A stretch of 64,000 nucleotides of DNA, taken from the NCBI GenBank assembly GCA_965242865.1, contig CBDETK010000013.1, positions 1,632,001-1,696,000 on the forward strand. Direction: 5' to 3'. The first letter of the stretch is position 1; each line of letters begins with the position of its first letter. This document shows, piece by piece, positions 1-64,000 of this stretch. The notes beneath the pieces are model-generated. The model ran no database searches, had not been told where the DNA came from, and saw nothing but the letters and a program-made list of their open reading frames with translations. The translations under genes and the position numbers were made by a program. This DNA comes from Candidatus Latescibacterota bacterium. Its GTDB lineage: Bacteria > Latescibacterota > UBA2968 > UBA8231.

Positions 1-1
1 C

Positions 2-598
2 CAGCTAGCGCGCGTAGTCGAGCTGCTGGCCAAGGTCGGGCTGAAGCCGGAAGTGGCCCGGCTCTACCCCCACGAATTGAGCGGCGGCATGAAGCAGCGG
101 GTTTGCATTGCCCAAGCCATCTCGCTCGATCCCCAGCTCATCTTGGCCGACGAGCCGACTTCCGCCCTCGACGTGGTCGTGCAGCGGCAAATCATGCAGA
201 CCTTGCGCCAGCTACAACACCAGCTCAACGCCACCGTGCTCTTGGTGGGCCACGACATGGGCCTGATGGCGCAGTTCGCCGAGCGCGTGGGCATCATGTA
301 CGGCGGCAAGCTGGTTGAGGTGGGCCACGTCGAGGAGATTTTTCACAACCCGCAACACCCCTATACCCAGCTTTTGATTTCGAGCATTCCCTCTTTTGAG
401 ACCAAGGGCGAGTTCAAGGGCATTCCCGGGGTCGCGCTGTCGTTGTTGGACCCGCCGTCGGGTTGCCTCTTCCATCCGCGCTGCCCCCAAGCCATGCCCG
501 CGTGTAGTCGGCGCGCCCCCGTCCTGCAAGCGGTCGCCCCGGACCACTTGGCGTCGTGTTTGTTGCACGAGGAGGACGCAGATGCCCCCGCTTCTTGA
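2..598 (+). CDS. Oligopeptide/dipeptide ABC transporter ATP-binding subunit (OppD/DppD-like), 5' truncated by window edge
   Basis: YPHELSGGMKQR signature, ILADEPTSALD Walker B/D-loop, C-terminal GCLFHPRC...C...C oligo_HPY domain; frame is open back to position 2. Confidence 0.93.
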   Translation, partial: QLARVVELLAKVGLKPEVARLYPHELSGGMKQRVCIAQAISLDPQLILADEPTSALDVVVQRQIMQTLRQLQHQLNATVLLVGHDMGLMAQFAERVGIMYGGKLVEVGHVEEIFHNPQHPYTQLLISSIPSFETKGEFKGIPGVALSLLDPPSGCLFHPRCPQAMPACSRRAPVLQAVAPDHLASCLLHEEDADAPAS

Positions 599-1625
599 GG
601 CGCGCCACCTGCGCAAGGTCTTTCGCAGCGGCGGCCAGCGCTTTGGCGCGAGCACCGAGACCATCGCCGTCGGGGATTTTTCCCTGTCGATCGATGCGAA
701 TCGGCCCTCCTTTACCACCGTTGCCGGCGAGTCGGGCAGCGGCAAGACCACGATCGCCCGCATGTTGCTCGGGGTGCTTGCCCCCAGCGCCGGCGAGGTG
801 CGCTACCAAGGCCGCAACGTCCTCGACCTGCACCCAGAGGAACGGCAGCAGTTCCGCAAGGACGTCCAAGCCATATTTCAAGACCCCTTTGAGGTGTACA
901 ATCCCTTCTACAAGATCGACCACATCTTGACGACGCCGGTGCGGAAGTTCGGGTTGGCCGCGTCCAAGTCCGATGCCTACGACCAAATACGCGAGGCCCT
1001 GCGCGCGGTCGGGCTGCGGCCCGAGGAGACGCTGGGCCGCTACCCCCACCAGCTTTCGGGGGGGCAACGCCAGCGCATCACCATTGCGCGGGCGCTCTTG
1101 CTAAAGCCCAAGCTGATCATCGCCGACGAGCCCGTATCCATGGTGGACGCCTCGCTCCGCGCCACCATTCTCTCCACCCTGCACGCGCTGCATCGCGATT
1201 TCGGCATCTCCTTTATCTACATCACCCACGACCTGACGACCGCGTACCAAGTCAGCGAGAACATCGTCATCCTGTTCCACGGGGCCGTCGCCGAGGCCGG
1301 CCACACCGAGCGCGTGATCAAGCACCCACAGCACCCCTATACGCGCGAGTTGATTCACTCGATTCCAGCGCCCGAGCCCGGGCGGGCGTGGATCGACGAA
1401 GCGGTGGAAGAAAAGGAAGTCGAAGATACCGAGGCCGAGGAGTCCACAGCCGGCTGCCGCTACGTACTGCGCTGCCCTCAAGCCATGGCCCAATGTGGGG
1501 TCGCGCCGCCGTTTTACCGGACGGAGGGCGAGCGAGCCGTGGCTTGTTTTTTGTACGCCGAGTCGCCGGTGCTCGCCAGCGGCGATCTAAACGAAGTGTT
1601 CTCGGCGACCGACGCGAAAAAATAA
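582..1625 (+). CDS. Oligopeptide/dipeptide ABC transporter ATP-binding subunit (OppF/DppF-like)
   Basis: GESGSGKT Walker A, YPHQLSGGQRQR, IIADEP, HPYT and Cys-rich tail; ATG 582 (MPPLLEARHL) overlaps the end of the upstream gene. Confidence 0.93.
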   Translation: MPPLLEARHLRKVFRSGGQRFGASTETIAVGDFSLSIDANRPSFTTVAGESGSGKTTIARMLLGVLAPSAGEVRYQGRNVLDLHPEERQQFRKDVQAIFQDPFEVYNPFYKIDHILTTPVRKFGLAASKSDAYDQIREALRAVGLRPEETLGRYPHQLSGGQRQRITIARALLLKPKLIIADEPVSMVDASLRATILSTLHALHRDFGISFIYITHDLTTAYQVSENIVILFHGAVAEAGHTERVIKHPQHPYTRELIHSIPAPEPGRAWIDEAVEEKEVEDTEAEESTAGCRYVLRCPQAMAQCGVAPPFYRTEGERAVACFLYAESPVLASGDLNEVFSATDAKK

Positions 1626-1642
1626 TTTTCCAAAGGAAGGCC

Positions 1643-3373
1643 ATGCAGAATCTGTTGTTGTGCTTACTAGGCGTACTATGGGTCGGCTGCGGCGATGGAG
1701 GGCACAAAAACGTGCCGCGGACCCGCACCTTAATCATGGATTGTTCGAGCTTGCAGGATTGCAGCGGACAGATTAAGGACTACAACTCGTTTAACCCGTT
1801 TTTGCTGACCGGCGTCTCCAAGACGGGTTGGAACTTCCAGTACGAGCCCCTGTACTTCTACAACGCCTACCACGCGCAAGCCGACAACATCATCCCTTGG
1901 ATCGCCACCGGGCACGAGTACAACCAAGACTACACCGAGGTCGTCATCCACATCCGCGAGGGCGTCGAGTGGAGCGATGGGCAGCCGTGGACGGCGCACG
2001 ATTTGGTCTTTACGATCAACATGCTCAAGGACCACGCGCCCCACTTGTCTTTTTCTACGGACATGCAGACATGGGTACAAAGCGCGGTGGCCACGGACGC
2101 CCACACGGCCAAAATCGCGCTGACCAAACCCAATCCGCGCTTTGTCTTTAGCTACTTCACCAACAATTTCGACAACGGCATCCCCATCGTACCCAAGCAT
2201 ATATGGCAGGGCCAAGACCCGCAGACGTTCAACAACTTCGACGCGGAAAAAGGCTGGCCCGTGGCCAGCGGCCCCTACGAGATTTTCATTTCCGTGCCCG
2301 AACAGCGGGTGTGGGATTTGCGCCCGGGCTGGTGGGCGGAGAAAACGGGTTTTCGCCAGCCCCCGGCCGTGCAGCGCATCATCTACCTGACGCACATGGA
2401 AGAGACCAAGCGGGTGCAGAACTTGATCTCCAACGCCATGGACACCAGCCTCGACATCCGGCCGCCGAACATCCAGTCGATCCTCGACGCCAATCCCCAG
2501 GTCTCTACGTGGACCGGGCGCGCGTTGCCGCACGGGTATCTCGACTGGTGGCCGGTGTGCTTGGGGTTCAACAACTTGGAGCCGCCGTTTGACGACCCGG
2601 AGATTCGCCGCGCCATCAACTACGCCATCGACCGCGACCAGTTGGTGGCCATTGGCTGGCAGGGGGCCGGGACCAAATCGCATCTGCCGCTGCCGGACTT
2701 CCCGCCCATCCGCCAATACACCGCCCCGATCCAAGACTTAGTGGAAAAGTACGAGATCGGCGTCCACGACCCGGCCAAGGCCGCGGCGATTATGGAGCGC
2801 AAGGGGTGGGCCAAGGACGCCGCGGGGTTTTGGGCTAAAGGGGGCGAGCGGCTCAAAATCGTCATCGACATTTTCGACATTTTTACGGACTTGGCGCCGG
2901 TGTTGGTGGCGCAGTTGGAGCGGGTGGGTTTTGACGCGGACTTCCGCATGACGCCCGATGCGTTTTCGCGTATGGCGCAGGGCGCGGCGCGGGCCTTTTT
3001 GATGGGCAATGGCGCGAGCGTGCGCGATCCGTACTTCACCCTGCGGCTCTACCACAGCCGCTTCGTCCGGCCCACCGGCACGCACTCCGAGCGGTTTTGG
3101 CGCTGGTCGAATCCGGCGTTTGACTCACTGGTCGATCAGATGGGGCAGACCGCGCCCGACGACCCGGCGCTGCAAACGCTCTTCCGCGCGGCCATGGAAA
3201 TCTGGCTGGCCGAGCTGCCTTCCATTCCCCTCGTGCAGTGGTATCACCGCATCCCGCACAACCAGACCTACTGGACAAACTGGCCGTCGGCAGAAAACCC
3301 CTACATCAACAGCGCCTACTGGCACAACACGTGGCTGTTGGTGCTGCTGGGGTTGAAGCCGGTGGCGGGGTAG
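1643..3373 (+). CDS. ABC transporter substrate-binding lipoprotein, family 5
   Basis: GGAAGG RBS before ATG 1643; lipobox-like WVG-C; family 5 motifs IREGVEWSDGQPWTAHDLVFT and PFDDPEIRRAINYAIDR. Confidence 0.9.
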   Translation: MQNLLLCLLGVLWVGCGDGGHKNVPRTRTLIMDCSSLQDCSGQIKDYNSFNPFLLTGVSKTGWNFQYEPLYFYNAYHAQADNIIPWIATGHEYNQDYTEVVIHIREGVEWSDGQPWTAHDLVFTINMLKDHAPHLSFSTDMQTWVQSAVATDAHTAKIALTKPNPRFVFSYFTNNFDNGIPIVPKHIWQGQDPQTFNNFDAEKGWPVASGPYEIFISVPEQRVWDLRPGWWAEKTGFRQPPAVQRIIYLTHMEETKRVQNLISNAMDTSLDIRPPNIQSILDANPQVSTWTGRALPHGYLDWWPVCLGFNNLEPPFDDPEIRRAINYAIDRDQLVAIGWQGAGTKSHLPLPDFPPIRQYTAPIQDLVEKYEIGVHDPAKAAAIMERKGWAKDAAGFWAKGGERLKIVIDIFDIFTDLAPVLVAQLERVGFDADFRMTPDAFSRMAQGAARAFLMGNGASVRDPYFTLRLYHSRFVRPTGTHSERFWRWSNPAFDSLVDQMGQTAPDDPALQTLFRAAMEIWLAELPSIPLVQWYHRIPHNQTYWTNWPSAENPYINSAYWHNTWLLVLLGLKPVAG

Positions 3374-3426
3374 GAGCGATCGAGCAATCGTCATTTGCCA
3401 ACGGCTGTGATCACAAGGAGAACCAC

Positions 3427-4302
3427 ATGCGCTATCGGCGATTTGGACGCACCCAATTGCAGGTGAGCGCGGTCAGCTTGGGCGGGGCCTATTTGGGGGG
3501 CCAGGACCCGGAGCGCGCCGAGGAAAACGCTCGGGCGATTGTGCGGCGCGCTCTGGACTTGGGCTGCAATTACATCGACACGGCCCCGCTCTACGGGGCG
3601 AGCGAAGCGCTGCTGGGCAAGGCACTGGCCGGGGAGTGCCGCCCCTTTTACTTGGCGACCAAAGTCGGGTTTAAGCCGGAAGGCTTTGACTATCGGCGCG
3701 ATTCGGTCGTGCAGAGCTTGGAACGCAGCTTGGCATTGCTGGGCCAAGCCAAGCTCACAGTGGCGCAAATCCACGAGGTAAACCTAGCGGGTTGGGAGCG
3801 AATCGTGGAAAAGGGCGGGACGTTGGAGGGCTTGCGCGCCGCGCAAAAACAGGGGCTGTGCGATTTTATCGGCGTGACGGGCCGGGCCATCCCCCTGTTG
3901 GCGCGGCTGGCCGCGACCGGCGAATTCGACGCGGTGCTGTGCTACCACGACTACCATCCCTGTGTGCCGTTGGCAGCCGAGGCGGTCTTGCCGGCCGCCG
4001 CGCAAAGCGATATGGGCGTGGTGCTGGCGACGGTGCTGGCCGGGGGGCTGTACGTGGCGGGCGCGGGACAGCAAGCGGCCGTGGCGCGGCGGTTTGAGCG
4101 TGCGGAAGAGCGGCGGCGAGCGTGGGCGACGATTGCGCGGCTGGAGCAGGAGGAATCCACTTTGCCGCAGAGCGCGTTTCGCTGGGTCTTGGCCGACGAG
4201 CGGGTCTCGACCGTAGCCAGCGGCGCGGCGAGCGTGGCCGAGCTAGCAGAAGTGGCGCAGGCCGGAGATATGACGCCGCTGATTAGGGACTGCGTTGAGT
4301 AG
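3427..4302 (+). CDS. Aldo/keto reductase
   Basis: AAGGAG RBS; MRYRRFGRTQLQVSAVSLG, YIDTAPLYG, LATKVG, IHE catalytic motifs. Confidence 0.9.
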   Translation: MRYRRFGRTQLQVSAVSLGGAYLGGQDPERAEENARAIVRRALDLGCNYIDTAPLYGASEALLGKALAGECRPFYLATKVGFKPEGFDYRRDSVVQSLERSLALLGQAKLTVAQIHEVNLAGWERIVEKGGTLEGLRAAQKQGLCDFIGVTGRAIPLLARLAATGEFDAVLCYHDYHPCVPLAAEAVLPAAAQSDMGVVLATVLAGGLYVAGAGQQAAVARRFERAEERRRAWATIARLEQEESTLPQSAFRWVLADERVSTVASGAASVAELAEVAQAGDMTPLIRDCVE

Positions 4303-4369
4303 CGGCCGAGAAGCGTTGATCCGCGCCGACCTCATTCGACAAGCATGGAATCATATACTAGGATTTTGG

Positions 4370-6553
4370 ATGGCAATGTTATATTATTTTCATAAGTCGT
4401 TGAAAAACAATAACTTACCCCCCCCCCCCCGAAAAATCCGCTCCCGAGTTTCGCTACTTGCTCTCTTGCTCATGCTGTTGGCTGCCGCGAGCGGCGTGTA
4501 CGCCGAAAGCCTCCTCGACAAGACGGAAGCCCTCGATACGCCTACCGAAGTCGCCGTGAGTGCTGCCGACAGACGCCTGACCGTCGCTTGGCGCGAAGTC
4601 CCCGGCGCAACCAGTTACAAGGTCGCGGTCCGACCGAAAAACCAACTCGTCCCCGCTTGGAGCGAATACACCACGCCCTCCTCGCCCTATATCATCGCGG
4701 ATCGGTGGGCGATGAGCGGGATGGAGTATGAGGTTCGGGTGGCCGTGGTCAACGCCGAGGGGCCGTCCGAGTGGTCGGCCCCGGTTGCGATAACAGCCCC
4801 CGCGCTCCAAGCGGCCCCAGCCGATGCGATTGGAAGCTCCCTGCCCCCGTATTTTGTAGGAGAATTCATAACGGTCGGCTTGGACAGCCAGTATCCAGTT
4901 GCGAACCGGTCGCCGTTTTATTGGTCTATTTGCAACGCCGACGGAGCCGGGTGCAAGCTGTTGCCGAATCAGGAGAATTGGAAGTGCTTTACGACGCCCG
5001 AAATGCAAGGGAAGCGCGTATCGGTTCAGATAGACTATGACAAGGATGGGGTGTCGTACTCGGCGACAGCGGTGGTGGGCGTCGTCGGCGCCGCCCGAAC
5101 CCGGACACTTACGACGCACTTATATGCTCTGGATCTCAATGGGGTCTATTTCCGCTCATTAGATGGTGCGTACGGCGGTGCCATCGCGCTGTTGGGCAGT
5201 GAGTTGCTCATGGCAACGCCGTGGGGAAAGCTCGCGCTGGTGCGCCCAACCCGGGAGGTGGCCTATCTCGAGGGGAACGTGCCGATGAATAGGGAGGAAC
5301 TCCAAGCGCACCCGGACAAAGCAGATTTCAGACCGGACGAGTTTCGAGTGGCCGACATTTTGTTGAAACAGCACTCGGCGGGGCGGTATGACCTGTTTGT
5401 GACGCATCACTACTTCACGGGCGAGTGCATCCGCTTCCGGTTGTCCGCTACGACGCTTCTTTTTGCAGGCGCGGATGTGTCGGTCTCGCCAGCGTGGAGG
5501 ACGATCTTTGATGCGGAGCCTTGCCTGAGTGCTGCATCCGAGCAAGCGGGCGGCCGGATGGTAACGGATGGTCCCGACCACTTGTTGGTCGTAATTGGCG
5601 ATCATTATAGGCATCCCTCCCCCGCTCAAGACCCAAACTCGCACTTAGGCAAGCTCGTCCGCATCGAAATCGAGACCGGCCGGGCGTTGACCCTGGCTTG
5701 GGGCCTCCGCAATCCGCAAGGGCTGACCCGGGACGTGGCCGGCACCGTGTGGGAAACCGAGCACGGACCGCGCGGCGGCGATGAACTCAATGTGCTGGAA
5801 CTGGGCGGCAATTACGGCTGGCCGCAGGTTACCTATGGCATGGGATATTTTAGAGAAGTTCTCGTGCCCAACGCCGAAGAGGCGGGGTTCCACGATGGCT
5901 TTATAAAGCCCGTTTTCGCGTGGGTGCCGTCCATCGGCATCTCCAACCTCGTCGTCAATGACGCCCGCTGGTTCCCGCTGTGGAAAGACGACCTGCTGAT
6001 CAGTTCGCTTGCCGGTCACGCGCTCTTTCGAGCCCGCCGCCACGGTACGGATGTACAATACGTCGAGCGCATTGACATTGGCGACCGGATCCGGGATCTC
6101 GCGCAGATGCCGGACGGGCGCATCGCGCTGTTAGCCGATGATGGACGAGTCTATTTCCTGAGCCGATCCTACGCCTACTGCAACGACGAGAATACGTTGA
6201 ACCGCAAGGTCTATGCGGTTGACTGCGCGGATACGGCGGGTACGGGCGTGGCGACTGGTGCTCAATTATACAGCATGCATTGCAGCGGTTGTCATAGCCT
6301 GACTGCCGAGGAGCACGGCATCGGTCCGCATCTGGTCGGCGTGGTTGGGCGGCGCATCGGCTCGGTGGGCGGCTACCTGTTTTCAGACGCACTCCGCGCA
6401 CGAGACGAGGTGTGGACGCCAGCCGGCTTGGAACGGTTTCTCGCCAATCCCAAGCAGTTTGCCCCGGGCACATCCAAGTCGTCGTTGAACATCACCCCAG
6501 CCGAAGCCCGTGCCATCGCCGACTTCATCGGGGGCACTCGCGAGCGTAGATAG
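4370..6553 (+). CDS. Secreted FN3 + PQQ-dependent glucose/sorbosone dehydrogenase-family + class I cytochrome c fusion protein
   Basis: Signal peptide (LLALLLMLLAAASGVYA); FN3 (PTEV...LTVAW...YEVRVAVVNAEGPSEWS); GSDH motifs GLRNPQG, EHGPRGGDELN, NYGWP, RIRD; CSGCH heme motif then GPHLVGVVGR. Start uncertain (4370 or 4376). Confidence 0.85.
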   Translation: MAMLYYFHKSLKNNNLPPPPRKIRSRVSLLALLLMLLAAASGVYAESLLDKTEALDTPTEVAVSAADRRLTVAWREVPGATSYKVAVRPKNQLVPAWSEYTTPSSPYIIADRWAMSGMEYEVRVAVVNAEGPSEWSAPVAITAPALQAAPADAIGSSLPPYFVGEFITVGLDSQYPVANRSPFYWSICNADGAGCKLLPNQENWKCFTTPEMQGKRVSVQIDYDKDGVSYSATAVVGVVGAARTRTLTTHLYALDLNGVYFRSLDGAYGGAIALLGSELLMATPWGKLALVRPTREVAYLEGNVPMNREELQAHPDKADFRPDEFRVADILLKQHSAGRYDLFVTHHYFTGECIRFRLSATTLLFAGADVSVSPAWRTIFDAEPCLSAASEQAGGRMVTDGPDHLLVVIGDHYRHPSPAQDPNSHLGKLVRIEIETGRALTLAWGLRNPQGLTRDVAGTVWETEHGPRGGDELNVLELGGNYGWPQVTYGMGYFREVLVPNAEEAGFHDGFIKPVFAWVPSIGISNLVVNDARWFPLWKDDLLISSLAGHALFRARRHGTDVQYVERIDIGDRIRDLAQMPDGRIALLADDGRVYFLSRSYAYCNDENTLNRKVYAVDCADTAGTGVATGAQLYSMHCSGCHSLTAEEHGIGPHLVGVVGRRIGSVGGYLFSDALRARDEVWTPAGLERFLANPKQFAPGTSKSSLNITPAEARAIADFIGGTRERR
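4393..4430. repeat. Imperfect inverted repeat (taagtcgttg-N5-caataactta) followed directly by a C13 homopolymer (4418-4430)
   Basis: Read directly from sequence: arms match 8/10; 13 consecutive C encode PPPP in the N-terminal region. Confidence 0.9.
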
Positions 6554-6560
6554 GCCGCGC

Positions 6561-6950
6561 TCAGAGCTTTATGACGGCGATGAGGACGCCAGTGATGGCC
6601 ACCAACGTGCCCATCATCCACAGAAAATAGGTGCCCATGCGCTTGTGAACGGCGCGAATCTGCTCGCTCAATGCGCGGTTGGTCTCGTCGATGCGCTTGT
6701 GGACGACTCCTATTTCGGCGTACAGCGCTTGAATGTCGTCGTGCGATTGAGCGCGTAAAGCTTGAATATCATCGTGCGATTGGGTGCGTAGCGCTTGAAT
6801 ATCGTCGCGCGACTGAATGCGCAGGGCTTGAATATCGTTGTGCGATTGGATGCGCAGGGCTTGAATGTCGTCGTGCAGATAGCTAATGCTCCAAGGCATT
6901 TCTTCGGGAGCGGGGATCGCACGGGTTTGCGGATCAGTGCTTTCGCTCAT
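6561..6950 (-). CDS. Small coiled-coil protein with 11-aa repeats and a C-terminal transmembrane helix (CCDC90/DUF1640-like architecture)
   Basis: AGGAG RBS; five HDDIQALRxQS-type units; hydrophobic end FLWMMGTLVAITGVLIAVIKL. Confidence 0.75.
   Translation of the reverse strand: MSESTDPQTRAIPAPEEMPWSISYLHDDIQALRIQSHNDIQALRIQSRDDIQALRTQSHDDIQALRAQSHDDIQALYAEIGVVHKRIDETNRALSEQIRAVHKRMGTYFLWMMGTLVAITGVLIAVIKL
6723..6876. repeat. 33-bp coding tandem repeat, about 4.7 copies
   Basis: gcttgaat recurs at 6727, 6760, 6793, 6826, 6859. Confidence 0.95.
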
Positions 6951-7131
6951 GGCCGGGCTCCTAAGTTAGGCGAGGGTGGGACAAATATAAACCGAGTGCT
7001 AAAAACCACCTAACAACTGCAATATCCATGCCAGCACTGATAGTCGTCTGCTAAGGCGGCTCGTGCTCGGCGCGAACTGTGTCCAACAATACCCACCAAT
7101 GGATACTAAAAGACCCTAACCGCTCTCCACC

Positions 7132-8184
7132 TTAAATCCAGCCGTGCTGGCCGGTCACGGGCGCGCCGGACGTCTGGGCCTGCCAGTGCGGGCTGCCGCC
7201 TATTTCGACCTCGCGGCCGGTGAGGGACGAGGCTTCGGCCGCGAAGAGGATTTCCATGATGTGCCGCCCGTATTGGCCGTGGGTCGGCGGCTCAAGGTCG
7301 AGCGCGATGGCCTCGGCAAACCGCTGCCACTCGTGGTACATCTCGGTCGGCGCGTCCGCAAACGGGACGTCTTCCCACTGATCGCCGCGACCTATTTTAA
7401 CGTACCGCTCGCCGTGCTGGCTAAAGCGCAACGAGCCGTTGGCGCAAATCACTTGGCATTCAAAATTCGGCGCTCCGTCGGCGTAGCCCACGGCCACGGC
7501 CGTGCCGGCGAGGCCGTTCTTGTAGCGGATGAAGGCCGTGGCTGAATCGTCGCCGGCTTGGTAGTGAGCGCGGGTGCCAATGGCGGCCGACACCGACGCG
7601 GCTTGCGAAGCCATGACCCAGGTGAGCCGATCGACCACGTGGACCCCGTTGGTCAACCACATGCCGCCGCCGTGGAAGCGGCTGCGGTATTGGGGCCGGC
7701 GGCCGGCGAAATTCCAATTCTTCGACATGTAGCTAACCGCTGTAATCACCGGGCCGAGTTGGCCGGAGTCGAGGATTTCCTTGGCCTTGAGGCTCGTGCT
7801 GTAAAAGTGCTGCGATAGCCCGACCATCAGCTTGACCTCGTGTTCGGCGGCCGCGGCGACCATGGCGTCGCATTGCGCTAGGCTGATGGCCATGGGCTTT
7901 TCGACGAGCACGTGCTTGCCGGCGCGGCAGGCGTCGATGGTGAGCTGGTGGTGCAACTGGTGCCCCAGCACGATGGCGACCGCGTCGACGTCGTCATCCT
8001 GCAAGAGGTCGCGGTGGGTGGAATAGCCCTTGGGGATGTGGTAGCGATCCATGAACTCGCGCCGCTTCTCCGCGAACAAATCGGCCACCGCGACGACTTC
8101 TACTGGGTCGAGCTGGGCGATTGAATCGCAGTGGGAACGGGCGATGCCGCCGAGGCCAATGATGCCGACTTTGAGTGCTGCCAT
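7132..8184 (-). CDS. Gfo/Idh/MocA family oxidoreductase
   Basis: KVGIIGLGGIA Rossmann motif, GKHVLVEKPMA, GGG...NGVHVVD. Confidence 0.92.
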   Translation of the reverse strand: MAALKVGIIGLGGIARSHCDSIAQLDPVEVVAVADLFAEKRREFMDRYHIPKGYSTHRDLLQDDDVDAVAIVLGHQLHHQLTIDACRAGKHVLVEKPMAISLAQCDAMVAAAAEHEVKLMVGLSQHFYSTSLKAKEILDSGQLGPVITAVSYMSKNWNFAGRRPQYRSRFHGGGMWLTNGVHVVDRLTWVMASQAASVSAAIGTRAHYQAGDDSATAFIRYKNGLAGTAVAVGYADGAPNFECQVICANGSLRFSQHGERYVKIGRGDQWEDVPFADAPTEMYHEWQRFAEAIALDLEPPTHGQYGRHIMEILFAAEASSLTGREVEIGGSPHWQAQTSGAPVTGQHGWI

Positions 8185-8293
8185 GAGGGTATCCTTTGAG
8201 TGAATGGAGGGGCACTAAGTATAGGCTGGGGCGTGGCCGGCGACAACGTGCCGCGCATTTGCGCCGCGATACACAATGTCCTAAGATGCTCTA

Positions 8294-10237
8294 ATGCCCG
8301 GCAATTTTACCTATCGCTCGCTCGCTTTGGGGGCCTTGCTGTCGCTGGCGATCAACGTGTTTTTCGCGTATGCGCGGCTGGCGATGGCCACGGCCGGCAT
8401 GTCTTCCGATTACATCACGGCCGGGGCGGTGTTCCTGTTTTTCGCGGTGGTGGCCTTTGTCAATCCCGCGCTCAAGCTAATGCGCCGGTCTTGGGGCTTG
8501 AACCGCGCCGAGCTGATCGTCATCTACGCGATGATGATCGTGGGCTCGGCCATTCCCACTTGGGGCTTTACGGGCAATTTGATCGCCATGTTGCCCAACA
8601 TCTACTACTACGCCACCCCGGAAAACAACTGGTCCGAACTGCTGCACCCGTACGTCCGCGCGTGGATGGTGCCGCAGGATCCAGACGCGATCAAGTACTT
8701 CTTTGAGGGCCTGCCCAAGGGGCAGCCCATCCCTTGGGAACACTGGCTGGTGCCGCTGGCGGCTTGGGTCTCGTTCATTCTGGCGATCTACTTGATGATG
8801 ATCGCCATCGCGTCGATCGTCCGCCGCCAGTGGGTTGACTACGACCGCTTGACCTTTCCGCTGTTGCAGCTCCCCATCGACCTGACCGAGGAAGGGAAGC
8901 GCGGCGCCATCGTCGGGCCGCTGCTCAAAAGGCCGCTGTTGTGGATCGGGTTTGCGCTGCCCTTTGCGCTGCACAGCACCAACGCCTTAAACCACTATTT
9001 CCCCTTTATCCCGGCGGTGCAGTTGCGCCACAGCATCTCCCTGTTTAACAACGCGCTGGGGCTGACCACCAATGTAAACTTTGCGGCGCTGGGGTTGGCG
9101 TACTTTTTGAGCTTGGACGTGGGGTTGAGTATCTGGCTCTTCCACTTGCTGACCAAGGCCCAGATCACGGCCGAGAACGTCCTCGGCTACTCCCTGCCCG
9201 GTCGCCGCGACCTGTTTATGGAAGGCTCGATGTCGGTGTCCTACGAGGGCATGGGGGCCATGTTGGTGCTGGTGCTCTACGGGCTGTGGAACAGCCGCAG
9301 CTATTTGCGGCAGGTCTGGCGCAAGGCCCTGTACAACGAGGGGGCGTTGGACGATTCGCAGGAGATCCTCTCGTATCGGGCGGCCCTCGTGGTCTTGGTC
9401 TTGGCCAGCGCGTACGCGGCCGGCTGGCTGACCCTGTCGGGCGTGCCGTGGTGGGTGGCGCTGTTTTTTCTCTTCGTGGCCTTCTGCATCTTCTACGGGC
9501 TGACGCGAATCGTGGCCGAGGGCGGGTTGGGGTTTGCGCGAGCGCAGATGACGGCGCAGCCGTTTGTGATCGACGCGGTGGGCACGGAGGCGATTGGTCC
9601 GTCGGGGTTGGTGAGCTTGGGAATGACCTTTAGCTGGGCCGGCGATTTGCGGACGATGGTCATGGCCTCGGCGGTCAATGGACTCAAGTTGGCCGATGTG
9701 GGCCGCGTGCGAGGACGACCGCTGTTTTGGGCCTTAATGCTCTCGATTGGGGTCGGCTTGGCCGGGTCAATATGGATGGTGGTGTGGATGGGCTACCAGT
9801 ACGGGGGCATCAATTTGGATTGGTGGTTCTACAACCGCTTCGGCGAAATAGTCCACGGCGACTCGGCCTACAAAATCGCCAACCCGAGGCATCCTTGGGG
9901 CGACTTCGACGAGATCGGGCCGCGCTTTTTGTTCGCGGGGATCGGCGCGGGGATCATGGGCCTGTTGATGTACGCCCGGCACCACTTCCTCTGGTGGCCG
10001 GTGCATTACCTCGGCTTTCCCATCGGCGCGACCTTGACGATCATCTGGACGTGGTTCAGCATTTTCATCGGCTGGGTCCTCAAGGCTCTGGTGCTCAAAT
10101 ACGGCGGCGCGACGCTCTATCGGCAGCTGCGGCCTTTGTTTTTGGGGTTGATTTTGGGGCACATTTTTGTGTCGGGATTCTGGGTGCTTTTCGACTATAT
10201 CACCGGGGAGACCGGCAATCGGATTCCGATTTTTTGA
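8294..10237 (+). CDS. Multi-pass membrane protein, DUF6785/DUF6784 family (putative OPT-like transporter)
   Basis: Many TM segments; motifs YYATPENNW, RRQWVDYDRLTFPLLQLP, TRIVAEGG, WWPVHYLGF, LKYGGATLYRQLRPLFLGLILG. Confidence 0.75.
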   Translation: MPGNFTYRSLALGALLSLAINVFFAYARLAMATAGMSSDYITAGAVFLFFAVVAFVNPALKLMRRSWGLNRAELIVIYAMMIVGSAIPTWGFTGNLIAMLPNIYYYATPENNWSELLHPYVRAWMVPQDPDAIKYFFEGLPKGQPIPWEHWLVPLAAWVSFILAIYLMMIAIASIVRRQWVDYDRLTFPLLQLPIDLTEEGKRGAIVGPLLKRPLLWIGFALPFALHSTNALNHYFPFIPAVQLRHSISLFNNALGLTTNVNFAALGLAYFLSLDVGLSIWLFHLLTKAQITAENVLGYSLPGRRDLFMEGSMSVSYEGMGAMLVLVLYGLWNSRSYLRQVWRKALYNEGALDDSQEILSYRAALVVLVLASAYAAGWLTLSGVPWWVALFFLFVAFCIFYGLTRIVAEGGLGFARAQMTAQPFVIDAVGTEAIGPSGLVSLGMTFSWAGDLRTMVMASAVNGLKLADVGRVRGRPLFWALMLSIGVGLAGSIWMVVWMGYQYGGINLDWWFYNRFGEIVHGDSAYKIANPRHPWGDFDEIGPRFLFAGIGAGIMGLLMYARHHFLWWPVHYLGFPIGATLTIIWTWFSIFIGWVLKALVLKYGGATLYRQLRPLFLGLILGHIFVSGFWVLFDYITGETGNRIPIF

Positions 10238-10248
10238 GGAGAAAACCA

Positions 10249-11055
10249 ATGAGAGCAAGCACCATGAGCACACCGGACGTCATCTTGGCTTCGGGCCACG
10301 CCATTCCGCAGTTGGGGCTGGGCACTTGGATGTTGCGCGGCCCACAGTGCCAAGCCGTGGTCAAAAAGGCCCTTGAGCTGGGCTATACGCATTTGGATTC
10401 CGCGTGGATGTACCAGAATCAGGACGCCATTGGCCAAGCCCTCAAGGAGGTGGGGGCCGACCGCGACCGCCTCTTTATCACCTCCAAGATCTGGCATTCG
10501 CACTTGGAGTACGAGGCGACCCTAGCGCAGATGGAGGAGATTCTGCGCGACCTGCAAACCGAATACGTCGATCTCCTGCTCATCCACCATCCCGGTCAGG
10601 GCGTGCCGGTGGAGCACACCTTAGCCGCTTTTGAAAAAATCCACGAGGCCGGTCGGGCCAAGAGCATTGGCATCAGCAATTTTAGCGTGGAGCAGACCGA
10701 TCGGGCCCGGGCCGCGACCGGCTTGCCGATATGCACCAATCAGGTCGAATACCACCTGCGCCACAACCGCGAAACGCTGCGGCGTCATTGCCACGCCCAC
10801 CACGTGGTGCTGACGGCGCACCGCCCGCTGGCGCAGGGGAAGCTGGCCCAAGACGAGGTTCTAAAACAGGTGGCCGCTGGCCACGGCAAGAGCGAGGCCC
10901 AAGTGGCGTTGAAGTGGCTGTTGCAAAAGGATCTGATCGTCATCCCCAAAGCGAGCTCAACGGCCCATTTGCGCGACAATCTCGACTTGTTCGATTGGCA
11001 GCTAGGGGACGAGGAGCTGACGCGCCTCAACGCGGTGGGGACCGATCCCGGTTGA
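10249..11055 (+). CDS. Aldo/keto reductase (2,5-DKG reductase-like)
   Basis: IPQLGLGTW, HLDSAWMYQN, FITSKIW, YVDLLLIH, IGISNF, NQVEYH, VIPKAS; GAGGAG RBS; alternative start 10264. Confidence 0.92.
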   Translation: MRASTMSTPDVILASGHAIPQLGLGTWMLRGPQCQAVVKKALELGYTHLDSAWMYQNQDAIGQALKEVGADRDRLFITSKIWHSHLEYEATLAQMEEILRDLQTEYVDLLLIHHPGQGVPVEHTLAAFEKIHEAGRAKSIGISNFSVEQTDRARAATGLPICTNQVEYHLRHNRETLRRHCHAHHVVLTAHRPLAQGKLAQDEVLKQVAAGHGKSEAQVALKWLLQKDLIVIPKASSTAHLRDNLDLFDWQLGDEELTRLNAVGTDPG

Positions 11056-11056
11056 T

Positions 11057-11403
11057 TCAATAGTAATAGAACGCATAGACCAGCGCGGCCGAGCCAATGC
11101 CGACGCAAGTGCCCAAGATCAGGCCGATAAAAAAGGGCAGGAGGGTGCGGTAGAGGCGGATGCCGCCGTAGCGCAGGGCGAGGAGCTTGATCAGCCAAGC
11201 CAAGAAAATCCCGAACCAGTCGATGGACACGGTGTTGGTCAGGGCGATGCCCAGCCCCACCGGATGCAAGGGCCAGCCCAGTGGGGGATGTGCGGCCAGA
11301 GCAGGTCGGACCAATTGTTTTCTGGGGCAGCGTAGTAAAAGACGCCGGCGATTAACGGGATGCAGTAGCCGCCAAAGCCCATGGAAGGCAGCACTACGAC
11401 CAC
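11057..11403 (-). pseudogene. Internally deleted paralogue of the DUF6785/DUF6784 membrane protein
   Basis: 11403->~11280 reads VLPSMGFGGYCIPLIAGVFYYAAPENNWSDLLWPHIPHW (matches ~aa 85-125 of 8294..10237). It joins out of frame to GWPLHPVGLGI...LRYGGIRLYRTLLPFFIGLILG (matches the C-terminus). Confidence 0.85.
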
Positions 11404-11442
11404 CTATCTTCTGAAAAATGCCATGCAGCGCAACGCACAAGT

Positions 11443-12801
11443 TTAGTACGGCGTGTGTTGGGTCGTGATGGGGCACCAGCGGGCGGCGAACAAATAGTCG
11501 AACAAGACCTCGGTCGCCGCTGGCGTTCCAATGCGTTCCAAGGTCTTGGCGGCCTTGGCACTGACGTAGCAGTTTGGATCGTCTAGGGCCGCCACCACCG
11601 CTGGCAGTACGGCCTCGGCGGCCGGCCCCAGCCGCGCCAAGCCCAAGGCAGCATTGCGCCGCACCCATTCGTCGCGGTCGCCCAAAACTCCGGCCAGTTC
11701 CTCCAGCACCGCTGGAGGCAAGGTGCCCATGGCGCCCAAGGCTTCGGCTGCGTGGCCCCGCACCTCGCCCGACGCATCGCCCAGCGCCCGCTGCAACGCC
11801 GATATGGCTGGAGCACCCGCCCGACCCATATCGCCCAAACTATCGACCGCGGCTAGCCGCACGGCCGGATCGTCGTCAGCGCAGACTTGCGCTAGCGCCT
11901 TGACCGCGGCTGGGCCGGCCGCGGCCAAACCGTAGCCAGCATTGCGCCGCACAGGTTCCGGTCCTTGGCGCAAACAATCGATGAGCGGCCCCACGGCGGG
12001 CTCGCCAGCGCGACCGAGGGCATAGGCCGCCGCTTGGCTCGCCGCCTCGGAATCGCCGCTCAGTGCCTGCAACAGTGCCGACCGCTGGCCGGGATCCGCG
12101 GCAAAGCCCGCGGACTGGCCTCCGTACCATTCCCACATACTGTGCCAGATGGGGGCCTCGGCATGTCCATTCCCGGCCCAAGGCGTCCCGGTCGCCTTCC
12201 AACTAGGCCCGTCCGGTTCTTCGAGGCGGACAAAGAGGAACTTGACCATGTAGCGGGCCTGCTCGGTGCTGTTGGGCGTGGCTCGGTGCCACAAGTCGTA
12301 GTGAACCATGGCGACCGTCCCGGCCTCCCCCGCAAGCGCGACCTCTCGCTCGCTCGCCCCTGGGTCGAGGCGGTTGTGGTAGTGGCTGCCAGGGACGACG
12401 CCAGTGGGGCCGCGCTCGGCCGGCGTGTCCTGCGGATAGTAAAAGGCCATGGCCCAGCGCAGCCGGTGGTGCCGCCGACTCCAGCTATCCTTGTGCAGCC
12501 GCTGCCCTTCCGAACCCGGCTTGTTGAAATGGCAGAACCGGTGCGGATGCAAATAGTACCCCGGCCCCAAGATACTGGTCAGAGCACCCGCCACTTGGGG
12601 TTGATCAAACACCTGCTGCAAATCGGGGATGCGGGGCAATAGGTTGTTGCCCGGATTGCCCTCGGCGGCCAAGAGCGTCTCTATTTGCCGATAGACGGAC
12701 TGGTGAAAATCCGCGGGCAAATCCGTTTTGACCACTGTATAGCCGTCGGCGATGAAAGACTGCATGCGGCTATCGTCCAACAAGATCGCGTCGGTACGCA
12801 T
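11443..12801 (-). CDS. Phytanoyl-CoA dioxygenase (PhyH) family Fe(II)/2OG domain fused to HEAT/PBS-lyase repeats
   Basis: FIADGY, LHKD (HxD), GPTGVVPGSH, LWHRATPN; C-terminal repeats VRRNAGYGL, VRLAAVDSLG, VRGHAAEALG, VRRNAALGLARLG. Confidence 0.88.
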   Translation of the reverse strand: MRTDAILLDDSRMQSFIADGYTVVKTDLPADFHQSVYRQIETLLAAEGNPGNNLLPRIPDLQQVFDQPQVAGALTSILGPGYYLHPHRFCHFNKPGSEGQRLHKDSWSRRHHRLRWAMAFYYPQDTPAERGPTGVVPGSHYHNRLDPGASEREVALAGEAGTVAMVHYDLWHRATPNSTEQARYMVKFLFVRLEEPDGPSWKATGTPWAGNGHAEAPIWHSMWEWYGGQSAGFAADPGQRSALLQALSGDSEAASQAAAYALGRAGEPAVGPLIDCLRQGPEPVRRNAGYGLAAAGPAAVKALAQVCADDDPAVRLAAVDSLGDMGRAGAPAISALQRALGDASGEVRGHAAEALGAMGTLPPAVLEELAGVLGDRDEWVRRNAALGLARLGPAAEAVLPAVVAALDDPNCYVSAKAAKTLERIGTPAATEVLFDYLFAARWCPITTQHTPY

Positions 12802-12816
12802 AGCAAAGCTCCTCGT

Positions 12817-13659
12817 TTAGTGAGTGAGTGCCTCGCCCGGCATCCGGTTCCAAGGCACGGGTGCGGAGGTTCCCTCGTAGGTAGGCAGCAGATCGGCAAC
12901 CCGTGCTCTATCTTCGGCGTCCCAGCCGACCCATTCGCGGGGGCGGGCGATGGCGGCGCGGAGGCCGTCGGAGAGCAGGTCGAAGTACGGGAAATACCAC
13001 AGGGTAATGACGGTGCGACGCTGGGCCGACTTGTTGGCGTGGGCCGAGTGCAACAGCCGTGCGTCGCCGATGACCACATCGCCGGCCGCCACCGGGACAT
13101 CCACTTCTTCGGGAATCGACTGATAGGCCGGATGGTCGGGATCAGCTACGCGGCGAAGGGCGTCGGTGTGGGCGTTGGGCACCTCGTCGTGCATGCGGTG
13201 ACGCTTCCGATGGGAGCCGCGCAACAGGCGCAGGCAGCCGTTGTGGGGCGTGGTATCGACGAGGTAGTACATCAGGAAAAGCTGCTGAGGCAGGGGCGTA
13301 TAACTCGAAGGATCGTCCCAGCCCCACCAGTCCTGATGCCAGAAAAGAGCCGGGCTGTGTGGCGGCTTGCTGATGACGTAGCCAGACATCCACCGAGGGC
13401 GCAGAAAGCCCAAGGTGTCGAGCGCGGCGCGAGCGGGCGGGTACGCGACGAGTTCGGCGAAGATGGGATGGACGCCGACATCGAGCATGCTGCCGGTGGA
13501 GCGTTGTTCGGCGCGGCTTTCTTGGCTTTGGGCGTCGAGGAGTTGGTCGGTCACTTGGCGCAGCCGGTGGAGCAGGTCGTCGCCGAGGACATCTCCTATC
13601 AAGCAGTAGCCGTCGCGGACGAACTGGTCAAAGTTTTCTTTGGGGTCTTGTTGGGACAT
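12817..13659 (-). CDS. PhyH family dioxygenase
   Basis: FVRDGY, WHQD, NGCLRLLRGSH, LLHSAHAN...RR; alternative TTG start 13692. Confidence 0.9.
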   Translation of the reverse strand: MSQQDPKENFDQFVRDGYCLIGDVLGDDLLHRLRQVTDQLLDAQSQESRAEQRSTGSMLDVGVHPIFAELVAYPPARAALDTLGFLRPRWMSGYVISKPPHSPALFWHQDWWGWDDPSSYTPLPQQLFLMYYLVDTTPHNGCLRLLRGSHRKRHRMHDEVPNAHTDALRRVADPDHPAYQSIPEEVDVPVAAGDVVIGDARLLHSAHANKSAQRRTVITLWYFPYFDLLSDGLRAAIARPREWVGWDAEDRARVADLLPTYEGTSAPVPWNRMPGEALTH

Positions 13660-13725
13660 TGGCGGCGTTCCTGTCGTGTCGATGTTGGGCAACGTAAGGG
13701 GTTGATTTTCGTCGGGGTTCGGCTT

Positions 13726-14583
13726 CTAACCGGCCAGCGTCTCTCCTTGGCGCGAGCGCTCCTGCAAGTCGTAGAGCGAGGAAATGGCGTCCTTGTACAG
13801 CGGGATGGGAAAGGAGCGGTCCTCAAAGCGTGCGGCGGACGGGATCCGGCCGCGCACTAGACGCGCATTGGCCTCGGTCTTGTACGTCATCTCGCCGGTG
13901 TAGATCGGGAAGGCGTCGGCCGCGCGGTAGCTGAGGATCAGGGTGCGCCGCGGCGTGTCGGAGACATTGGCGATGGAAGCATGAGGGGTCATCGCATGCA
14001 TGAAGATGACCGTGCCCGCCGCACCGGGGATCGGCACGGCCAGCGATGAATCGACCGCTTCAGTGACCCGGCCTTGAAAAAAGCCGTCAGTGCTGTGCGA
14101 CAGCAACTCGCTTTGATGGCGGCGGGGCATGACTTGCAAACAGCCGTTTTCAACGGTGGCGTCGTCGAGGTAAAAGAGGATGCTCACCGAGCCGCGATGG
14201 GTCAGCGGGTAGTAGGAAAGGTCTTGGTGCCACTCAACGGGCGAGCCAACGCCGGCCGGTTTCATGTTGATCTTGCTGTAGTGAAAGACCAAGTCCGGGC
14301 CGAGCAGTGCCCCGACCGCGTCGAGCAGCCGCTCCGCTTCGGAGAACGCCCGGAACACCTCGTAGTAGCTGCAAGGCTCGTACAGGCGGCGCACCTGCGT
14401 CCCAGCGGGCGGCTGGTTAGGCTCCATCTCCATGCGGGTGGCGTCGTGGTCGGCGAGCGTATTGCCGGAGCTAGCCGCGTCCATCTCGCCCAGGAAGGCC
14501 GCGATCTCCTCGGCATTGAGGAAGCCGGGGACCGCGACGTAGCCTTCAGTGTGATAGTGTTCGACTTGTGCGGGGGTCAACAT
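13726..14583 (-). CDS. PhyH family dioxygenase
   Basis: MLTPAQVEHYHTEGY, KINMKP, WHQD, NGCLQV, TPHASIAN...RR; AAGGAGG RBS. Confidence 0.92.
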   Translation of the reverse strand: MLTPAQVEHYHTEGYVAVPGFLNAEEIAAFLGEMDAASSGNTLADHDATRMEMEPNQPPAGTQVRRLYEPCSYYEVFRAFSEAERLLDAVGALLGPDLVFHYSKINMKPAGVGSPVEWHQDLSYYPLTHRGSVSILFYLDDATVENGCLQVMPRRHQSELLSHSTDGFFQGRVTEAVDSSLAVPIPGAAGTVIFMHAMTPHASIANVSDTPRRTLILSYRAADAFPIYTGEMTYKTEANARLVRGRIPSAARFEDRSFPIPLYKDAISSLYDLQERSRQGETLAG

Positions 14584-14587
14584 GTGA

Positions 14588-14628
14588 GTTCCTCCTTAAT
14601 CATTTCTCTATGGCACCCATCAGCATTT
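14588..14628. repeat. Direct repeat, left copy: duplicate of the 3' end of PhyH gene 15570..16313 plus RBS
   Basis: catttctctatggcacccatcagcattt (28 bp) identical at 14601-14628 and 15574-15601; gttcctcc also shared at 14588 and 15562. Confidence 0.95.
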
Positions 14629-14642
14629 GGAGAATGTCGGCG

Positions 14643-14879
14643 TCAGGGATTCTGTTGAAAGCGAGTTCGGGCATTGAGGAGCGTAATGCCAACGAGACGG
14701 CGGTCGCGATAGTGGTAGATATTCCCGTCCTCTTCCATCACGCTGTCATTAGCGCACTGAGGTTTTTCAAAACTGAGGTACAATACATCCGCCCCTTCAT
14801 CATAGTCGCTCCAAACTTGTGGATAGGGCAAGCGCAACAGCTCGGGGACAAATGTCAGGTCAATGGTTGACGCATCCAT
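14643..14879 (-). CDS. DUF2283 domain protein (putative antitoxin)
   Basis: YDEGADVLYLSF...LVGITLLNA pattern; acidic 78 aa. Confidence 0.8.
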   Translation of the reverse strand: MDASTIDLTFVPELLRLPYPQVWSDYDEGADVLYLSFEKPQCANDSVMEEDGNIYHYRDRRLVGITLLNARTRFQQNP

Positions 14880-15202
14880 ATCGCATTTCTCCTGCGAGTA
14901 ATTTTATCCGGCCTCGACGTTAAAAATGCCGTAATGATAAATCCATCTTCTTCGTCGCGATATATGGCGACACAGGTCTTTTCAGTAATGTTGGTTGCAT
15001 CGTAATGCCGCAATGCAACTGTCGCTCCCAAATCTCCAGTGACCAAGCGGTCTGGGTCTGTAACTGTTTCGAGCACCTTCTCCTGATTTCCGGCCATGTA
15101 ATCATGCGACTCTGTGATGTGAACCCATTGCTTATGGGTCAATCGTATCGTATGCCGATCAATAGAAGGCACCGTTGACAAGACAACATCTTCAGGAGAC
15201 AT
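14855..15202 (-). CDS. Putative RelE/BECR-fold (DUF4258-like) toxin
   Basis: IRLTHKQWVHITESH...VLETVTDPD...GFIITAF; overlaps and precedes the DUF2283 gene. Confidence 0.65.
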   Translation of the reverse strand: MSPEDVVLSTVPSIDRHTIRLTHKQWVHITESHDYMAGNQEKVLETVTDPDRLVTGDLGATVALRHYDATNITEKTCVAIYRDEEDGFIITAFLTSRPDKITRRRNAIWMRQPLT

Positions 15203-15240
15203 AGAATCAGGTCAGACATTTTTTGGCCAAAGTATGCCGT

Positions 15241-15501
15241 TCACTCTGATCGGACCTGGGAGACAGCGGCGGCAATATCCGACCGTTTCATCCCGGCTTG
15301 CCTAGCTTGGCGGCGTGCTTTGGCAATCATGCGATCAAAATCGCGCATGGAAGGGGTGTGGATGGTTTTGAGAATGATGACATCATCTTCGCCGATGACG
15401 ATAAACTGGGTCCCCGACTCCAAGCCGAGCTGTTGGCGCAGCGGCTCGGGGATGACGACTTGCCCCTTGGAGGACATGCGGGTCGTGGCGACTGAGTCCA
15501 T
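15241..15501 (-). CDS. AbrB/MazE/SpoVT family DNA-binding protein (antitoxin)
   Basis: TTRMSSKGQVVIPEPLRQQLGLESG; AAGGAAG RBS. Confidence 0.9.
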   Translation of the reverse strand: MDSVATTRMSSKGQVVIPEPLRQQLGLESGTQFIVIGEDDVIILKTIHTPSMRDFDRMIAKARRQARQAGMKRSDIAAAVSQVRSE

Positions 15502-15520
15502 AGTGCTTCCTTTCGTTTAA

Positions 15521-15534
15521 TTTTACTGGTAAAA
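15521..15534. promoter_or_regulatory. Palindromic operator candidate upstream of the AbrB-family gene
   Basis: Perfect 6-2-6 inverted repeat ttttac-tg-gtaaaa about 20 bp upstream of the start codon. Confidence 0.5.
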
Positions 15535-15561
15535 AATACAATCCTGACCCGCCGTCAAATG

Positions 15562-15601
15562 GTTCCTCCCTACCATTTCTCTATGGCACCCATCAGCATT
15601 T
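15562..15601. repeat. Direct repeat, right copy (the real gene end)
   Basis: Partner of 14588-14628; encodes MLMGAIEKW-stop followed by GGAGGAAC. Confidence 0.95.
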
Positions 15602-16313
15602 TTTGCTGGTCGGTGCCTGTAGCGCGGACTTTCTGGGCGAAAGGGCCGTCAAAAGGCTCGCGGGATTTCATCCAAGCGGTCTGGTAGCACATCAAGCAGA
15701 CGCGGCGATGCACGGACGAACGGTTGGCCGCGCCGCGATGATAGAGACAGCCATCAAACATCACTGCCTGACCCGGCCGGGCGAAAACCCACTTCTCCTC
15801 GGGGAAGCGCGGATGGCCGGCCGGCGGGCGGAAGGGGGCGCGATGGCTGCCGGGGACGATGACGATGGCACCGTTGTCCTCGTCTAATTCGTCCAAGTAG
15901 TAGCCACAGTTGATCTGGCCGGGCAACGCGCCGTAAGGCGTCCCGTCGGGATCGATAGGCCAAGGCACGTCGCGGTGCCAGTTCTGATCCTCCTGCCCCG
16001 GCGCGGTGACGCGGGCGGTGGCACTGTGGAGCTGGACGCAGGTGCCCAGAATGGCCTGCATCCGCTCCAACACGGGCGGGTTGTCGAGCAGGAAGGCAAA
16101 GGCTTCGCCCGCTTCGAGCAGTTGGTGGATAAACTGCTCCCCGGTCCCGCGTGCAAAGGCCGCATCAAGTGCCACGCGCAAGGTCTCGACCTGCGCCTCG
16201 GTGAGGGCGTCTTCGACGACGAGGTAGCCCCACTTGCGGAAGAAGGCCACGTCCGCGGCGATTTCGGGCGTCAGCTTGGGGTTGAGGTGCTGAGGGTAGG
16301 GCGGTTGCGCCAT
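15570..16313 (-). CDS. PhyH family dioxygenase
   Basis: FFRKWGYLVVEDAL, WHRD, NGAIVIVPGSH, LYHRGAAN...RR; GGAG upstream of ATG 16313. Confidence 0.9.
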   Translation of the reverse strand: MAQPPYPQHLNPKLTPEIAADVAFFRKWGYLVVEDALTEAQVETLRVALDAAFARGTGEQFIHQLLEAGEAFAFLLDNPPVLERMQAILGTCVQLHSATARVTAPGQEDQNWHRDVPWPIDPDGTPYGALPGQINCGYYLDELDEDNGAIVIVPGSHRAPFRPPAGHPRFPEEKWVFARPGQAVMFDGCLYHRGAANRSSVHRRVCLMCYQTAWMKSREPFDGPFAQKVRATGTDQQKMLMGAIEKW

Positions 16314-16477
16314 GGTTTTCACAGAACTCCGGTGTGCATTGCAATCAGAATACATTGCGCGACAGGCTCTTTGTCAACGCAACGAGCGGCCGCGCATGGT
16401 TGACCCTGCGCGGGCCATGATGCTCATTACTTGGGTCCATGCCCGCACCCAGCCCGTTTACCACAAAGGAGCAACCC

Positions 16478-18235
16478 ATGAGCCATCTAAATCCCCGCGC
16501 CATCGCCATTGACCGGCCAATGCCCCCGCCCGCTTGGGCACTGCTTGAATGGGAGCTGATTCGGGCGCAGACGAGAGGATGTACGGAATTTTTCGCCAAG
16601 TACTTTGACGAGCGAGGATATTTGGAGTGCATTCCGCGCTGGGGTGGCAACGATGGGCCGGACGACGCCATCGAGAACCTGGTCCACTGGCCCGTGCTCT
16701 ACGTGCTGGGCGGTGGGGGCCATCTGTACGATATGTGCCAGTTGGCTTGGGAGGGGCATCTCAAGCAGTACACCGAGGCCAAGACCACGGCGGTGCCCTT
16801 TGCCCGAGACGGGATGTACTACCGCGAATTTCCAGTGATGTTCGACTGGGTCCACAACGGGGAGGGGCTGACGACGTTCAACCTGCACGGGTTGATGAAC
16901 CCACGCGAGCAGGCGTTTGAGCCGCGCGTACGGCGCTACGCTGGATTTTACATGGGACGCGACCCCCAAGCGCCCAACTACGATCCCGAACACAAAATCA
17001 TCAAGAGCCTGTTCAACGGCAGCCGCGGGCCGCTGCTGCGCCAGGCAACGGCCCTCGACTGGGCCGGCGATCCGCTCGACGAGGTTGAGGAGCGCTTTAT
17101 ACCCCTGCACGGGGAGCGCACCTTTGAGGAGATGCTGGCCCACTTCAAAGACTACACCGACATCGTCGGCGACCACCCGCAGAACATGGTGGCAACGGCC
17201 CTCGGGCTGAACGCGTACGCGCTGACGGGCGAAGCTCCGTACAAAGACTGGGTGCTCGAATACGTCGAAGCCTGGCGGCAGCGGACGCTGGCCAATGACG
17301 GAATCATCCCCACCAATATCGGGCTCGACGGGACCATCGGCGGCGAGTGCAACGGCAAGTGGTACGGGGGGTGTTATGGCTGGGCCTTTACGGTTGAGGT
17401 CCCCCAGACCGGCAAGCTGGCCAGCCGCAACACACACGGGCTGGGGATTTCGGGCTTTGGCAACGCGCTGTTGCTGTCGGGCGAGCAGAAATTCGTCGAT
17501 GTGTGGCGGCAGATGATCGACACAATCAACGCCAACGGGAAAGAAATCAACGGGCAGATGATGTACCCGCAGATGTACGGCGACGAGGGCTGGTACGAAT
17601 TTCGACCGGGCCGCTACGCCCAAGGCGCACAAGAGGTGTACTACTGGTCCATGGACCGGGCCGATCTGAGCCGGCTGGACGCAGACAGCGGCTGGTTCGG
17701 CTTCTTGGAGGGACGCGCCCCCACCTATCGAGAAGCGGCTCTACGGGCCGATTTTGCCCGCCTCCGCGAGCAGATGGACAAGGTGCGCCGCGACCCCACC
17801 ACGCCGGACACCCGCCTGTCGGACAATCCCAACCCATTCAATCCGGCCATTCCGGGCGGGCTGACCCAGCTCATGCTGGGCGGGTTGGTGCCGCGCCACG
17901 GCTCGCCTCTGCACTGCCGGGTGCGCTACTTCGATCCACAAGCCGGGCGAGCCGGGATGCCCGAGGGGGTGGGGGCACTAGTGGAGCGACTCGGCGCGGA
18001 CTCCATGACGCTGACGTTGGTAAACACAGACCCGGTGGCCGGGCGCGAAGTCATCGTGCAGGGCGGCGCCTATGCCGAGCACCAGTTCACGAGCGTGCGC
18101 GTGGGCGGCAAAGAAACCGCGATAGACGATTCGGCCTTTGCAGTGGAGTTGGCACCGGGGGCCGGGGAGACCTTGGAGATCGGGATGCGGCGGTATGCCA
18201 ATGGGCCGACGTTTGCGTTCCCGTGGGATCGGTGA
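16478..18235 (+). CDS. Hypothetical cytoplasmic protein (585 aa), function unknown
   Basis: Long ORF with host-like codon usage, AAGGAG RBS, no signal peptide; rich in W/Y/G/D (WGGNDGPDD, DWVHNGEG). Confidence 0.8.
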   Translation: MSHLNPRAIAIDRPMPPPAWALLEWELIRAQTRGCTEFFAKYFDERGYLECIPRWGGNDGPDDAIENLVHWPVLYVLGGGGHLYDMCQLAWEGHLKQYTEAKTTAVPFARDGMYYREFPVMFDWVHNGEGLTTFNLHGLMNPREQAFEPRVRRYAGFYMGRDPQAPNYDPEHKIIKSLFNGSRGPLLRQATALDWAGDPLDEVEERFIPLHGERTFEEMLAHFKDYTDIVGDHPQNMVATALGLNAYALTGEAPYKDWVLEYVEAWRQRTLANDGIIPTNIGLDGTIGGECNGKWYGGCYGWAFTVEVPQTGKLASRNTHGLGISGFGNALLLSGEQKFVDVWRQMIDTINANGKEINGQMMYPQMYGDEGWYEFRPGRYAQGAQEVYYWSMDRADLSRLDADSGWFGFLEGRAPTYREAALRADFARLREQMDKVRRDPTTPDTRLSDNPNPFNPAIPGGLTQLMLGGLVPRHGSPLHCRVRYFDPQAGRAGMPEGVGALVERLGADSMTLTLVNTDPVAGREVIVQGGAYAEHQFTSVRVGGKETAIDDSAFAVELAPGAGETLEIGMRRYANGPTFAFPWDR

Positions 18236-18258
18236 ACGCTGCGCTAGTCTCATATAAA

Positions 18259-18349
18259 GCCTATGAGGCGTCATCCCGCGAACGAACGTCACCCCGTGCT
18301 CCGACACGGGGCGGGAATCCAGTCTTGAAGGATGTAGGATTGCTATATA
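18259..18349. repeat. MITE-like repeat copy A (dRS3/REP-like palindrome plus IS630-like end), inverted relative to 21937-22001, with a nested hairpin insert
   Basis: 18311-18349 matches the reverse complement of 21937-21975 at 38/39 nt; gcctatga and gtcat(t)cccgcgaa also shared; extra ccccgtg...cacgggg hairpin at ~18283-18311. Confidence 0.88.
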
Positions 18350-18370
18350 AATCTATCGTCAAGCCTATGC

Positions 18371-19498
18371 CTATTGGTTGCGCCAATCGCTTATCTTGTC
18401 CTCCAAGTCATTGACAAATTCAACGATTTCGCCACCATCCTTTGTGTTTTGGCGGGCGACGAGACGCGCTACTTCAGTTACCTCTTTTTGCAACTGATTC
18501 GCCAAAAACCGTAACTGCTCTTTTTGATGTTCTGATTCTGCGGCGGTCGTTCCAGCCATTATCGCTTGGGCCTCCTGCATGGCCTTTTCCAACTGCGTCT
18601 GACCAATGGCCAGCAGCTCGCCGTATGTTGCGGTATCTCTTCCAATCGCGTCCCACAACCATTTCTCGGGGCAAGATTCGCCCGGCAGAAAGAGTAGCTG
18701 CACTTTCACATTATCTGCGGCTGCGGCTCGCTCAATCGGCCTGATCATGTCTCTCCCATCGCCATCGAGCACAAAGATAAAATTTTGCAATTGTTGGATT
18801 CGTGCCAACGTCCGCACGTGAGCGGGAAATTCATTCTTGCCAGTGTTTTTGCCGATAAACAAATCTTCGGGACGCAGGTTAATTTTTTCACTGAGCGCAT
18901 CTACAACCCCCCTAATAATAAATTCTGCAATATCGTCCTCACATAGTACTGATAGCTTATCTTTGGATTGCCCGTACATTGCTTTCTGTAAAATATCCCT
19001 CATCGGCGATTCAACTCTTACATCGTGTTTGTTGTCCCGGGTTAGAAAAACTCGTCCTTCGAGCGGCACGCTTTCCAACACCACTGGGCTATGGGTTGTC
19101 ACTATGATCTGGAGCTTTTCTCTCAGCGCTAATCTTTGCAGGTGTAACATGAGTTGCTTTTGAATGTATGGATGCAGGCCCGTCTCCACTTCATCGATCA
19201 AGACTAGAGCATTATTTAGGGAAGAGACTTCTATCGACATCCGCAAAATAGATCGCTCGCCCGATGCCATCTGGAACTCTGAGTACGCACTGCTATTTTT
19301 TAATTCTGCAAGCAACAAATCGCCCCGCCCGTGGCTCTTTTTGGCTTGTTGTACACTTTGATAATCAAAGGGAAGCGTCCGCTTTGCCAACACTAATAGA
19401 CCGGGGTTTACGTCGTCAATTATGGGGTCGCGTCGCTTAATTTGCAGCATGCTTCTAACTTCAGAGGGATTGGTAAAATTGGCTAATGTCCGCAAATA
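18371..19498 (-). pseudogene. 5'-truncated ABC-type ATPase + TOPRIM-like domain (OLD-family ATP-dependent nuclease-like)
   Basis: MASGE signature, LVLIDEVETGLHP Walker B/D-loop, IVTTHSP H-loop, then VLCED and FVLDGD. Walker A is missing and the frame starts at the IS630 TA target; low GC. Confidence 0.75.
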
Positions 19499-20622
19499 CA
19501 GCAATTCTAAATTATTTAAGAGATGTTATATATTGCTTTAATTTAGGGAACTGGAAGTATTTTTTCGTCGAATTCCCTTGACAAAGAGGTCTTTGATCGG
19601 TTCAAAGTTTGTGGTCCGCAACGCATGGGTACGCACAAAAGTCTTCCCTTTTAACCCAATATCTTCGACCGGATTTTCTTGTGGTGTATAAGGGCCAATC
19701 GCATACAGCATATCTTCCATGGAACCGGCGGGCAGTCCGCTTGTATCGTTTCGAGAACGGTGCGCATGGCCTGTTGACGATGATAGGAAGCCCCATCCCA
19801 AAAAATCAATAACCGTTGACCGGGACGACGCTGTTGTATAGAGCGTATAAAGTCCACTGTATGCTGCGAATTGGCCTTGGGATCGCTTTGCATCAGGAAG
19901 GTCCCCTTGACGACATCCAAGGCCCCATAATCGGTCTGGCGTTGACGTGCGTTGTCCATGCACCCCCTAAGCCGTTGATCGGATCGGCCCCCAGCATCCC
20001 CCCAGGGTAGGTGCGACTCGTCAACAAAAAAGGCACTCAGACGCCCCGCTTGGATATCTGGCCTATACGCGGCTAGTTTTTTTTACTCTCAGCGCGCCGT
20101 GCGATCCCCTGACGCGGGTCGGCTTGGGGCGAACGGGCGTGGGGCTTCTTCCGACGATAGCCCGCCTGCGAGAGCAGAGCGTAATAACGCTGTGAGGAGC
20201 GATACACCACGCCAAACTGTGTTTGGATATAGGAGGCTAACGACGCCACCGAGGGCGGCGATGGGGTGGCTAACCAGCGGGTAATTTGCGCCCGCTGAGC
20301 GGCCGACAAATAGGAGAGCGAGCCTTTATAGCCTAAGCGCAAACATTCGACCCCCTCAGACAGATACCGCTTCTTCCACGTACGGATGAACCCCGACGGA
20401 ACGCCGAGCACCGCTTGAATCATACCTTGTTTGACCCCCAACAGGGTCCTCTGAACCGCGACTGTACGTTTGAGTTCACGGGCATCGGGGTTGCTGGCGA
20501 TAAAATCGGATAAAGAACGATCAGAAACCATCTGAAAACACTCCTGAAAAAGGGACGATAGAAAACGAAACGACAACATAAAAAGAAAACCTTAACCTTT
20601 CAAGGCATTTCGGATTGCTATA
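19497..20622 (-). mobile_element. Degenerate IS630-family insertion sequence (~1.13 kb)
   Basis: TA-bounded imperfect terminal IRs (TAcagcaattctaaat / TAtagcaatccgaaat); HTH ORF 20531..20073 ending in an A-run (KKN-stop); DDE remnants FVDESHL, QTDYGALD, IFWDGASYH, PYTPQENPVEDI split across frames. Confidence 0.85.
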
Positions 20623-20843
20623 GTCCGAATTTGCATTGAACACGATCCCTAAAACTTCGGGCCGCTCGTCTGGATACCGGGACGCGAATCCTACCAGTGA
20701 TTCCTCCAACAACGGCAATCCAATGGTTGCGAGAAACTCTGGACGAACTGGAATCAGCATGTAATTTCCCAAGCCAAGTTGGCGGCAAGTGTGGATTTTC
20801 CCACACCTCCTTTCATATTGATCAATGCGACTTTGTGGGCCAT
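20621..20843 (-). pseudogene. ParA/Soj-family ATPase relic (internal deletion, 3' cut by IS630)
   Basis: ATG 20843 gives MAHKVALINMKGGVGKSTLAANLAW (deviant Walker A), joined out of frame near 20765 to YMLIPVRPEFLATIGLPLL...LGIVFN. Confidence 0.85.
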
Positions 20844-21931
20844 TTCATTTTCTCCTTGCGGTGTCCTATCCGCGTTTTGAGTGTTAAGATGCTACTATCG
20901 CCATCAAGTCTTATAAATTCGCATTCAGGTTTTTGAGTAAAAAGGTTGTCTTCGACTGCTGCGAGTTTGGTCGTAGTTGCTTTAATCGCGTGGTTTGATT
21001 GGTCCATGCCGATCCAGTTTCTGTTGAGCCGTTGCGCCGCTTTTAAGGTCGTCCCCGATCCACAGAAGCAGTCCAAGACCATGCTGCCCGGATTGGACGA
21101 GGTGCGAATGATCAAGTCCAACAATTCAGCGTTTTTCTCCGTTGGATACGCTGGGTATTGGGGGTCTTTATATTCCCAAATGTCTTGTACCCTCTTGCCC
21201 GCTCTTTCGTCTGCAAATACTACCTTTCTCGGATTGCCCGTTGCCGACCATTCTATCAAGCCCTCTTTATCCCACCGCTCCAGCGTCTCGACGTCAGTTC
21301 GCCAATGTCGGCCCTTTGGCGGCATCATGCCTCTAAACGGCTGATTGGATTTTCCGCGGACCGTCTCTCCCGGCGCGTGAATCGGCACCGTAGTATAGCG
21401 TCGTCCCCGGTTGTCCGTCTTTGGAAACAGTCGCTCTATATCGCTTGCCGAGTACTTTTCTTTGGGTTCATTCCATATCGGATGCGACGCTTTGCTATAA
21501 AAGAGGATCAAGTCTTTCACGTTCCCATAGCCCGTCCTCTTAAAGTTCTTGGGATTGCATTTTATTCTCGTTATGTCATTGCGAAAGTTATCCATGCCAA
21601 ACACTTCATCCATCATAACTTTGACGTAGTGGCCTATCTTGTAGTCGCTATGCAGGTAAATGGAACCGCTCGGCGATAAAAGCTCTCTTAGCAAGAGCAA
21701 TCTTTGACGCAAAAACTCGACAAATTCAGAACCGATTAAGCGATCAGAATACGCGACGGAGCCATGTTTTGAATTGCTAATCGTCGCTGCACGGTCTTCG
21801 GTAATGGTGAAATTGCTGCCGGTAGCGAAGGGGGGATCGATATACACTAAGTCTATTTTTTCTCGCAGATTTCTCTCTTGCAAGAGATAACTCAAGCCAG
21901 CAATGTTGTCGCCTTCGATGAGCAGCTTCAT
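20822..21931 (-). CDS. Site-specific DNA methyltransferase, beta class (N6-adenine likely; Mod-like)
   Basis: LIEGDN, YIDPPF (motif IV) precedes YPTEK and VLDCFCGSGTT (motif I); the ORF-track extension to 22003 runs through the repeat. Confidence 0.9.
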   Translation of the reverse strand: MKLLIEGDNIAGLSYLLQERNLREKIDLVYIDPPFATGSNFTITEDRAATISNSKHGSVAYSDRLIGSEFVEFLRQRLLLLRELLSPSGSIYLHSDYKIGHYVKVMMDEVFGMDNFRNDITRIKCNPKNFKRTGYGNVKDLILFYSKASHPIWNEPKEKYSASDIERLFPKTDNRGRRYTTVPIHAPGETVRGKSNQPFRGMMPPKGRHWRTDVETLERWDKEGLIEWSATGNPRKVVFADERAGKRVQDIWEYKDPQYPAYPTEKNAELLDLIIRTSSNPGSMVLDCFCGSGTTLKAAQRLNRNWIGMDQSNHAIKATTTKLAAVEDNLFTQKPECEFIRLDGDSSILTLKTRIGHRKEKMKWPTKSH

Positions 21932-21936
21932 CAGTA

Positions 21937-22001
21937 TATATAGCAATCCTACATCATTCAAGACTGGATTCCCGCTTTCGCGGGAATGACTTTTCATAGG
22001 C
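21937..22001. repeat. MITE-like repeat copy B
   Basis: tatagcaatcctacatcattcaaga + ctggattcccgctttcgcgggaatgac, containing the ATTCCC-N8-GGGAAT core. Confidence 0.88.
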
Positions 22002-22042
22002 AAAAAAGACGGTGCCGGTCAACATTCCATAATTTCGAGTCA

Positions 22043-22114
22043 TTATCCAAAAGGGTTCAAGTGAGTATATGTAGATTGGGACGCATAGATAAGAATGTTG
22101 CTGTCAATGAGCAC
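22043..22114 (-). pseudogene. Collapsed VapC/PIN toxin relic (23 aa)
   Basis: GTG overlapping the antitoxin stop (TAGTG) reads MLIDSNILIYASQSTYTHLNPFG-stop: PIN N-terminal motif and NPF C-terminal motif with the middle missing. Confidence 0.75.
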
Positions 22115-22377
22115 TATTCTTCGCGCTCCGGCAGTACGCGGTCTCGACGGAGTGCGCGTTGCCACTTTGCCGGGTCGGCAATCGCGGAAAACGCGCCGCT
22201 TTCCGCTAGCTTTTCAAGTATCGCCGCCATAGCGCGGCCCCTTGTGTCCGCCTCGGTGGAATTCGCTTGCTCCGTCACCATTACATCGACCTGCAATGGC
22301 ACATCTTTCTGAGGTTCGGGTGCTTCTTCGAGCCATTCGAGGCGGTTTCCGTAGAGGAGTGCTCTATAGCTACGCAT
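22114..22377 (-). CDS. Putative VapB-type antitoxin
   Basis: YRALLYGNRLEWLEEAP...IADPAKWQRALRRDRVLP; coupled to the PIN relic; alternative start 22386. Confidence 0.65.
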   Translation of the reverse strand: MRSYRALLYGNRLEWLEEAPEPQKDVPLQVDVMVTEQANSTEADTRGRAMAAILEKLAESGAFSAIADPAKWQRALRRDRVLPEREE

Positions 22378-22389
22378 GACAATCATCCA

Positions 22390-23826
22390 TCAAAACGTAT
22401 CGACCGGCGTCTGTCGGCACTCGCCGATGAAGGCTTCGGCTTCGCGGCCATACGTGAGAAAGGGATCGTCGAGGCTGAGGAACTTGTCGTCGCCCACGCA
22501 AATGGCGTCCCAATCAATTTGGTAGCGTTGGTCGAGCGTCTTTTGGTCGGTCAGCGCTCTCATCACGCGGGAGCGGGCGCAAGCGCGGGTATTGGCCGGG
22601 GGATGCGCGATGGCTCGGTCGATCTGCTCGTCGCTGACCACGCGCTTGACCATCCCGCGCTCGTACAAATCGAAGTAGAGGCTGCGCGCCGCGTTGAGAT
22701 TGTGGTATTCCAAATCCAAACTTTGAATCCAAGTATCCTGCCAGTCTAGCCCCTCTTCTCGCATGAAGTACTCCAACAGCCACTTCTTGGCGACCCAATC
22801 CACGCGGTCGACCAAACACCCGGGATCGTGCTCTAAAGCGTCAATGACAAAACGCCACTCGTCCAACACCCAGTCGCCCTCTTCGTCCCGACCGCGCAGA
22901 TAGCGCTCGGCCAAGTCGAGATACGCGCGCTGCACCTCGATCGCCGTGGTGTAACGGCCGTCCTCTAGCTGCACCTCCCAGCGATAGGTCATGTCGCGCG
23001 AAATGTCGCGGATGGCGTTTACTGGATCGAGGAGCTTGATGCCGCCGGCGATCACGCGCTCTTGCTCTTCCAAAAGCTGCAACACCAAGGCCGTGGTTCC
23101 CACCTTCAGGGCCGTGGCGTACTCCATCATGTTCGAGTCGCCCACCAGCAGGTGCAAGCGGCGGTACAGCCCCCAATCGGCCAGCGGCTCGTCGCGCGTG
23201 TTGATGATCGCCCGACTGAACTGGATCCACTGGTAAATCTCGGTGACGATGTGGTCGGCCCGCTGGGAAAGCTGGAAATCAACGCCTTCGTCCTCGGCAC
23301 TGCTGTACTCGAAGATATCGGTGTGGCACCCGACTCGACCGGCCCCGGCGAATATCTGGCGGGTGACGAAAAAGGGCAGCATGGTCGGCAACAGCACTTG
23401 CGAAAACGGCACCTCCCGCCGCACGAGGTAGTTTTCGTGGCAGCCAAAAGTGGCCCCGGTGTAGTGGTCGATATTGTTCTTGAAAAAGGCCGCGTTGTCG
23501 GCCAAGCCGAGCTGATCGAGCGCGCGCTGCACCAACCGCTCGCCGGCCCGGTCGGCGGCCACCAAATCAAAAAGCCCGGTGCATTCTGGAGTGGCGTACT
23601 CAAGGTGGCCCATGTCGATGTACAGGCGTCCGCCGTTGAAGAGAAAGCCGCCATTGCCGGGCGGTTCGTCGCGGCCCCGGTAGTGCATGTCGATAATGCC
23701 CAAGCTCTCGCGGTAGAATGCGTAGTCCTTGGCCTTTATCGACACAAAATCGGGACTCAAAAAGGGATCCGAAGCCGGCGGCAGACAACCGTACTCGGTC
23801 TCCAGCCCGTAGATGCGACCTTCCAT
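22390..23826 (-). CDS. pafA: Pup/UBact--protein ligase homologue (PafA family)
   Basis: IYGLETEYG, NGGRLYIDMGHLEYATPEC, FKNN...GCHENY, SRAIINTRDEPLAD, RRLHLLVGDSNM, DLEYH. Confidence 0.88.
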   Translation of the reverse strand: MEGRIYGLETEYGCLPPASDPFLSPDFVSIKAKDYAFYRESLGIIDMHYRGRDEPPGNGGFLFNGGRLYIDMGHLEYATPECTGLFDLVAADRAGERLVQRALDQLGLADNAAFFKNNIDHYTGATFGCHENYLVRREVPFSQVLLPTMLPFFVTRQIFAGAGRVGCHTDIFEYSSAEDEGVDFQLSQRADHIVTEIYQWIQFSRAIINTRDEPLADWGLYRRLHLLVGDSNMMEYATALKVGTTALVLQLLEEQERVIAGGIKLLDPVNAIRDISRDMTYRWEVQLEDGRYTTAIEVQRAYLDLAERYLRGRDEEGDWVLDEWRFVIDALEHDPGCLVDRVDWVAKKWLLEYFMREEGLDWQDTWIQSLDLEYHNLNAARSLYFDLYERGMVKRVVSDEQIDRAIAHPPANTRACARSRVMRALTDQKTLDQRYQIDWDAICVGDDKFLSLDDPFLTYGREAEAFIGECRQTPVDTF

Positions 23827-23835
23827 AACCAGACC

Positions 23836-24594
23836 TTAGACCTTGCAGTAGGAAGCGAGCGGCTCGGTTAGTTGCGCTGGGGTGAGCAGGCAAAATTTCG
23901 ACTTGGCGGCGCGCTCGCGGTCGAGCACGGCGGCCTCTAGGGTCAGGTCGCGCAAGCCGTCCTTGAGAAAATCGCGCACCGCCGCTGCGCTGGGGACCTT
24001 TCCATCGCCGGCTTGGAGGGCCAAGCGGCCCAACCCCCAGACCTCCAACGCCGCGCCCAAGGCTTGGTCGAGAGGAAGCGTGGGGCTGGTTGCTTGCAGT
24101 TGCGCCATCATGGCTTGGGTGCTCTCGGCCGTGCCGCTGATGGCCGCGGCCCCCCCGCGCTGGGCAAAGGCCCCATCGGCGTCAATGGTGAAAAAGACGT
24201 CGCCGCTGTCTGGGTCGAGCTCGGCCATTAGCACGCGGGCGATAAAGGGCGAGCGGAACAGCTCGTCAAAAGCCGCCTTCATCAGCGGGCCGATGCCAAA
24301 GCTGACCAAGCGCTGCAAGGCCACGTCGTTGGCCGACAGGTTGAAGCCATCGACATGGGCGATGTCGATGACGGCTTTGCGCAGCTTCTCGATGTCGGCT
24401 GGGTGTCCCACGGCCGCGAAGGCGATCTCGTCGTACACCTCAAAGAGCTTGCGCGGGCCTGGGGTCGCCGTCAGCAGCAGCACCCCGTCGGCGTAGGTCG
24501 TGCCCACCACGGGGTTGCCGCCGGCGAGTTGGTCTTCCACGTATTCGCGGCGATTGTTGATCGCCTCAACCCAGCGATAAGGTTCTTCTAACAT
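23836..24594 (-). CDS. prcA: 20S proteasome alpha subunit
   Basis: RREYVEDQLAGGNPVV, RKLFEVYDEIAFAAVG, LEAAVLDR; lies between prcB and pafA. Confidence 0.88.
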   Translation of the reverse strand: MLEEPYRWVEAINNRREYVEDQLAGGNPVVGTTYADGVLLLTATPGPRKLFEVYDEIAFAAVGHPADIEKLRKAVIDIAHVDGFNLSANDVALQRLVSFGIGPLMKAAFDELFRSPFIARVLMAELDPDSGDVFFTIDADGAFAQRGGAAAISGTAESTQAMMAQLQATSPTLPLDQALGAALEVWGLGRLALQAGDGKVPSAAAVRDFLKDGLRDLTLEAAVLDRERAAKSKFCLLTPAQLTEPLASYCKV

Positions 24595-24598
24595 GCCC

Positions 24599-25357
24599 TC
24601 AAGCTCTTTGGTAGAGCGCGGCCAAATCCGCGTCGGGCACGACGCGCAAGCCCTCGGCCATCACCTGCACGACTTGGGGGAAGACGCGGGCGGCCTCGCG
24701 GAAGCCGCCGGTAGCGGTGTCGTATTCGGCCGCGGTCTCCAGCATCTTGAGCACCAACTCGACCGCCTGCTCTCCGGTCATGGCCCCCAGCGGCTGCGGC
24801 CCCCAGCGGTTTTGGTAGTACAGCGCGCCGCGCACGAGGTGAGCACCCGACCCGGTGGCGCAGAAGTCAACGCACTCAAACTCGGCCCCCAAGAGGTCGT
24901 AAAAGAAAATTTTGCCGTGGGCGGCCTCGTGGTCAAAGGCCGCAAAGATCGGCACCACCGCGCCGATCCCCTGCATGGCCAGCGGCAAGTTCTGGCGCAA
25001 CAGCCGCGACAACGTCCGCACCTTGCCGTCCAAACTCAGCCCTTGCAGTTGGCTGCGGCGATAGTACTGCACCGACATCTCCAACATGCGCGCAATGTCC
25101 CACGCCACGGCCGGCGAGCCAGCAATAGCCATGACCGCTTCGTCGTCGATGATCAGCACTTTGTCGGCGCGGTCGTACACCACCGAGTGGCCCATGGTGG
25201 CGCGGCGGTCGCCGGCGACCACCACCCCGTCGGCGCAGCGCACCGCTACAATCGTGGTGCCCTCGACCGGCTGCAAAGACCCTTCGGCCGCGGCGACCGG
25301 CGCCGCCGGCAAAAGCCCCCGCTCCTTGAGCAAGTCGAGGAAGTCGCAGCTTTCCAT
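24599..25357 (-). CDS. prcB: 20S proteasome beta subunit
   Basis: Propeptide then G|TTIVAV (Thr1 nucleophile), AGDRRAT, DK, IAGS, ATGSG, DTATGG. Confidence 0.93.
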   Translation of the reverse strand: MESCDFLDLLKERGLLPAAPVAAAEGSLQPVEGTTIVAVRCADGVVVAGDRRATMGHSVVYDRADKVLIIDDEAVMAIAGSPAVAWDIARMLEMSVQYYRRSQLQGLSLDGKVRTLSRLLRQNLPLAMQGIGAVVPIFAAFDHEAAHGKIFFYDLLGAEFECVDFCATGSGAHLVRGALYYQNRWGPQPLGAMTGEQAVELVLKMLETAAEYDTATGGFREAARVFPQVVQVMAEGLRVVPDADLAALYQRA

Positions 25358-25365
25358 GGGGCAGG

Positions 25366-25554
25366 CTACTGGCCGGTGCGCTGGCGGTAGCGGCGGGCCT
25401 GATTCGGATCGACTCGGCGCATCCGCTTGAGGATGTCGTCTGTGCTGGGGCGCTCAACGCGCGGTCGGCGCGGGCCGGTATCCGGCCCCTCGCCATCGTC
25501 TAACGGCTTGGTCGGCCGGGGGGCGCGCTCCCGGTAGTGGATAAAATCGCTCAT
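25366..25554 (-). CDS. ubact: Ubiquitin-like protein UBact
   Basis: 62 aa, low-complexity, in the Pup slot between dop and prcB; ends LKRMRRVDPNQARRYRQRTGQ, matching the UBact R[ST]G[EQ] terminus; GGAGG RBS. Confidence 0.92.
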   Translation of the reverse strand: MSDFIHYRERAPRPTKPLDDGEGPDTGPRRPRVERPSTDDILKRMRRVDPNQARRYRQRTGQ

Positions 25555-27089
25555 GGTGACACCTCCGGTTTCGGGTTTTTACCCAATTTGGCGAGCAAAT
25601 CTTCAACGCTCGCAGCCGCGTCTAGGGCCTCGTTATAATAAGCCGCTGTCTCCCTGCCGACACAAGCCTTGAGGTCAATGACCTCGGAGCGTCCGTCGAG
25701 TTCCAGCTCGATGCTATCCCAGTTGAGCGAGCGCACGGCCGCGGCGAATTTTTGCAATACCTTGCCGCGGAAATAGGCGCGCGTGTCCCCAGGCGGCTCA
25801 ATTAACGCCCGGGCCACCTCCTCCTCGGAGACCACGCGCTCTACTTGGCCGGCCGCTTCGAGCGCCGCATACAGCCCCTCGGCCGGGTCGATGTTGTGGT
25901 ATTCGAGGTCTTGACTTTGCAGCCAAGCGCGGTCTTCCGGCCGTTCCCAATCGAGGCCCTCGGCCGCGGCAAACGCATCCAAAAGCCACTTTTTGGTCAC
26001 CCAATCGACGCGGCCAACCAACGCTCCGGGGTCGCCGGCGAGGGCATCCAACACGTCGCGCCAAGCCGCGAGGACCCAATCGGTCTCTGCGTCGCGCCCC
26101 TGAAAAAGCCGTGCGGCCGCGCCCATAATGGCCTGCTGAATCTCCAGCGCCGAGCGCACCGCGCCCCCGGCCAACGCCACCGGCCACCGCCGAGATTCGT
26201 CGCGGGAAATGGCCTTGAGCGCGCCAATGGGATCGGCCAAGGCCACGGCCGGCAACGCGCCGACCTCCAGCAGGTCGAGCGCCAAGGAAGCGGTGCCGAC
26301 CTTGAGCGCGGTGGCGTATTCGCACATGTTGGCGTCGCCGATGATCAGGTGTAAGCGGCGGTAGCGAGCGGGATCGGCGTGCGGCTCGTCGCGGGTGTTG
26401 ACCAGCGGCCGGCGGTGCATGGTATCGACGCTGGCAATGACCTCGAAAAAGTCCGCCCGCTGGGTTAGCTGGTACGTGGCGGCCGACGCCCGGGCGTCTT
26501 GCTCGACCCCGACTTTGCCGGCCCCGGCAAAAATTTGGCGCGTCACCACAAAGGGCAGCAGCCCGTTGACCACCTGCTCAAAGGGGATGTCGCGGCTGAG
26601 TAGGAAGTTTTCGTGGCAGCCGTAGCTGTGCCCCTCAAAATCCGTGTTGTTTTTGTACAACCGCACTGCGCCGCGCCCGCGGTCCACGGTGCGCTGGCGC
26701 GCACACTGGAGGAGGATTCGCTCCCCGGCGCGATCGACCGCGACCAAGTCGCGGAGGCCATAGCATTCTGGAGTGGAAAATTCCGGGTGGGTGTGGTCGT
26801 TGTACAGGCGCGCCCCGTTGTGGACGATCAGGTCGCTTTTCAGGTCCGCTAGCGGGATGGGGCGCTGGCGGTCCTTCTGCAAGTGGACCGTCTCGTCTTG
26901 GTCGTTGCGGAGCTGTTCTACCTCAAAGCCGCGCATGTCGAGCCGCGGGTTTTCGAGCGCGTAATTCCACAGCGCGACAAAATCTTGACGGCCATAGCAC
27001 CGGATTAGCTCCATGGACTCGACGACCACATCCATGGACTCACCAGTCTCGATGCCGTATTCGGTTTCTAGCCCGCAGAGCCGCTGCAT
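25551..27089 (-). CDS. dop: Depupylase/deamidase Dop homologue
   Basis: GLETEYGI, Dop-loop-like WNYALENPRLDMRGF, NGARLYNDHTHPEFSTPEC, YKNNTD...SYGCHEN, NTRDEPHAD, TRAYFRG. Confidence 0.88.
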   Translation of the reverse strand: MQRLCGLETEYGIETGESMDVVVESMELIRCYGRQDFVALWNYALENPRLDMRGFEVEQLRNDQDETVHLQKDRQRPIPLADLKSDLIVHNGARLYNDHTHPEFSTPECYGLRDLVAVDRAGERILLQCARQRTVDRGRGAVRLYKNNTDFEGHSYGCHENFLLSRDIPFEQVVNGLLPFVVTRQIFAGAGKVGVEQDARASAATYQLTQRADFFEVIASVDTMHRRPLVNTRDEPHADPARYRRLHLIIGDANMCEYATALKVGTASLALDLLEVGALPAVALADPIGALKAISRDESRRWPVALAGGAVRSALEIQQAIMGAAARLFQGRDAETDWVLAAWRDVLDALAGDPGALVGRVDWVTKKWLLDAFAAAEGLDWERPEDRAWLQSQDLEYHNIDPAEGLYAALEAAGQVERVVSEEEVARALIEPPGDTRAYFRGKVLQKFAAAVRSLNWDSIELELDGRSEVIDLKACVGRETAAYYNEALDAAASVEDLLAKLGKNPKPEVSP

Positions 27090-27097
27090 GAGCTGAG

Positions 27098-28801
27098 TCA
27101 GATCACCTGGCCGACGCGCTTTTCCGCTGCCTTTTCCGGCTGGGGTCTAACGGGCGTTACCTTCACCACGTTCTCCGGCTCGTAGTCGAGCAGCTTGAGC
27201 CAGTCCTCGACGCTGTCCGAGGGGGGGAACACCTCGTTTTCGCGGTATTCGGCCCGGGTCGCCTGCCGCAGATCCTGGCCGCGGATCCCGCCTTGGGGGT
27301 CGCCCTCGGCGATGGCGCGCTTAATGGCCATTTCCTTGGCCCGCGATACGACCGAGGCGATGATGGCTCCGGAGATCAGGTCGCCCCAGTAGAGCACTTC
27401 TTGGCGACCGCTGCGCAGCGACACCTCCAAGAAGCGGGCCTCGTCGCCTTTGGCAAACAACTCGTCGAGCCCTTCCTGTATTAGGGCCTGCCGCGCGGCC
27501 TCCTCGCCGTGGTGCCGCTCCACTTCGGCGCGGTCGATGGGCAGGTCGGGCTTGAGGTAAATGCCCAAAATGTCGCCGGCCGCCTCGTAGTTGGGGCGGG
27601 CTACTTTGATCTTGCGGTCGATGCGGCCGGGCCTGAGCACGGCCGGGTCAATTAGATCGTGGCGGTTGGAGGCCAAAATCAGCACCACGTCGTGCAGGGA
27701 TTCAATTCCGTCCATCTCAGTGCAAAACATCGGCACCACCGTGTTGGAGATGTTGTGGCTGCGCATTGAGCGCCGCGTGCCCAAAATGGACTCGGCTTCG
27801 TCGATAAAGACAAAGGGCAAATAGCCCTCCTTGCGCTTTTGGCGCGCTTGGGCAAAGACTTCGCGCACCATGCGCTCGGTCTCCCCGAGCCACATGTTGA
27901 GGATCTCCGGCCCCTTGATGTGCATGAAGTATTCCTCTAACTCCAGTCCCTCAACCTCGCGTACATGCTGCACCAAGTTATACGCCGTGGCCTTGCCAAT
28001 GAGGGTCTTGCCGCAGCCCGGGGGGCCGTAGAGCAAAAAGCCCTTGGGGGTTGAGTACTCAAAGCGCTCAAAGAGCTGGGGGTGCAAGGCCGGCAGCTCA
28101 ATGGTGTCGCGGATGGCCTCAATGGCTTCGGCTTGGCCGCCGATGCTCGCCCACGGGGTGGGGGGAACCTCCTCGATGAAGTACTCCTTGCTCTCGGCCG
28201 ACTGCAACACTTCAAGCGCCACCTTGTAGGCCGGGTCCAGCCGCACCTCGTCGCCGATTTGCAAATCCGCGTCCGCCAATTCTGCGGCTCGCTCCACGAC
28301 CACCTCTTGGGTCCCGTGCGCTTGGGCAATCCGCAACCGGCCCTCTGGCAGCAGATCGCCGACCTTGGCCACCGGCCCCGAGGGACTCGGCCCCAAGTTG
28401 CCGACGACCGCGTAGGCTTCGTTGACCAGCACCCGACAGCCGACTTGGAGCTGAGACGCATCTACGCGCGGGTCGATGTTGGCATAGTACTCGGCGCTGC
28501 CGACGAAGACGGTGGCAATCCCCGCGCTCGGCATGCCGAGGAAGATGCCGACGCGATTGGCCGGTGCGGTCACCTTCTCTAGGGCGGCTTCCATTTCCAC
28601 CAGCGCCCGGCGCGCCTCCTGAAAGGCGATCTCTCGCTCCATGAGCTGACGCCGGAGGCGGTACAATAGGGGCCGGGCCGGGTCGCGGTCGGGGGCCAAC
28701 GCGAGCAGCTGATCGACCAAGCGCAACGGCTCGGCCACCTGCTCTTCGCGCTCTTCGCGCTCGCGGTCCTCGTCGTATTCGTGCGATTTTCTGCGGTTCA
28801 T
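27098..28801 (-). CDS. arc: Proteasome-associated AAA+ ATPase (ARC/Mpa family)
   Basis: N-terminal coiled coil, interdomain region, GPPGCGKT, IKGPEILNMWLGETER, VFIDEAES, ASNRHDLIDPAVLRPGRID. Confidence 0.92.
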   Translation of the reverse strand: MNRRKSHEYDEDREREEREEQVAEPLRLVDQLLALAPDRDPARPLLYRLRRQLMEREIAFQEARRALVEMEAALEKVTAPANRVGIFLGMPSAGIATVFVGSAEYYANIDPRVDASQLQVGCRVLVNEAYAVVGNLGPSPSGPVAKVGDLLPEGRLRIAQAHGTQEVVVERAAELADADLQIGDEVRLDPAYKVALEVLQSAESKEYFIEEVPPTPWASIGGQAEAIEAIRDTIELPALHPQLFERFEYSTPKGFLLYGPPGCGKTLIGKATAYNLVQHVREVEGLELEEYFMHIKGPEILNMWLGETERMVREVFAQARQKRKEGYLPFVFIDEAESILGTRRSMRSHNISNTVVPMFCTEMDGIESLHDVVLILASNRHDLIDPAVLRPGRIDRKIKVARPNYEAAGDILGIYLKPDLPIDRAEVERHHGEEAARQALIQEGLDELFAKGDEARFLEVSLRSGRQEVLYWGDLISGAIIASVVSRAKEMAIKRAIAEGDPQGGIRGQDLRQATRAEYRENEVFPPSDSVEDWLKLLDYEPENVVKVTPVRPQPEKAAEKRVGQVI

Positions 28802-28896
28802 GGTTCAGTCGCTTACTACGCGACGCCAGCGTCCAGCCAGCCGCGGATCGACGGATCGAGGGCGGGACGCAAGGGTCGCGTACTTAGGTTCAGTCG
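28802..28896 (-). other. Structured hairpin bracketed by 10-bp direct repeats in the arc 5' leader
   Basis: ggttcagtcg at 28802-28811 and 28887-28896; nested IRs tacgcgac/gtcgcgta (28817/28875) and gcgtcc/ggacgc (28829/28865). Confidence 0.6.
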
Positions 28897-28905
28897 TTTC
28901 AATCA

Positions 28906-29610
28906 CTAGTGAATCACGTCGCCGAGACGTCCGTAGCGCACTCGGCTGGGCGCGCGCCAGACAAAGCTGGCCACCACTGCGGGCAGCGAGCTCAGGTCGC
29001 TGTAGTACGGCCCGCGGGTGTCGGGCTCCCACGACCAATAGATGTTCATGGCCTTGCCCTTGATCAGCCGCTCGGGCACGGCTAGGAAGAGGCGGCTATC
29101 GGCGCTGTTGTCGCGGTTGTCGCCCATCATAAAGAAGTGCTCATCGGGCACGATATAGGGGCCGAAGTTGTCGCGTGCGCCGCGCGCGGCCGAGAGTATT
29201 CTGCGTTCCGTGTACTTGGCCTGCGGCGGGTCGGGCTGACGCTGGCCATCGACGTAGAGCACTTTGTTGACGATCTCTACTTTTTGTCCCCCGATGGCCA
29301 CGCAGCGCTTGATTAAATCGCGATCCTCGTCTTGCGGGGAGCGGAAGATGACGATGTCGCCCGGCTGGGGTTTTCTGAGGGCGGGCAGGCGAAACAGGGA
29401 GATGCTCGTCAGGGGGACGTCGACCGGAACGCCGTAGATGAACTTGTTGGCCAGTAGATAATCGCCGACCAAGAGCGTGTCTTCCATCGAACCCGAAGGG
29501 ATGTAAAAGGCTTGCACCACCCCGGTGCGGATGACCAGAAACAACCCTACGACAGTTAATATAGAATACAGGTATTGGCCGAGTTCGGACTTTTGCTTGG
29601 CCTGCTCCAT
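28906..29610 (-). CDS. lepB: Signal peptidase I
   Basis: One TM helix, IPSGSMEDTL (catalytic Ser), LIKRC (catalytic Lys), MGDNRDNSADSR; GAGGAG 9 nt upstream of 29610. Confidence 0.95.
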   Translation of the reverse strand: MEQAKQKSELGQYLYSILTVVGLFLVIRTGVVQAFYIPSGSMEDTLLVGDYLLANKFIYGVPVDVPLTSISLFRLPALRKPQPGDIVIFRSPQDEDRDLIKRCVAIGGQKVEIVNKVLYVDGQRQPDPPQAKYTERRILSAARGARDNFGPYIVPDEHFFMMGDNRDNSADSRLFLAVPERLIKGKAMNIYWSWEPDTRGPYYSDLSSLPAVVASFVWRAPSRVRYGRLGDVIH

Positions 29611-29651
29611 TCGCAGCATCTCCTCAGACCTGAGTATAACGAACTACCGCT

Positions 29652-31637
29652 CTAGCCGCTATTCCGCCCACCGCTTGAGCGCAGTAATTGAGCTGTCTTG
29701 TGGGCTTTGTTTTTTAGCGCATAATCCAGCGGCGTACGACCCTTTTTGTCCTTGGCCTTCAGGAAGGCTCCCTTAGCCAGCAACCCCTGCGCCGTTGGGA
29801 GAGCATCCTGCTCGGCCGCATAGTGCAGCGGCGTACAATCGTTCTTGTCCCTAGAGTTGACCTTTGCCCTTGAAGAAGTGCGTCTATGGTCGAGCAACAC
29901 CTTGACCGTTTGGTGAGCATCCCGCTTGGCCGCATAGTGTAGCGGCGTCGGCGTCTTGCCCTTCTTGGTCTTGGCATTCGGATCGGCTCCCTTAGCCAGC
30001 AACACCTTGACCGTCTGGTGAGCATCCTGCTCGGCCGCATAGTGCAACGGCGTCCAACCCTTTTTGTCCTTGACATTCGGATCGGCTCCCTTAGCCAGCA
30101 ACGCAGTCGCTTTCGCATAGTCGTCGATTTCCGCCACTGCGTGCAGCACGTAGGGATCTGGGGCGTCTTTGGACTGCGTATTTCTAGCCCAATCAATCTT
30201 CTCGTAATTTTCGGCGTAGGGATCTGGGGCGTCTTTGGACTGCGTATCGGCAGGTTGACGCGGGCGGACAGCTTGAGAAGGCCGCTTCGTTCGCCCTTGC
30301 TGCCAGACGGCATTTAGCTCGGCGGCACTCTTGGGATCATCTACCAGCGACAGAAGCACCTGCTTAGTCGCCGCGAACATGGCCTGCTTCACCCGACCCA
30401 ACTCCTGCTTGATCGGAGCAAAATCGTGGCCTTGAGATTGCTTAATTTTGTCAATCTTTTCGCCAAACTTCTCCGCTACATCCGCATCTACCACCTCATT
30501 TAGATCAAGATTGAGTTCCTCTAGCAACTTAGCACTTTGCTCGTCTTGCTTGATCGCCTTTTCATACATTGAAAAGACGCTTTCCAACTCCCCTTTCAAT
30601 TTGGCTCCCAAATTCTCAACCGGCTGATTGTGGTCACGGAAAAAATCAGACAGGGACAGACCATCCGACGGATATGCCCGACCCCGCTCGTCCCTGAGAC
30701 TGCTGTACGCGCTGATTCCCTCCGGCTCTAACCCTTCGTCTTTCAGCGTCTCCTTCACCTTATCCAGAGTATTCTCTAGTTGGCTTGGGGACATGAGGTC
30801 GGCCTTCGTCAAAACCACGTAAAACGGACGACCATTCAGTTCCAAGCCATCAATGAAATTCAAATCGGCCGCGGTCACTTCGCCGCTCTTCGCACTGATC
30901 ATCCAAATTAAGGCCGCGTCCTTATCTTTGAGCGACTCAGCCGCTGTCGCCTCGTCGCCGCCAGTCTGTCTCCCAGCCGAATCATAGCCGGGCGTGTCGA
31001 TCAAACAGATATGCTCAAAGCCCGCCTGCAACGGCACCTCCACAGCGATAGCAGGCATCAGATGCCTAAACGCGATCATGGAGTTGCGAGACGATTGCGA
31101 GTCGTGGGACAATTGCTTGTAGAGGTCCGGATCAATATCCACGGTAGCCCCGGTGTGAGCGAAGCCCTTGATCGCAACATCCGTACTGGCCATTACATAC
31201 GACGAAATGGCCGTAACCGGCGTAATACCTTCGGGCAACTCTATTCCGGAATCCGTGATAAAGCTATTGACAAACGCCGACTTGCCGCTGCTGAACCCGC
31301 CGCCGATGGCAATAGACCGCTTGGCAAATGTGTGGGGGAAAGCCACGATCTTTTCCAACCGCTTTTCGAGGGCCTGTAACCGCTGCACGGCTGTCGCTTC
31401 GTCGGCCAGCGAGGACTCCTTATTGGCGAAGGCCATGAAGTCCTCGTTGAAGACCTTCTTGAACTTCTCAAACGCTTCGTTTTCACCGGGTTTGGCCGCT
31501 AGCAGTCTAGAGACCAAATCGTACTTTTGCCGAACAGCCGCTAAATCGGCCTGTGTCTGAGCACACTTTTGCTGCATGGCCGCTAAATCGGCCTGTGTCT
31601 GAGCACACTTTTGCCTCCTAAACAGCTTGCCGAACAT
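29652..31637 (-). CDS. Dynamin-like GTPase with C-terminal ankyrin repeats
   Basis: G1 GGFSSGKS, G2 GITPVT, G3 DTPG, G4 TKAD; then ankyrin units (GWTPLHYAAEQDAHQTVKVLLAKGADPN, TPLHYAA x3, TPLDYA); GGAAGG RBS before ATG 31637. Confidence 0.88.
   Translation of the reverse strand: MFGKLFRRQKCAQTQADLAAMQQKCAQTQADLAAVRQKYDLVSRLLAAKPGENEAFEKFKKVFNEDFMAFANKESSLADEATAVQRLQALEKRLEKIVAFPHTFAKRSIAIGGGFSSGKSAFVNSFITDSGIELPEGITPVTAISSYVMASTDVAIKGFAHTGATVDIDPDLYKQLSHDSQSSRNSMIAFRHLMPAIAVEVPLQAGFEHICLIDTPGYDSAGRQTGGDEATAAESLKDKDAALIWMISAKSGEVTAADLNFIDGLELNGRPFYVVLTKADLMSPSQLENTLDKVKETLKDEGLEPEGISAYSSLRDERGRAYPSDGLSLSDFFRDHNQPVENLGAKLKGELESVFSMYEKAIKQDEQSAKLLEELNLDLNEVVDADVAEKFGEKIDKIKQSQGHDFAPIKQELGRVKQAMFAATKQVLLSLVDDPKSAAELNAVWQQGRTKRPSQAVRPRQPADTQSKDAPDPYAENYEKIDWARNTQSKDAPDPYVLHAVAEIDDYAKATALLAKGADPNVKDKKGWTPLHYAAEQDAHQTVKVLLAKGADPNAKTKKGKTPTPLHYAAKRDAHQTVKVLLDHRRTSSRAKVNSRDKNDCTPLHYAAEQDALPTAQGLLAKGAFLKAKDKKGRTPLDYALKNKAHKTAQLLRSSGGRNSG
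30149..30247. repeat. 33-bp exact in-frame duplication, 66 bp apart (TQSKDAPDPY x2), at the dynamin/ankyrin junction
   Basis: cgtagggatctggggcgtctttggactgcgtat at 30149-30181 and 30215-30247. Confidence 0.93.
31537..31614. repeat. 42-bp-period tandem duplication (QKCAQTQADLAA x2)
   Basis: 36 identical bp at 31537-31572 and 31579-31614. Confidence 0.93.
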
Positions 31638-31643
31638 AGAGCT

Positions 31644-31731
31644 GTCCTTCCCACGAAAGCGGAATCCAGTCAAACAAGGTGTGCAGACGGTATCTTTTCG
31701 CCATCTCCGCGAAAGCGAGAATCCAGTCAAA
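31644..31731. repeat. Two degenerate tandem dRS3/REP-like units between dynamin genes
   Basis: cttcccacgaaagcggaatccagtcaaa and catctccgcgaaagcgagaatccagtcaaa; same family as the palindrome at 21963-21990. Confidence 0.7.
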
Positions 31732-31747
31732 TAGGCGATTCATTGGC

Positions 31748-33952
31748 TCACTCGATCTTTTTCAACTCGCCCTTGATCAGGTTGATTCTCTTTAACACCA
31801 TCTCTTTGTTTTCAATGGATTTCTCAAGCGAGGCAAGATCCTCTTGCAACTGTTCTAGCAGTCGCTTTTCCAGAGGAATTTTTTTCATCTCTGAGGTGAA
31901 ACGTCTTACGTATGCTCTTATCTCTTTTCTCAGCCCTATACAGAGATCATTAGCATAGTCACACGCCGTATTAAAAAACTTCTCTGCCTTAGCGTCTTCC
32001 AATACACCTTGGGGTTTCAACTTTGGCGGCATCTGGTACTCAAAATCCGGCACAGGTATGGCTTTGACGGTGCTACTGATAACTCGGCGGATCACGGAGG
32101 CTTCCAAGCTATCATCTGGAAAATTTTCCCGCAAAATTTTGGTCATGTTACGGTTGAGTTCCTTCCGCCAATCTTTCTTTTTTTCCTCTGCTTTCTCCAC
32201 AACTTCCTCCACCAAGTTTTCAGAAAAATGTGACAAGTGATTGACGATTGCATTCGTGCGGATGGTCTTATGAACCTTAGTACGAGTTTTCTTAAATATA
32301 ATACCCTCCTCATAGTGTTCTATTCGATCTCTCTCTTCGGTTTCTATTTTTCTTTTTAGATCCTCGTCCCTAATCCTTACCTCATTTCGCATAGATTTCC
32401 CGATGCGATCAACCGAGTCGTCCTTTGCATCCTCAATATCCAAAGAAGCCTCTTTGAGAGACGCTTCCAGCGTTCTCCGCTGTTCCTTGAGCCTTTGAAT
32501 ATCCGTCCCCTCAATTTCGGCTTGTCTCTCCTCGGCAAACGCGAGTAACCCCGCTTTCAGGTCCTGTAGCGACTGGCTTTTGTCGTGTACATAAGCGTCG
32601 ATGCGCTCTTCAAGAATCTCCTGCTTTCTCGCCCGCACCTGCTCAACAATGCTCTGAATCGCCGATAGGTTGGACAGCTTATCTAAATTGAGGGCCGATC
32701 GGTACTCGTCCGTGGCGGAGAAATAATCGGGATAACTCCTCTGCAAACGGTTCCACAAGTGCTTCATGGCCTCGTCCCATCCGTCCTCTTCCCCAAAGCG
32801 TTGCTTCAGGCTTTCGCAAATACTTGAAGAATGGATGACTCTGCTTTGGCCTTCTTTGAGCAACTGATCATAGGTATCTCCCTCCTCGGGATAATTCTTT
32901 TTTAGATCGGCGATGACCTTTTTCAAGTGCCCCCCAAGGCCCTCGGTGATACCGTCTAATACGCGATCCAACTGCCCGTCGTACTTCTCTTTCTCACTGG
33001 CAAACAATTCAGTATCTACTTTTACCGCCGCGACATACAGTTCCCGAACTCCCTGCTTGGTGGTGATTCGACCCATCAGTTCCTGATCCACCTTATTCAT
33101 AAATTGACTCGCCGGGCTAACCACGAGCACCACGTCGCATCGACTCAGGAGATCTCGGGTTCGTTGCTCTCGGGACTGCACCGGATCGTTGATACCCGGG
33201 GTATCTACGATCTCTATGTCCTGTAGATTCTTTTGGGGCAGCCGAATGTTGACGCTTTTGGTAAAAGGCATGTACGGGCCGTCCGCGCCCACGTAGTCCT
33301 CCAGTTGGCCTTGCAATGCCGAAAGGTCTCCCGACAAATCCAAGAGCTTGCTTGCCCCTAAACTCTCAACGGATATGCCGCTATCTTTTATTTTTTCTTG
33401 TTGCTCATGGGAGGCCGCGAGGACGGGATAATCTTCGCGCATCTTCCTTGCTGCCCTGCGCCGCACTCGGTCCCTTTCTTCCGAGGACATACTTCCGCGG
33501 GGATTTCTTAGGCTGCGGCTTTTGCTCTCTTTTTCCGCCAAAAGCGCGTCGGTGATCTCCTTCAACTGCCTTTCGTATTCTTCGGCTTTAGCCTCAATAT
33601 CCTCAAGGTCCTCGGGCGTAAAAAATTCCACTTCCGCTTGCTCCACCTCCCCGTGCGAAAGAACCGCCAAGGCCGCTGTCATGGGGGTCGCCGCCTTGGG
33701 CAGAATGCTCTGTCCCTCGAAGAGGAGGGCGTTTAGCAGCGAGGATTTCCCCGAGTTGACCCGCCCCACAATGCCGATCTTCAGCAGCCGTTCCGCGTCG
33801 GCAATGGCCGCCAATTCTTCTTGCAGCTTCTTGGCCGCGGGAATGCTGTGTTCAGCGCAAAGGCCCGCGGCTTCATCGCCGAGAAAGTCGCGACGCTTGT
33901 CAACGACCTGCTCTATCTTTTCTCGATAGGTGACTATTCCGCTAGCATTCAT
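31748..33952 (-). CDS. Dynamin-like GTPase
   Basis: GRVNSGKS, PKAATPMT, DTPGINDP, KVD; long helical C-terminus; start overlaps the upstream stop (TAATG). Confidence 0.9.
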   Translation of the reverse strand: MNASGIVTYREKIEQVVDKRRDFLGDEAAGLCAEHSIPAAKKLQEELAAIADAERLLKIGIVGRVNSGKSSLLNALLFEGQSILPKAATPMTAALAVLSHGEVEQAEVEFFTPEDLEDIEAKAEEYERQLKEITDALLAEKESKSRSLRNPRGSMSSEERDRVRRRAARKMREDYPVLAASHEQQEKIKDSGISVESLGASKLLDLSGDLSALQGQLEDYVGADGPYMPFTKSVNIRLPQKNLQDIEIVDTPGINDPVQSREQRTRDLLSRCDVVLVVSPASQFMNKVDQELMGRITTKQGVRELYVAAVKVDTELFASEKEKYDGQLDRVLDGITEGLGGHLKKVIADLKKNYPEEGDTYDQLLKEGQSRVIHSSSICESLKQRFGEEDGWDEAMKHLWNRLQRSYPDYFSATDEYRSALNLDKLSNLSAIQSIVEQVRARKQEILEERIDAYVHDKSQSLQDLKAGLLAFAEERQAEIEGTDIQRLKEQRRTLEASLKEASLDIEDAKDDSVDRIGKSMRNEVRIRDEDLKRKIETEERDRIEHYEEGIIFKKTRTKVHKTIRTNAIVNHLSHFSENLVEEVVEKAEEKKKDWRKELNRNMTKILRENFPDDSLEASVIRRVISSTVKAIPVPDFEYQMPPKLKPQGVLEDAKAEKFFNTACDYANDLCIGLRKEIRAYVRRFTSEMKKIPLEKRLLEQLQEDLASLEKSIENKEMVLKRINLIKGELKKIE

Positions 33953-35673
33953 TATTTCGTTTCTCCTTGTGCGAAGAGTGCTTGATTTGCCAATGAGCGA
34001 ATTCGATCCCGAACGCCGGTAAGTTCGGCGATGGTCTGCTCAATATCTCGCACCGCATCCTGCTTGGTCTGCTCAGCCGCGGCGATTTCGTCTTGCCGCG
34101 CCTTGATGTGCTCATCGAGAACTTTGGCCTGTTCGTCAATCAGAGCATTTACCTGCTCGTCAAAGTGCTTGGGCAGTTCACTGCGAATTTTGCTTTGCAC
34201 CGAAGGGATCACCGTGCCAATCAACTGGTTGCGAAGCTCCTCCTCTTGCCGCCGCCGCCGAAAGAAGTTGATGATGTCGGGCAGGAAGACGATGACCAGT
34301 TCCAAAAGCGGCATCACGATACTGGTGGTAATGGCAACCGCAGCCGTAACACCTCGGTATAACGTCAATCCCCCTTTTGCGGCCTTCGTGGCTGTAGTTA
34401 AGCCCTCAAGAAGGTCGCTTACCCCTCTAATCGCCAGTGGGATTTTCCCCAAATAGTGTTCAGTGCTCGTGTTGTCATACGAGAACAGGGTTTTACTGAC
34501 GCCTTCGAGGCTACCCGCCAAATCCTCGGCGATCTCTTGGTGCAACCGCCCCATTTCTTCCTTTGTCCGGCTCATGAGCGAGGTGCGGGCGATTTCCGAC
34601 AATTCGCGCTGCAAGGCGTCTGCCCCGCCGGACATAGCAAGCTGCGTTAGCTCCTCTACGGCCGCGCCCAGGTCCGCGCCGACCCCCTCCACAATGGCGT
34701 GGGTGCGGTCGGTGGAATACCGCGTCCGAACATCCTCGACCATCTCTTCCTTTTTGCGCTGTAACTCCCGCAAACCAGCGGCGAGTTCGTCGATGGCCTC
34801 TTGGTTTTCTCGCTCGTCCTTTTGCAGAGAGCTAATCCAAGTGTTCAGGCTGCCATCGAGCTCAAAGAAATGCGCCTCCAAGCCGGGCCGCCACAGCTTG
34901 CCGAACAGCTCTTCGGGATTGATGGCGTGAAGCATCCGGGCCAAGCGTTGCCCGTCGTCCATGCTCACCCGCTCAACGGAGCCGCCAAAACCAAAATCAT
35001 CTTCGAGCTGCTCCTTGACATTTTCGGCAATGTCAGCGACCTCGGAAGCCGGGCGCAGATCCGCCTTGCTCAAAAAGACCGAAAACTCCTTGCCCGCCTC
35101 GTGGACTTCGGCAAACTGCCGTTGGGCCGAGCGGGTGACCGTGCCCTCTTCCACGCTGATCAAAACCGCGTAGTGGCTCCCTCGGGCGAGATAGGTCAAA
35201 ATGGCGCGGTGATGCAGATCCAGCGGCGAGTCAAACCCCGGCATATCCACCAGCACCAAGGGGAGAATCGCTCGGAGCGGCTCGCTGTTGAGAAAGACCT
35301 TCGCGTATTGGTATTGCTGCGCCTGCTCTTTGAGGGCCGCGATCTCCGCGACGGCAAAACGGGCGGCCTCGCCATCGGCTCTGACCCCCTCGACATACTC
35401 GCTGGCCGAATGCCGCAACTCGGTCGCCAACGCGGTTTCTGGGGTAATGCCTACGGGCAAGGGGCCATCCCCCAGAAAGGAGTTGATCAACGTGCTCTTG
35501 CCCGCGCTAAACGCCCCGACCACCGGCACGATCAACTCGGCCTCGGCCAGCTCCTGCTTTAACGGCTCAAGGGCCTGAATGGTTTTTTCTAGGTCTCCCA
35601 CAGAGCCGGCTTTGCCCAGTTCCGCTTGTACCGCGTCGAGATAATCGAGAAACCGCTGCTGAGTCTGAAGCAT
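33952..35673 (-). CDS. Dynamin-like GTPase, LeoA-like, with hydrophobic paddle
   Basis: GAFSAGKS, PVGITPETALATEL, DMPGFDSP, SKAD; hydrophobic VAITTSIVMPLLELVIVFLPDII. Confidence 0.9.
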   Translation of the reverse strand: MLQTQQRFLDYLDAVQAELGKAGSVGDLEKTIQALEPLKQELAEAELIVPVVGAFSAGKSTLINSFLGDGPLPVGITPETALATELRHSASEYVEGVRADGEAARFAVAEIAALKEQAQQYQYAKVFLNSEPLRAILPLVLVDMPGFDSPLDLHHRAILTYLARGSHYAVLISVEEGTVTRSAQRQFAEVHEAGKEFSVFLSKADLRPASEVADIAENVKEQLEDDFGFGGSVERVSMDDGQRLARMLHAINPEELFGKLWRPGLEAHFFELDGSLNTWISSLQKDERENQEAIDELAAGLRELQRKKEEMVEDVRTRYSTDRTHAIVEGVGADLGAAVEELTQLAMSGGADALQRELSEIARTSLMSRTKEEMGRLHQEIAEDLAGSLEGVSKTLFSYDNTSTEHYLGKIPLAIRGVSDLLEGLTTATKAAKGGLTLYRGVTAAVAITTSIVMPLLELVIVFLPDIINFFRRRRQEEELRNQLIGTVIPSVQSKIRSELPKHFDEQVNALIDEQAKVLDEHIKARQDEIAAAEQTKQDAVRDIEQTIAELTGVRDRIRSLANQALFAQGETK

Positions 35674-35709
35674 GGTTACGCCCCCTGTTCGTTGTTTACG
35701 CGATGGCCC

Positions 35710-36705
35710 CTACGCCTTGGGCACCCTCACCACCTGCCCGGTTTCCCAGCTTTCGATGATGGCCTCAATGACGAGCTGCACCCGCAAGGCGTCCGCGCCT
35801 TTGGCATCCACCTGCTCCGGCGGCACTTGGTTGAGCAAATCGTCGATCCAAGCGTTGATGCGCGCCGGAAAGGTGTCGGCAAAGCCGGCCATGCCCCCGA
35901 GGTGATCGTAGCTTTCCACCTCGCGCGAAAAGCGCGGGTAAAACGTCAGCTTCTCGCAGGCTTCGTTGATGACGACCCGCCCCTCCGACCCGACCAATTC
36001 CAAGGTCTCCAAGCCGTAGCTGCCCCCGGCGTCGTACGACCCGGTCAAATGCCCGATGACGCCGTTTTCGTACAACAGGTTCGCCTGCACATTGGACCAG
36101 ATCTGCCGCCCTTTTCCCTTCTTAAAAAAGGCCTGGACCCGCTCTACCCCGCCGGCGAAATAGCTCATCACGTCGAGTGAGTGCGGGTGCAGGGCGCGGA
36201 TGTGGAACCACGGGCTCGACTCGTTGGGATTGTTGATCCACATCGTCATGTTGACCATCTGCAACTCGCCGAGCCGCCCGTGGGCCAGCCACTCTTTGGC
36301 CTTAACCGCGGCCGGGGTGAAGCGGTGATTCAGGTTGATCCCGTAGGGCAACCCCTGTTCGGCGGCCAAGGCCACCATCGCCCGCGCCTTGGGAATCTCA
36401 TTGGAAATAGGCTTCTCGCCCAGCACCGGAATGCCAGCGCGCAACAAGGCCATCGTCGGCTCGTAGTGATCGCCTCCGTTTTCTACCCCGGCCGTGGTCA
36501 CCGAACAGGCGTCGAGCCGCGGGCCATGGGCGAGCATCTCCTCGACCGCGTAAAAGGCCCGCGCTCCGTAGCGCTCGGCCGCTGCGTCGGCCTGCTTTGC
36601 GACCATATCGCACACAGCCACGACCTGCGCGTTCTCGTTTTCAGCGTAGCAACGGGCGTGATTGTTGCCAATTCCGCCCATGCCGACAATCCCAATGTGA
36701 AGCAT
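35710..36705 (-). CDS. Gfo/Idh/MocA family oxidoreductase
   Basis: MLHIGIVGMGGIG, VLGEKPIS, NLNHRF; AAGGAGG RBS. Confidence 0.9.
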   Translation of the reverse strand: MLHIGIVGMGGIGNNHARCYAENENAQVVAVCDMVAKQADAAAERYGARAFYAVEEMLAHGPRLDACSVTTAGVENGGDHYEPTMALLRAGIPVLGEKPISNEIPKARAMVALAAEQGLPYGINLNHRFTPAAVKAKEWLAHGRLGELQMVNMTMWINNPNESSPWFHIRALHPHSLDVMSYFAGGVERVQAFFKKGKGRQIWSNVQANLLYENGVIGHLTGSYDAGGSYGLETLELVGSEGRVVINEACEKLTFYPRFSREVESYDHLGGMAGFADTFPARINAWIDDLLNQVPPEQVDAKGADALRVQLVIEAIIESWETGQVVRVPKA

Positions 36706-36722
36706 CGCACCCTCCTTTTTGA

Positions 36723-37787
36723 TTAAGTAGCGACCGGCGTGGGGAGCTCCACTCCCAACTCGGCCGCCAAAGCACCTATATCGGCCCAAGCCGCTTCATC
36801 TACGTATAGACCATCGCGCTGCCGCGCCTGCAAGCGCTGGTGTGCCCGCTCCCCGGGCAGCAACACCTCGGCCACCCCGGGCGCGGCCGGACCCGACTTG
36901 ACCCACTCGATAAAGCGGGCGACCTCAGCGTAAAATTCGTCCAACGGCTGGAAGGCCGCGACCTTGAGCACGGCGATGAACAAGGCGTTGCCCGGGCGCT
37001 CGGGCGCTTCACACGTCATCCCGGCCCCGGAAAGCGCCCCGGCCAAAACATCGACGAGCACGGAAAGCCCGTAGCCCTTGTGCCCGCTCTGGGGAAAACC
37101 AAGCGGCAAAATGGCCCCGGGCGGCGGGCCGTAGTACGCTTGTGTACTCGTCGTCGGCCGGCCCTCGGCGTCGATCAGCATCCCGGGGGGAGCGTCCTCG
37201 CCCCGGTTGCGCAAGAGACGCAGGTCGCCGCCGGAAATCATGCTCGTCGTCATGTCTAGGATTATGGGCCACGCGCCACGAGTGGGAATGCCGCAGCAGA
37301 TCGGATTGGTCGGCAGGCGTCGGCTGCGGCCGCCAAAGGGCGCGACCGCGCCATCGCCCCCGTGCCCATTGGCCGCGATGAGGCCGATGCAGTCGGCGCG
37401 GGTCGCAATTTCGACAAACCGACCCAGCCGCGCCACGTAGTTGCAGTCGCGCACTCCGACGACCGAGACCGCGCCGTCGCCGAGCTTGTCCAACGCCCAG
37501 CGCACGGCCTCGGTGGTCGTCACCGGGCCGTAATTCCACTGGCCGCTCAGCCGCCCGCCACCCGGGCTCTCGTTCAACACCACGAGCTCCGCGCCCGGCG
37601 CCACTTGGCCGTCGCGCACCATGCTCACGTATTGGGGCAACCGCAACACGCTGTGGGTATCGTGCCCCATTAGGCCGGCTTCGACCAAGTGTTCGGCCAC
37701 CAGCGCGGCGTCGGCCCGGGGGACGCCGACCTGCTGCAAGCAAGCCCGCGCGAGCGCGTCGAGGTCTGGGGCGCGCACGGTGGGCAC
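36723..37787 (-). CDS. Ldh_2 family (type-2 malate/L-lactate dehydrogenase-like) oxidoreductase
   Basis: GHDTHSVLRLPQY, VAPFGG...LPTNPI, ILDMTTS, GHKGYGLS, LLPGE; GTG 37787 coupled to the upstream stop. Confidence 0.9.
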   Translation of the reverse strand: MPTVRAPDLDALARACLQQVGVPRADAALVAEHLVEAGLMGHDTHSVLRLPQYVSMVRDGQVAPGAELVVLNESPGGGRLSGQWNYGPVTTTEAVRWALDKLGDGAVSVVGVRDCNYVARLGRFVEIATRADCIGLIAANGHGGDGAVAPFGGRSRRLPTNPICCGIPTRGAWPIILDMTTSMISGGDLRLLRNRGEDAPPGMLIDAEGRPTTSTQAYYGPPPGAILPLGFPQSGHKGYGLSVLVDVLAGALSGAGMTCEAPERPGNALFIAVLKVAAFQPLDEFYAEVARFIEWVKSGPAAPGVAEVLLPGERAHQRLQARQRDGLYVDEAAWADIGALAAELGVELPTPVAT

Positions 37788-38953
37788 TAGGGCCGCTCCT
37801 CGTCCCAAGCCGGCGCCACGACCAACAGGGCGTTGGCCACCGGCCGCTCCCCCGTGGGGTCCGAGGGCGTGTTGACCACCTGCTCGCCTACGACCATGGT
37901 CGTCGAGCCGCCGCCGTCGAGGTTTAGGCCCTGATAGGCATTGGCCTTGGCGTGGGAAAAATCGGCCAAGCGCGTGCGCATAAATTCGGCCAACTCCCGC
38001 AAACTCATGCCCTCGCTGTACCCGGGTTGCCGCCCATCGACCACAATCAGAAATAGCACTTGCTCGTCTTGAGAATAGCCAACGGCCGTGCGCGGGTGTC
38101 GCTTGTCGGCAAAGCTGCGGCTGAGCCGCTCTTGTTCCACTTCAATAGATACGTTGCCATCGCGCAGGATGCGCGGCCCGCCGCTGACGGCCTCCATCAG
38201 CTTGGCGCGGGCTGGCAGCAGCCGGCAGTACAGTTGCACGGTGTCGCCCAAGGCGACCTGTTCGGTTGCCGCGGACCCGGCGCCAACGGCCAACAGCCAC
38301 TGGTCCGGCTGGAGGACGAGCGGCCAAGCCTGCCGCCGGACTTGCTGGACCCAAACCGAGATCGTGTCGTTGGCAATGGAGGTGGCGCCCAACCCTTGCA
38401 ACAGGAAGCCCGTGGGGGCATGCAGGGAATCGCCCTGCACCTGCGCCCGGTCGTTGAACACCGCCAGTTCCCCTGGGGCCGGCTCGCGGTTAAAGCCCGC
38501 GATGGGCAGGGGCTCGCCTTCGGCGGTCAACAGGCCCAATTCCATCTTGTACACGGCGATCAAGGGCTGGCCGAGCGCCGTAATGGCAAAGGCCGAGCGC
38601 CGCTGGGGGACGCGGATGAGGTTGCCGGACTCGATGTACAAGCCGGCCGGCCGACCGGCCTCCCCGGGAAACAAAAAGTCCCCATTTATGGCGGCTAAGG
38701 CGCCGGCGGCCAAGTGGCTCGTCTTTCGCGCCTCGGCCTGCTTGGCCGTGCGCACGCGGATGCCCGCGGCCCAAGAGCGCGGCAGGTCCACTTCCACTAT
38801 ATGGATCTGCCACGGTCCTTCGGGCAGGTGAATCTCGCGGTACACTACCCCGGGCGCGAGCTCCGCGGTGTTTTCCCGGGCGCAGCTCCAAACCAAGCAC
38901 CACGCGAGAATCGAGAGGACGAGGCGCGTGGACGCGCCGTGCAATATAGGCAA
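37787..38953 (-). CDS. Phosphodiester glycosidase (NAGPA) family exported protein
   Basis: Signal/lipoprotein-like N-terminus, AAINGDF, HPRTAVG, VVDGRQPGYSEG, NLDGGGST, ERPVANAL. Confidence 0.88.
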   Translation of the reverse strand: MPILHGASTRLVLSILAWCLVWSCARENTAELAPGVVYREIHLPEGPWQIHIVEVDLPRSWAAGIRVRTAKQAEARKTSHLAAGALAAINGDFLFPGEAGRPAGLYIESGNLIRVPQRRSAFAITALGQPLIAVYKMELGLLTAEGEPLPIAGFNREPAPGELAVFNDRAQVQGDSLHAPTGFLLQGLGATSIANDTISVWVQQVRRQAWPLVLQPDQWLLAVGAGSAATEQVALGDTVQLYCRLLPARAKLMEAVSGGPRILRDGNVSIEVEQERLSRSFADKRHPRTAVGYSQDEQVLFLIVVDGRQPGYSEGMSLRELAEFMRTRLADFSHAKANAYQGLNLDGGGSTTMVVGEQVVNTPSDPTGERPVANALLVVAPAWDEERP

Positions 38954-38998
38954 GAGAAGCGGACCTCAGTGGCAAGGGGACGGCGTTAAAACGGCCCA

Positions 38999-39027
38999 AA
39001 GGTAGCTTTGCGCTGCAACCCTGTCAA
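38999..39027 (-). promoter_or_regulatory. Sigma70-type promoter candidate for the leftward operon
   Basis: Minus strand TTGACA-17 bp-TACCTT in the divergent intergenic region. Confidence 0.5.
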
Positions 39028-39099
39028 TTTTTTCCAGCCACTGGCCCGGCCACCGGCCAAACCCTTTATTGTATATAAATGAAAGGAGAAAGGATGCCC

Positions 39100-40107
39100 A
39101 TGAAAGCCATAGTCGTAGGGTTGGGTGGCCGGGGCCGCTATTGGCTCGACCAATGCAAACAGCAGCCCGGGGTTGAGGTGGCCGCCTGCGTCGAGCCGGA
39201 CCCCCAAAACAGCTTAAGCGCCCTCTCCGAAGGCGCCACCCAGACCGTCTACCGCGACCTCAGCGCGGCCCTCGCGACCGCGCAAGCCGACTTTGTCCTC
39301 GACGTGACGCCGCCGGCCATTCACGAAGAAGTCGCCATGCAGACTTTTGCGGCCGGCCTCCACCTGCTCGAGGAAAAGCCCCTCAGCGACCGATACGAGG
39401 CCGCCCGGCGCATGGTCGTGGCCGGTGCCCAAGCTGGCGTCGTCCACATGATCACCCAGAACTACCGGTTCAACGGCCTGCCGCGCACGACCCGCCGCCT
39501 GCTCGCCGAAGACCGCATCGGCTCGGTCGGCCAGCTCGACGTCTCCCTGTACGTCAACTGGGCCGACTCGCCCGGCTCGCATTACGTCACCGAGCCGTAC
39601 ATGTTTCTCACGGACATGGGCATTCACCACTTCGACATGATGCGCTACACCCTCGGCCAAGACCCGGTGAGCGCACACGCCCTCACTTGGAACCTCCCCT
39701 GGGGCTGGCACCAAGGCGACGCCGCCCATGTTGTCCTGTTCCGCTTTGCCAACGGCGCGGTTGCCACGCATCGCGGCATCGGCTGCACAGTGGGCCACGT
39801 ACCGGCCGGGCACAACGGCGAGTGGCGTTACGAGGGGCCGCGCGGCACCCTGACGTGGGAGGGCTTTGACCTGTACCACACCCATTCGCACCGCGCTGAC
39901 CCCCCCATTAGACGGCAGGTCCCCCTCGACGACGACGGCACCCCAGGCCAAAACCCGGTGCTGAGCGAATTTGTCGCGGCCATAGAGGAAGGCCGCCCTC
40001 CCGAGTGCAACGCGGCCGACAACCTCAAGTCCATGGCCATGGTGTTTGCGGCCGTCAAAAGCGCGGAGGAAGGCCGGCCCGTGCCGCTGGCCGAGCTCGA
40101 CGCCTGA
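39100..40107 (+). CDS. Gfo/Idh/MocA family oxidoreductase
   Basis: MKAIVVGLGGRG, HLLEEKPLS, QNYRF, DMGIHHFD. Confidence 0.9.
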   Translation: MKAIVVGLGGRGRYWLDQCKQQPGVEVAACVEPDPQNSLSALSEGATQTVYRDLSAALATAQADFVLDVTPPAIHEEVAMQTFAAGLHLLEEKPLSDRYEAARRMVVAGAQAGVVHMITQNYRFNGLPRTTRRLLAEDRIGSVGQLDVSLYVNWADSPGSHYVTEPYMFLTDMGIHHFDMMRYTLGQDPVSAHALTWNLPWGWHQGDAAHVVLFRFANGAVATHRGIGCTVGHVPAGHNGEWRYEGPRGTLTWEGFDLYHTHSHRADPPIRRQVPLDDDGTPGQNPVLSEFVAAIEEGRPPECNAADNLKSMAMVFAAVKSAEEGRPVPLAELDA

Positions 40108-40150
40108 GCACCTTGCGCCCAATGGTCTGTTGCCACAGCTTGTTTGCGCT

Positions 40151-41533
40151 ATGACGCTTCGCCTCTTCGACACCTACGCCCGCCAAGCGCGCCCGTTTAA
40201 GCCGCTCGCGCCGCCGCAAGTCCGCTTGTACGCCTGCGGCCCGACCGTGTACAACTACCAGCACATCGGCAACTTGCGCACTTACATCTTTGAGGATGTC
40301 CTGCGGCGCGCCCTCGAATACAGCGGCTATGCGGTCCACCACGTCGTCAACATCACGGATGTAGGGCACCTGACCTCGGACGCGGACACCGGCGAGGACA
40401 AAATGGAGGCCGGGGCGCGGCGCACCGGCCGGACGGCTTGGGAAATCGCCGAGCACTACACGGCCGATTTTCAGGAAAAGCTCGCGTGGCTCAATGTGCG
40501 GCCGCCCCACGTCTGGTGCCGGGCCACCGACCACATCCGCGAGCAGATTGCGGCCATTGCCGCGATTGTGGAAAAAGGCTATGCGTACCGCACGGACGAC
40601 GGCCTGTACTTCGACACCTCGCGCTTGAGCGACTACGGGCACCTCGCCCGCCTCGACATTGCGGGCCTGCAAGGCGGCCAGCGCGTCGAGCTCGGGCAAA
40701 AGCGGCGCGTCACGGACTTTGCCCTGTGGAAGTTCAGCCCGGCCCAAGCGCAGCGGCAGATGGAATGGGACAGCCCGTGGGGGCGCGGCTTCCCGGGCTG
40801 GCACATTGAATGCACGGCCATGGCCGCCAAGTACTTGGGGCCGTACTTCGACATCCACTGCGGCGGCGAGGACCACATCCCGGTCCACCACACCAACGAA
40901 ATGGCCCAAGCCCAAGCCTGCTACGACACGCGGCTGGCCGAGTTCTGGCTCCACGGCGCGTTTTTGCAGCTCGACGGGGAGAAAATGTCCAAGTCGAGCG
41001 GCGACTTCCTGCGCCTCGAATCCTTGGTCGAAGCGGGGTACGATCCGCTCGCCTACCGCTTTTTCTGCCTCGGGGCGCGCTACCGCGCCAAGCTCTCCTT
41101 CACCTACGAGAGCCTGGCCGGCGCGGCCACCGCCCTCGACCGGCTGCGCGCCGCGACCCATGCTTGGGGCGCACCGTCTGAGCCGGATGACCGCTACGTG
41201 GCCGCGTTCAAGGAGCGCGTCGAGGACGACCTCAACCTGCCGCGCGTCCTCGCCCTGTGCTGGGAACTGGTGGCCGACGATCGCCCGGCGGCCGTCAAGA
41301 AGGCTACGATCTTGCACTTCGACCAAGTCATGGGCTTGGGGCTGGCCGCGTGGACGCCGCAAGAGGCGGCCGTACCCGAGGCGATAACCGCGCTCGCGGC
41401 CCAGCGGCACCAAGCCCGCGTTGCCAAGGACTGGGCCACGGCCGACGCCCTGCGCGACGAAATCGCCGCGGCCGGCTACGAAATCGAAGACACCCCGCAA
41501 GGCCCTCACATCCGCCCGCGCCCCCCCGCCTAA
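40151..41533 (+). CDS. cysS: Cysteine--tRNA ligase
   Basis: YACGPTVY, HIGN, DFALWK, GFPGWHIEC, DIHCGGEDH, KMSKS. Confidence 0.97.
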   Translation: MTLRLFDTYARQARPFKPLAPPQVRLYACGPTVYNYQHIGNLRTYIFEDVLRRALEYSGYAVHHVVNITDVGHLTSDADTGEDKMEAGARRTGRTAWEIAEHYTADFQEKLAWLNVRPPHVWCRATDHIREQIAAIAAIVEKGYAYRTDDGLYFDTSRLSDYGHLARLDIAGLQGGQRVELGQKRRVTDFALWKFSPAQAQRQMEWDSPWGRGFPGWHIECTAMAAKYLGPYFDIHCGGEDHIPVHHTNEMAQAQACYDTRLAEFWLHGAFLQLDGEKMSKSSGDFLRLESLVEAGYDPLAYRFFCLGARYRAKLSFTYESLAGAATALDRLRAATHAWGAPSEPDDRYVAAFKERVEDDLNLPRVLALCWELVADDRPAAVKKATILHFDQVMGLGLAAWTPQEAAVPEAITALAAQRHQARVAKDWATADALRDEIAAAGYEIEDTPQGPHIRPRPPA

Positions 41534-41547
41534 CCGAACGGACGCCC

Positions 41548-43035
41548 ATGGCCCGCATCCTCGTCGCCGAGTGCAAGCAAGAAATCTCTTCCTTCAACCC
41601 GATCATCGGCGCGTACGACAATTTTTCCATCCGCCGCGGCTCCGAGCTGCTCGCCTATCACCAAGGCCGCGAGACCGAGCTGACCGGCGCCTTGCAGGTC
41701 TTTGCCGACAGCCACGTGGAAGTCGTGCCCACCTACGGGGCCTGCGCCCCCTCGGCCGGGCCGTTAGACCAACGGGCCTTTGAGCGCATTGCCGCCGAGC
41801 TCCTCGACGCGGTCGTGCCGCACCTCGCGGACGCCGATGGCCTGTACTTTTGCCTGCACGGAGCTATGGGCTGCACCGAGGAGCTCGACCCGGAGGGGTA
41901 CTTGCTGCAACAGATTCGCCTGAGGGCCGGTCCCGACTTCCCCATCGTGATCTCGCAAGACCTCCACGGCATTCTCACCGAGCGCATGCTGGAGCACTCA
42001 AACGGCCTCGCCATGTATCACACCTATCCGCACGTGGATTTGGCCGACACGGGACGCCGCGCCGCGTACTTGCTCCTCCAAGTCCTCGCCGGTGCCCAGC
42101 CCGTGGTGGCCCGGGTGCGAATTCCCGCGCTCGTGCGCGGCAACGAACTCATCACGGCCTCGGGCGTGTACGGCGAGTCCATCCGCTACTGCCAAGCCCT
42201 AGAGGAGCAGCCCGACATCCTCGCGGCCGGCGTGTTGATCGGCAACCCGTTCACCGATGTGCCCGAGCTGTGCTCGCAAGCGGTCGTCGTGGCCGATGCC
42301 GACCCAGACCTCGCCCGCAGCGAGGCCCTCCACCTCGCCGCCAACTTCTGGGACCGCCGCGCCCTCATGCAGCCCGACCTCGTGTCGGTCGAAGACGCCG
42401 TAGCCCAAGCCGCCCAATACAGCGGTCCCGTGCTCTTTACCGATGCGGCCGACGCCCCGTCCTCGGGCGCGACCGGCGACAGCAATGTGCTCCTCCAAGC
42501 CCTACGCGCCAGCGGGTACTCGGGCCGAGTGCTCGCGCCGCTGGTGGATGCGCCCGCCGCGTACATGGCCCACGACGCCGGGCTGGGCGCCCGCATCCGC
42601 GTGGTTTTGGGCGGCTCGCTCGACTCGCGCTTTTCCCCGCTCGACCTAGCCGTTGAAGTCGCCCAACTCGGCGACGGCGAATACGTCTGCGAATCTTGGA
42701 ACACGCCCCAACACGCCGGGCCTACGGCTGTGCTAGCAAGCGATGAGTTCACCATTGTCTGCGTCAGCCGCTCAGTGCCCTTTATCGATCGCTCGGTCTT
42801 TATGGCCCACGACCTCAACCCCAAGGACTACGATCTCATCGTCATCAAGTCGCCGCACTGCCAGTGGCACTTTTTCGACGAGTGGGCCGAGATAAACTTC
42901 AACATCGACGCCCTCGGCTCGACCAGCGCGAACTTGCCTACCCTCGGGCACCGCGTCTGCCAGCGGCCCATGTACCCGCTCGAACCCGAGGCCCCCTTTA
43001 CCCCGGTGGCCGAAATGTTCGGCGCAGGAGCGTAA
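41548..43035 (+). CDS. M81 family metallopeptidase (MlrC-like)
   Basis: QEISSFNP, LHGAM, DPEG, DLHG, YHTYPHVD, D...SSGATGDS, RPMYPL. Confidence 0.9.
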   Translation: MARILVAECKQEISSFNPIIGAYDNFSIRRGSELLAYHQGRETELTGALQVFADSHVEVVPTYGACAPSAGPLDQRAFERIAAELLDAVVPHLADADGLYFCLHGAMGCTEELDPEGYLLQQIRLRAGPDFPIVISQDLHGILTERMLEHSNGLAMYHTYPHVDLADTGRRAAYLLLQVLAGAQPVVARVRIPALVRGNELITASGVYGESIRYCQALEEQPDILAAGVLIGNPFTDVPELCSQAVVVADADPDLARSEALHLAANFWDRRALMQPDLVSVEDAVAQAAQYSGPVLFTDAADAPSSGATGDSNVLLQALRASGYSGRVLAPLVDAPAAYMAHDAGLGARIRVVLGGSLDSRFSPLDLAVEVAQLGDGEYVCESWNTPQHAGPTAVLASDEFTIVCVSRSVPFIDRSVFMAHDLNPKDYDLIVIKSPHCQWHFFDEWAEINFNIDALGSTSANLPTLGHRVCQRPMYPLEPEAPFTPVAEMFGAGA

Positions 43036-43038
43036 CTT

Positions 43039-43800
43039 ATGCCCGCCATCAAACAATCCGTCTGCTTCAATCCCTTCACCGCCCGCGGCCTCAGCCCGCG
43101 GGAATTGATCGCGGCGGCCGCGCGCATCGGCTACCAGTCCGTAGAGATGGCCCCCCGAGAACACTGGCCGCTCATCCAAGACCACGGCCTCGCCATCGCC
43201 ATTGTCGCCGGCCATGCTTCCCTGCCCGACGGGCTCAACAAGCCCGAAAACCACGACCGCATCGAAGACGAGCTCCTCGCCCACTGCGACCTCGCCGTTG
43301 AGTACGGCATCCCCTCGCTGATTTGCTTTTCTGGCAATCGCGAGGGCCGGTCCTCCGAAGAGGGGCTGGCCCACTGCGTCGCTGGCCTGCGCCGCGTCAC
43401 CGGGGTGGCCGAGGAAAAAGGCATTACCCTCTGCATGGAATTGCTCAACTCGCGCGTCAACCATCCCGACTATCAGTGCGACCGCACCGCTTGGGGCGCG
43501 GCCTTGTGTCGGGCCGTGGGCTCGCCCCGGTTCAAGCTCCTCTACGACATCTACCACATGCAGATCATGGAAGGCGATCTCATCCGCACCATCACCGAGC
43601 ACATCGACTGTATCGGCCACTTCCACACCGCCGGCAATCCCGGCCGCCAAGACCTCGACGATCAGCAGGAGATTTACTATCCGCCGATCATGCGGGCCAT
43701 CGCCGCCACTTCCTACGAAGGCTACGTCGGCCACGAGTACCGTCCCAAGGCCGACCCCCTTGACTCCCTGACCCACGCCTTCGCCGTCTGCAATGTCTGA
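43039..43800 (+). CDS. Hydroxypyruvate isomerase-family TIM-barrel protein
   Basis: ICFSGNR, CMELLNS, LLYDIYHMQIMEGD, HFHTAGNPGR, YVGHEY. Confidence 0.9.
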   Translation: MPAIKQSVCFNPFTARGLSPRELIAAAARIGYQSVEMAPREHWPLIQDHGLAIAIVAGHASLPDGLNKPENHDRIEDELLAHCDLAVEYGIPSLICFSGNREGRSSEEGLAHCVAGLRRVTGVAEEKGITLCMELLNSRVNHPDYQCDRTAWGAALCRAVGSPRFKLLYDIYHMQIMEGDLIRTITEHIDCIGHFHTAGNPGRQDLDDQQEIYYPPIMRAIAATSYEGYVGHEYRPKADPLDSLTHAFAVCNV

Positions 43801-44227
43801 AGTACCTATCGCACCCACCAGCGGTGTGCTCGGCGCAGCGATCGCAAGGGGCGACCCGTCCTCGAAAACCGCCCGACCATGCACCGCCGCCTCGCCTTCC
43901 CCCCACCAACGCACTCAGGTTTTTAACGACGAAATCCCGACGGAATAGGACCTTCTAATCATCATTAGATAGAATACGTATTGATACAACAGACATGACG
44001 ATGCACGGGCTAAAGCCTGCGTGTTCCATCCACCTATTGCCTACGGTGAAAGGGCCTTTTAACGCGATGACTCGATGACAGCATATCGCCCAAGGTGCGT
44101 TCGCTTTTACGGGAGCGGCGTAGGGCCATCTGTTTGTCCATGTTGGCCAGCGCGCATAACTTTCTTTCTGCAAGGGCTGCTCGCCTTGACGGATTCGCCC
44201 TTAACTTCTGGTTCAGAAGGAAGGCTA

Positions 44228-44554
44228 ATGGTGAGTAACACGTTCAATCGCATTCGGGTGCTGATTTCCGGGGGCAGTGTCCGAATTTCGGAGCACGGAT
44301 ACGACAAACTAGCTGCTGAGGGATTACTTGCAAGGGAACTCGTCAAAGGGGCAGAAACCGCGGAATTGATTGAGGATTATCCGGCCTATCCCAAAGGACC
44401 GTGCGTTCTGCTGCTTCAACGAACGGAGGACGGGCGCTCGGTTCACACTGTATGGGGACTGCCCGCTGGCCACACGAGCCCAGCAGTGTTGGTTACAGCG
44501 TACTTACCTGATCCCGAAAAATGGGAATCTGGCTTCAAGCGGAGGCGAAAATGA
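44228..44554 (+). CDS. DUF4258 domain putative toxin
   Basis: RISEHG...IEDYP...PCVLLL...VHTVWG...LVTAYLPDPEKW; GGAAGG RBS. Confidence 0.82.
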   Translation: MVSNTFNRIRVLISGGSVRISEHGYDKLAAEGLLARELVKGAETAELIEDYPAYPKGPCVLLLQRTEDGRSVHTVWGLPAGHTSPAVLVTAYLPDPEKWESGFKRRRK

Positions 44555-44766
44555 ATAAGAGGGAATGGACGAAGCTCGTTCACGAGGGAAACTATGTTGC
44601 AGCAGTTGACGTAGAGCTACTAGAAGAGCCTGAAGGATGGTCCCCGTACCTTTCTCTTGAAGACGCATATCGTCTCGACGATGTGCGAGAGGCTCTGCGT
44701 CGAGGGGACATTAAGACCGCTGCAAAATACTCGCGCGTGTTCAGTCTCACGCCTATCTCCGTGTAA
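44551..44766 (+). CDS. Small acidic partner of DUF4258 (putative antitoxin)
   Basis: ATGA overlap with DUF4258; KLVHEGNYVAAVDVEL...WSPYLSLEDAYRLDDVREALRRGD. Confidence 0.7.
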   Translation: MNKREWTKLVHEGNYVAAVDVELLEEPEGWSPYLSLEDAYRLDDVREALRRGDIKTAAKYSRVFSLTPISV

Positions 44767-44795
44767 AGCCACATAACCTGTCGTTTAGAAGAACC

Positions 44796-45770
44796 ATGTT
44801 CAAAGCACTCGTCTTACATCAGCCCTCAGCCCTCATTGAGGAACTCGACGAAAGCCGCCTCCCCCAAGGCGACGTAGAAATCGCCGTTGCGTACTCCTCG
44901 CTCAATTATAAGGACGGGATGATTCTCAACGGCTTGGGCGGCTTGGTCAAAACCTATCCCCACGTCCCCGGCATTGATCTCGCCGGCACCGTCGTCCACA
45001 GCCAAAGCGATCGGTTCCAGCCCGGCGACCAAGTTATATGCACGGGCTGGCGCGTCGGCGAAACCCACTGGGGCGGCTACGCGCAAAAGGCGCGGCTCAA
45101 GGCCGAGTGGCTCGTGCCCCTGCCCGCCGGTCTGACCTTGCGTACCGCCATGGGCTTGGGCGCGGCCGGCCTGACCGCGGCGATTTCCATAGAAAGACTC
45201 GAAGCGCACGGGCTCGCGCCGGACCAAGGCGAAGTCCTCGTCACGGGCGCGGCCGGCGGCGTGGGCTCCTGCTCGGTTCTGCTGCTCGCCGCGCTGGGCT
45301 ACCCAGTCGCCGCATCTACGGGCCGCCCCGAACTCGAACCCTATCTAAAAGACCTCGGCGCTCAGACCATCATTCCGCGCCAAGCCTTGGCCGAGCCATC
45401 CAACAAGCCGTTGGAAAGTGCGCGCTGGGCCGCCTGCATCGACTCGGTCGGCGGCACTACTTTGGCCCGCGTCTTGGCCCAGATGGCCTACGGAGGTTCG
45501 GTCGCTGCGGTGGGCTTAACCGGCGGCGCGCAACTGGCAACCACCGTCATCCCCTTCTTGCTGCGCGGGGTCAACATCCTCGGCATCGACTCGGTCTTCT
45601 ACCCCATTGAGCGTCGAGAGCCCGCTTGGGCGCGCTTGGCGGCCGAACTGCCCTTGGAAAAATTAGATCGCCTCTGCACGGAGGTCGGTTTAGCCGACGT
45701 CCCCCGCCTCGGCAAGGACATCTTGGCGGGCCAAGTGCAGGGCCGCGTCATCGTCAATCCCAATGATTGA
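44796..45770 (+). CDS. MDR-family oxidoreductase, YhdH/AcuI (acryloyl-CoA reductase-like)
   Basis: YSSLNYKD, PHVPGIDLAG, VLVTGAAGGVGS, PFLLRGVNILGIDSV. Confidence 0.9.
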   Translation: MFKALVLHQPSALIEELDESRLPQGDVEIAVAYSSLNYKDGMILNGLGGLVKTYPHVPGIDLAGTVVHSQSDRFQPGDQVICTGWRVGETHWGGYAQKARLKAEWLVPLPAGLTLRTAMGLGAAGLTAAISIERLEAHGLAPDQGEVLVTGAAGGVGSCSVLLLAALGYPVAASTGRPELEPYLKDLGAQTIIPRQALAEPSNKPLESARWAACIDSVGGTTLARVLAQMAYGGSVAAVGLTGGAQLATTVIPFLLRGVNILGIDSVFYPIERREPAWARLAAELPLEKLDRLCTEVGLADVPRLGKDILAGQVQGRVIVNPND

Positions 45771-45795
45771 CTTGGGATTCCTGCTATCTTAAACT
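45767..45795 (+). promoter_or_regulatory. Sigma70-type promoter candidate for the wHTH-TIR module
   Basis: TTGACT-17 bp-TAAACT; the -35 overlaps the stop codon of the upstream gene. Confidence 0.55.
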
Positions 45796-45818
45796 CAAGT
45801 ACACAAAAGGAGTTTAGA

Positions 45819-46130
45819 ATGCCCATAGACAACCAATATTTGATGGATTTGCCTGAGATATACCGCGCTATCCTTGCGGCCTATCCCCGTTTCGACTCGA
45901 TGCGCAAGGTTGGCTATGGCTTGTCGTACCAGTCTTTGTATTCAGCATTGGAAGGTCAGTACACTCCCGGCCAGATTATGACGGCATGTAAAAACATGGC
46001 GGATGGAAAAGTTATGCAGATCAAGCAGCGGATATTCGCTTGTCCGACGCCCCTTGGCGAAGAACTCATTGCTGCGATTACGGGTAACTCCATACCTGAG
46101 CAGGAAGTTCCTCCTTTTAATCCTCCCTAA
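45819..46130 (+). CDS. Hypothetical protein, possible winged helix
   Basis: AAGGAG RBS; lower GC; helix-turn-helix-like spacing ending in PTPLGEELI. Confidence 0.65.
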   Translation: MPIDNQYLMDLPEIYRAILAAYPRFDSMRKVGYGLSYQSLYSALEGQYTPGQIMTACKNMADGKVMQIKQRIFACPTPLGEELIAAITGNSIPEQEVPPFNPP

Positions 46131-46149
46131 TTAAACCCCTTATCCTATA

Positions 46150-46767
46150 ATGATCGGTGATTGGAAAATCCGCCATTTGCCGCGGTGTACCCATCATGTA
46201 TTTCTCTCGCATTGTGCTGAAGATCGAGATCGTCTGGTACTACCTGTGTACAATGCCTTAAAAGACAGCCAGTACTCGCCGTGGCTCGATCAACATCACT
46301 ACCCAAGAGGTCGGGATCCTTTTGCTGCACTTCGAGAGAAAATTATACACTGTCGTCACGTTGTATATTTTGTTACAGCAAAGTTTCTCGCGCAGGGACG
46401 GGGATGGAATAGCACCGAAAGAGCCTATTCAAATCTGCTTCAGAAAAACCTGCATTTTCGGTTGGAACTGTGCCATATCCAATTCCCCTTATTCTTTATG
46501 CCTCGAAGTCATGCGATCCTACAGAGATCGGCATGGGAACCTCTTGTTCAATATGGGCGGTTTTATAAACCGGGACGAGTGGACAGTGGGGCGGTGAAAT
46601 GGGCGACTAGAGAAATTACAGCCTTCATTAGACAAGAGGAAAAGGACGGGGCATTTCTGGCGGCTCAAGTTCAGCACGATCCCGATTTCCGGCTATTGTT
46701 CAAAAAAGAAAAAAACTTACTACGGAGGATCATGTGCGCGGATCCTCTGCCTGATGCTCTAAACTGA
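46150..46767 (+). CDS. TIR domain protein
   Basis: HVFLSHCAEDR, PWLD, VVYFVTAKFL, GWNSTE (W-x3-E); low GC. Confidence 0.8.
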   Translation: MIGDWKIRHLPRCTHHVFLSHCAEDRDRLVLPVYNALKDSQYSPWLDQHHYPRGRDPFAALREKIIHCRHVVYFVTAKFLAQGRGWNSTERAYSNLLQKNLHFRLELCHIQFPLFFMPRSHAILQRSAWEPLVQYGRFYKPGRVDSGAVKWATREITAFIRQEEKDGAFLAAQVQHDPDFRLLFKKEKNLLRRIMCADPLPDALN

Positions 46768-46852
46768 TCAACCCAATCACTAACGGACGTTGCGGATCGT
46801 CGCTTGGGGCCGGGCCGTGCGTCTATCGCCTATAACGAGAGGAAACCGCACC

Positions 46853-47836
46853 ATGCGCCGACTCACGCTTCTACTGCTCACGCTAACAGCCATCCAAGCA
46901 GGAGCCGACTCCACCATGCCCGGCACCGACCGCATCCCCTACTTCGGCTACGAGGACTGCATCCTCCTCGAAAACGCCCACACCCGCGTCGTCCTCACCT
47001 CGTCGGCCGGCCGCATCCTCGAATACTCGCGCAAAGGCCCCAACGCCATTTACCTCGACCCGGCGCAAGAAGGCGCGACCTTTGAGGGCGGCGCCCCACC
47101 GTTTGGCCCGACGGGCGGCCGCCTCGACATCGGCCCGGAAATGGTCATCCCCGCTCATCCCGACCTCTGGCTCGGGCGGTGGGAAAGCCAAATCACCGGC
47201 CCGCGCTCGGCGCGCCTGATCAGCAAAAAGGACGCGCCCACCGGCGTCCAACTCATCCGCGACTTTGAGCTCGCCGCGCACTCCACGCACTTGCGAGTCA
47301 CCCAAACCATCAAAAACGTCTCCGACCGCGAAAAACACTGGGGGCACTGGAGCCGCACCTTTGGCACTGGCGGCGGCATCGTGCTCATTCCCCTGACGCC
47401 TGCGAGCCGCTTCCCGGCCTCCTATGTCATGTACGGCCCCGGCCCGGTCATCAACTACCGGCCCGAAGACCCCAATATCCGCATCCGCGACAACTTCCTC
47501 GAAATCCTCGCCACGCCGCTTCGCCCCAAGCTCGGCATGGACTCGCAGGCCGGGTGGTTCGCGTACCTCGACCGCAACGACCTGCTGTGGGTCAAGCGCT
47601 ATCCCGTGTATCCCGACCGCCCCTACGGCGAACTGGCCGGGCTGACGATCTCGATCTGGTATTACCAAGACCTGATGTGCGAGCTGGAGCCGATTGGGCC
47701 GCGAGAGAACATTCCCCCGGGCGGCGAAGCCTCCTTCACCGAGGATTGGTGGCTCCTGCCCTACACCTATCCCCACGACGGCCGCGCCCTCGACCTCGAA
47801 GCCATCAGCGCATTCGTGGAGCGAGGGGCGCGGTGA
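46853..47836 (+). CDS. Secreted galactose-mutarotase-like fold protein (DUF4380-like)
   Basis: Signal peptide; GRILEY, GGR...GPE, VTQTIKN, HWSRT, CELEPIGP, FTEDW. Confidence 0.6.
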   Translation: MRRLTLLLLTLTAIQAGADSTMPGTDRIPYFGYEDCILLENAHTRVVLTSSAGRILEYSRKGPNAIYLDPAQEGATFEGGAPPFGPTGGRLDIGPEMVIPAHPDLWLGRWESQITGPRSARLISKKDAPTGVQLIRDFELAAHSTHLRVTQTIKNVSDREKHWGHWSRTFGTGGGIVLIPLTPASRFPASYVMYGPGPVINYRPEDPNIRIRDNFLEILATPLRPKLGMDSQAGWFAYLDRNDLLWVKRYPVYPDRPYGELAGLTISIWYYQDLMCELEPIGPRENIPPGGEASFTEDWWLLPYTYPHDGRALDLEAISAFVERGAR

Positions 47837-47851
47837 TCAGATTTTATAGCA

Positions 47852-48103
47852 ATGGAAATGACCGAGAACAAGCCGTATATAGACGCCGATTCCGATGAAG
47901 ACCTGCCGGATCTCGCCACCTCGGAATGGCAGGCAAAGTTTGCCCGCGTCCCGGTTCAGCGAGGCCGACCCAAGACCGCTACGCCCAAAGTATCCACCAC
48001 CATCCGGCTCGATCCCGACGTGTTGGCTGCCTTTAAGGCCGATGGCCCCGGTTGGCAAACGCGGATCAATCAAGCTCTCCGAAAAAGTGCCGGACTAGAG
48101 TAG
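47852..48103 (+). CDS. brnA: BrnA-family antitoxin (no BrnT partner)
   Basis: RGRPK...KVSTTIRLDPDVLAAFKADGPGWQTRINQALRK. Confidence 0.9.
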   Translation: MEMTENKPYIDADSDEDLPDLATSEWQAKFARVPVQRGRPKTATPKVSTTIRLDPDVLAAFKADGPGWQTRINQALRKSAGLE

Positions 48104-48214
48104 GAATGGCCTCGGACAAGTTGCACGTCATCATCGCCAATTGACAGGGATTGGCGGCGTCCATTATGTACTCTGTACCGAATCAACCGCCACCCCGATC
48201 GAGGCAGACTCGCC

Positions 48215-50365
48215 GTGTCCATTCCCTTCGTCCTTTTTGGCCTCCTGCTCATCGCTGCTAGCGCGTTTTCGGCCGACTGGCCTGCTTGGCGCGGCCCGGC
48301 GCAAACCGGCGTCTCCCAAGAAACCGGGCTCGTCGCCTCTTGGTCGCCGGTCTGGCGCGCCGAATTCACCGGCCGCTCAACCCCCATCGTCCTCAAGGGC
48401 CGGGTCTTTGTCATCGGCCGGCGCGGCGAGGGCATCGCCCGCGAGGGGGTCGTGGCCGCCTTTGACGCCCAAGACGGGGCCCTGCTCTGGGAACACCCCT
48501 ACAACATCTTCCACACCACCATCCCCTTCAATCGCGTCGGTTGGGCCAGCCTCACCGGCGACCCAGAGACCGGCTACGTCTATGCCCACACGGTCAGCGG
48601 GCTGTTCTTGTGCTTTGACCGCGATGGCCAAGTCGTCTGGTCGCGCTCGCTGACCGAGGAATTTGGGCGCATCTCCGGCTACGGCGGTCGCGTCCACACC
48701 CCGGTCGTCGATGAAGACCTCGTCATCATCAGCTATCTCAGCTCCAATTGGGGCGAGCACACCCCGGGCCGCCACCGCTACTTCGCCGTTGACAAGCGCA
48801 GCGGCGAAGTGGTCTGGATCGCCACCCCAGGGGGCCGGCCGCTCGACACCACGTACTCGGTGCCGGTCGTCGCCGTCATCAACGGCGTCCGCCTGCTCAT
48901 CGGCGGCAATGCCGACGGTGCTATCTACGCGCTAAAAATCCGCACGGGCGAGGCGGTGTGGGGCTTTAAGCTCAGTCGGCGCGGCATCAACTCCTCGGTC
49001 GTGGTGGCCGGCGACAAGGTGTACGCGGCCCACAGCGAGGAAAACCTCGACAACACCGCCCTCGGCCGCGTCGTGTGCATCAATGCCACCGGCCAAGGCG
49101 ACGTCACCAACACCCACGAGGTCTGGCGTTACGACGGCATCTTTGCCGGTTATAGCAGCCCAATCGTCCACGACGGTCGCTTGTACCTCATCGACAATTC
49201 GGCCAACATCCACGCGCTCGCCGCCGAGACCGGCCAACTACACTGGATCCACAACATCGGCACTGTCGGCAAAGGGTCGCCCGTGCTGGCCGACGGCCGG
49301 CTCTACGCGCCCGAGGTCAACGGTCGCTTCGCGATCGTCGCCCCGCGCCATGCCGACGCTGAGACGCTCGACCTCGCCGAAATTGCCATGCCCGACGGCC
49401 GGCCGGCCGAGCTGTTCGGCTCACCCGCCATAGCCGACGGCCGCATCTACCTTGCAACAGAAGCGGGCCTGTACTGCCTCGGCGACCCCGCGACGCCGTT
49501 CCAAGTCACAGCGACCGGGGCCAGCTACCCGCGCGACCCAGCCCCTCCAAACGCAACCCCGGCGCACCTGCAAATCATTCCCGCCGAAGTAGTGGCCCAG
49601 CCCAAGGCCCGCGTGTCTTTCCGCGCTCAAGCCTTCGACGCGCAGGGCCGCCTGATCGGCCCGGTCGCCGCCCAATGGGTGCTCACCGGCCCGGTCGGCC
49701 AACTCGACGACAACGTGCTCGCCCTCGCGGATGCACCCGGCGGCGGCACAATCACCGCCCGCACCAGCGCATTGACCGCCCAAGCGCGCATTGCCGTGCT
49801 GCCTCCGCCGACCTACCGCGAAGACTTTGAGGGATTCGCCGACGGGGCCTCGCCGGCTTGGATCGGCACGGGCAGCAAATTCAAGGTGGGCGAAGTCGCC
49901 GGCAACAAGGTGTTGGTCAAGCCGCCGGCCGCGCGCGGCTTGCACCGTGCCAACACGTATTTCGGTGCGCCCGACATGGCCGGCTACACCCTCCAAGCCG
50001 ACCTGCTCGGCGCCAAGAAGCGCCGCGCCGTCCCCGACATGGGGCTGATTGCCCAGCGCTACACCCTCGACCTAATGGGCTACCACCAGCAGTTGCAGAT
50101 CCGCACTTGGGCCGCCGAACTGCGCATGGCCCAAACCGTTCCCTTCGCCTTTGAGCCTGACGTCTGGTACACCATGAAGATGCAGGTGGCGATCGAAGGC
50201 GAGGTGGCCCATATCCGCGGCAAGGTCTGGCCCCGCGACGAATCGGAGCCCGCTCGCTGGACCATCCAAGCGGTCGATCCGCGGCCCAACCGCAGCGGCA
50301 GCCCCGGCCTCTACGGCTATTCTCCCGCTGAAATCTACTACGACAACCTGAAAGTTTGGCCATGA
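48215..50365 (+). CDS. Secreted PQQ-like/BamB-type beta-propeller + Ig-like + jelly-roll domain protein
   Basis: GTG start with GAGG RBS; signal peptide then ADWPAWRGP; repeated D..TG...W and SSP blades; QIIPAEV Ig-like segment; YREDFE...WYTMK...GKVWP...G.PGLYG...YYDNLKV tail. Confidence 0.85.
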   Translation: MSIPFVLFGLLLIAASAFSADWPAWRGPAQTGVSQETGLVASWSPVWRAEFTGRSTPIVLKGRVFVIGRRGEGIAREGVVAAFDAQDGALLWEHPYNIFHTTIPFNRVGWASLTGDPETGYVYAHTVSGLFLCFDRDGQVVWSRSLTEEFGRISGYGGRVHTPVVDEDLVIISYLSSNWGEHTPGRHRYFAVDKRSGEVVWIATPGGRPLDTTYSVPVVAVINGVRLLIGGNADGAIYALKIRTGEAVWGFKLSRRGINSSVVVAGDKVYAAHSEENLDNTALGRVVCINATGQGDVTNTHEVWRYDGIFAGYSSPIVHDGRLYLIDNSANIHALAAETGQLHWIHNIGTVGKGSPVLADGRLYAPEVNGRFAIVAPRHADAETLDLAEIAMPDGRPAELFGSPAIADGRIYLATEAGLYCLGDPATPFQVTATGASYPRDPAPPNATPAHLQIIPAEVVAQPKARVSFRAQAFDAQGRLIGPVAAQWVLTGPVGQLDDNVLALADAPGGGTITARTSALTAQARIAVLPPPTYREDFEGFADGASPAWIGTGSKFKVGEVAGNKVLVKPPAARGLHRANTYFGAPDMAGYTLQADLLGAKKRRAVPDMGLIAQRYTLDLMGYHQQLQIRTWAAELRMAQTVPFAFEPDVWYTMKMQVAIEGEVAHIRGKVWPRDESEPARWTIQAVDPRPNRSGSPGLYGYSPAEIYYDNLKVWP

Positions 50366-51786
50366 AAACGACAGCGCAACGCCTGATCCTCATCCTCGTC
50401 CTAACCGCTTCCGCGAGCGCCCAAACCGCCATGTGGGGCGGCTCGCCCGGGCGCAACCAAGCCTCGGGCGAGAAAAACCTGCCCACCGTTTGGGATGTCG
50501 AGACCGGGGCCAACGTCAAGTGGCGGGCCGCGCTCGGCTCGCAGACCTACGGCGGCCCCTTGATCGCTGGCGACAAAATTTTCGTCGGCACCAACAACCA
50601 AGCCGAGCGTGACCCCAGCCACCAAGGCGACCGGGGCGTGATCATGGCCTTTTCCTTAGAGGACGGCTCGTTCCTCTGGCAAATCGCCCATCCCAAGCTG
50701 CCGGCCGGCCGCGTCAACGACTGGCCTCAGCAGGGCGTTTGCTCCACCCCTTACATCGCTGGCGACCGCCTCTACTACGTCTCCAACCGCGCCGAAATCC
50801 TGTGCCTCGACACCGAGGGCTTTCGCGACGGCGAGAACGACGGCCCGATCACGGACGAACCCGCCACCGCGCCGACCAACGCGGATCTCATCTGGAAGTT
50901 CGACATGATCGCCGAGTTGGACGTCTTTCCCCACAACCTCGCGACCAGCTCGCCCCTCGGGGTGGATGGCCGGCTCTTCGCCTTGACCAGCAACGGCGTC
51001 GATGAGAGCCACATCCACATCCCCGCTCCCTTTGCCCCCAGCTTCATCGCCCTCGACCTGCAAACCGGCCACCTGCTCTGGGAGAGTGCCTTGCCCGGCG
51101 ACCGGATTCTGCACGGCCAATGGTCCAATCCCGCGTATGGCGAGGCCGCCGGCCGCCAGCAGGTAATTTTCCCCGGCGGCGACGGCTGGGTCTATGCCCT
51201 CGCCCCGGACACCGGCGAACTGATCTGGAAATTCGACTGCAACCCCAAGGAATCGGTCTGGGCCTTGGGCGGCCGCGGCACCCGCAACAACCTCGTCTCA
51301 ACCCCGGTCTTTCACGATGGCTTGGTCTATATCGGCGTCGGCCAAGACCCCGAGCACGGCGAGGGCGAAGGGCACCTGTGGGCCATTGACCCCAGCGGCA
51401 CCGGCGACATCACCGCGACCGGCGCGGTCTGGCACGTCGGCGGCAAAGCCTACAACCGCACCATCTCCACCGTGGCCATTGCCGATGGCCTGCTCTACGC
51501 CGCCGACCTGAGCGGCTTCGTCTATTGCCTCGACGCCAAGACCGGCGCCCACCACTGGACGCACGACACCTTGGCCGCAATCTGGGGCTCGCCCTTTGTC
51601 GCCGACGGCAAAATTTACATCGGCGACGAGGACGGCGATGTCGAGGTGCTCAAGGCCGGCAAAACGCTCACCGTGCTGCACGAGACCAATCTGGGCAGCG
51701 CCGTGTACACCACTCCGGTCGCCCGCGACGGCGTGCTCTACATTGCCTCGCGCAACACCCTCTTCGCCATCGCAGCGAGCCAATGA
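50362..51786 (+). CDS. Secreted PQQ-like/BamB-type beta-propeller protein
   Basis: ATGA overlap; signal peptide; MWGGSPGRN, NVKWRAALGSQTYGGP, multiple propeller blades. Confidence 0.88.
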   Translation: MKTTAQRLILILVLTASASAQTAMWGGSPGRNQASGEKNLPTVWDVETGANVKWRAALGSQTYGGPLIAGDKIFVGTNNQAERDPSHQGDRGVIMAFSLEDGSFLWQIAHPKLPAGRVNDWPQQGVCSTPYIAGDRLYYVSNRAEILCLDTEGFRDGENDGPITDEPATAPTNADLIWKFDMIAELDVFPHNLATSSPLGVDGRLFALTSNGVDESHIHIPAPFAPSFIALDLQTGHLLWESALPGDRILHGQWSNPAYGEAAGRQQVIFPGGDGWVYALAPDTGELIWKFDCNPKESVWALGGRGTRNNLVSTPVFHDGLVYIGVGQDPEHGEGEGHLWAIDPSGTGDITATGAVWHVGGKAYNRTISTVAIADGLLYAADLSGFVYCLDAKTGAHHWTHDTLAAIWGSPFVADGKIYIGDEDGDVEVLKAGKTLTVLHETNLGSAVYTTPVARDGVLYIASRNTLFAIAASQ

Positions 51787-52859
51787 GCGCTGCGCCCGAC
51801 GCCATCGCGGCCGCTCGCCACGCCCTTGACGCCCATGTCCGCGCCCTTGTCGAGTGGCACTTCAGCCCCGAGACCGGCTGTCCGTTTTGGCTTTCCCACG
51901 CCCAGCGGCTCGGCTTTGACCCACGCGAGCAAATTCGCTCCTACGCCGACTTGGCCCGGCTCGGCCACTTTGAGGACGAGTGGCTGCGCGGCGGCCCGGT
52001 GCGCCAGTGGGTGCCCAAAGCCTACGCGGACGAGCCGATCTACGTGTTTGAGACCGGCGGCTCAACCGGCCTGCCCAAATACCGCGTCAACATCCGCGAC
52101 TTCCAAACCGACTACGCGCTCTACAGCGAGAGCCTGTCTGAGGAGGGTTTCCCCAAGGGGGCCGACTGGCTGATGCTGGGGCCTTCGGGACCGCGCCGCC
52201 TGCGTCTGGCCATTGAATACTTGGCCCAGCACCGCGGCGGCTTGTGCTTCATGGTCGATCTCGACCCGCGCTGGGTCAACGAACTCATTCGCGCTGGCGA
52301 GATGCGTGCGCTGGAAGTCTATAAGGCTCATGTCGTCGATCAGGCGCTCAAAATCCTCAAGGCCCACGACAACGTGCAGTGCGTGTTCACCACCCCCCGG
52401 CTCCTCGAAGCCCTCTGCGAAAAAGTCTCCCTGCCCAAGCTGGGCATTAAGGGCGTCTTCTGCGGCGGCACGGAAATGAACGCCCAGTTCCATCGCTTCG
52501 CCCGCGAGGAGCTGGTGCCCGGCCTCGCCTTTGTGCCCACCTACGGCAACACCCTGATGGGCTTGGCCTGCCCCAAGCCCTTTGACCCGGCCGACGAGTA
52601 CGCCATCACGTATTACCCGCCGCAGCCCCGCGCCGTCATCGAGTTGGTCGATCCCCACGATCCCGCACGCAAGGTCGGCTACGGCGAGACCGGCCAAGTC
52701 ATGCTCACCACCCTGACCAAGGAGTTTTTCATGCCTCGCTTTCTCGAGCGCGACGAAGCCGAACGCGCCGCGCCCATCGCCGCGTATCCTTGGGACGGGG
52801 TCAAAGACCTGCGGCTGCTGACGGAGTTGCAGGAGGCCGTGGTGGTGGGAGTGTATTGA
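51783..52859 (+). CDS. GriC/EhpF-like truncated adenylate-forming enzyme (LuxE/phenylacetate-CoA ligase fold)
   Basis: ATGA overlap; WHFSPETGCPFWL, FETGGSTGLPK (A3/P-loop), GPSGP, DLDPRWV, FTTP, GGT, YGNTL, ERD; 358 aa, lacking the C-terminal ANL subdomain. Confidence 0.75.
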   Translation: MSAAPDAIAAARHALDAHVRALVEWHFSPETGCPFWLSHAQRLGFDPREQIRSYADLARLGHFEDEWLRGGPVRQWVPKAYADEPIYVFETGGSTGLPKYRVNIRDFQTDYALYSESLSEEGFPKGADWLMLGPSGPRRLRLAIEYLAQHRGGLCFMVDLDPRWVNELIRAGEMRALEVYKAHVVDQALKILKAHDNVQCVFTTPRLLEALCEKVSLPKLGIKGVFCGGTEMNAQFHRFAREELVPGLAFVPTYGNTLMGLACPKPFDPADEYAITYYPPQPRAVIELVDPHDPARKVGYGETGQVMLTTLTKEFFMPRFLERDEAERAAPIAAYPWDGVKDLRLLTELQEAVVVGVY

Positions 52860-52874
52860 AAGGAGTAAGTAAAG

Positions 52875-53150
52875 ATGGCCAGAGTTCAGTTAGTGATCCC
52901 CGACGAAGACCGCGACCGCTTCGTCCATCAGGCGCAGCGCGAAGGTATGACCTTGAGCGCGTGGCTCAGGGCCGCCGCCCGCCGACGGCTCGAAGAACAG
53001 CAGCAGTCCCACCCCTTCAAATCGCCAGCCGACCTTGAGAAATTCTTCAGTGCCTGCGACGCATTGGAAGGCCCTAGGCGAGAACCGGATTGGCAAGAAC
53101 ACTTGGCCGTCATCGACGAATCGCGAAAACGGAACGCATTCAAGACGTGA
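52875..53150 (+). CDS. RHH-type antitoxin (VapB-like)
   Basis: MARVQLVIPDEDRDRFVHQAQREGMTLSAWLRAAA; AAGGAG RBS; GTGA-coupled to a PIN gene. Confidence 0.78.
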   Translation: MARVQLVIPDEDRDRFVHQAQREGMTLSAWLRAAARRRLEEQQQSHPFKSPADLEKFFSACDALEGPRREPDWQEHLAVIDESRKRNAFKT

Positions 53151-53539
53151 TCTTTGTCGATACCAACATCTTCATGTACGCAGTGGGCCGACCGCATCCC
53201 CTCCGCGATCCAGCGCGGGAATTCTTCGCCGAATGCATCCGATCCCACACTTCTCTGTGTACATCGGCAGAGGTGCTGCAGGAGCTGGCCCATGCCTACC
53301 TGCCGGTTGCACGGGCGCAGACGCTCGATGCCGCCCTAGCACTGATAGCCAAGTCCCGCGTGGAGGTGTGGCCGCTAGAACAGGAGGATGTCACCCTAGC
53401 GCGGCAACTCCACGAACAGTATCCCACTGTAGGTGCCAGAGACCTATGCCACCTAGCTAGCTGCCGCCGACGCGGCGTGAACGAGATCCGGACCTTTGAT
53501 CAGGCCCTCAGAACCGTCGTCGGTTGGGCTGTAGGGTGA
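53147..53539 (+). CDS. vapC: VapC/PIN-domain toxin
   Basis: MIFVDTNIFMYAVG, TSAEVLQEL, ARDLCHLA, TFD: four acidic PIN residues. Confidence 0.9.
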   Translation: MIFVDTNIFMYAVGRPHPLRDPAREFFAECIRSHTSLCTSAEVLQELAHAYLPVARAQTLDAALALIAKSRVEVWPLEQEDVTLARQLHEQYPTVGARDLCHLASCRRRGVNEIRTFDQALRTVVGWAVG

Positions 53540-54936
53540 TGCACCTACCCCTCCTCCGCGCCGGCCAGCCCTACGCCAGCCTCGACCGCTTGGCCGTCGT
53601 CCACATCGCCACCGGCCAGCCTGTGGCGCAAGTCAGCCAAGCCAACCGCGGCCTAATCGTTCGCGACTTGGCCGCGCAAGAGCGCAATCGCCAAGCACTG
53701 CAAGCTCTCCCCGTCGCCGACTTGGTCGCCATCAGCCAACGCGCCGCCGACCTCTTCTCGCACGCCGAACTGCCTTTGGGCGACGACGGCCAAACCCCGG
53801 ACGACTACGTCGCGCAAGTCTCGGCCACGACCGGCCTGCCCCAGTCGCTGGCCCGCGCCAACATGGACAAAATCCACCGCGTCGGCGTTGAAATGCCCGC
53901 CGTGCTCAGCGGCCTAACCCGGGGCTTGGACCCGACCGTCCTCGACGACGGCCCCAGTGCGCTCCACTTCGTGCCCCATGCCCACGCCCTCGGCTGCATC
54001 CTACCGAGCAATTCGCCCGGCGTCCACGCGCTGTGGCTGCCGGCCATCGCGCTCAAGACCCCGCTGGTGCTCAAGCCGGGCCGCGAAGAGCCGTGGACGC
54101 CCTATCGCATCGCCCAAGCCCTGATCGCGGCGGGCTGTCCACCCCACGCCCTGAGCTACTACCCGACCGACCACGGCGGCAGCACCGAAATCCTACTCGG
54201 CTGCGGGCGGGTGCTGCTGTTTGGGGGCGGTTCCACTGTGGCCCCTTGGCGCGCCGACGCCCGCGTCCAACTGCACGGCCCAGGGCGCAGCAAAATTCTC
54301 ATCGGCGCGGACAAAATTGACCAGTGGGAGCACTACCTCGACCTCATGGTCGCCTCCATCGCCGCCAATGGGGGCCGCTCTTGCCTCAACGCCTCGGGCG
54401 TCTGGGTGCCCACGCACGGCCGCGAAATAGCCGCCGCCCTCGGCGAGCGTCTGAGCCAAATCGAGGCCCGTCCCCTCGACGACCCCCAAGCCCAAGTAGC
54501 CGCCTTCCCCAATCCCGCCGGCGCGCACCAACTCTCGGCCTCGATCGACGCCCAACTCGGCGACGCAGCCCAAGACACGGCCCGAGGCCGAAGCGAACGC
54601 ATCGCCGAGACCGGCGGCTGCACCTTCCTCAACCCGACTTTGCTCCACGTCCCCGACTGGCAACATCCGCTCGCCAACACCGAATACCTCTTTCCCTTTG
54701 CCGCGGTCGTCGAAGTTCCACCAAAAGAAATGGTCGCCCGCATCGGCCCGACGCTGGTAGCGACCGCGCTGACCGAGGACGAGGGCCTAACGCGCCAACT
54801 GCTCGCGGCTCCTCACATCGAGCGCCTCAACCTCGGTCCGATTCCCACCCACCAAATCGCTTGGGACCAGCCGCACGAGGGCAACCTCTTCGATTTCCTG
54901 TACCAACAACGCGCCTTGCAGTGCCGCACCGGATGA
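53539..54936 (+). CDS. GriD/EhpG-like aldehyde dehydrogenase-fold protein (putative acyl reductase)
   Basis: LPSNSPGVH, LKPGREEPWTPYR, LFGG, HGPGRSK (no ALDH general-base ELGG), GGRSCLNAS catalytic Cys, EYLFPF, PHEGNLFDFLY. Confidence 0.78.
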   Translation: MHLPLLRAGQPYASLDRLAVVHIATGQPVAQVSQANRGLIVRDLAAQERNRQALQALPVADLVAISQRAADLFSHAELPLGDDGQTPDDYVAQVSATTGLPQSLARANMDKIHRVGVEMPAVLSGLTRGLDPTVLDDGPSALHFVPHAHALGCILPSNSPGVHALWLPAIALKTPLVLKPGREEPWTPYRIAQALIAAGCPPHALSYYPTDHGGSTEILLGCGRVLLFGGGSTVAPWRADARVQLHGPGRSKILIGADKIDQWEHYLDLMVASIAANGGRSCLNASGVWVPTHGREIAAALGERLSQIEARPLDDPQAQVAAFPNPAGAHQLSASIDAQLGDAAQDTARGRSERIAETGGCTFLNPTLLHVPDWQHPLANTEYLFPFAAVVEVPPKEMVARIGPTLVATALTEDEGLTRQLLAAPHIERLNLGPIPTHQIAWDQPHEGNLFDFLYQQRALQCRTG

Positions 54937-56060
54937 CCCCCTTCGACTTTGATCCGTCCATCCGCGTCGTCTTTGGGGCCGGAACCTTGGGGCAGCTAGG
55001 CGACCTCGCCCGCGCGTTGGCTGGCCCCCGCGCCCTGCTCGTAACCGACCCCGGTCTCGTGCAAGCCGGCCTCGCCGAACAGGCCGAGCACGCCCTACAA
55101 AACGCCGGCCTAACGACGATCCTCTTCGCCTCAGCAGGGGAAAACCCCACGACCGAACACGTGGGCGCAGGCGTCCACCACGCCCGCGCCCACGGCCCCA
55201 TCGATCTGATCGTCGCTTTGGGCGGCGGCAGCGCGCTGGATTGCGCTAAAGGCATCAACTTCCTGCTGACCAACGGCGGCCAAATGCAGGATTATCGAGG
55301 CTACGGCAAAGCCACCCAGCCCATGCTGCCCTCCATCGGCATCCCGACCACGGCCGGCACGGGGAGTGAAGCCCAATCCTACGCCCTGATTGCCTGCGCC
55401 GACACTCGCGCCAAGATGGCCTGCGGCGACCGCCAAGCGCGCTTTTGCATCGCCCTCCTCGACCCGAATCTGCTGGCCAGTACGCCCCAGTCCGTGCGCG
55501 CCGACGCCGGTATGGACGCCCTCGCCCACGCCGTCGAAAGCTACGTCTCCACCCGCAGGACGCCGCTGTCGCACATGTTCGCCAGCCAAGCCTGGGAGCT
55601 GCTCGCGCTCCACTACGAGGCGACCGTCGCCGACCCCCAAAACGCCGCCGACGCCATGCTCTTGGGGGCCCACTTGGCCGGCGCGGCCATTGAAAACTCC
55701 ATGCTCGGTGCCGCCCACGCCACCGCCAACCCCCTCACCGCCCGCTACCCCCTCTCGCACGGCCGCGCCGTGGCCCTGATGCTGCCGCACGTAATTCGGT
55801 TGAACGCCCCGGCAGTGGACGATCTATACGGCCAGCTTTGCGCCAAAATCCAACTCAAGGGCCGCGGGCTCGCGCTCGCCGCGCATCTCGAAGCGTTGGG
55901 TGCTAGGGTGGGGCTGCCGCGTCGGCTCGCCGATTGTCCGGTCGCCGCCAGCGATCTACCCGCCATGGCCCGAGAAGCCGCTGGCCAATGGACCGGCACC
56001 TTTAACCCACTTCCCCTGCAAGAGGCGGATTTCCTGCGGCTTTACGAGGCGGCGTTTTGA
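54933..56060 (+). CDS. Iron-containing alcohol dehydrogenase
   Basis: ATGA overlap; ENPT, GGGSALDCAK, IPTTAGTGSE, MDALAHAVE, AAHA...SHG metal ligands. Confidence 0.93.
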   Translation: MTPFDFDPSIRVVFGAGTLGQLGDLARALAGPRALLVTDPGLVQAGLAEQAEHALQNAGLTTILFASAGENPTTEHVGAGVHHARAHGPIDLIVALGGGSALDCAKGINFLLTNGGQMQDYRGYGKATQPMLPSIGIPTTAGTGSEAQSYALIACADTRAKMACGDRQARFCIALLDPNLLASTPQSVRADAGMDALAHAVESYVSTRRTPLSHMFASQAWELLALHYEATVADPQNAADAMLLGAHLAGAAIENSMLGAAHATANPLTARYPLSHGRAVALMLPHVIRLNAPAVDDLYGQLCAKIQLKGRGLALAAHLEALGARVGLPRRLADCPVAASDLPAMAREAAGQWTGTFNPLPLQEADFLRLYEAAF

Positions 56061-56105
56061 TGGAGGGACTTCCAACTGAGACTAATTTGAGGATTTTTTA
56101 GAACC

Positions 56106-56124
56106 GCCTACCGATTCGGTAGGC
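56106..56124. other. Perfect palindrome (GTAG-type REP-like unit or terminator stem)
   Basis: gcctaccga-t-tcggtaggc. Confidence 0.55.
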
Positions 56125-56154
56125 TTAGGCTGGTCAAGGTTTTTAATATGTAGC

Positions 56155-56183
56155 TTGACTTGAATCCAGAAATCTAATAAAAT
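56155..56183 (+). promoter_or_regulatory. Sigma70-type promoter
   Basis: TTGACT-17 bp-TAAAAT; predicted start site about 56190. Confidence 0.7.
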
Positions 56184-56189
56184 ATGCTT

Positions 56190-56254
56190 GACAGTCGAGA
56201 GGTCTGACCACCTTGGACCGTGGAAGCTTGGTCTTCCCTTGACTGTCTTTTTTT
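56190..56254 (+). ncRNA. Candidate ~65-nt structured RNA with U-tract upstream of DUF3800
   Basis: GACAGUCGAG(56190-99) pairs with CUUGACUGUC(56238-47); inner stems GACCA/UGGUC and CUU/AAG; T7 run at 56248-54. Confidence 0.6.
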
Positions 56255-56270
56255 GTTTAGAGGAAAAATC

Positions 56271-56963
56271 GTGCATTTATTGTACGCTGACGAGTCTGGT
56301 TCACCAAAGGACCCCAACCAAAACTATTTGGCCCTAGCAGGGGTCTCTATCTTTGAAAGGCAAAGTTACTGGATTTCCAATAAGCTTGATGAAATAGCTG
56401 CCAGATTTGATCCAGCCAATCCAGACGAAGTTGAACTTCACGGTAGCCCAATGATCAATGGTAAGGGTATATGGAGGCGTTATCCAAAAGATAAAAGATT
56501 CAAGGCCGTTGAAGATATTTTACAGGTGCTTGCTGATTCACACATCTCTAATCGGATATTTGCCATTGCAATCAAGAAATCCTCTATATCACCTAAAAAT
56601 CCTGTCGAAACAGCCTTTGAACAATTATCTAGTCGTTTCGATTTGTACCTAATGAGACTTTACAAGAACAAAGATACCCAGAGAGGAATTATTATTTTTG
56701 ACAAATCAACTTATGAATCGTCGTTACAGGCATTGGCCACTAATTTCAGAACGATTGGTCATAGTTGGGGGGTGCTAAGAAACCTCGCTGAGGTTCCTTT
56801 ATTTTTGGATTCAAGGGCATCTAGACTAATACAGTTAGCAGACATAATCGCGTATGTTATTTTTCGCTACTATGAAAGGTCTGACAATCGGTTTTTCCCC
56901 ATCATAAAGAGTCGGTTTGATGCGGAAGGAGGCAATGTACACGGCCTACATGTAATTCAGTAA
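56271..56963 (+). CDS. DUF3800 domain protein (RNase H-like fold)
   Basis: GTG start with AGAGG RBS; LLYADESG, ELHGS, IIFD, DS...LIQLADIIAY; strongly AT-rich compared with flanks. Confidence 0.88.
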   Translation: MHLLYADESGSPKDPNQNYLALAGVSIFERQSYWISNKLDEIAARFDPANPDEVELHGSPMINGKGIWRRYPKDKRFKAVEDILQVLADSHISNRIFAIAIKKSSISPKNPVETAFEQLSSRFDLYLMRLYKNKDTQRGIIIFDKSTYESSLQALATNFRTIGHSWGVLRNLAEVPLFLDSRASRLIQLADIIAYVIFRYYERSDNRFFPIIKSRFDAEGGNVHGLHVIQ

Positions 56964-57011
56964 TTGCTTTGTCCTCTAAAGACGATGATTTCTAATTTAC
57001 TTTCCCCTAAT

Positions 57012-58100
57012 ATGCCACTCTACTTCCTAGCCCTTCTCCTATTCACCACGGCCGCGGCCGACACTTGGAACACCTTTCGCGGCAATCCCCAACTCACTGG
57101 CGTCGCCGCCTCCAACCTCGTCCCACCGCTAACGCTGCTTTGGGCCTACTCCACCCAAGACGCGATTGAATCCACCGCTGCCATTTGCGAGGGCCGGGTG
57201 TACGTCGGCTCGCTCGATGGCCAGCTCTATGCACTCGATTTGCACACCGGCGCGCTAGTATGGCAGTACCAAGCCGACGGCGAGATCAAGTCCTCCCCGA
57301 CCGTGGCCGACAGCACCGTGTACTTCGGCGACGAAGCCGGCACCTTCCACGCGGTCGCCACCCAGAGCGGTCGCCGCCGCTGGACTTTCGCCGCCGCCGC
57401 GGGCATCACCTCCTCGGCCAATTACGCCGACGGCCGGCTCTACTTTGGCAGCTATGACCAGCACCTGTACTGCCTCGATGCCGCGGCCGGGACCTTGATT
57501 TGGAAAACCGCCACTGAGGGATATATTCACAGTACGCCGGTGCTGTACGAAAATCGCGTGGCCGTGGCCGGTTGCGATGGATACTTGCGGCTTTTGGACC
57601 GCGCCGACGGTTCGCAGCACCAGCAGCTCGCGCTGGGCGGGTACGCGGCCTCCAGCGTCGCTGTTCACGCGGGCCGTGCGTACCTAGGCACCTTTGGCAA
57701 CGAAGTGCTAGGCGTTGATTTGGGCGCGGGAAAAATCGGCTGGCGCTACGCTCATGCGGTGCGGAAATTTCCGTTTTACTCGTCGCCGGCCGTTGCCGAC
57801 CACGCCCTCGTCATTGGCGGCCGGGACAAGCTCGTCCACGCCCTCGACCCGCAAACCGGCCAACCCTTGTGGACCGGTGCCGCGGGAGCGCGGGTGGATT
57901 CATCGCCGGTCATTGCCGGCGAATACGTGTACGTAGGAGCCAATGCGCTCGTCGCGCTCGCACTCGCATCGGGCGCAGAGGTCTGGCGCTTTGAAACGGG
58001 CGCGGCCCTCGCGGCGTCGCCAGCTATCGCCGCCGGTCGGCTCGTCATTGGGGCCGCCGATGGGGTGCTGTATTGTTTCGGGAGCGCGAGCACCCAGTGA
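57012..58100 (+). CDS. Secreted PQQ-like/BamB-type beta-propeller protein
   Basis: Signal peptide; WNTFRGNPQLTG; about eight regular blades (ESTAAI, KSSPTV, TSSANY, HSTPVL, YSSPAV, DSSPVI, AASPAI). Confidence 0.9.
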   Translation: MPLYFLALLLFTTAAADTWNTFRGNPQLTGVAASNLVPPLTLLWAYSTQDAIESTAAICEGRVYVGSLDGQLYALDLHTGALVWQYQADGEIKSSPTVADSTVYFGDEAGTFHAVATQSGRRRWTFAAAAGITSSANYADGRLYFGSYDQHLYCLDAAAGTLIWKTATEGYIHSTPVLYENRVAVAGCDGYLRLLDRADGSQHQQLALGGYAASSVAVHAGRAYLGTFGNEVLGVDLGAGKIGWRYAHAVRKFPFYSSPAVADHALVIGGRDKLVHALDPQTGQPLWTGAAGARVDSSPVIAGEYVYVGANALVALALASGAEVWRFETGAALAASPAIAAGRLVIGAADGVLYCFGSASTQ

Positions 58101-59332
58101 CCCCCGGCAGAATCCGCTACGTCCTGTCCTATGTCGGCGGCAATGCGTTGTTGTTCGCCTTGACTTGGGTGTTCATCGCCGGGATCGGCGAAGTCTGGTT
58201 GCGACTGCAGTGGCCTTTCGCGCATAAGAGTCGGCCCTGGCACTTTGTCCCGAAGATGGGCCGTATGCTCAAACCCAACGCGGAAGTGCATGAGACGAAC
58301 CACTTTGACTTCTGGACCGTCTCGCGCACCAACAGCTGGGGTTTTCTCGACCGCGAACCCATCGCTCCCGAACGCGCCGCGTCAAGCTGCCATATCGCCC
58401 TGATCGGCGATTCCTTCGTCGCTGCCCGCCAAGTGCCCATTGCCGATAAATCGCACATTCGGCTCGAAGCACTCGCTGCCCGGGTGCTGCCCGAACTAGA
58501 CGTTACTACCTCGGCATTTGGGATCGGCAACACCGGCCAGCTCAACCAACTGCCGTTGTACGACGAATTTGCCCAGCGGTTGCGTCCCAAACTGCTGGTG
58601 CTCGTCTTTGTGTCAAACGACTTCGCAGACAACTCCTCGGTCTTGAAGAGCCTGCTATATGAATGGGACCCAGACCGGATACCGTGGGTGTCCGCTCAAC
58701 GAGACGCAGATGGCCGTATGAGGCTGCTGCCGCCTGATCCCAACTGGCGGGTGCAGCGGCCCCCGGCCAAGAGGACCCCCCAATACCTCACGAGGCGCAC
58801 GCTGCAGCTTGCGTCTCGGCGATCTTGGTTCGCGACTTGGTTGAATGCCACGCTCATCAGGCTCGGGGTGTTGTACTCGCTCGACGCGGCGGAAGAGTTG
58901 CGCCGGCGTCCCGGCTATGAAGCGTTGCTGGGCGGCTGGCAACCCAAGACAGGGCAGCGCATAGATTTGATGTTCAATGAAAAGGACCTGCCGCCATTTT
59001 TTGAGGCGGCCTTGGCCTTCACCGCCTTCGGCTTGGATCAATTCAAGGAACGCGCCGACCGCGATGGGGTGTCGTTAGTGATCTTGTCCACCCACACGAT
59101 GGGAAGCCGAGGCGACCCGGCCTTTGACCGCCTGACCGCCTTGGCCACCGCGCAGGGCATTCCCGTCATTGACCAGACCGACTATATCCGCCGCCAAGGT
59201 GCCAAGCGCAAGGATGCACATTGGCGGCTCGACCCTCATTGGAACGCGGCTGGCCACCAGTGGGCAGCCGAAGCCGTGCTCGAATACCTCAAGCGGAACC
59301 CAGCGGTCTGCCGGGCGTCCGCATCGCGCTGA
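58097..59332 (+). CDS. Membrane-anchored SGNH/GDSL hydrolase-like protein (AlgX/AlgJ-like)
   Basis: GTGA overlap; N-terminal TM ending EVWLRL; IALIGDSFV, FVSND, DPHWNAAGH. Confidence 0.8.
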   Translation: MTPGRIRYVLSYVGGNALLFALTWVFIAGIGEVWLRLQWPFAHKSRPWHFVPKMGRMLKPNAEVHETNHFDFWTVSRTNSWGFLDREPIAPERAASSCHIALIGDSFVAARQVPIADKSHIRLEALAARVLPELDVTTSAFGIGNTGQLNQLPLYDEFAQRLRPKLLVLVFVSNDFADNSSVLKSLLYEWDPDRIPWVSAQRDADGRMRLLPPDPNWRVQRPPAKRTPQYLTRRTLQLASRRSWFATWLNATLIRLGVLYSLDAAEELRRRPGYEALLGGWQPKTGQRIDLMFNEKDLPPFFEAALAFTAFGLDQFKERADRDGVSLVILSTHTMGSRGDPAFDRLTALATAQGIPVIDQTDYIRRQGAKRKDAHWRLDPHWNAAGHQWAAEAVLEYLKRNPAVCRASASR

Positions 59333-59386
59333 TTGCAACCTGAACGGCCTCTTTCCCATACCCTAGATTATCGCTAAACTTTTTCT

Positions 59387-60718
59387 ATGAATAAGAACGA
59401 CCCGGCCACCACGCGCGCCGACCGCACCGAAACCGAGGTCGGCAGTGTTTTTGTTTCCAACTATCCGGCCTATTCGTTTTGGGGCGAAGCGGACATCCCA
59501 CAGGCGCACCGCGCCCTCGCCGCCCCACCGCGCCCCAACACTCAGCTCGGCCTCTACCTCCACATTCCCTTCTGCCGCAAGCGCTGCAAGTTTTGCTACT
59601 TCCGCGTTTATACCGACAAAAACAGCGAGCAGATCCAAACCTATCTCGACGCCCTCGCCCGCGAGGTGGAACACTACGCCCAGCAGCCGGCGGTCCAGGA
59701 CCGGCCCCTGCACTTTATCTACTTTGGCGGCGGCACCCCCTCCTATATCAGCTCGCGCCACCTGCGCTCCTTAGTCGAGCGTCTCAAGGACGCCCTGCCT
59801 TGGGACCGCGCCGACGAAATCGCCTTTGAGTGCGAGCCGGGGACGCTGACCCAAGCCAAATTGGCAACTATCCGCAGCATCGGCGTTAGCCGCCTCAGTC
59901 TAGGGATTGAAAACCTCGACGACGAGATTTTGCGCCACAACGGCCGCGCCCACGTCAGCCGGGAAATTTACCAAGTCATGCCCTGGATCCACGCGCTCGA
60001 CTTCGAGCAGGTCAACGTCGATCTGATCGCCGGCATGGTCGGCGAGACCTGGGCGAGCTGGCGGCAGACCGTGCAAAAGACCATCGCGCTCAACCCGGAC
60101 AGCGTCACCGTCTATCAGATGGAGTTGCCCTACAACACGCTCTATTCCAGGGACTTGCTCGCGGGCGACGGCGAGCCGCTGGCCTTGGCCGACTGGAAAA
60201 CCAAGCGCGCCTATCACGCCTATGCGTTTGAGCAATTGGCCGCGGCTGGGTACGGGCGTTCGAGTGCCTACACCATGCAGAGAACGCCCGACGCCCGCTT
60301 CGCGTACCGCGACGCTGTGTGGACCGGCCAAGACCTAATCGGCGCGGGCGTTGCCTCCTTTTCCCATCTGAGCGGAGTTCACTATCAAAACGCGCCGCAC
60401 TGGGACGCGTACCTCGCCGCCATCCACCGCGGCGACCTCCCCATTCACCGCGCCTTTGCCACCGACCGCGAAGAGCAACTGACCCGCGAGGTGATTTTGC
60501 AGCTCAAGTTAGGCGCGCTGGAGCCCGCGTATTTTCGCGCCAAATTCGGGGTCGATATCGTCGCCCACTTTGCCGCGGCACTCAGCAGTCTGCGCGACGA
60601 AGGCATGCTCCAGTTCGATGCGACCTCCATCGCCCTGACCGACGAGGGCCTCATGCGCGTCGATCAGCTGCTGCCCGACTTGTACCAAACCAAATACCGC
60701 AACGCACGCTATACCTGA
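59387..60718 (+). CDS. HemN-like radical SAM enzyme
   Basis: LYLHIPFCRKRCKFCYF (CxxxCxxC), YFGGGTPS, ECEPG, RLSLG, NVDLIAG, HemN_C-like tail. Confidence 0.9.
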   Translation: MNKNDPATTRADRTETEVGSVFVSNYPAYSFWGEADIPQAHRALAAPPRPNTQLGLYLHIPFCRKRCKFCYFRVYTDKNSEQIQTYLDALAREVEHYAQQPAVQDRPLHFIYFGGGTPSYISSRHLRSLVERLKDALPWDRADEIAFECEPGTLTQAKLATIRSIGVSRLSLGIENLDDEILRHNGRAHVSREIYQVMPWIHALDFEQVNVDLIAGMVGETWASWRQTVQKTIALNPDSVTVYQMELPYNTLYSRDLLAGDGEPLALADWKTKRAYHAYAFEQLAAAGYGRSSAYTMQRTPDARFAYRDAVWTGQDLIGAGVASFSHLSGVHYQNAPHWDAYLAAIHRGDLPIHRAFATDREEQLTREVILQLKLGALEPAYFRAKFGVDIVAHFAAALSSLRDEGMLQFDATSIALTDEGLMRVDQLLPDLYQTKYRNARYT

Positions 60719-60728
60719 AGGAGGGACC

Positions 60729-61976
60729 ATGAAAAACGCGATCGCACTGCTGCTGCTCTCAACCGCCGTGGCCCAAGCGGCCGACTGGCCCCAGTGGCGC
60801 GGCCCCCAGCGCGACGGCATTTCCAGCGAAACCGGCCTTTTCACCACCGAGCGCCCTTTTGCCGAAGCATGGCGCGGCCCCCTCGGTCCGGGCTTTTCTG
60901 GCATCGCCGTTGCCGATGGCCGGGCCTTCACCCTGTTCGCCCACGGGGACGACGAGTTTGCGGTCTGCCTCGACGCCCAAACCGGCGAGGAACGCTGGCG
61001 CTTCCGCACCGGCCCGTACTACACTGAAACCCAAGGCGGCGATGGCCCGCGCTCAACGCCCACGGTCGATGGCGAGATCGTCTATGTGCTCGGTGCTCAC
61101 GGCCAGCTCTACGCCCTAGCGGCCGCCAGCGGCACCACGGTGTGGCAAAAGGACTTGGTCGCCGAGTTTGGCAGCAAAATGCCGCGGTGGGGGTTTAGTG
61201 CTTCCCCATTAGTTGAGGGCGATTTGCTCCTAATCGAAGCCGGCGGACGCAGCGGCAACTTCCTCGACTCCCTCACCGAAATGGTCGTCGATCGCCCGGT
61301 ACCCGCCACCGTCATCGCGTTCGACAAGGCCACCGGCCAAACCGCTTGGACCGCGCTCGACGACAAGATGGGGTACTCGTCGCCCATCGCCTTTACGGCC
61401 GGCGGTCAGCGCCAACTCGCCTTCTTTACCGGCTACGCCCTGACCGGCTTGGCCCCGGCCGACGGCCAGACCCTCTGGACGCATCCTTGGAAGACAGCTC
61501 ACGACATCAACGTCGCCACTCCGATCTTCATCCCGCCCAATCGCGTCTTTATCTCCTCGGGCTATGACAAGGGGGCCACGGTCTTGCAGATCGGCCCGAA
61601 CGCAGCGGTCGAGGAAATCTGGCGCAACAAAAAGATGAAGAACCAATTTTCCACCTGTGTGTACTACCAAGACCATCTCTACGGGTTTGACAAGACCATC
61701 CTCAAGTGCATTGACGCCCGCACCGGCGAGGAAAAGTGGAAGGCCCGAGGCTACGGCAACGGCACCCTAATCGCGGCCGACGGCCACCTCATCGTATTGG
61801 GCGAACAAGGCAATCTCGGCCTAGCCGAAGCCACGCCCGCCGGCTTCGACGTCAAGGTCAACTACCCCGCCTTACATGGCCGCTGCTGGACGGCCCCTTC
61901 GCTGGCCAATGGCCGCCTCTATATGCGCGACGAAAGGGAAATCGCCTGCCTCCAGATCCAAGGGGCGGCCCAATGA
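60729..61976 (+). CDS. Secreted PQQ-like/BamB-type beta-propeller protein
   Basis: AAGGAGG RBS; signal peptide then ADWPQWRGPQRDG; GPRSTPTV, WGFSASPLV, GYSSPI, CWTAPSL. Confidence 0.9.
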   Translation: MKNAIALLLLSTAVAQAADWPQWRGPQRDGISSETGLFTTERPFAEAWRGPLGPGFSGIAVADGRAFTLFAHGDDEFAVCLDAQTGEERWRFRTGPYYTETQGGDGPRSTPTVDGEIVYVLGAHGQLYALAAASGTTVWQKDLVAEFGSKMPRWGFSASPLVEGDLLLIEAGGRSGNFLDSLTEMVVDRPVPATVIAFDKATGQTAWTALDDKMGYSSPIAFTAGGQRQLAFFTGYALTGLAPADGQTLWTHPWKTAHDINVATPIFIPPNRVFISSGYDKGATVLQIGPNAAVEEIWRNKKMKNQFSTCVYYQDHLYGFDKTILKCIDARTGEEKWKARGYGNGTLIAADGHLIVLGEQGNLGLAEATPAGFDVKVNYPALHGRCWTAPSLANGRLYMRDEREIACLQIQGAAQ

Positions 61977-64000
61977 GGCATATCCGTGGTGCGTTGTGGG
62001 TCTTTGCGGTGTCGCTTACTACGACGCTGGCCCATGCCCAGCGCACGGCCGACTCCCTCCACGTCGTCGGCGAGACCATCGTCACGGGCGCGCGGCTGGC
62101 CATCCCCCGCGCCAACGCCATTGCCACCAAGATGCCGCTGCCCCTGCACAAAACCCCCTTGAGCGTCGGCATCGTCACCCAAGCCCAGATCGAAGCGCAG
62201 GATGGCGCGACACTCGGCGACGCGCTGGCCAACGTCAGTGGCGTTGGCGTCCACACCAACTTCGGCGTCCACGACCTGTTTTACCTGCGCGGCTTTGACT
62301 CGCTCGCCAACGGCTTGGTGCTCTCCGACGGAGCACCTGAACCCGAAGCGACCTTCTATCAGCTTTACAACGTAGCCCGCGTTGAGGCCCTCAAAGGGCC
62401 GGGGGCCTTCCTCTACGGCGGCAATCCCCTGTCGGGCACGATCAACCTCGTCCGCAAGCGGCCGGTTCCGGCCAGCCCTTTCGCCCGGATCAACGCCTCG
62501 GTCGGGAGCTTCTCCACTTACCGCGCTACCCTCGATGTGGGCCGCCCGGGGTGGCGCGTCAACGCTCTGTGGCAGGACTCGGAAGGCTACCGCGACGGCA
62601 AAGACAGTTCGATTCTCGCCGTAAACCCGACGCTGCGGCTGGACCTCGGCGCACGAGCGACCCTGCACCTCGACTTCGAGTACTTGACGAGCGAACACCG
62701 CTCGGACTCGGGGCTGCCCATCGTCAACGGCGCATTGCCCGACGTGCCGCGCACCCGCTCCTACCAGTCGCCCTTTGACCGCTCCTCTCAGGCCATCCAG
62801 CGCGCCCGCGCCGATTGGGAGTGGCACCTAACGCCTAATTTTACGGTGCGCGACAAACTCTACTACACCCACCTCGACTGGCCCTCGCAGGGCACCCTCT
62901 TCAACGGGGCTTTCCCCAATGCCGCTGGTTCGCTCGACCTCGCCCGCAGCTTGCTCGATCTCGACGACCAGCAGCGGATTGTCGGCAACCAACTCGAAGG
63001 GCTGCTCGCACTGCACACCGGCGGCATTGAGCACCAGCTCCTCTTGGGCGTGGAGATCGCCCACCACACAGACGACTTCACGCTCGACATGGCCTTGCTT
63101 TCGCAGGTCGATCTGTTCACCCTCAACGCGACGTTGCCGCCGAATTTGGCCGCCTCCATGTCGGCCGATTCCCTCCGGGTCCCCCTCCCCGACCAAGCGA
63201 CAGCCGGTCAGACCGCGGCGCAACTGCTGGCCCCCTACGTCGTCGATCGCATCATCGTCAGCCCGCACTTTGAGCTGTTGCTCGGAGGCCGCTTCGACTG
63301 GATTGACTACGAGGACGATCGCACCGCGACCCAGCGCGATTACCGACAGGTCAGCCCCATGTTCGGCGCGGTCTTTGCTCCGAGCCAAGCCCTTTCGCTA
63401 TACGTCAACGCGGGCCGCGCTTTTGCCGCGCCTTCCGCGCAAGTCGTCGGCGACCGCGCGCCCGAGGAAAGCACCCAATACGAAATCGGCGTCAAAGCCG
63501 CGCTGCTCAACGGCCACCTCAACCTCAACGGCGCGGTCTTTACCCTCGACAAAGAGCGCATCGCCATCCCGGACGACAACGGGATCACCCAGCAACTCGG
63601 CAACCAACGCGCTCGGGGCTTGGAGTTGGAACTGGCCGCGCAACGGTCCACATGGTACGCCCAAGGCACCTATACCTATCTAGACGCCGAGCTGACGCGC
63701 TTTAGCGAATCCGTATTCGTCCCCACCGCCGAGGGCTTCGTCCCCCAAGTATTCGACCGCACGGGCAACGCACCGGCCTTCGCGCCCGAGCACCTTTTGA
63801 CCCTGTGGGCGGCCCGCGACATGGGCAACTTCACCGTGGCCGCTGGCCTCCGCTACGTCGGCCGCCAATTCGTGGCCGAGGACAATGTCTATGCGATCGA
63901 CGGCGCGCTGACGCTCGACTGTGGGCTGACCTACCGGCAGGGGCCGGGACAGCTGCGGCTCAACCTCAAGAACGCAACCGGCCGCGCATACGAGACCCGC
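61973..64000 (+). CDS. TonB-dependent receptor (siderophore-receptor-like), 3' truncated by window edge; absent from the ORF track
   Basis: ATGA overlap; MRHIRGALWVFAVSLTTTLAHA signal; ETIVTG TonB box; TPLSVGIVT, LRGF, RVEALKGP...LYGG...GTINLV plug; QYEIGVK and RARGLELE barrel strands; same frame at the window end. Confidence 0.9.
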   Translation, partial: MRHIRGALWVFAVSLTTTLAHAQRTADSLHVVGETIVTGARLAIPRANAIATKMPLPLHKTPLSVGIVTQAQIEAQDGATLGDALANVSGVGVHTNFGVHDLFYLRGFDSLANGLVLSDGAPEPEATFYQLYNVARVEALKGPGAFLYGGNPLSGTINLVRKRPVPASPFARINASVGSFSTYRATLDVGRPGWRVNALWQDSEGYRDGKDSSILAVNPTLRLDLGARATLHLDFEYLTSEHRSDSGLPIVNGALPDVPRTRSYQSPFDRSSQAIQRARADWEWHLTPNFTVRDKLYYTHLDWPSQGTLFNGAFPNAAGSLDLARSLLDLDDQQRIVGNQLEGLLALHTGGIEHQLLLGVEIAHHTDDFTLDMALLSQVDLFTLNATLPPNLAASMSADSLRVPLPDQATAGQTAAQLLAPYVVDRIIVSPHFELLLGGRFDWIDYEDDRTATQRDYRQVSPMFGAVFAPSQALSLYVNAGRAFAAPSAQVVGDRAPEESTQYEIGVKAALLNGHLNLNGAVFTLDKERIAIPDDNGITQQLGNQRARGLELELAAQRSTWYAQGTYTYLDAELTRFSESVFVPTAEGFVPQVFDRTGNAPAFAPEHLLTLWAARDMGNFTVAAGLRYVGRQFVAEDNVYAIDGALTLDCGLTYRQGPGQLRLNLKNATGRAYETR

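Follow-up and report, generated by a model that had tools for sequence, protein, structure and literature searches.

Gene Organization of the Locus

Thirteen genes, all on the forward strand, lie between position 48,215 and the end of the window, the whole 64,000-nucleotide stretch of Candidatus Latescibacterota DNA analyzed here. Open reading frame calls and Pfam and NCBIfam searches placed them in the order, at the coordinates and with the identities that a preliminary description of the locus had reported. The features are as follows.

48135..48170, + strand: sigma-70-type promoter of the operon, conserved (sequence; alignment of 10 relatives)
48215..50365, + strand: prop1, exported propeller of 716 aa (Pfam PQQ_2, 1.1e-34)
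50356/50362-51786, + strand: prop2, exported 8-bladed PQQ_2 propeller (Pfam PQQ_2)
51783..52859, + strand: EhpF/GriC-type short adenylating enzyme of 358 aa (PDB EhpF 3l2k/3hgu)
52875-53150 and 53090-53539, + strand: RHH antitoxin-like gene (weak RHH_5) and PIN (VapC) toxin gene (PIN, 6.1e-19; both Pfam)
53539..54936, + strand: putative EhpG/GriD-type ALDH-fold reductase partner (homology to EhpG-type partners)
54933..56060, + strand: iron-type alcohol dehydrogenase (Pfam Fe-ADH, 2.2e-42; ADH_Fe_C, 2.3e-37)
56220..56963, + strand: DUF3800 gene (Pfam, 9.8e-18)
56964..58100, + strand: prop3, exported PQQ_2/ACSF4-type propeller (Beta-prop_ACSF4, 205.2 bits; cut-off 133)
58073..59332, + strand: membrane-anchored SGNH/AlgX-like hydrolase or acyltransferase (Pfam ALGX, 1.6e-08; weak GDSL hits)
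59387..60718, + strand: HemN-like radical SAM enzyme (Pfam Radical_SAM, 2.1e-20; HemN_C, 2.6e-09)
60729..61976, + strand: prop4, exported PQQ_2 propeller (PQQ_2, 3.9e-33)
61973..64000, + strand: TonB-dependent outer-membrane receptor of the siderophore-receptor subfamily (TIGR01783, 229.4 bits; cut-off 223.5)

Coordinates and translations confirmed the chaining of genes by four-base ATGA overlaps for four pairs: prop1/prop2, prop2/adenylase, ALDH-fold/Fe-ADH and prop4/TonB receptor. The promoter's -35 box (TTGACA, 48141-48146) does not vary in 10 of 10 aligned relatives, nor does the core of its -10 box (TATGTA, 48165-48170). The -35 box is bracketed by a 7-bp inverted repeat (CGCCAAT, 48135-48141; ATTGGCG, 48150-48156), which may be an operator. 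This repeat, the sole one of its kind seen, is GC-rich. Fur boxes are AT-rich, and judged by this general character the repeat does not look Fur-like. Nothing resembling an iron- or metal-responsive element was seen, and a riboswitch search found none.

The vapBC pair is a lineage-specific insert that splits the reductase genes and lies outside the system: among relatives, it occurs only in genus-level ones, and other lineages hold unrelated inserts at the same junction. The DUF3800 gene, located in a low-GC stretch (GC 0.527 over 56-58 kb), and the SGNH gene are also lineage-specific inserts, each with a counterpart in 0 of 80 related loci. Unrelated esterases recur at the cluster, as SGNH here, GDSL in locus L049 and, in L025, a PF00756 esterase domain fused to the prop4 counterpart.

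Carboxylate Reductase, Radical SAM and Tailoring Enzymes

The adenylating enzyme aligned with EhpF over residues 13-358 (E 7.5e-46), scored only 32.8 bits against Pfam AMP-binding and is without the ANL C-terminal domain; its translation contains WHFSPETGCPFW and ETGGSTGLPK, the motifs initially noted. In a homology search, 8000 of 8000 scored candidates were homologues, the best 120 at 73-92% identity, and identity across phyla was 62-95% (62-77% between phyla). The enzyme appears by homology to be the acid-activating half of a two-protein carboxylate reductase.

Its ALDH-fold neighbor matched a plasmid-encoded ALDH-family protein of Burkholderia ubonensis whose gene adjoins an EhpF-like gene (33% identity, E 5e-38) and a Streptomyces counterpart beside an EhpF-like gene (31% identity, E 3e-37), and the best canonical ALDH in the PDB at only 7.7e-11. 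As first described, it keeps the catalytic cysteine (Cys282, motif RSCLN) and lacks the ELGG-type general-base glutamate; alignment with the canonical ALDH KauB (LHGPGRSK versus LEAGGKSP) placed His246 at that position. All 24 orthologues examined retain C282, H246 and N158. These homologies support the original assignment of the pair as a probable EhpF/EhpG (GriC/GriD)-type carboxylate reductase. Whole-genome searches with positive controls turned up neither a PhzF nor a GriH-type scaffold gene, extending an earlier statement that phenazine and aminohydroxybenzoate scaffold genes are missing from the window. The Fe-ADH scored under every NCBIfam equivalog cut-off and is absent from some compact clusters (L010, L011 and L047); it is an accessory member, presumed to catalyze an aldehyde-to-alcohol step.

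The radical SAM enzyme carries a CxxxCxxC cluster motif and a HemN_C domain. Among NCBIfam models, it scored 200.9 bits for hemN, 200.1 for HutW and 190.7 for STM4012, each under its cut-off, and reached no HemN, HemW, HutW or HemZ cut-off; PDB matches included HemN (5.5e-34) and NocN (2e-26). It is not the HemW of this genome, since a separate gene passes the HemW cut-off of 205.4 bits with 267.8 and the cluster gene scored 148.6. The enzyme stands apart from true HemN/HemW, as had been supposed, and is a paralogue distinct from HemN, HemW and HutW.

Additional genes lie beyond the TonB receptor, whose reading frame continues for 72 bases outside the window. They encode a PaaK-like ligase, a flavin-dependent halogenase, a Na+/solute symporter and a GT4 transferase, followed about 37 kb further on by a fifth propeller and a MacB-type ABC exporter. 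The preliminary description, accurate for the genes in the window, missed all of these; its thirteen genes make up roughly the first two-thirds of what we read as a single co-inherited system. The ligase matched PaaK (PDB, 2.5e-52) as well as BagE/FevW and FlxY. The halogenase matched solved halogenases at E values of 2.5e-62 to 4e-50 and retains GGGPAGS, WFWYIP and FLDPMYSSG, together with a lysine at the position of the lysine conserved in the aligned halogenases. It is probably of the phenol/pyrrole type (Bmp2/PltA/CndH). This ligase and halogenase, just past the window end, make the aromatic acid substrate suggested earlier more likely.

A 2026 preprint on sponge Latescibacterota, Poribacteria and Acidobacteriota lists, among candidate biosynthetic gene clusters, orphan "Halo_AMP" clusters that pair a halogenase with an AMP-ligase, with BagE-like ligases, Bmp2-like halogenases and often PQQ-like, TonB, toxin-antitoxin, glycosyltransferase and radical SAM genes. 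Since these come from the same phyla and are similar, we have softened the initial wording of an undescribed pathway.

Exported Propellers

The four propellers of the window were assigned Sec-type signal peptides by eye from their translations; therefore, any cofactor would be loaded outside the cytoplasm. In prop1, an 8-bladed PQQ_2 propeller at the N-terminus (about residues 20-430) is followed at the C-terminus by two all-beta domains (predicted structure, pLDDT 89). Its propeller part matched the folds of YxaL (Z 37.8), BamB (Z 35) and Rv3035 (Z 32.8), and orthologues were found in 27 loci at 39-89% identity. Orthologues of prop3 occur in 14 loci (45-85% identity), and those of prop4 share 35-62% identity.

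Prop2 is the best conserved propeller, with a mean column identity of 61% in an alignment (A3) of 26 sequences. Its predicted structure (pLDDT 87, pTM 0.88) matched the folds of BamB and tetrathionate hydrolase. The invariant polar and aromatic residues number 32 on the D-A and B-C loops versus 3 on the A-B and C-D loops, forming a one-face cluster of His, Asp, Glu, Asn, Trp and Cys. This one-face conservation suggests a pocket in the model, and the periplasmic arm of the system looks specific.

Receptor, Importers and Exporter

The TonB-dependent receptor holds plug and barrel domains (Pfam), and its orthologues share 41-67% identity. The nearest solved structures are PiuA (2.5e-31), followed by PiuD, FhuA and Fiu; PiuA, PiuD and Fiu are listed in the PDB as receptors for siderophores or catecholate siderophores. 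Import across the inner membrane is assigned to an SSF symporter here and in L049 and L060, and to a TRAP system in L063. TRAP and SSF importers carry carboxylates as a rule, and a symporter would be unusual for siderophore import.

A complete and conserved import route, nearest solved receptors of the (catecholate) siderophore class and the esterases recurring next to the cluster would all fit the uptake, by receptor and symporter, of an exogenous phenolic acid, pre-processed by the propellers and then transformed for detoxification or catabolism. Such a role is very unlikely: ATP-driven acid reduction belongs, with halogenation, radical SAM chemistry and glycosylation, to anabolism and yields no energy, as do the others; a dedicated exporter is co-inherited; and the conserved genes of the cluster include none for ring cleavage or beta-oxidation.

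The MacB-type exporter suggests an exported product. In Acidobacteriota, an ABC ATPase and a giant double-FtsX permease adjoin the reductase and GT4 genes; in this genome, the permease orthologue (42% identical) lies beside the fifth propeller and a 4HBT thioesterase. The compact core of reductase, GT4, ABC ATPase and double-FtsX permease found in many Acidobacteriota would suit an outer-envelope product, either an aromatic glycoconjugate or a glycolipid, extracted from the inner membrane by the MacB-type machine and placed with the help of BamB- or Rv3035-like propeller scaffolds. Prop1 and prop2 find their best fold matches among envelope scaffolds without enzymatic activity, namely BamB and Rv3035 (in complex with FecB), and the 2026 preprint notes matches to a protein from the glycolipid-exporter cassette in the bartoloside cluster. 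The Rv3035-FecB complex is reported to support arabinofuranosyltransferase activity and envelope integrity (PMC13041763). Nevertheless, we consider an envelope component unlikely, as the cluster is without lipid-forming genes, a link to ether lipids was tested and failed, a siderophore-class receptor and a solute importer would have no role, and the one-face polar pocket of prop2 resembles a ligand or active site more than a protein-docking surface.

Distribution and Co-inheritance

Around the adenylase, a prop2 orthologue was found in 41 of 80 related loci and an ALDH-like orthologue in 46 of 80, many of the loci without these neighbors ending at contig breaks. The same gene order recurs across phyla, so the arrangement is far beyond chance. 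Among 151 genomes of the phylum, 83 have the adenylase, 82 prop2, 82 the radical SAM enzyme, 81 the halogenase and 88 the FtsX permease; the 83 adenylase-positive genomes held prop2 (82), radical SAM enzyme (81), halogenase (81) and permease (82), and the exceptions are 81-86% complete, except one (G132, 96%) without a permease match. Among 201 Acidobacteriota, 53 have the adenylase, accompanied by prop2 in 53/53 and halogenase in 45/53, compared to 5/148 and 3/148 in adenylase-negative genomes; because genomes within a phylum are related, such counts overstate independent events. The eight adenylase-positive Acidobacteriota without a halogenase match at the threshold of E 1e-90 suggest that halogenation is perhaps not obligatory. 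A lack of co-occurrence of enzymes and propellers had been named beforehand as grounds to refute the proposed association; they co-occur in 82/83 and 53/53 genomes of two phyla.

Linkage is not required for this retention. In G098, prop1-prop2 lie 1.2 Mb away from the remaining genes, and in many Acidobacteriota the reductase, prop2 and halogenase genes are megabases apart, yet retained together.

Co-inheritance of propellers and enzymes even when unlinked would be expected if the enzymes built or remodeled an aromatic molecule that is exported and loaded onto the propellers as a cofactor or tight ligand. The propellers would then be the real effectors, and the receptor and symporter would recover the cofactor or a precursor of it, in the way that E. 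coli PqqU salvages PQQ. The Sec-type signals, the membership of an exporter and the one-face invariant residues of prop2, as expected for a pocket, agree with this; cofactor-free PQQ-like propeller enzymes exist as well, tetrathionate hydrolase being among the fold matches. We regard it as doubtful. First, the propellers are BamB-sized (378-476 aa), and BamB, YxaL and Rv3035 fit better than quinoprotein dehydrogenases. Second, halogenation and glycosylation are not known as features of redox cofactors. Third, one cofactor common to five propeller families is an extra assumption. A search of the genome for PqqC gave no match, but its control was likewise silent.

The system occurs in 38 of 63 genomes of one family (f1; 0/8 in g7 and 5/9 in g6) and in 0 of 38 from eleven other families. 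This patchy genus-level distribution, the typical tailoring enzymes (halogenase, class-C-like radical SAM enzyme, ligase, glycosyltransferase and thioesterase) and the classing of halogenase plus AMP-ligase clusters as candidate biosynthetic clusters in the 2026 preprint would fit an orphan specialized-metabolite cluster. Its halogenated aromatic product would act in defense or signaling in sponge and soil communities, with propellers, receptor and symporter as accessories, e.g., for self-protection or sensing. Several points make this rather improbable: the cluster has no scaffold synthase; it is single-copy and unusually conserved, its gene order being shared by at least five phyla; import genes are conserved members; strict co-retention of propellers is not expected of accessory genes; and metagenome-assembled genomes of Acidobacteriota and Planctomycetota from sources other than sponges commonly carry the system too.

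Proposed Pathway

The reading that we tentatively prefer, possible rather than probable, has the cell make and export a halogenated aromatic metabolite, handle it in the periplasm and take it up again. On this view, the system would extend across the cell envelope, with a small aromatic carboxylic acid as its substrate. From gene identities (by homology), gene order and co-inheritance as observed, we infer the chemistry, order of steps, direction of transport and shuttle logic. In the cytoplasm, the PaaK-like ligase would activate an aryl or arylacetyl acid, the flavin-dependent halogenase would halogenate the ring, and the HemN-like enzyme would modify the molecule, most likely by class-C-type C-methylation. 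The EhpF-like adenylase and its EhpG-like Cys/His ALDH-fold partner would reduce the carboxylate to an aldehyde with ATP and NAD(P)H, the Fe-ADH, where present, would convert this to an alcohol, and the GT4 transferase would add a sugar. The product would cross the cytoplasmic membrane via the MacB-type exporter, which inserted DNA of approximately 37 kb unlinks from the cluster here. In the periplasm, four or five different PQQ_2 propellers may bind or process it, and the siderophore-class receptor and Na+/solute symporter (TAXI-TRAP in one lineage) may retrieve it or a spent form. Genes for export, periplasmic handling and reuptake thus suggest a secreted-and-recaptured metabolite, in a metallophore-like or redox-shuttle cycle.

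Halogenated, glycosylated metallophores are rare. No scaffold-forming enzyme (NRPS, PKS or NIS) is present in the cluster, which, like the lack of a visible metal-responsive element, speaks against such a cycle, and sequence conservation of the enzymes between phyla greatly exceeds what is usual for specialized-metabolite pathways. The original interpretation as a whole is partly supported.

The gene system is real and is inherited as a block in several little-studied phyla. The strict co-inheritance of the reductase, propellers, radical SAM enzyme and halogenase is new here, and the system joins putative aromatic-acid-modifying enzymes to exported propellers and to export and import machinery.

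Gene Content and Expression Signals of the Operon

ORF calls with Pfam and NCBIfam searches placed thirteen co-directional genes at window positions 48215–64000, and the gene order and motifs quoted in the preliminary description were all recovered in the translations. Four of the genes encode exported PQQ_2 propellers (prop1 to prop4). The others include a short adenylating enzyme (the adenylase), its ALDH-fold partner, a HemN-like radical SAM enzyme and a TonB-dependent receptor (TBDR).

Genes of the operon, in order along the + strand
prop1, + strand: PQQ_2 propeller with a C-terminal extension, 716 aa
prop2, + strand: PQQ_2 propeller, 476 aa
Adenylase, + strand: adenylating enzyme, 358 aa (Pfam/NCBIfam)
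vapBC, + strand: RHH/PIN toxin–antitoxin pair between the adenylase and ALDH-fold genes
Partner, + strand: ALDH-fold protein (Pfam Aldedh)
Fe-ADH, + strand: iron-type alcohol dehydrogenase, after the ALDH-fold gene
DUF3800 gene, + strand: between Fe-ADH and prop3
prop3, + strand: PQQ_2 propeller, after the DUF3800 gene
58073–59332, + strand: SGNH/AlgX-like gene between prop3 and the radical SAM gene
Radical SAM gene, + strand: HemN-like enzyme, between the SGNH/AlgX-like gene and prop4
prop4, + strand: propeller gene between the radical SAM gene and the TBDR
TBDR, + strand: TonB-dependent receptor, ATG at 61973, extending past the window end

ATGA overlaps join prop1 to prop2, prop2 to the adenylase, the ALDH-fold gene to Fe-ADH, and prop4 to the TBDR. 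Read by eye, the N-termini of all four propellers are hydrophobic, cleavable-looking Sec-type signals in which no lipobox was seen, and the TBDR, read from its ATG at 61973, also starts with a hydrophobic, cleavable-looking signal.

A sigma-70-type promoter (TTGACA-N18-TATGTA) lies upstream of prop1 at window 48135–48170 and is kept in 10 of 10 relatives. Its –35 box is bracketed by an inverted repeat of 7 to 10 bp, with the consensus GCCGCCAATT-GACAAG-AATTGGCGGC in genus-level relatives, and one related locus (L002) carries an apparent compensating change in both arms. This GC-rich repeat is the only conserved operator-like repeat and may be an operator; the cluster itself contains no regulator gene. 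An Rfam search at gathering thresholds for riboswitches or RNA leaders returned 0 matches in the window, in the continuation of this genome (L082) and in the loci L010, L063 and L028.

Upstream of the operon, a run of small defence- or toxin–antitoxin-like genes (window 44075–48103, GC 0.575–0.58) comprises a DUF4258 gene (44075–44554), a gene for a TIR-domain protein (46150–46767), a 348-aa gene without assignment and, at 47852–48103, a gene for a BrnA antitoxin. Farther upstream, three consecutive dynamin-family GTPase genes (29652–35673, – strand; 692, 734 and 573 aa; GC 0.51–0.52) were found, the first of which is fused to ankyrin repeats.

A Predicted Two-Protein Carboxylate Reductase

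The adenylase and its partner are predicted to belong to the EhpF/EhpG (GriC/GriD) kind of carboxylate reductase, as had been proposed. This assignment is based on three lines of evidence. First, the adenylase matches EhpF of the Pantoea agglomerans D-alanylgriseoluteic acid phenazine pathway (3hgu, 3l2k) from end to end: residues 13–358 align to residues 18–366 of 3l2k with an E value of 7.5e-46. The two have the same short, one-domain ANL architecture, Pfam finding in the 358 aa of the adenylase an AMP-binding core alone and no AMP-binding_C. Its phosphate-binding loop, for which the pattern T/S-G-G-T/S-T-G-x-P-K was tested, is ETGGSTGLPK (residues 90–99), with G92, G93, T95, G96, P98 and K99 invariant in 24 of 24 orthologues. 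Orthologues are 62–95% identical across phyla. Identity is 35–39% to family members encoded on plasmids, in phenazine-type as well as other clusters, and 35–37% to Streptomyces homologues annotated as "arylcarboxylate reductase".

Second, the partner resembles EhpG-type neighbours far more than it resembles ordinary aldehyde dehydrogenases. It is 33% identical (E 5e-38) to the ALDH-family gene beside an EhpF-like gene on a Burkholderia ubonensis plasmid, where the cluster is of the phenazine type, and 31% identical (E 3e-37) to the one on a Streptomyces plasmid, where the EhpF-like gene is annotated "phenazine biosynthesis protein"; the best solved ALDH in the PDB gave an E value of only 7.7e-11. 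The partner and these two outgroup proteins have the motifs GPGRSKIL and GG.xC.NA in common. Placement of an ALDH-family gene downstream of the adenylase is likewise that of phenazine-type clusters, and in compact loci, L010, L042, L063 and L070 among them, the two genes are direct neighbours.

Third, the partner keeps the catalytic cysteine and lacks the general-base glutamate, which bears out the preliminary description. Cys282 and the oxyanion residue Asn158 are invariant in 24 orthologues, and the position of the hydrolytic glutamate is His246 (HGPGxSK) in 24 of 24; in the two outgroup partners it is Arg.

EhpF/EhpG are proposed to carry out a carboxylate reduction of this kind in the griseoluteate pathway. 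LuxE/LuxC likewise combine a short adenylating enzyme with an ALDH-fold thioester reductase that has no hydrolytic glutamate, and the logic of the present pair matches theirs. However, LuxE/LuxC act on fatty acids, to which nothing in the cluster points, and at a Pfam E value of 0.01 neither the LuxE nor the LuxC family was found (the only families listed being AMP-binding for the adenylase and Aldedh for the partner). The genes ehpF and ehpG are named in the gene tables available from PMC11278526. For the two-protein reductase GriC/GriD of grixazone biosynthesis in Streptomyces griseus, a passage of another article, citing Suzuki et al. 2007, describes formation of the acyl-AMP by the AMP-binding protein, followed by its reduction to the aldehyde by GriD (PMC10179220); the likeness of the present pair to GriC/GriD is one of two-protein organization. 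Among the matches listed in literature searches, no paper dealt with this conserved EhpF-like clade.

The preliminary description had noted the absence of phenazine and aminohydroxybenzoate scaffold genes from the window, and this extends to the whole genome: with positive search controls, the 93.6%-complete assembly yielded neither PhzF nor a DHQS-II gene of the GriH type. Thus, judging by gene content, the acid substrate would not be a phenazine, nor would it be 3,4-AHBA from the known pathway. Furthermore, the phenazine systems have no counterpart to the propellers, TBDR, halogenase, radical SAM enzyme, GT4 glycosyltransferase and MacB exporter found here.

An ether-lipid reading, in which the reductase and Fe-ADH supply a fatty alcohol to an AGPS-like enzyme, was rejected because the AGPS-like gene does not track the cluster. 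It is present in 109 of 151 genomes, including the cluster-free genera g7 (8/8), g2 (2/2) and g3 (2/2), and genus g6 has it in 9/9 genomes vs 5/9 for the cluster. Candidate adenylase fusions were also set aside. Adenylase matches with an open frame of 833–835 aa proved not to be fusions, as a stop codon ends the adenylase. A search for longer forms returned 16 proteins, of which 15 were singletons and one had 3 member sequences; they include adenylase–ALDH, adenylase–ALDH–Fe-ADH and PQQ_2 fusions, and were not counted as evidence since one that was inspected has a garbled stretch resembling compensating frameshifts.

The Radical SAM Enzyme

The radical SAM enzyme combines a CxxxCxxC-bearing radical SAM core with a GGGTP stretch and, by Pfam, a HemN_C domain. 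Its PDB matches include HemN (5.5e-34) and NocN (2e-26), a class C methylase. By score it falls outside true HemN and HemW, so that the preliminary reading, which a grouping with these would have refuted, stands on this point. It is below both equivalog cut-offs (hemN, 200.9 vs 324.95; HemW, 148.2 vs 205.4), and a separate gene of this genome passes the HemW cut-off (267.8 vs 205.4). HemN proper has a fourth cysteine in its CX3CX2CXC motif, which is replaced by Phe in the CRKRCKFCYF of the present enzyme. Its similarity to HemN, to ChuW/HutW and to the STM4012 family is about the same, and it falls below every one of their cut-offs. Going by the NocN match, a role as a methylase would be plausible.

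Exported Propellers with a Conserved Face

The propellers are small. Their propeller parts measure 378–476 aa, compared with about 550–600 aa for PQQ-dependent dehydrogenases, and all four fall far below the equivalog cut-offs of BamB (TIGR03300; 44.7–149.6 bits vs 285.2) and of the quinoproteins (TIGR03075; 31–72 bits vs 480). The prop2 model is an 8-bladed propeller (pLDDT 87) whose best fold match is BamB (E 4.8e-23, TMq 0.62), followed by tetrathionate hydrolase and, to a lesser degree, quinoprotein dehydrogenases. For the propeller of prop1, the Z-scores were 37.8 for YxaL, 35.0 for BamB and 32.8 for Rv3035, and the same search left its two beta-rich C-terminal domains barely covered. For both proteins, quinoproteins ranked behind BamB. 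Fold searches of the propellers gave only generic 8-bladed matches, and an ESM Atlas search with prop2 returned only PQQ_2 clusters of its own kind.

BamB, YxaL and Rv3035, all small 8-bladed PQQ-like propellers of the envelope, have the same fold and size, with sequence identities of only 14–21%. Three further features set the present proteins apart from them. First, their signals look like cleavable Sec signals, as described above. Second, there are four or five distinct paralogous propeller families here, each co-inherited with the enzymes. Third, prop2 has a conserved polar face. In such propellers, the D-A and B-C loops form one face around the central channel. Among 26 prop2 orthologues, these loops hold 32 invariant polar or aromatic residues vs 3 on the opposite loops (172 and 79 loop residues, respectively; Fisher p 0.0014), and among the 32 are one Cys, some Trp and several each or together of His, Asp, Glu and Asn. 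As modelled, this conservation suggests a site for ligand binding or catalysis more than the surface of a generic scaffold.

Two readings of the system turn on these proteins. In one, the product is an envelope glycoconjugate with the propellers as scaffolds; the BamB-like fold and the glycosyltransferase described below speak for it and the conserved face of prop2 against it, and we consider it rather unlikely. In the other, the system makes the propellers' own cofactor, which we give a modest chance. Its explicit form, which is unlikely, holds that the cytoplasmic enzymes would make a new small organic cofactor, namely an aromatic aldehyde or alcohol that carries halogen or methyl groups and perhaps a sugar, and that this would be exported by the MacB-type machinery and loaded onto propeller apo-enzymes in the periplasm. 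If true, this would define a new cofactor-dependent periplasmic enzyme class in Acidobacteriota, Planctomycetota, Latescibacterota, Poribacteria and Calditrichota, and would explain many "empty" PQQ-like propellers in genomes without PQQ synthesis. A PqqC search of the present genome gave no match, but its search control was also silent. The preliminary description had asked whether the system tracks an expansion of the propeller family; in the present genome, with about ten PQQ_2 proteins, five of them in the system, no large expansion is seen.

Components Beyond the Window

The cluster continues past the window in the same genome (L082).

Genes of the continuation, in the order discussed
PaaK-like ligase: downstream of the TBDR, which it overlaps (GTGA); PDB match to PaaK, E 2.5e-52
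Flavin-dependent halogenase: after the PaaK-like ligase, GTGA overlap; PDB matches to halogenases, 2.5e-62 to 4e-50
Na+/solute symporter: downstream of the halogenase
L082:7327–8610: GT4 glycosyltransferase

The ligase has NCBIfam matches to PaaK, FlxY and BagE/FevW, all under their cut-offs. The PDB matches of the halogenase include ChlB4, a Bmp2-type enzyme, CndH, PltA and CmlS. Variant B flavin-dependent halogenases carry the signatures GxGxxG, a conserved Lys, WxWxIP and Fx.Px.Sx.G, and all four have counterparts here (GGGPAGS; K69, with FPRKHS aligned to FPKKYG/FPKKFG; WFWYIP; FLDPMYSSG), so that the enzyme is predicted to be of variant B, the type of Bmp2, PltA and CndH. The conserved GT4 has an N-terminal CGSC (CxxC) motif, MYCGSCIHDN, and passes no curated GT4 family cut-off, its best score being to EpsE (106 bits vs 400).

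In many Acidobacteriota, the adenylase and partner are accompanied by an orthologous GT4 (45–51% identity), after which come an ABC ATPase and a MacB-type permease that is a giant double-FtsX protein. The present genome has a 42%-identical orthologue of this permease, grouped with the corresponding ATPase, a thioesterase of the 4HBT type and a fifth PQQ_2 propeller. The permease is found 4–12 kb past the halogenase in relatives, but about 40 kb past the halogenase and about 37 kb past the GT4 here. The intervening 35–37 kb between the GT4 and the fifth propeller and exporter (contig C13 of this genome, G000:C13:1701611–1736982) hold a SusC-like receptor, two uncharacterised 700-aa genes, two enolase-superfamily genes, ankyrin genes, an AbiEii-like ATPase, a PhyH dioxygenase and a restriction–modification pair (DNA methylase and HNH/MTaX1 partner).

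The TBDR, with plug and barrel domains, scores above the cut-off for TonB-dependent siderophore receptors (TIGR01783; 229.4 vs 223.5 bits) and is a predicted member of that class. With a receptor and a symporter in the cluster, uptake or detoxification of phenolic acids could be envisaged; set beside the halogenase and the MacB-type exporter, it seems to us very improbable.

Distribution and Co-inheritance

All 8000 candidates scored in a database search with the adenylase were homologues, the best 120 at 73–92% identity. A locus scan with one genome per species gave at least 578 loci. The best 80, which were analysed, belong to Latescibacterota, Poribacteria, Acidobacteriota, Planctomycetota, Calditrichia and, in a few cases, to MAGs with the label Gemmatimonadota or Clostridia; the two records not labelled as MAGs, both in the Acidobacteriota, are the complete genome of Sulfidibacter corallicola M133 and the record of "Acidobacteria bacterium Mor1". 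The recurring order is (paaK)–prop1–prop2–adenylase–ALDH–(Fe-ADH)–prop3–radical SAM–(prop4)–TBDR–(paaK)–halogenase–(importer)–GT4. The vapBC, DUF3800 and SGNH genes of the window were not found elsewhere at the system loci.

Several variable features accompany this order. The adenylase/ALDH junction is an insertion hotspot (window 52860–53538; L004:11078–15519; L013:11057–12161; L025:11070–11477; L028:11097–12293), where different lineages of an otherwise conserved operon carry unrelated DNA: vapBC in the window and, in the others, a HAD hydrolase with an oppositely oriented second TBDR, a gene resembling Vgb lyase, a gene of the 23S-rRNA-IVP four-helix type or an ATPase of the AAA_14/DUF4143 kind. 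PhyH-family dioxygenase genes lie near the cluster at L028:5423–6178 (–), at L092:4145–4918 (+) in the present genome, and at L011, L022, L030, L054 and L059, with identities of only 26–36%; they may be loosely associated accessory genes or be there by coincidence. In one uncultured lineage (L025:18462–20894), a PF00756 "putative esterase" domain is fused to the counterpart of prop4, and unrelated GDSL/SGNH hydrolases occur at L049:14016–14834 and window 58073–59332. This recurrence of unrelated esterases in or near the cluster hints at an ester bond in a periplasmic substrate.

Co-inheritance was examined in 151 evenly sampled genomes of the window's phylum and in 201 Acidobacteriota. Related genomes are not independent, and the following counts overstate the number of events. 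In the window's phylum, the adenylase is present in 83 genomes, prop2 in 82 (82/83 of the adenylase-positive), the radical SAM enzyme in 82 (81/83), the halogenase in 81 (81/83) and the FtsX permease in 88 (82/83). The six permease matches in adenylase-negative genomes show only 33–37% identity. Mismatched genomes are 81–86% complete, as in one adenylase-negative, radical SAM–positive case (G089, 81%), except for G132 (96%), which has no permease match. Among the Acidobacteriota, 53 genomes have the adenylase, and prop2 is found in 53/53 of these vs 5/148 of the others, the halogenase in 45/53 vs 3/148; those three also have prop2. Two positive Acidobacteriota (G296, G204) are flagged unpublished, and without them the counts are 51/51 for prop2 and 43/51 for the halogenase.

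The system occurs in three families of the window's phylum (38/63, 27/30 and 17/19 genomes) and in 0/38 genomes of eleven others, and the joint pattern of presence and absence is consistent at the family, genus and within-genus levels. Since it is patchy between genera of one family, the system is accessory rather than housekeeping. Co-inheritance also holds without linkage. For example, prop1–prop2 sit 1.2 Mb from the rest of the system in G098, the radical SAM and adenylase genes are widely separated in G083, G124 and G055, the adenylase, prop2 and halogenase genes are megabases apart in many single-contig Acidobacteriota, and in the genome of L049 the prop2 orthologue falls outside that 21-kb locus. 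The proposal that the enzymes co-occur with propellers in other genomes was thus confirmed in two phyla, both for linked and for unlinked genes. Collectively, the system is real, widespread and strongly co-inherited.

Relation to Halo_AMP Clusters

A recent preprint describes a "Halo_AMP" pseudoclass of orphan clusters with a flavin-dependent halogenase alongside an AMP-binding ligase in sponge microbiomes (Loureiro et al., bioRxiv 10.64898/2026.08.03.742642). According to its available sections, these clusters were found in Latescibacterota, Poribacteria and Acidobacteriota, frequently with PQQ-like, TonB, toxin–antitoxin, glycosyltransferase and radical SAM genes, BagE-like ligases and Bmp2-like halogenases, and the member pursued is a different one (CC A, with P450s) (10.64898/2026.08.03.742642). 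The present cluster would likely overlap with the Halo_AMP class. Halo_AMP rests on the halogenase and AMP ligase and is divided into 20 groups (10.64898/2026.08.03.742642). In the available portion of the preprint, the term "carboxylic acid reductase" is absent, and the Results report neither co-inheritance with propellers nor occurrence outside sponge or seawater samples (10.64898/2026.08.03.742642). What the present analysis contributes is the co-inheritance in two phyla, the link to an exporter in this genome and the concentration of prop2 conservation on a single face. The reading as an ordinary orphan natural product, in keeping with the orphan status of Halo_AMP and set against dedicated propellers inherited with the enzymes across two phyla, has in our view a limited chance of being the answer.

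Proposed Function and Implications

The reading that we tentatively prefer is that a metabolite is made, exported, handled in the periplasm and recaptured, following the logic of a metallophore or redox shuttle; this one model uses all of the listed parts. In the cytoplasm, the metabolite would undergo activation, halogenation, radical modification, carboxylate reduction and glycosylation. The MacB-type exporter would send the product out, and four or five dedicated periplasmic proteins would handle it. The TBDR, as a siderophore-class outer-membrane importer, would then take it up, and a carboxylate-type inner-membrane importer would bring it in.

The two-protein carboxylic acid reductase is a rare type that has so far been studied only in two antibiotic pathways, and the present system ties it to exported PQQ-like propellers, whose ligands have long been a blank. 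Between about a quarter and half of the sampled genomes of two large and little-studied phyla carry the system (53/201 Acidobacteriota and 83/151 in the window's phylum); it is also found in Poribacteria, Planctomycetota and Calditrichia, and its enzymes are conserved like housekeeping proteins. Co-inheritance makes the neighbouring genes a testable functional unit, with Sulfidibacter corallicola M133 as a cultured carrier. Be it a metallophore, a redox shuttle, a cofactor or an envelope glycoconjugate, an identified product would give a role to an orphan halogenase-cluster class of sponge microbiomes and a function to several large unannotated protein families.
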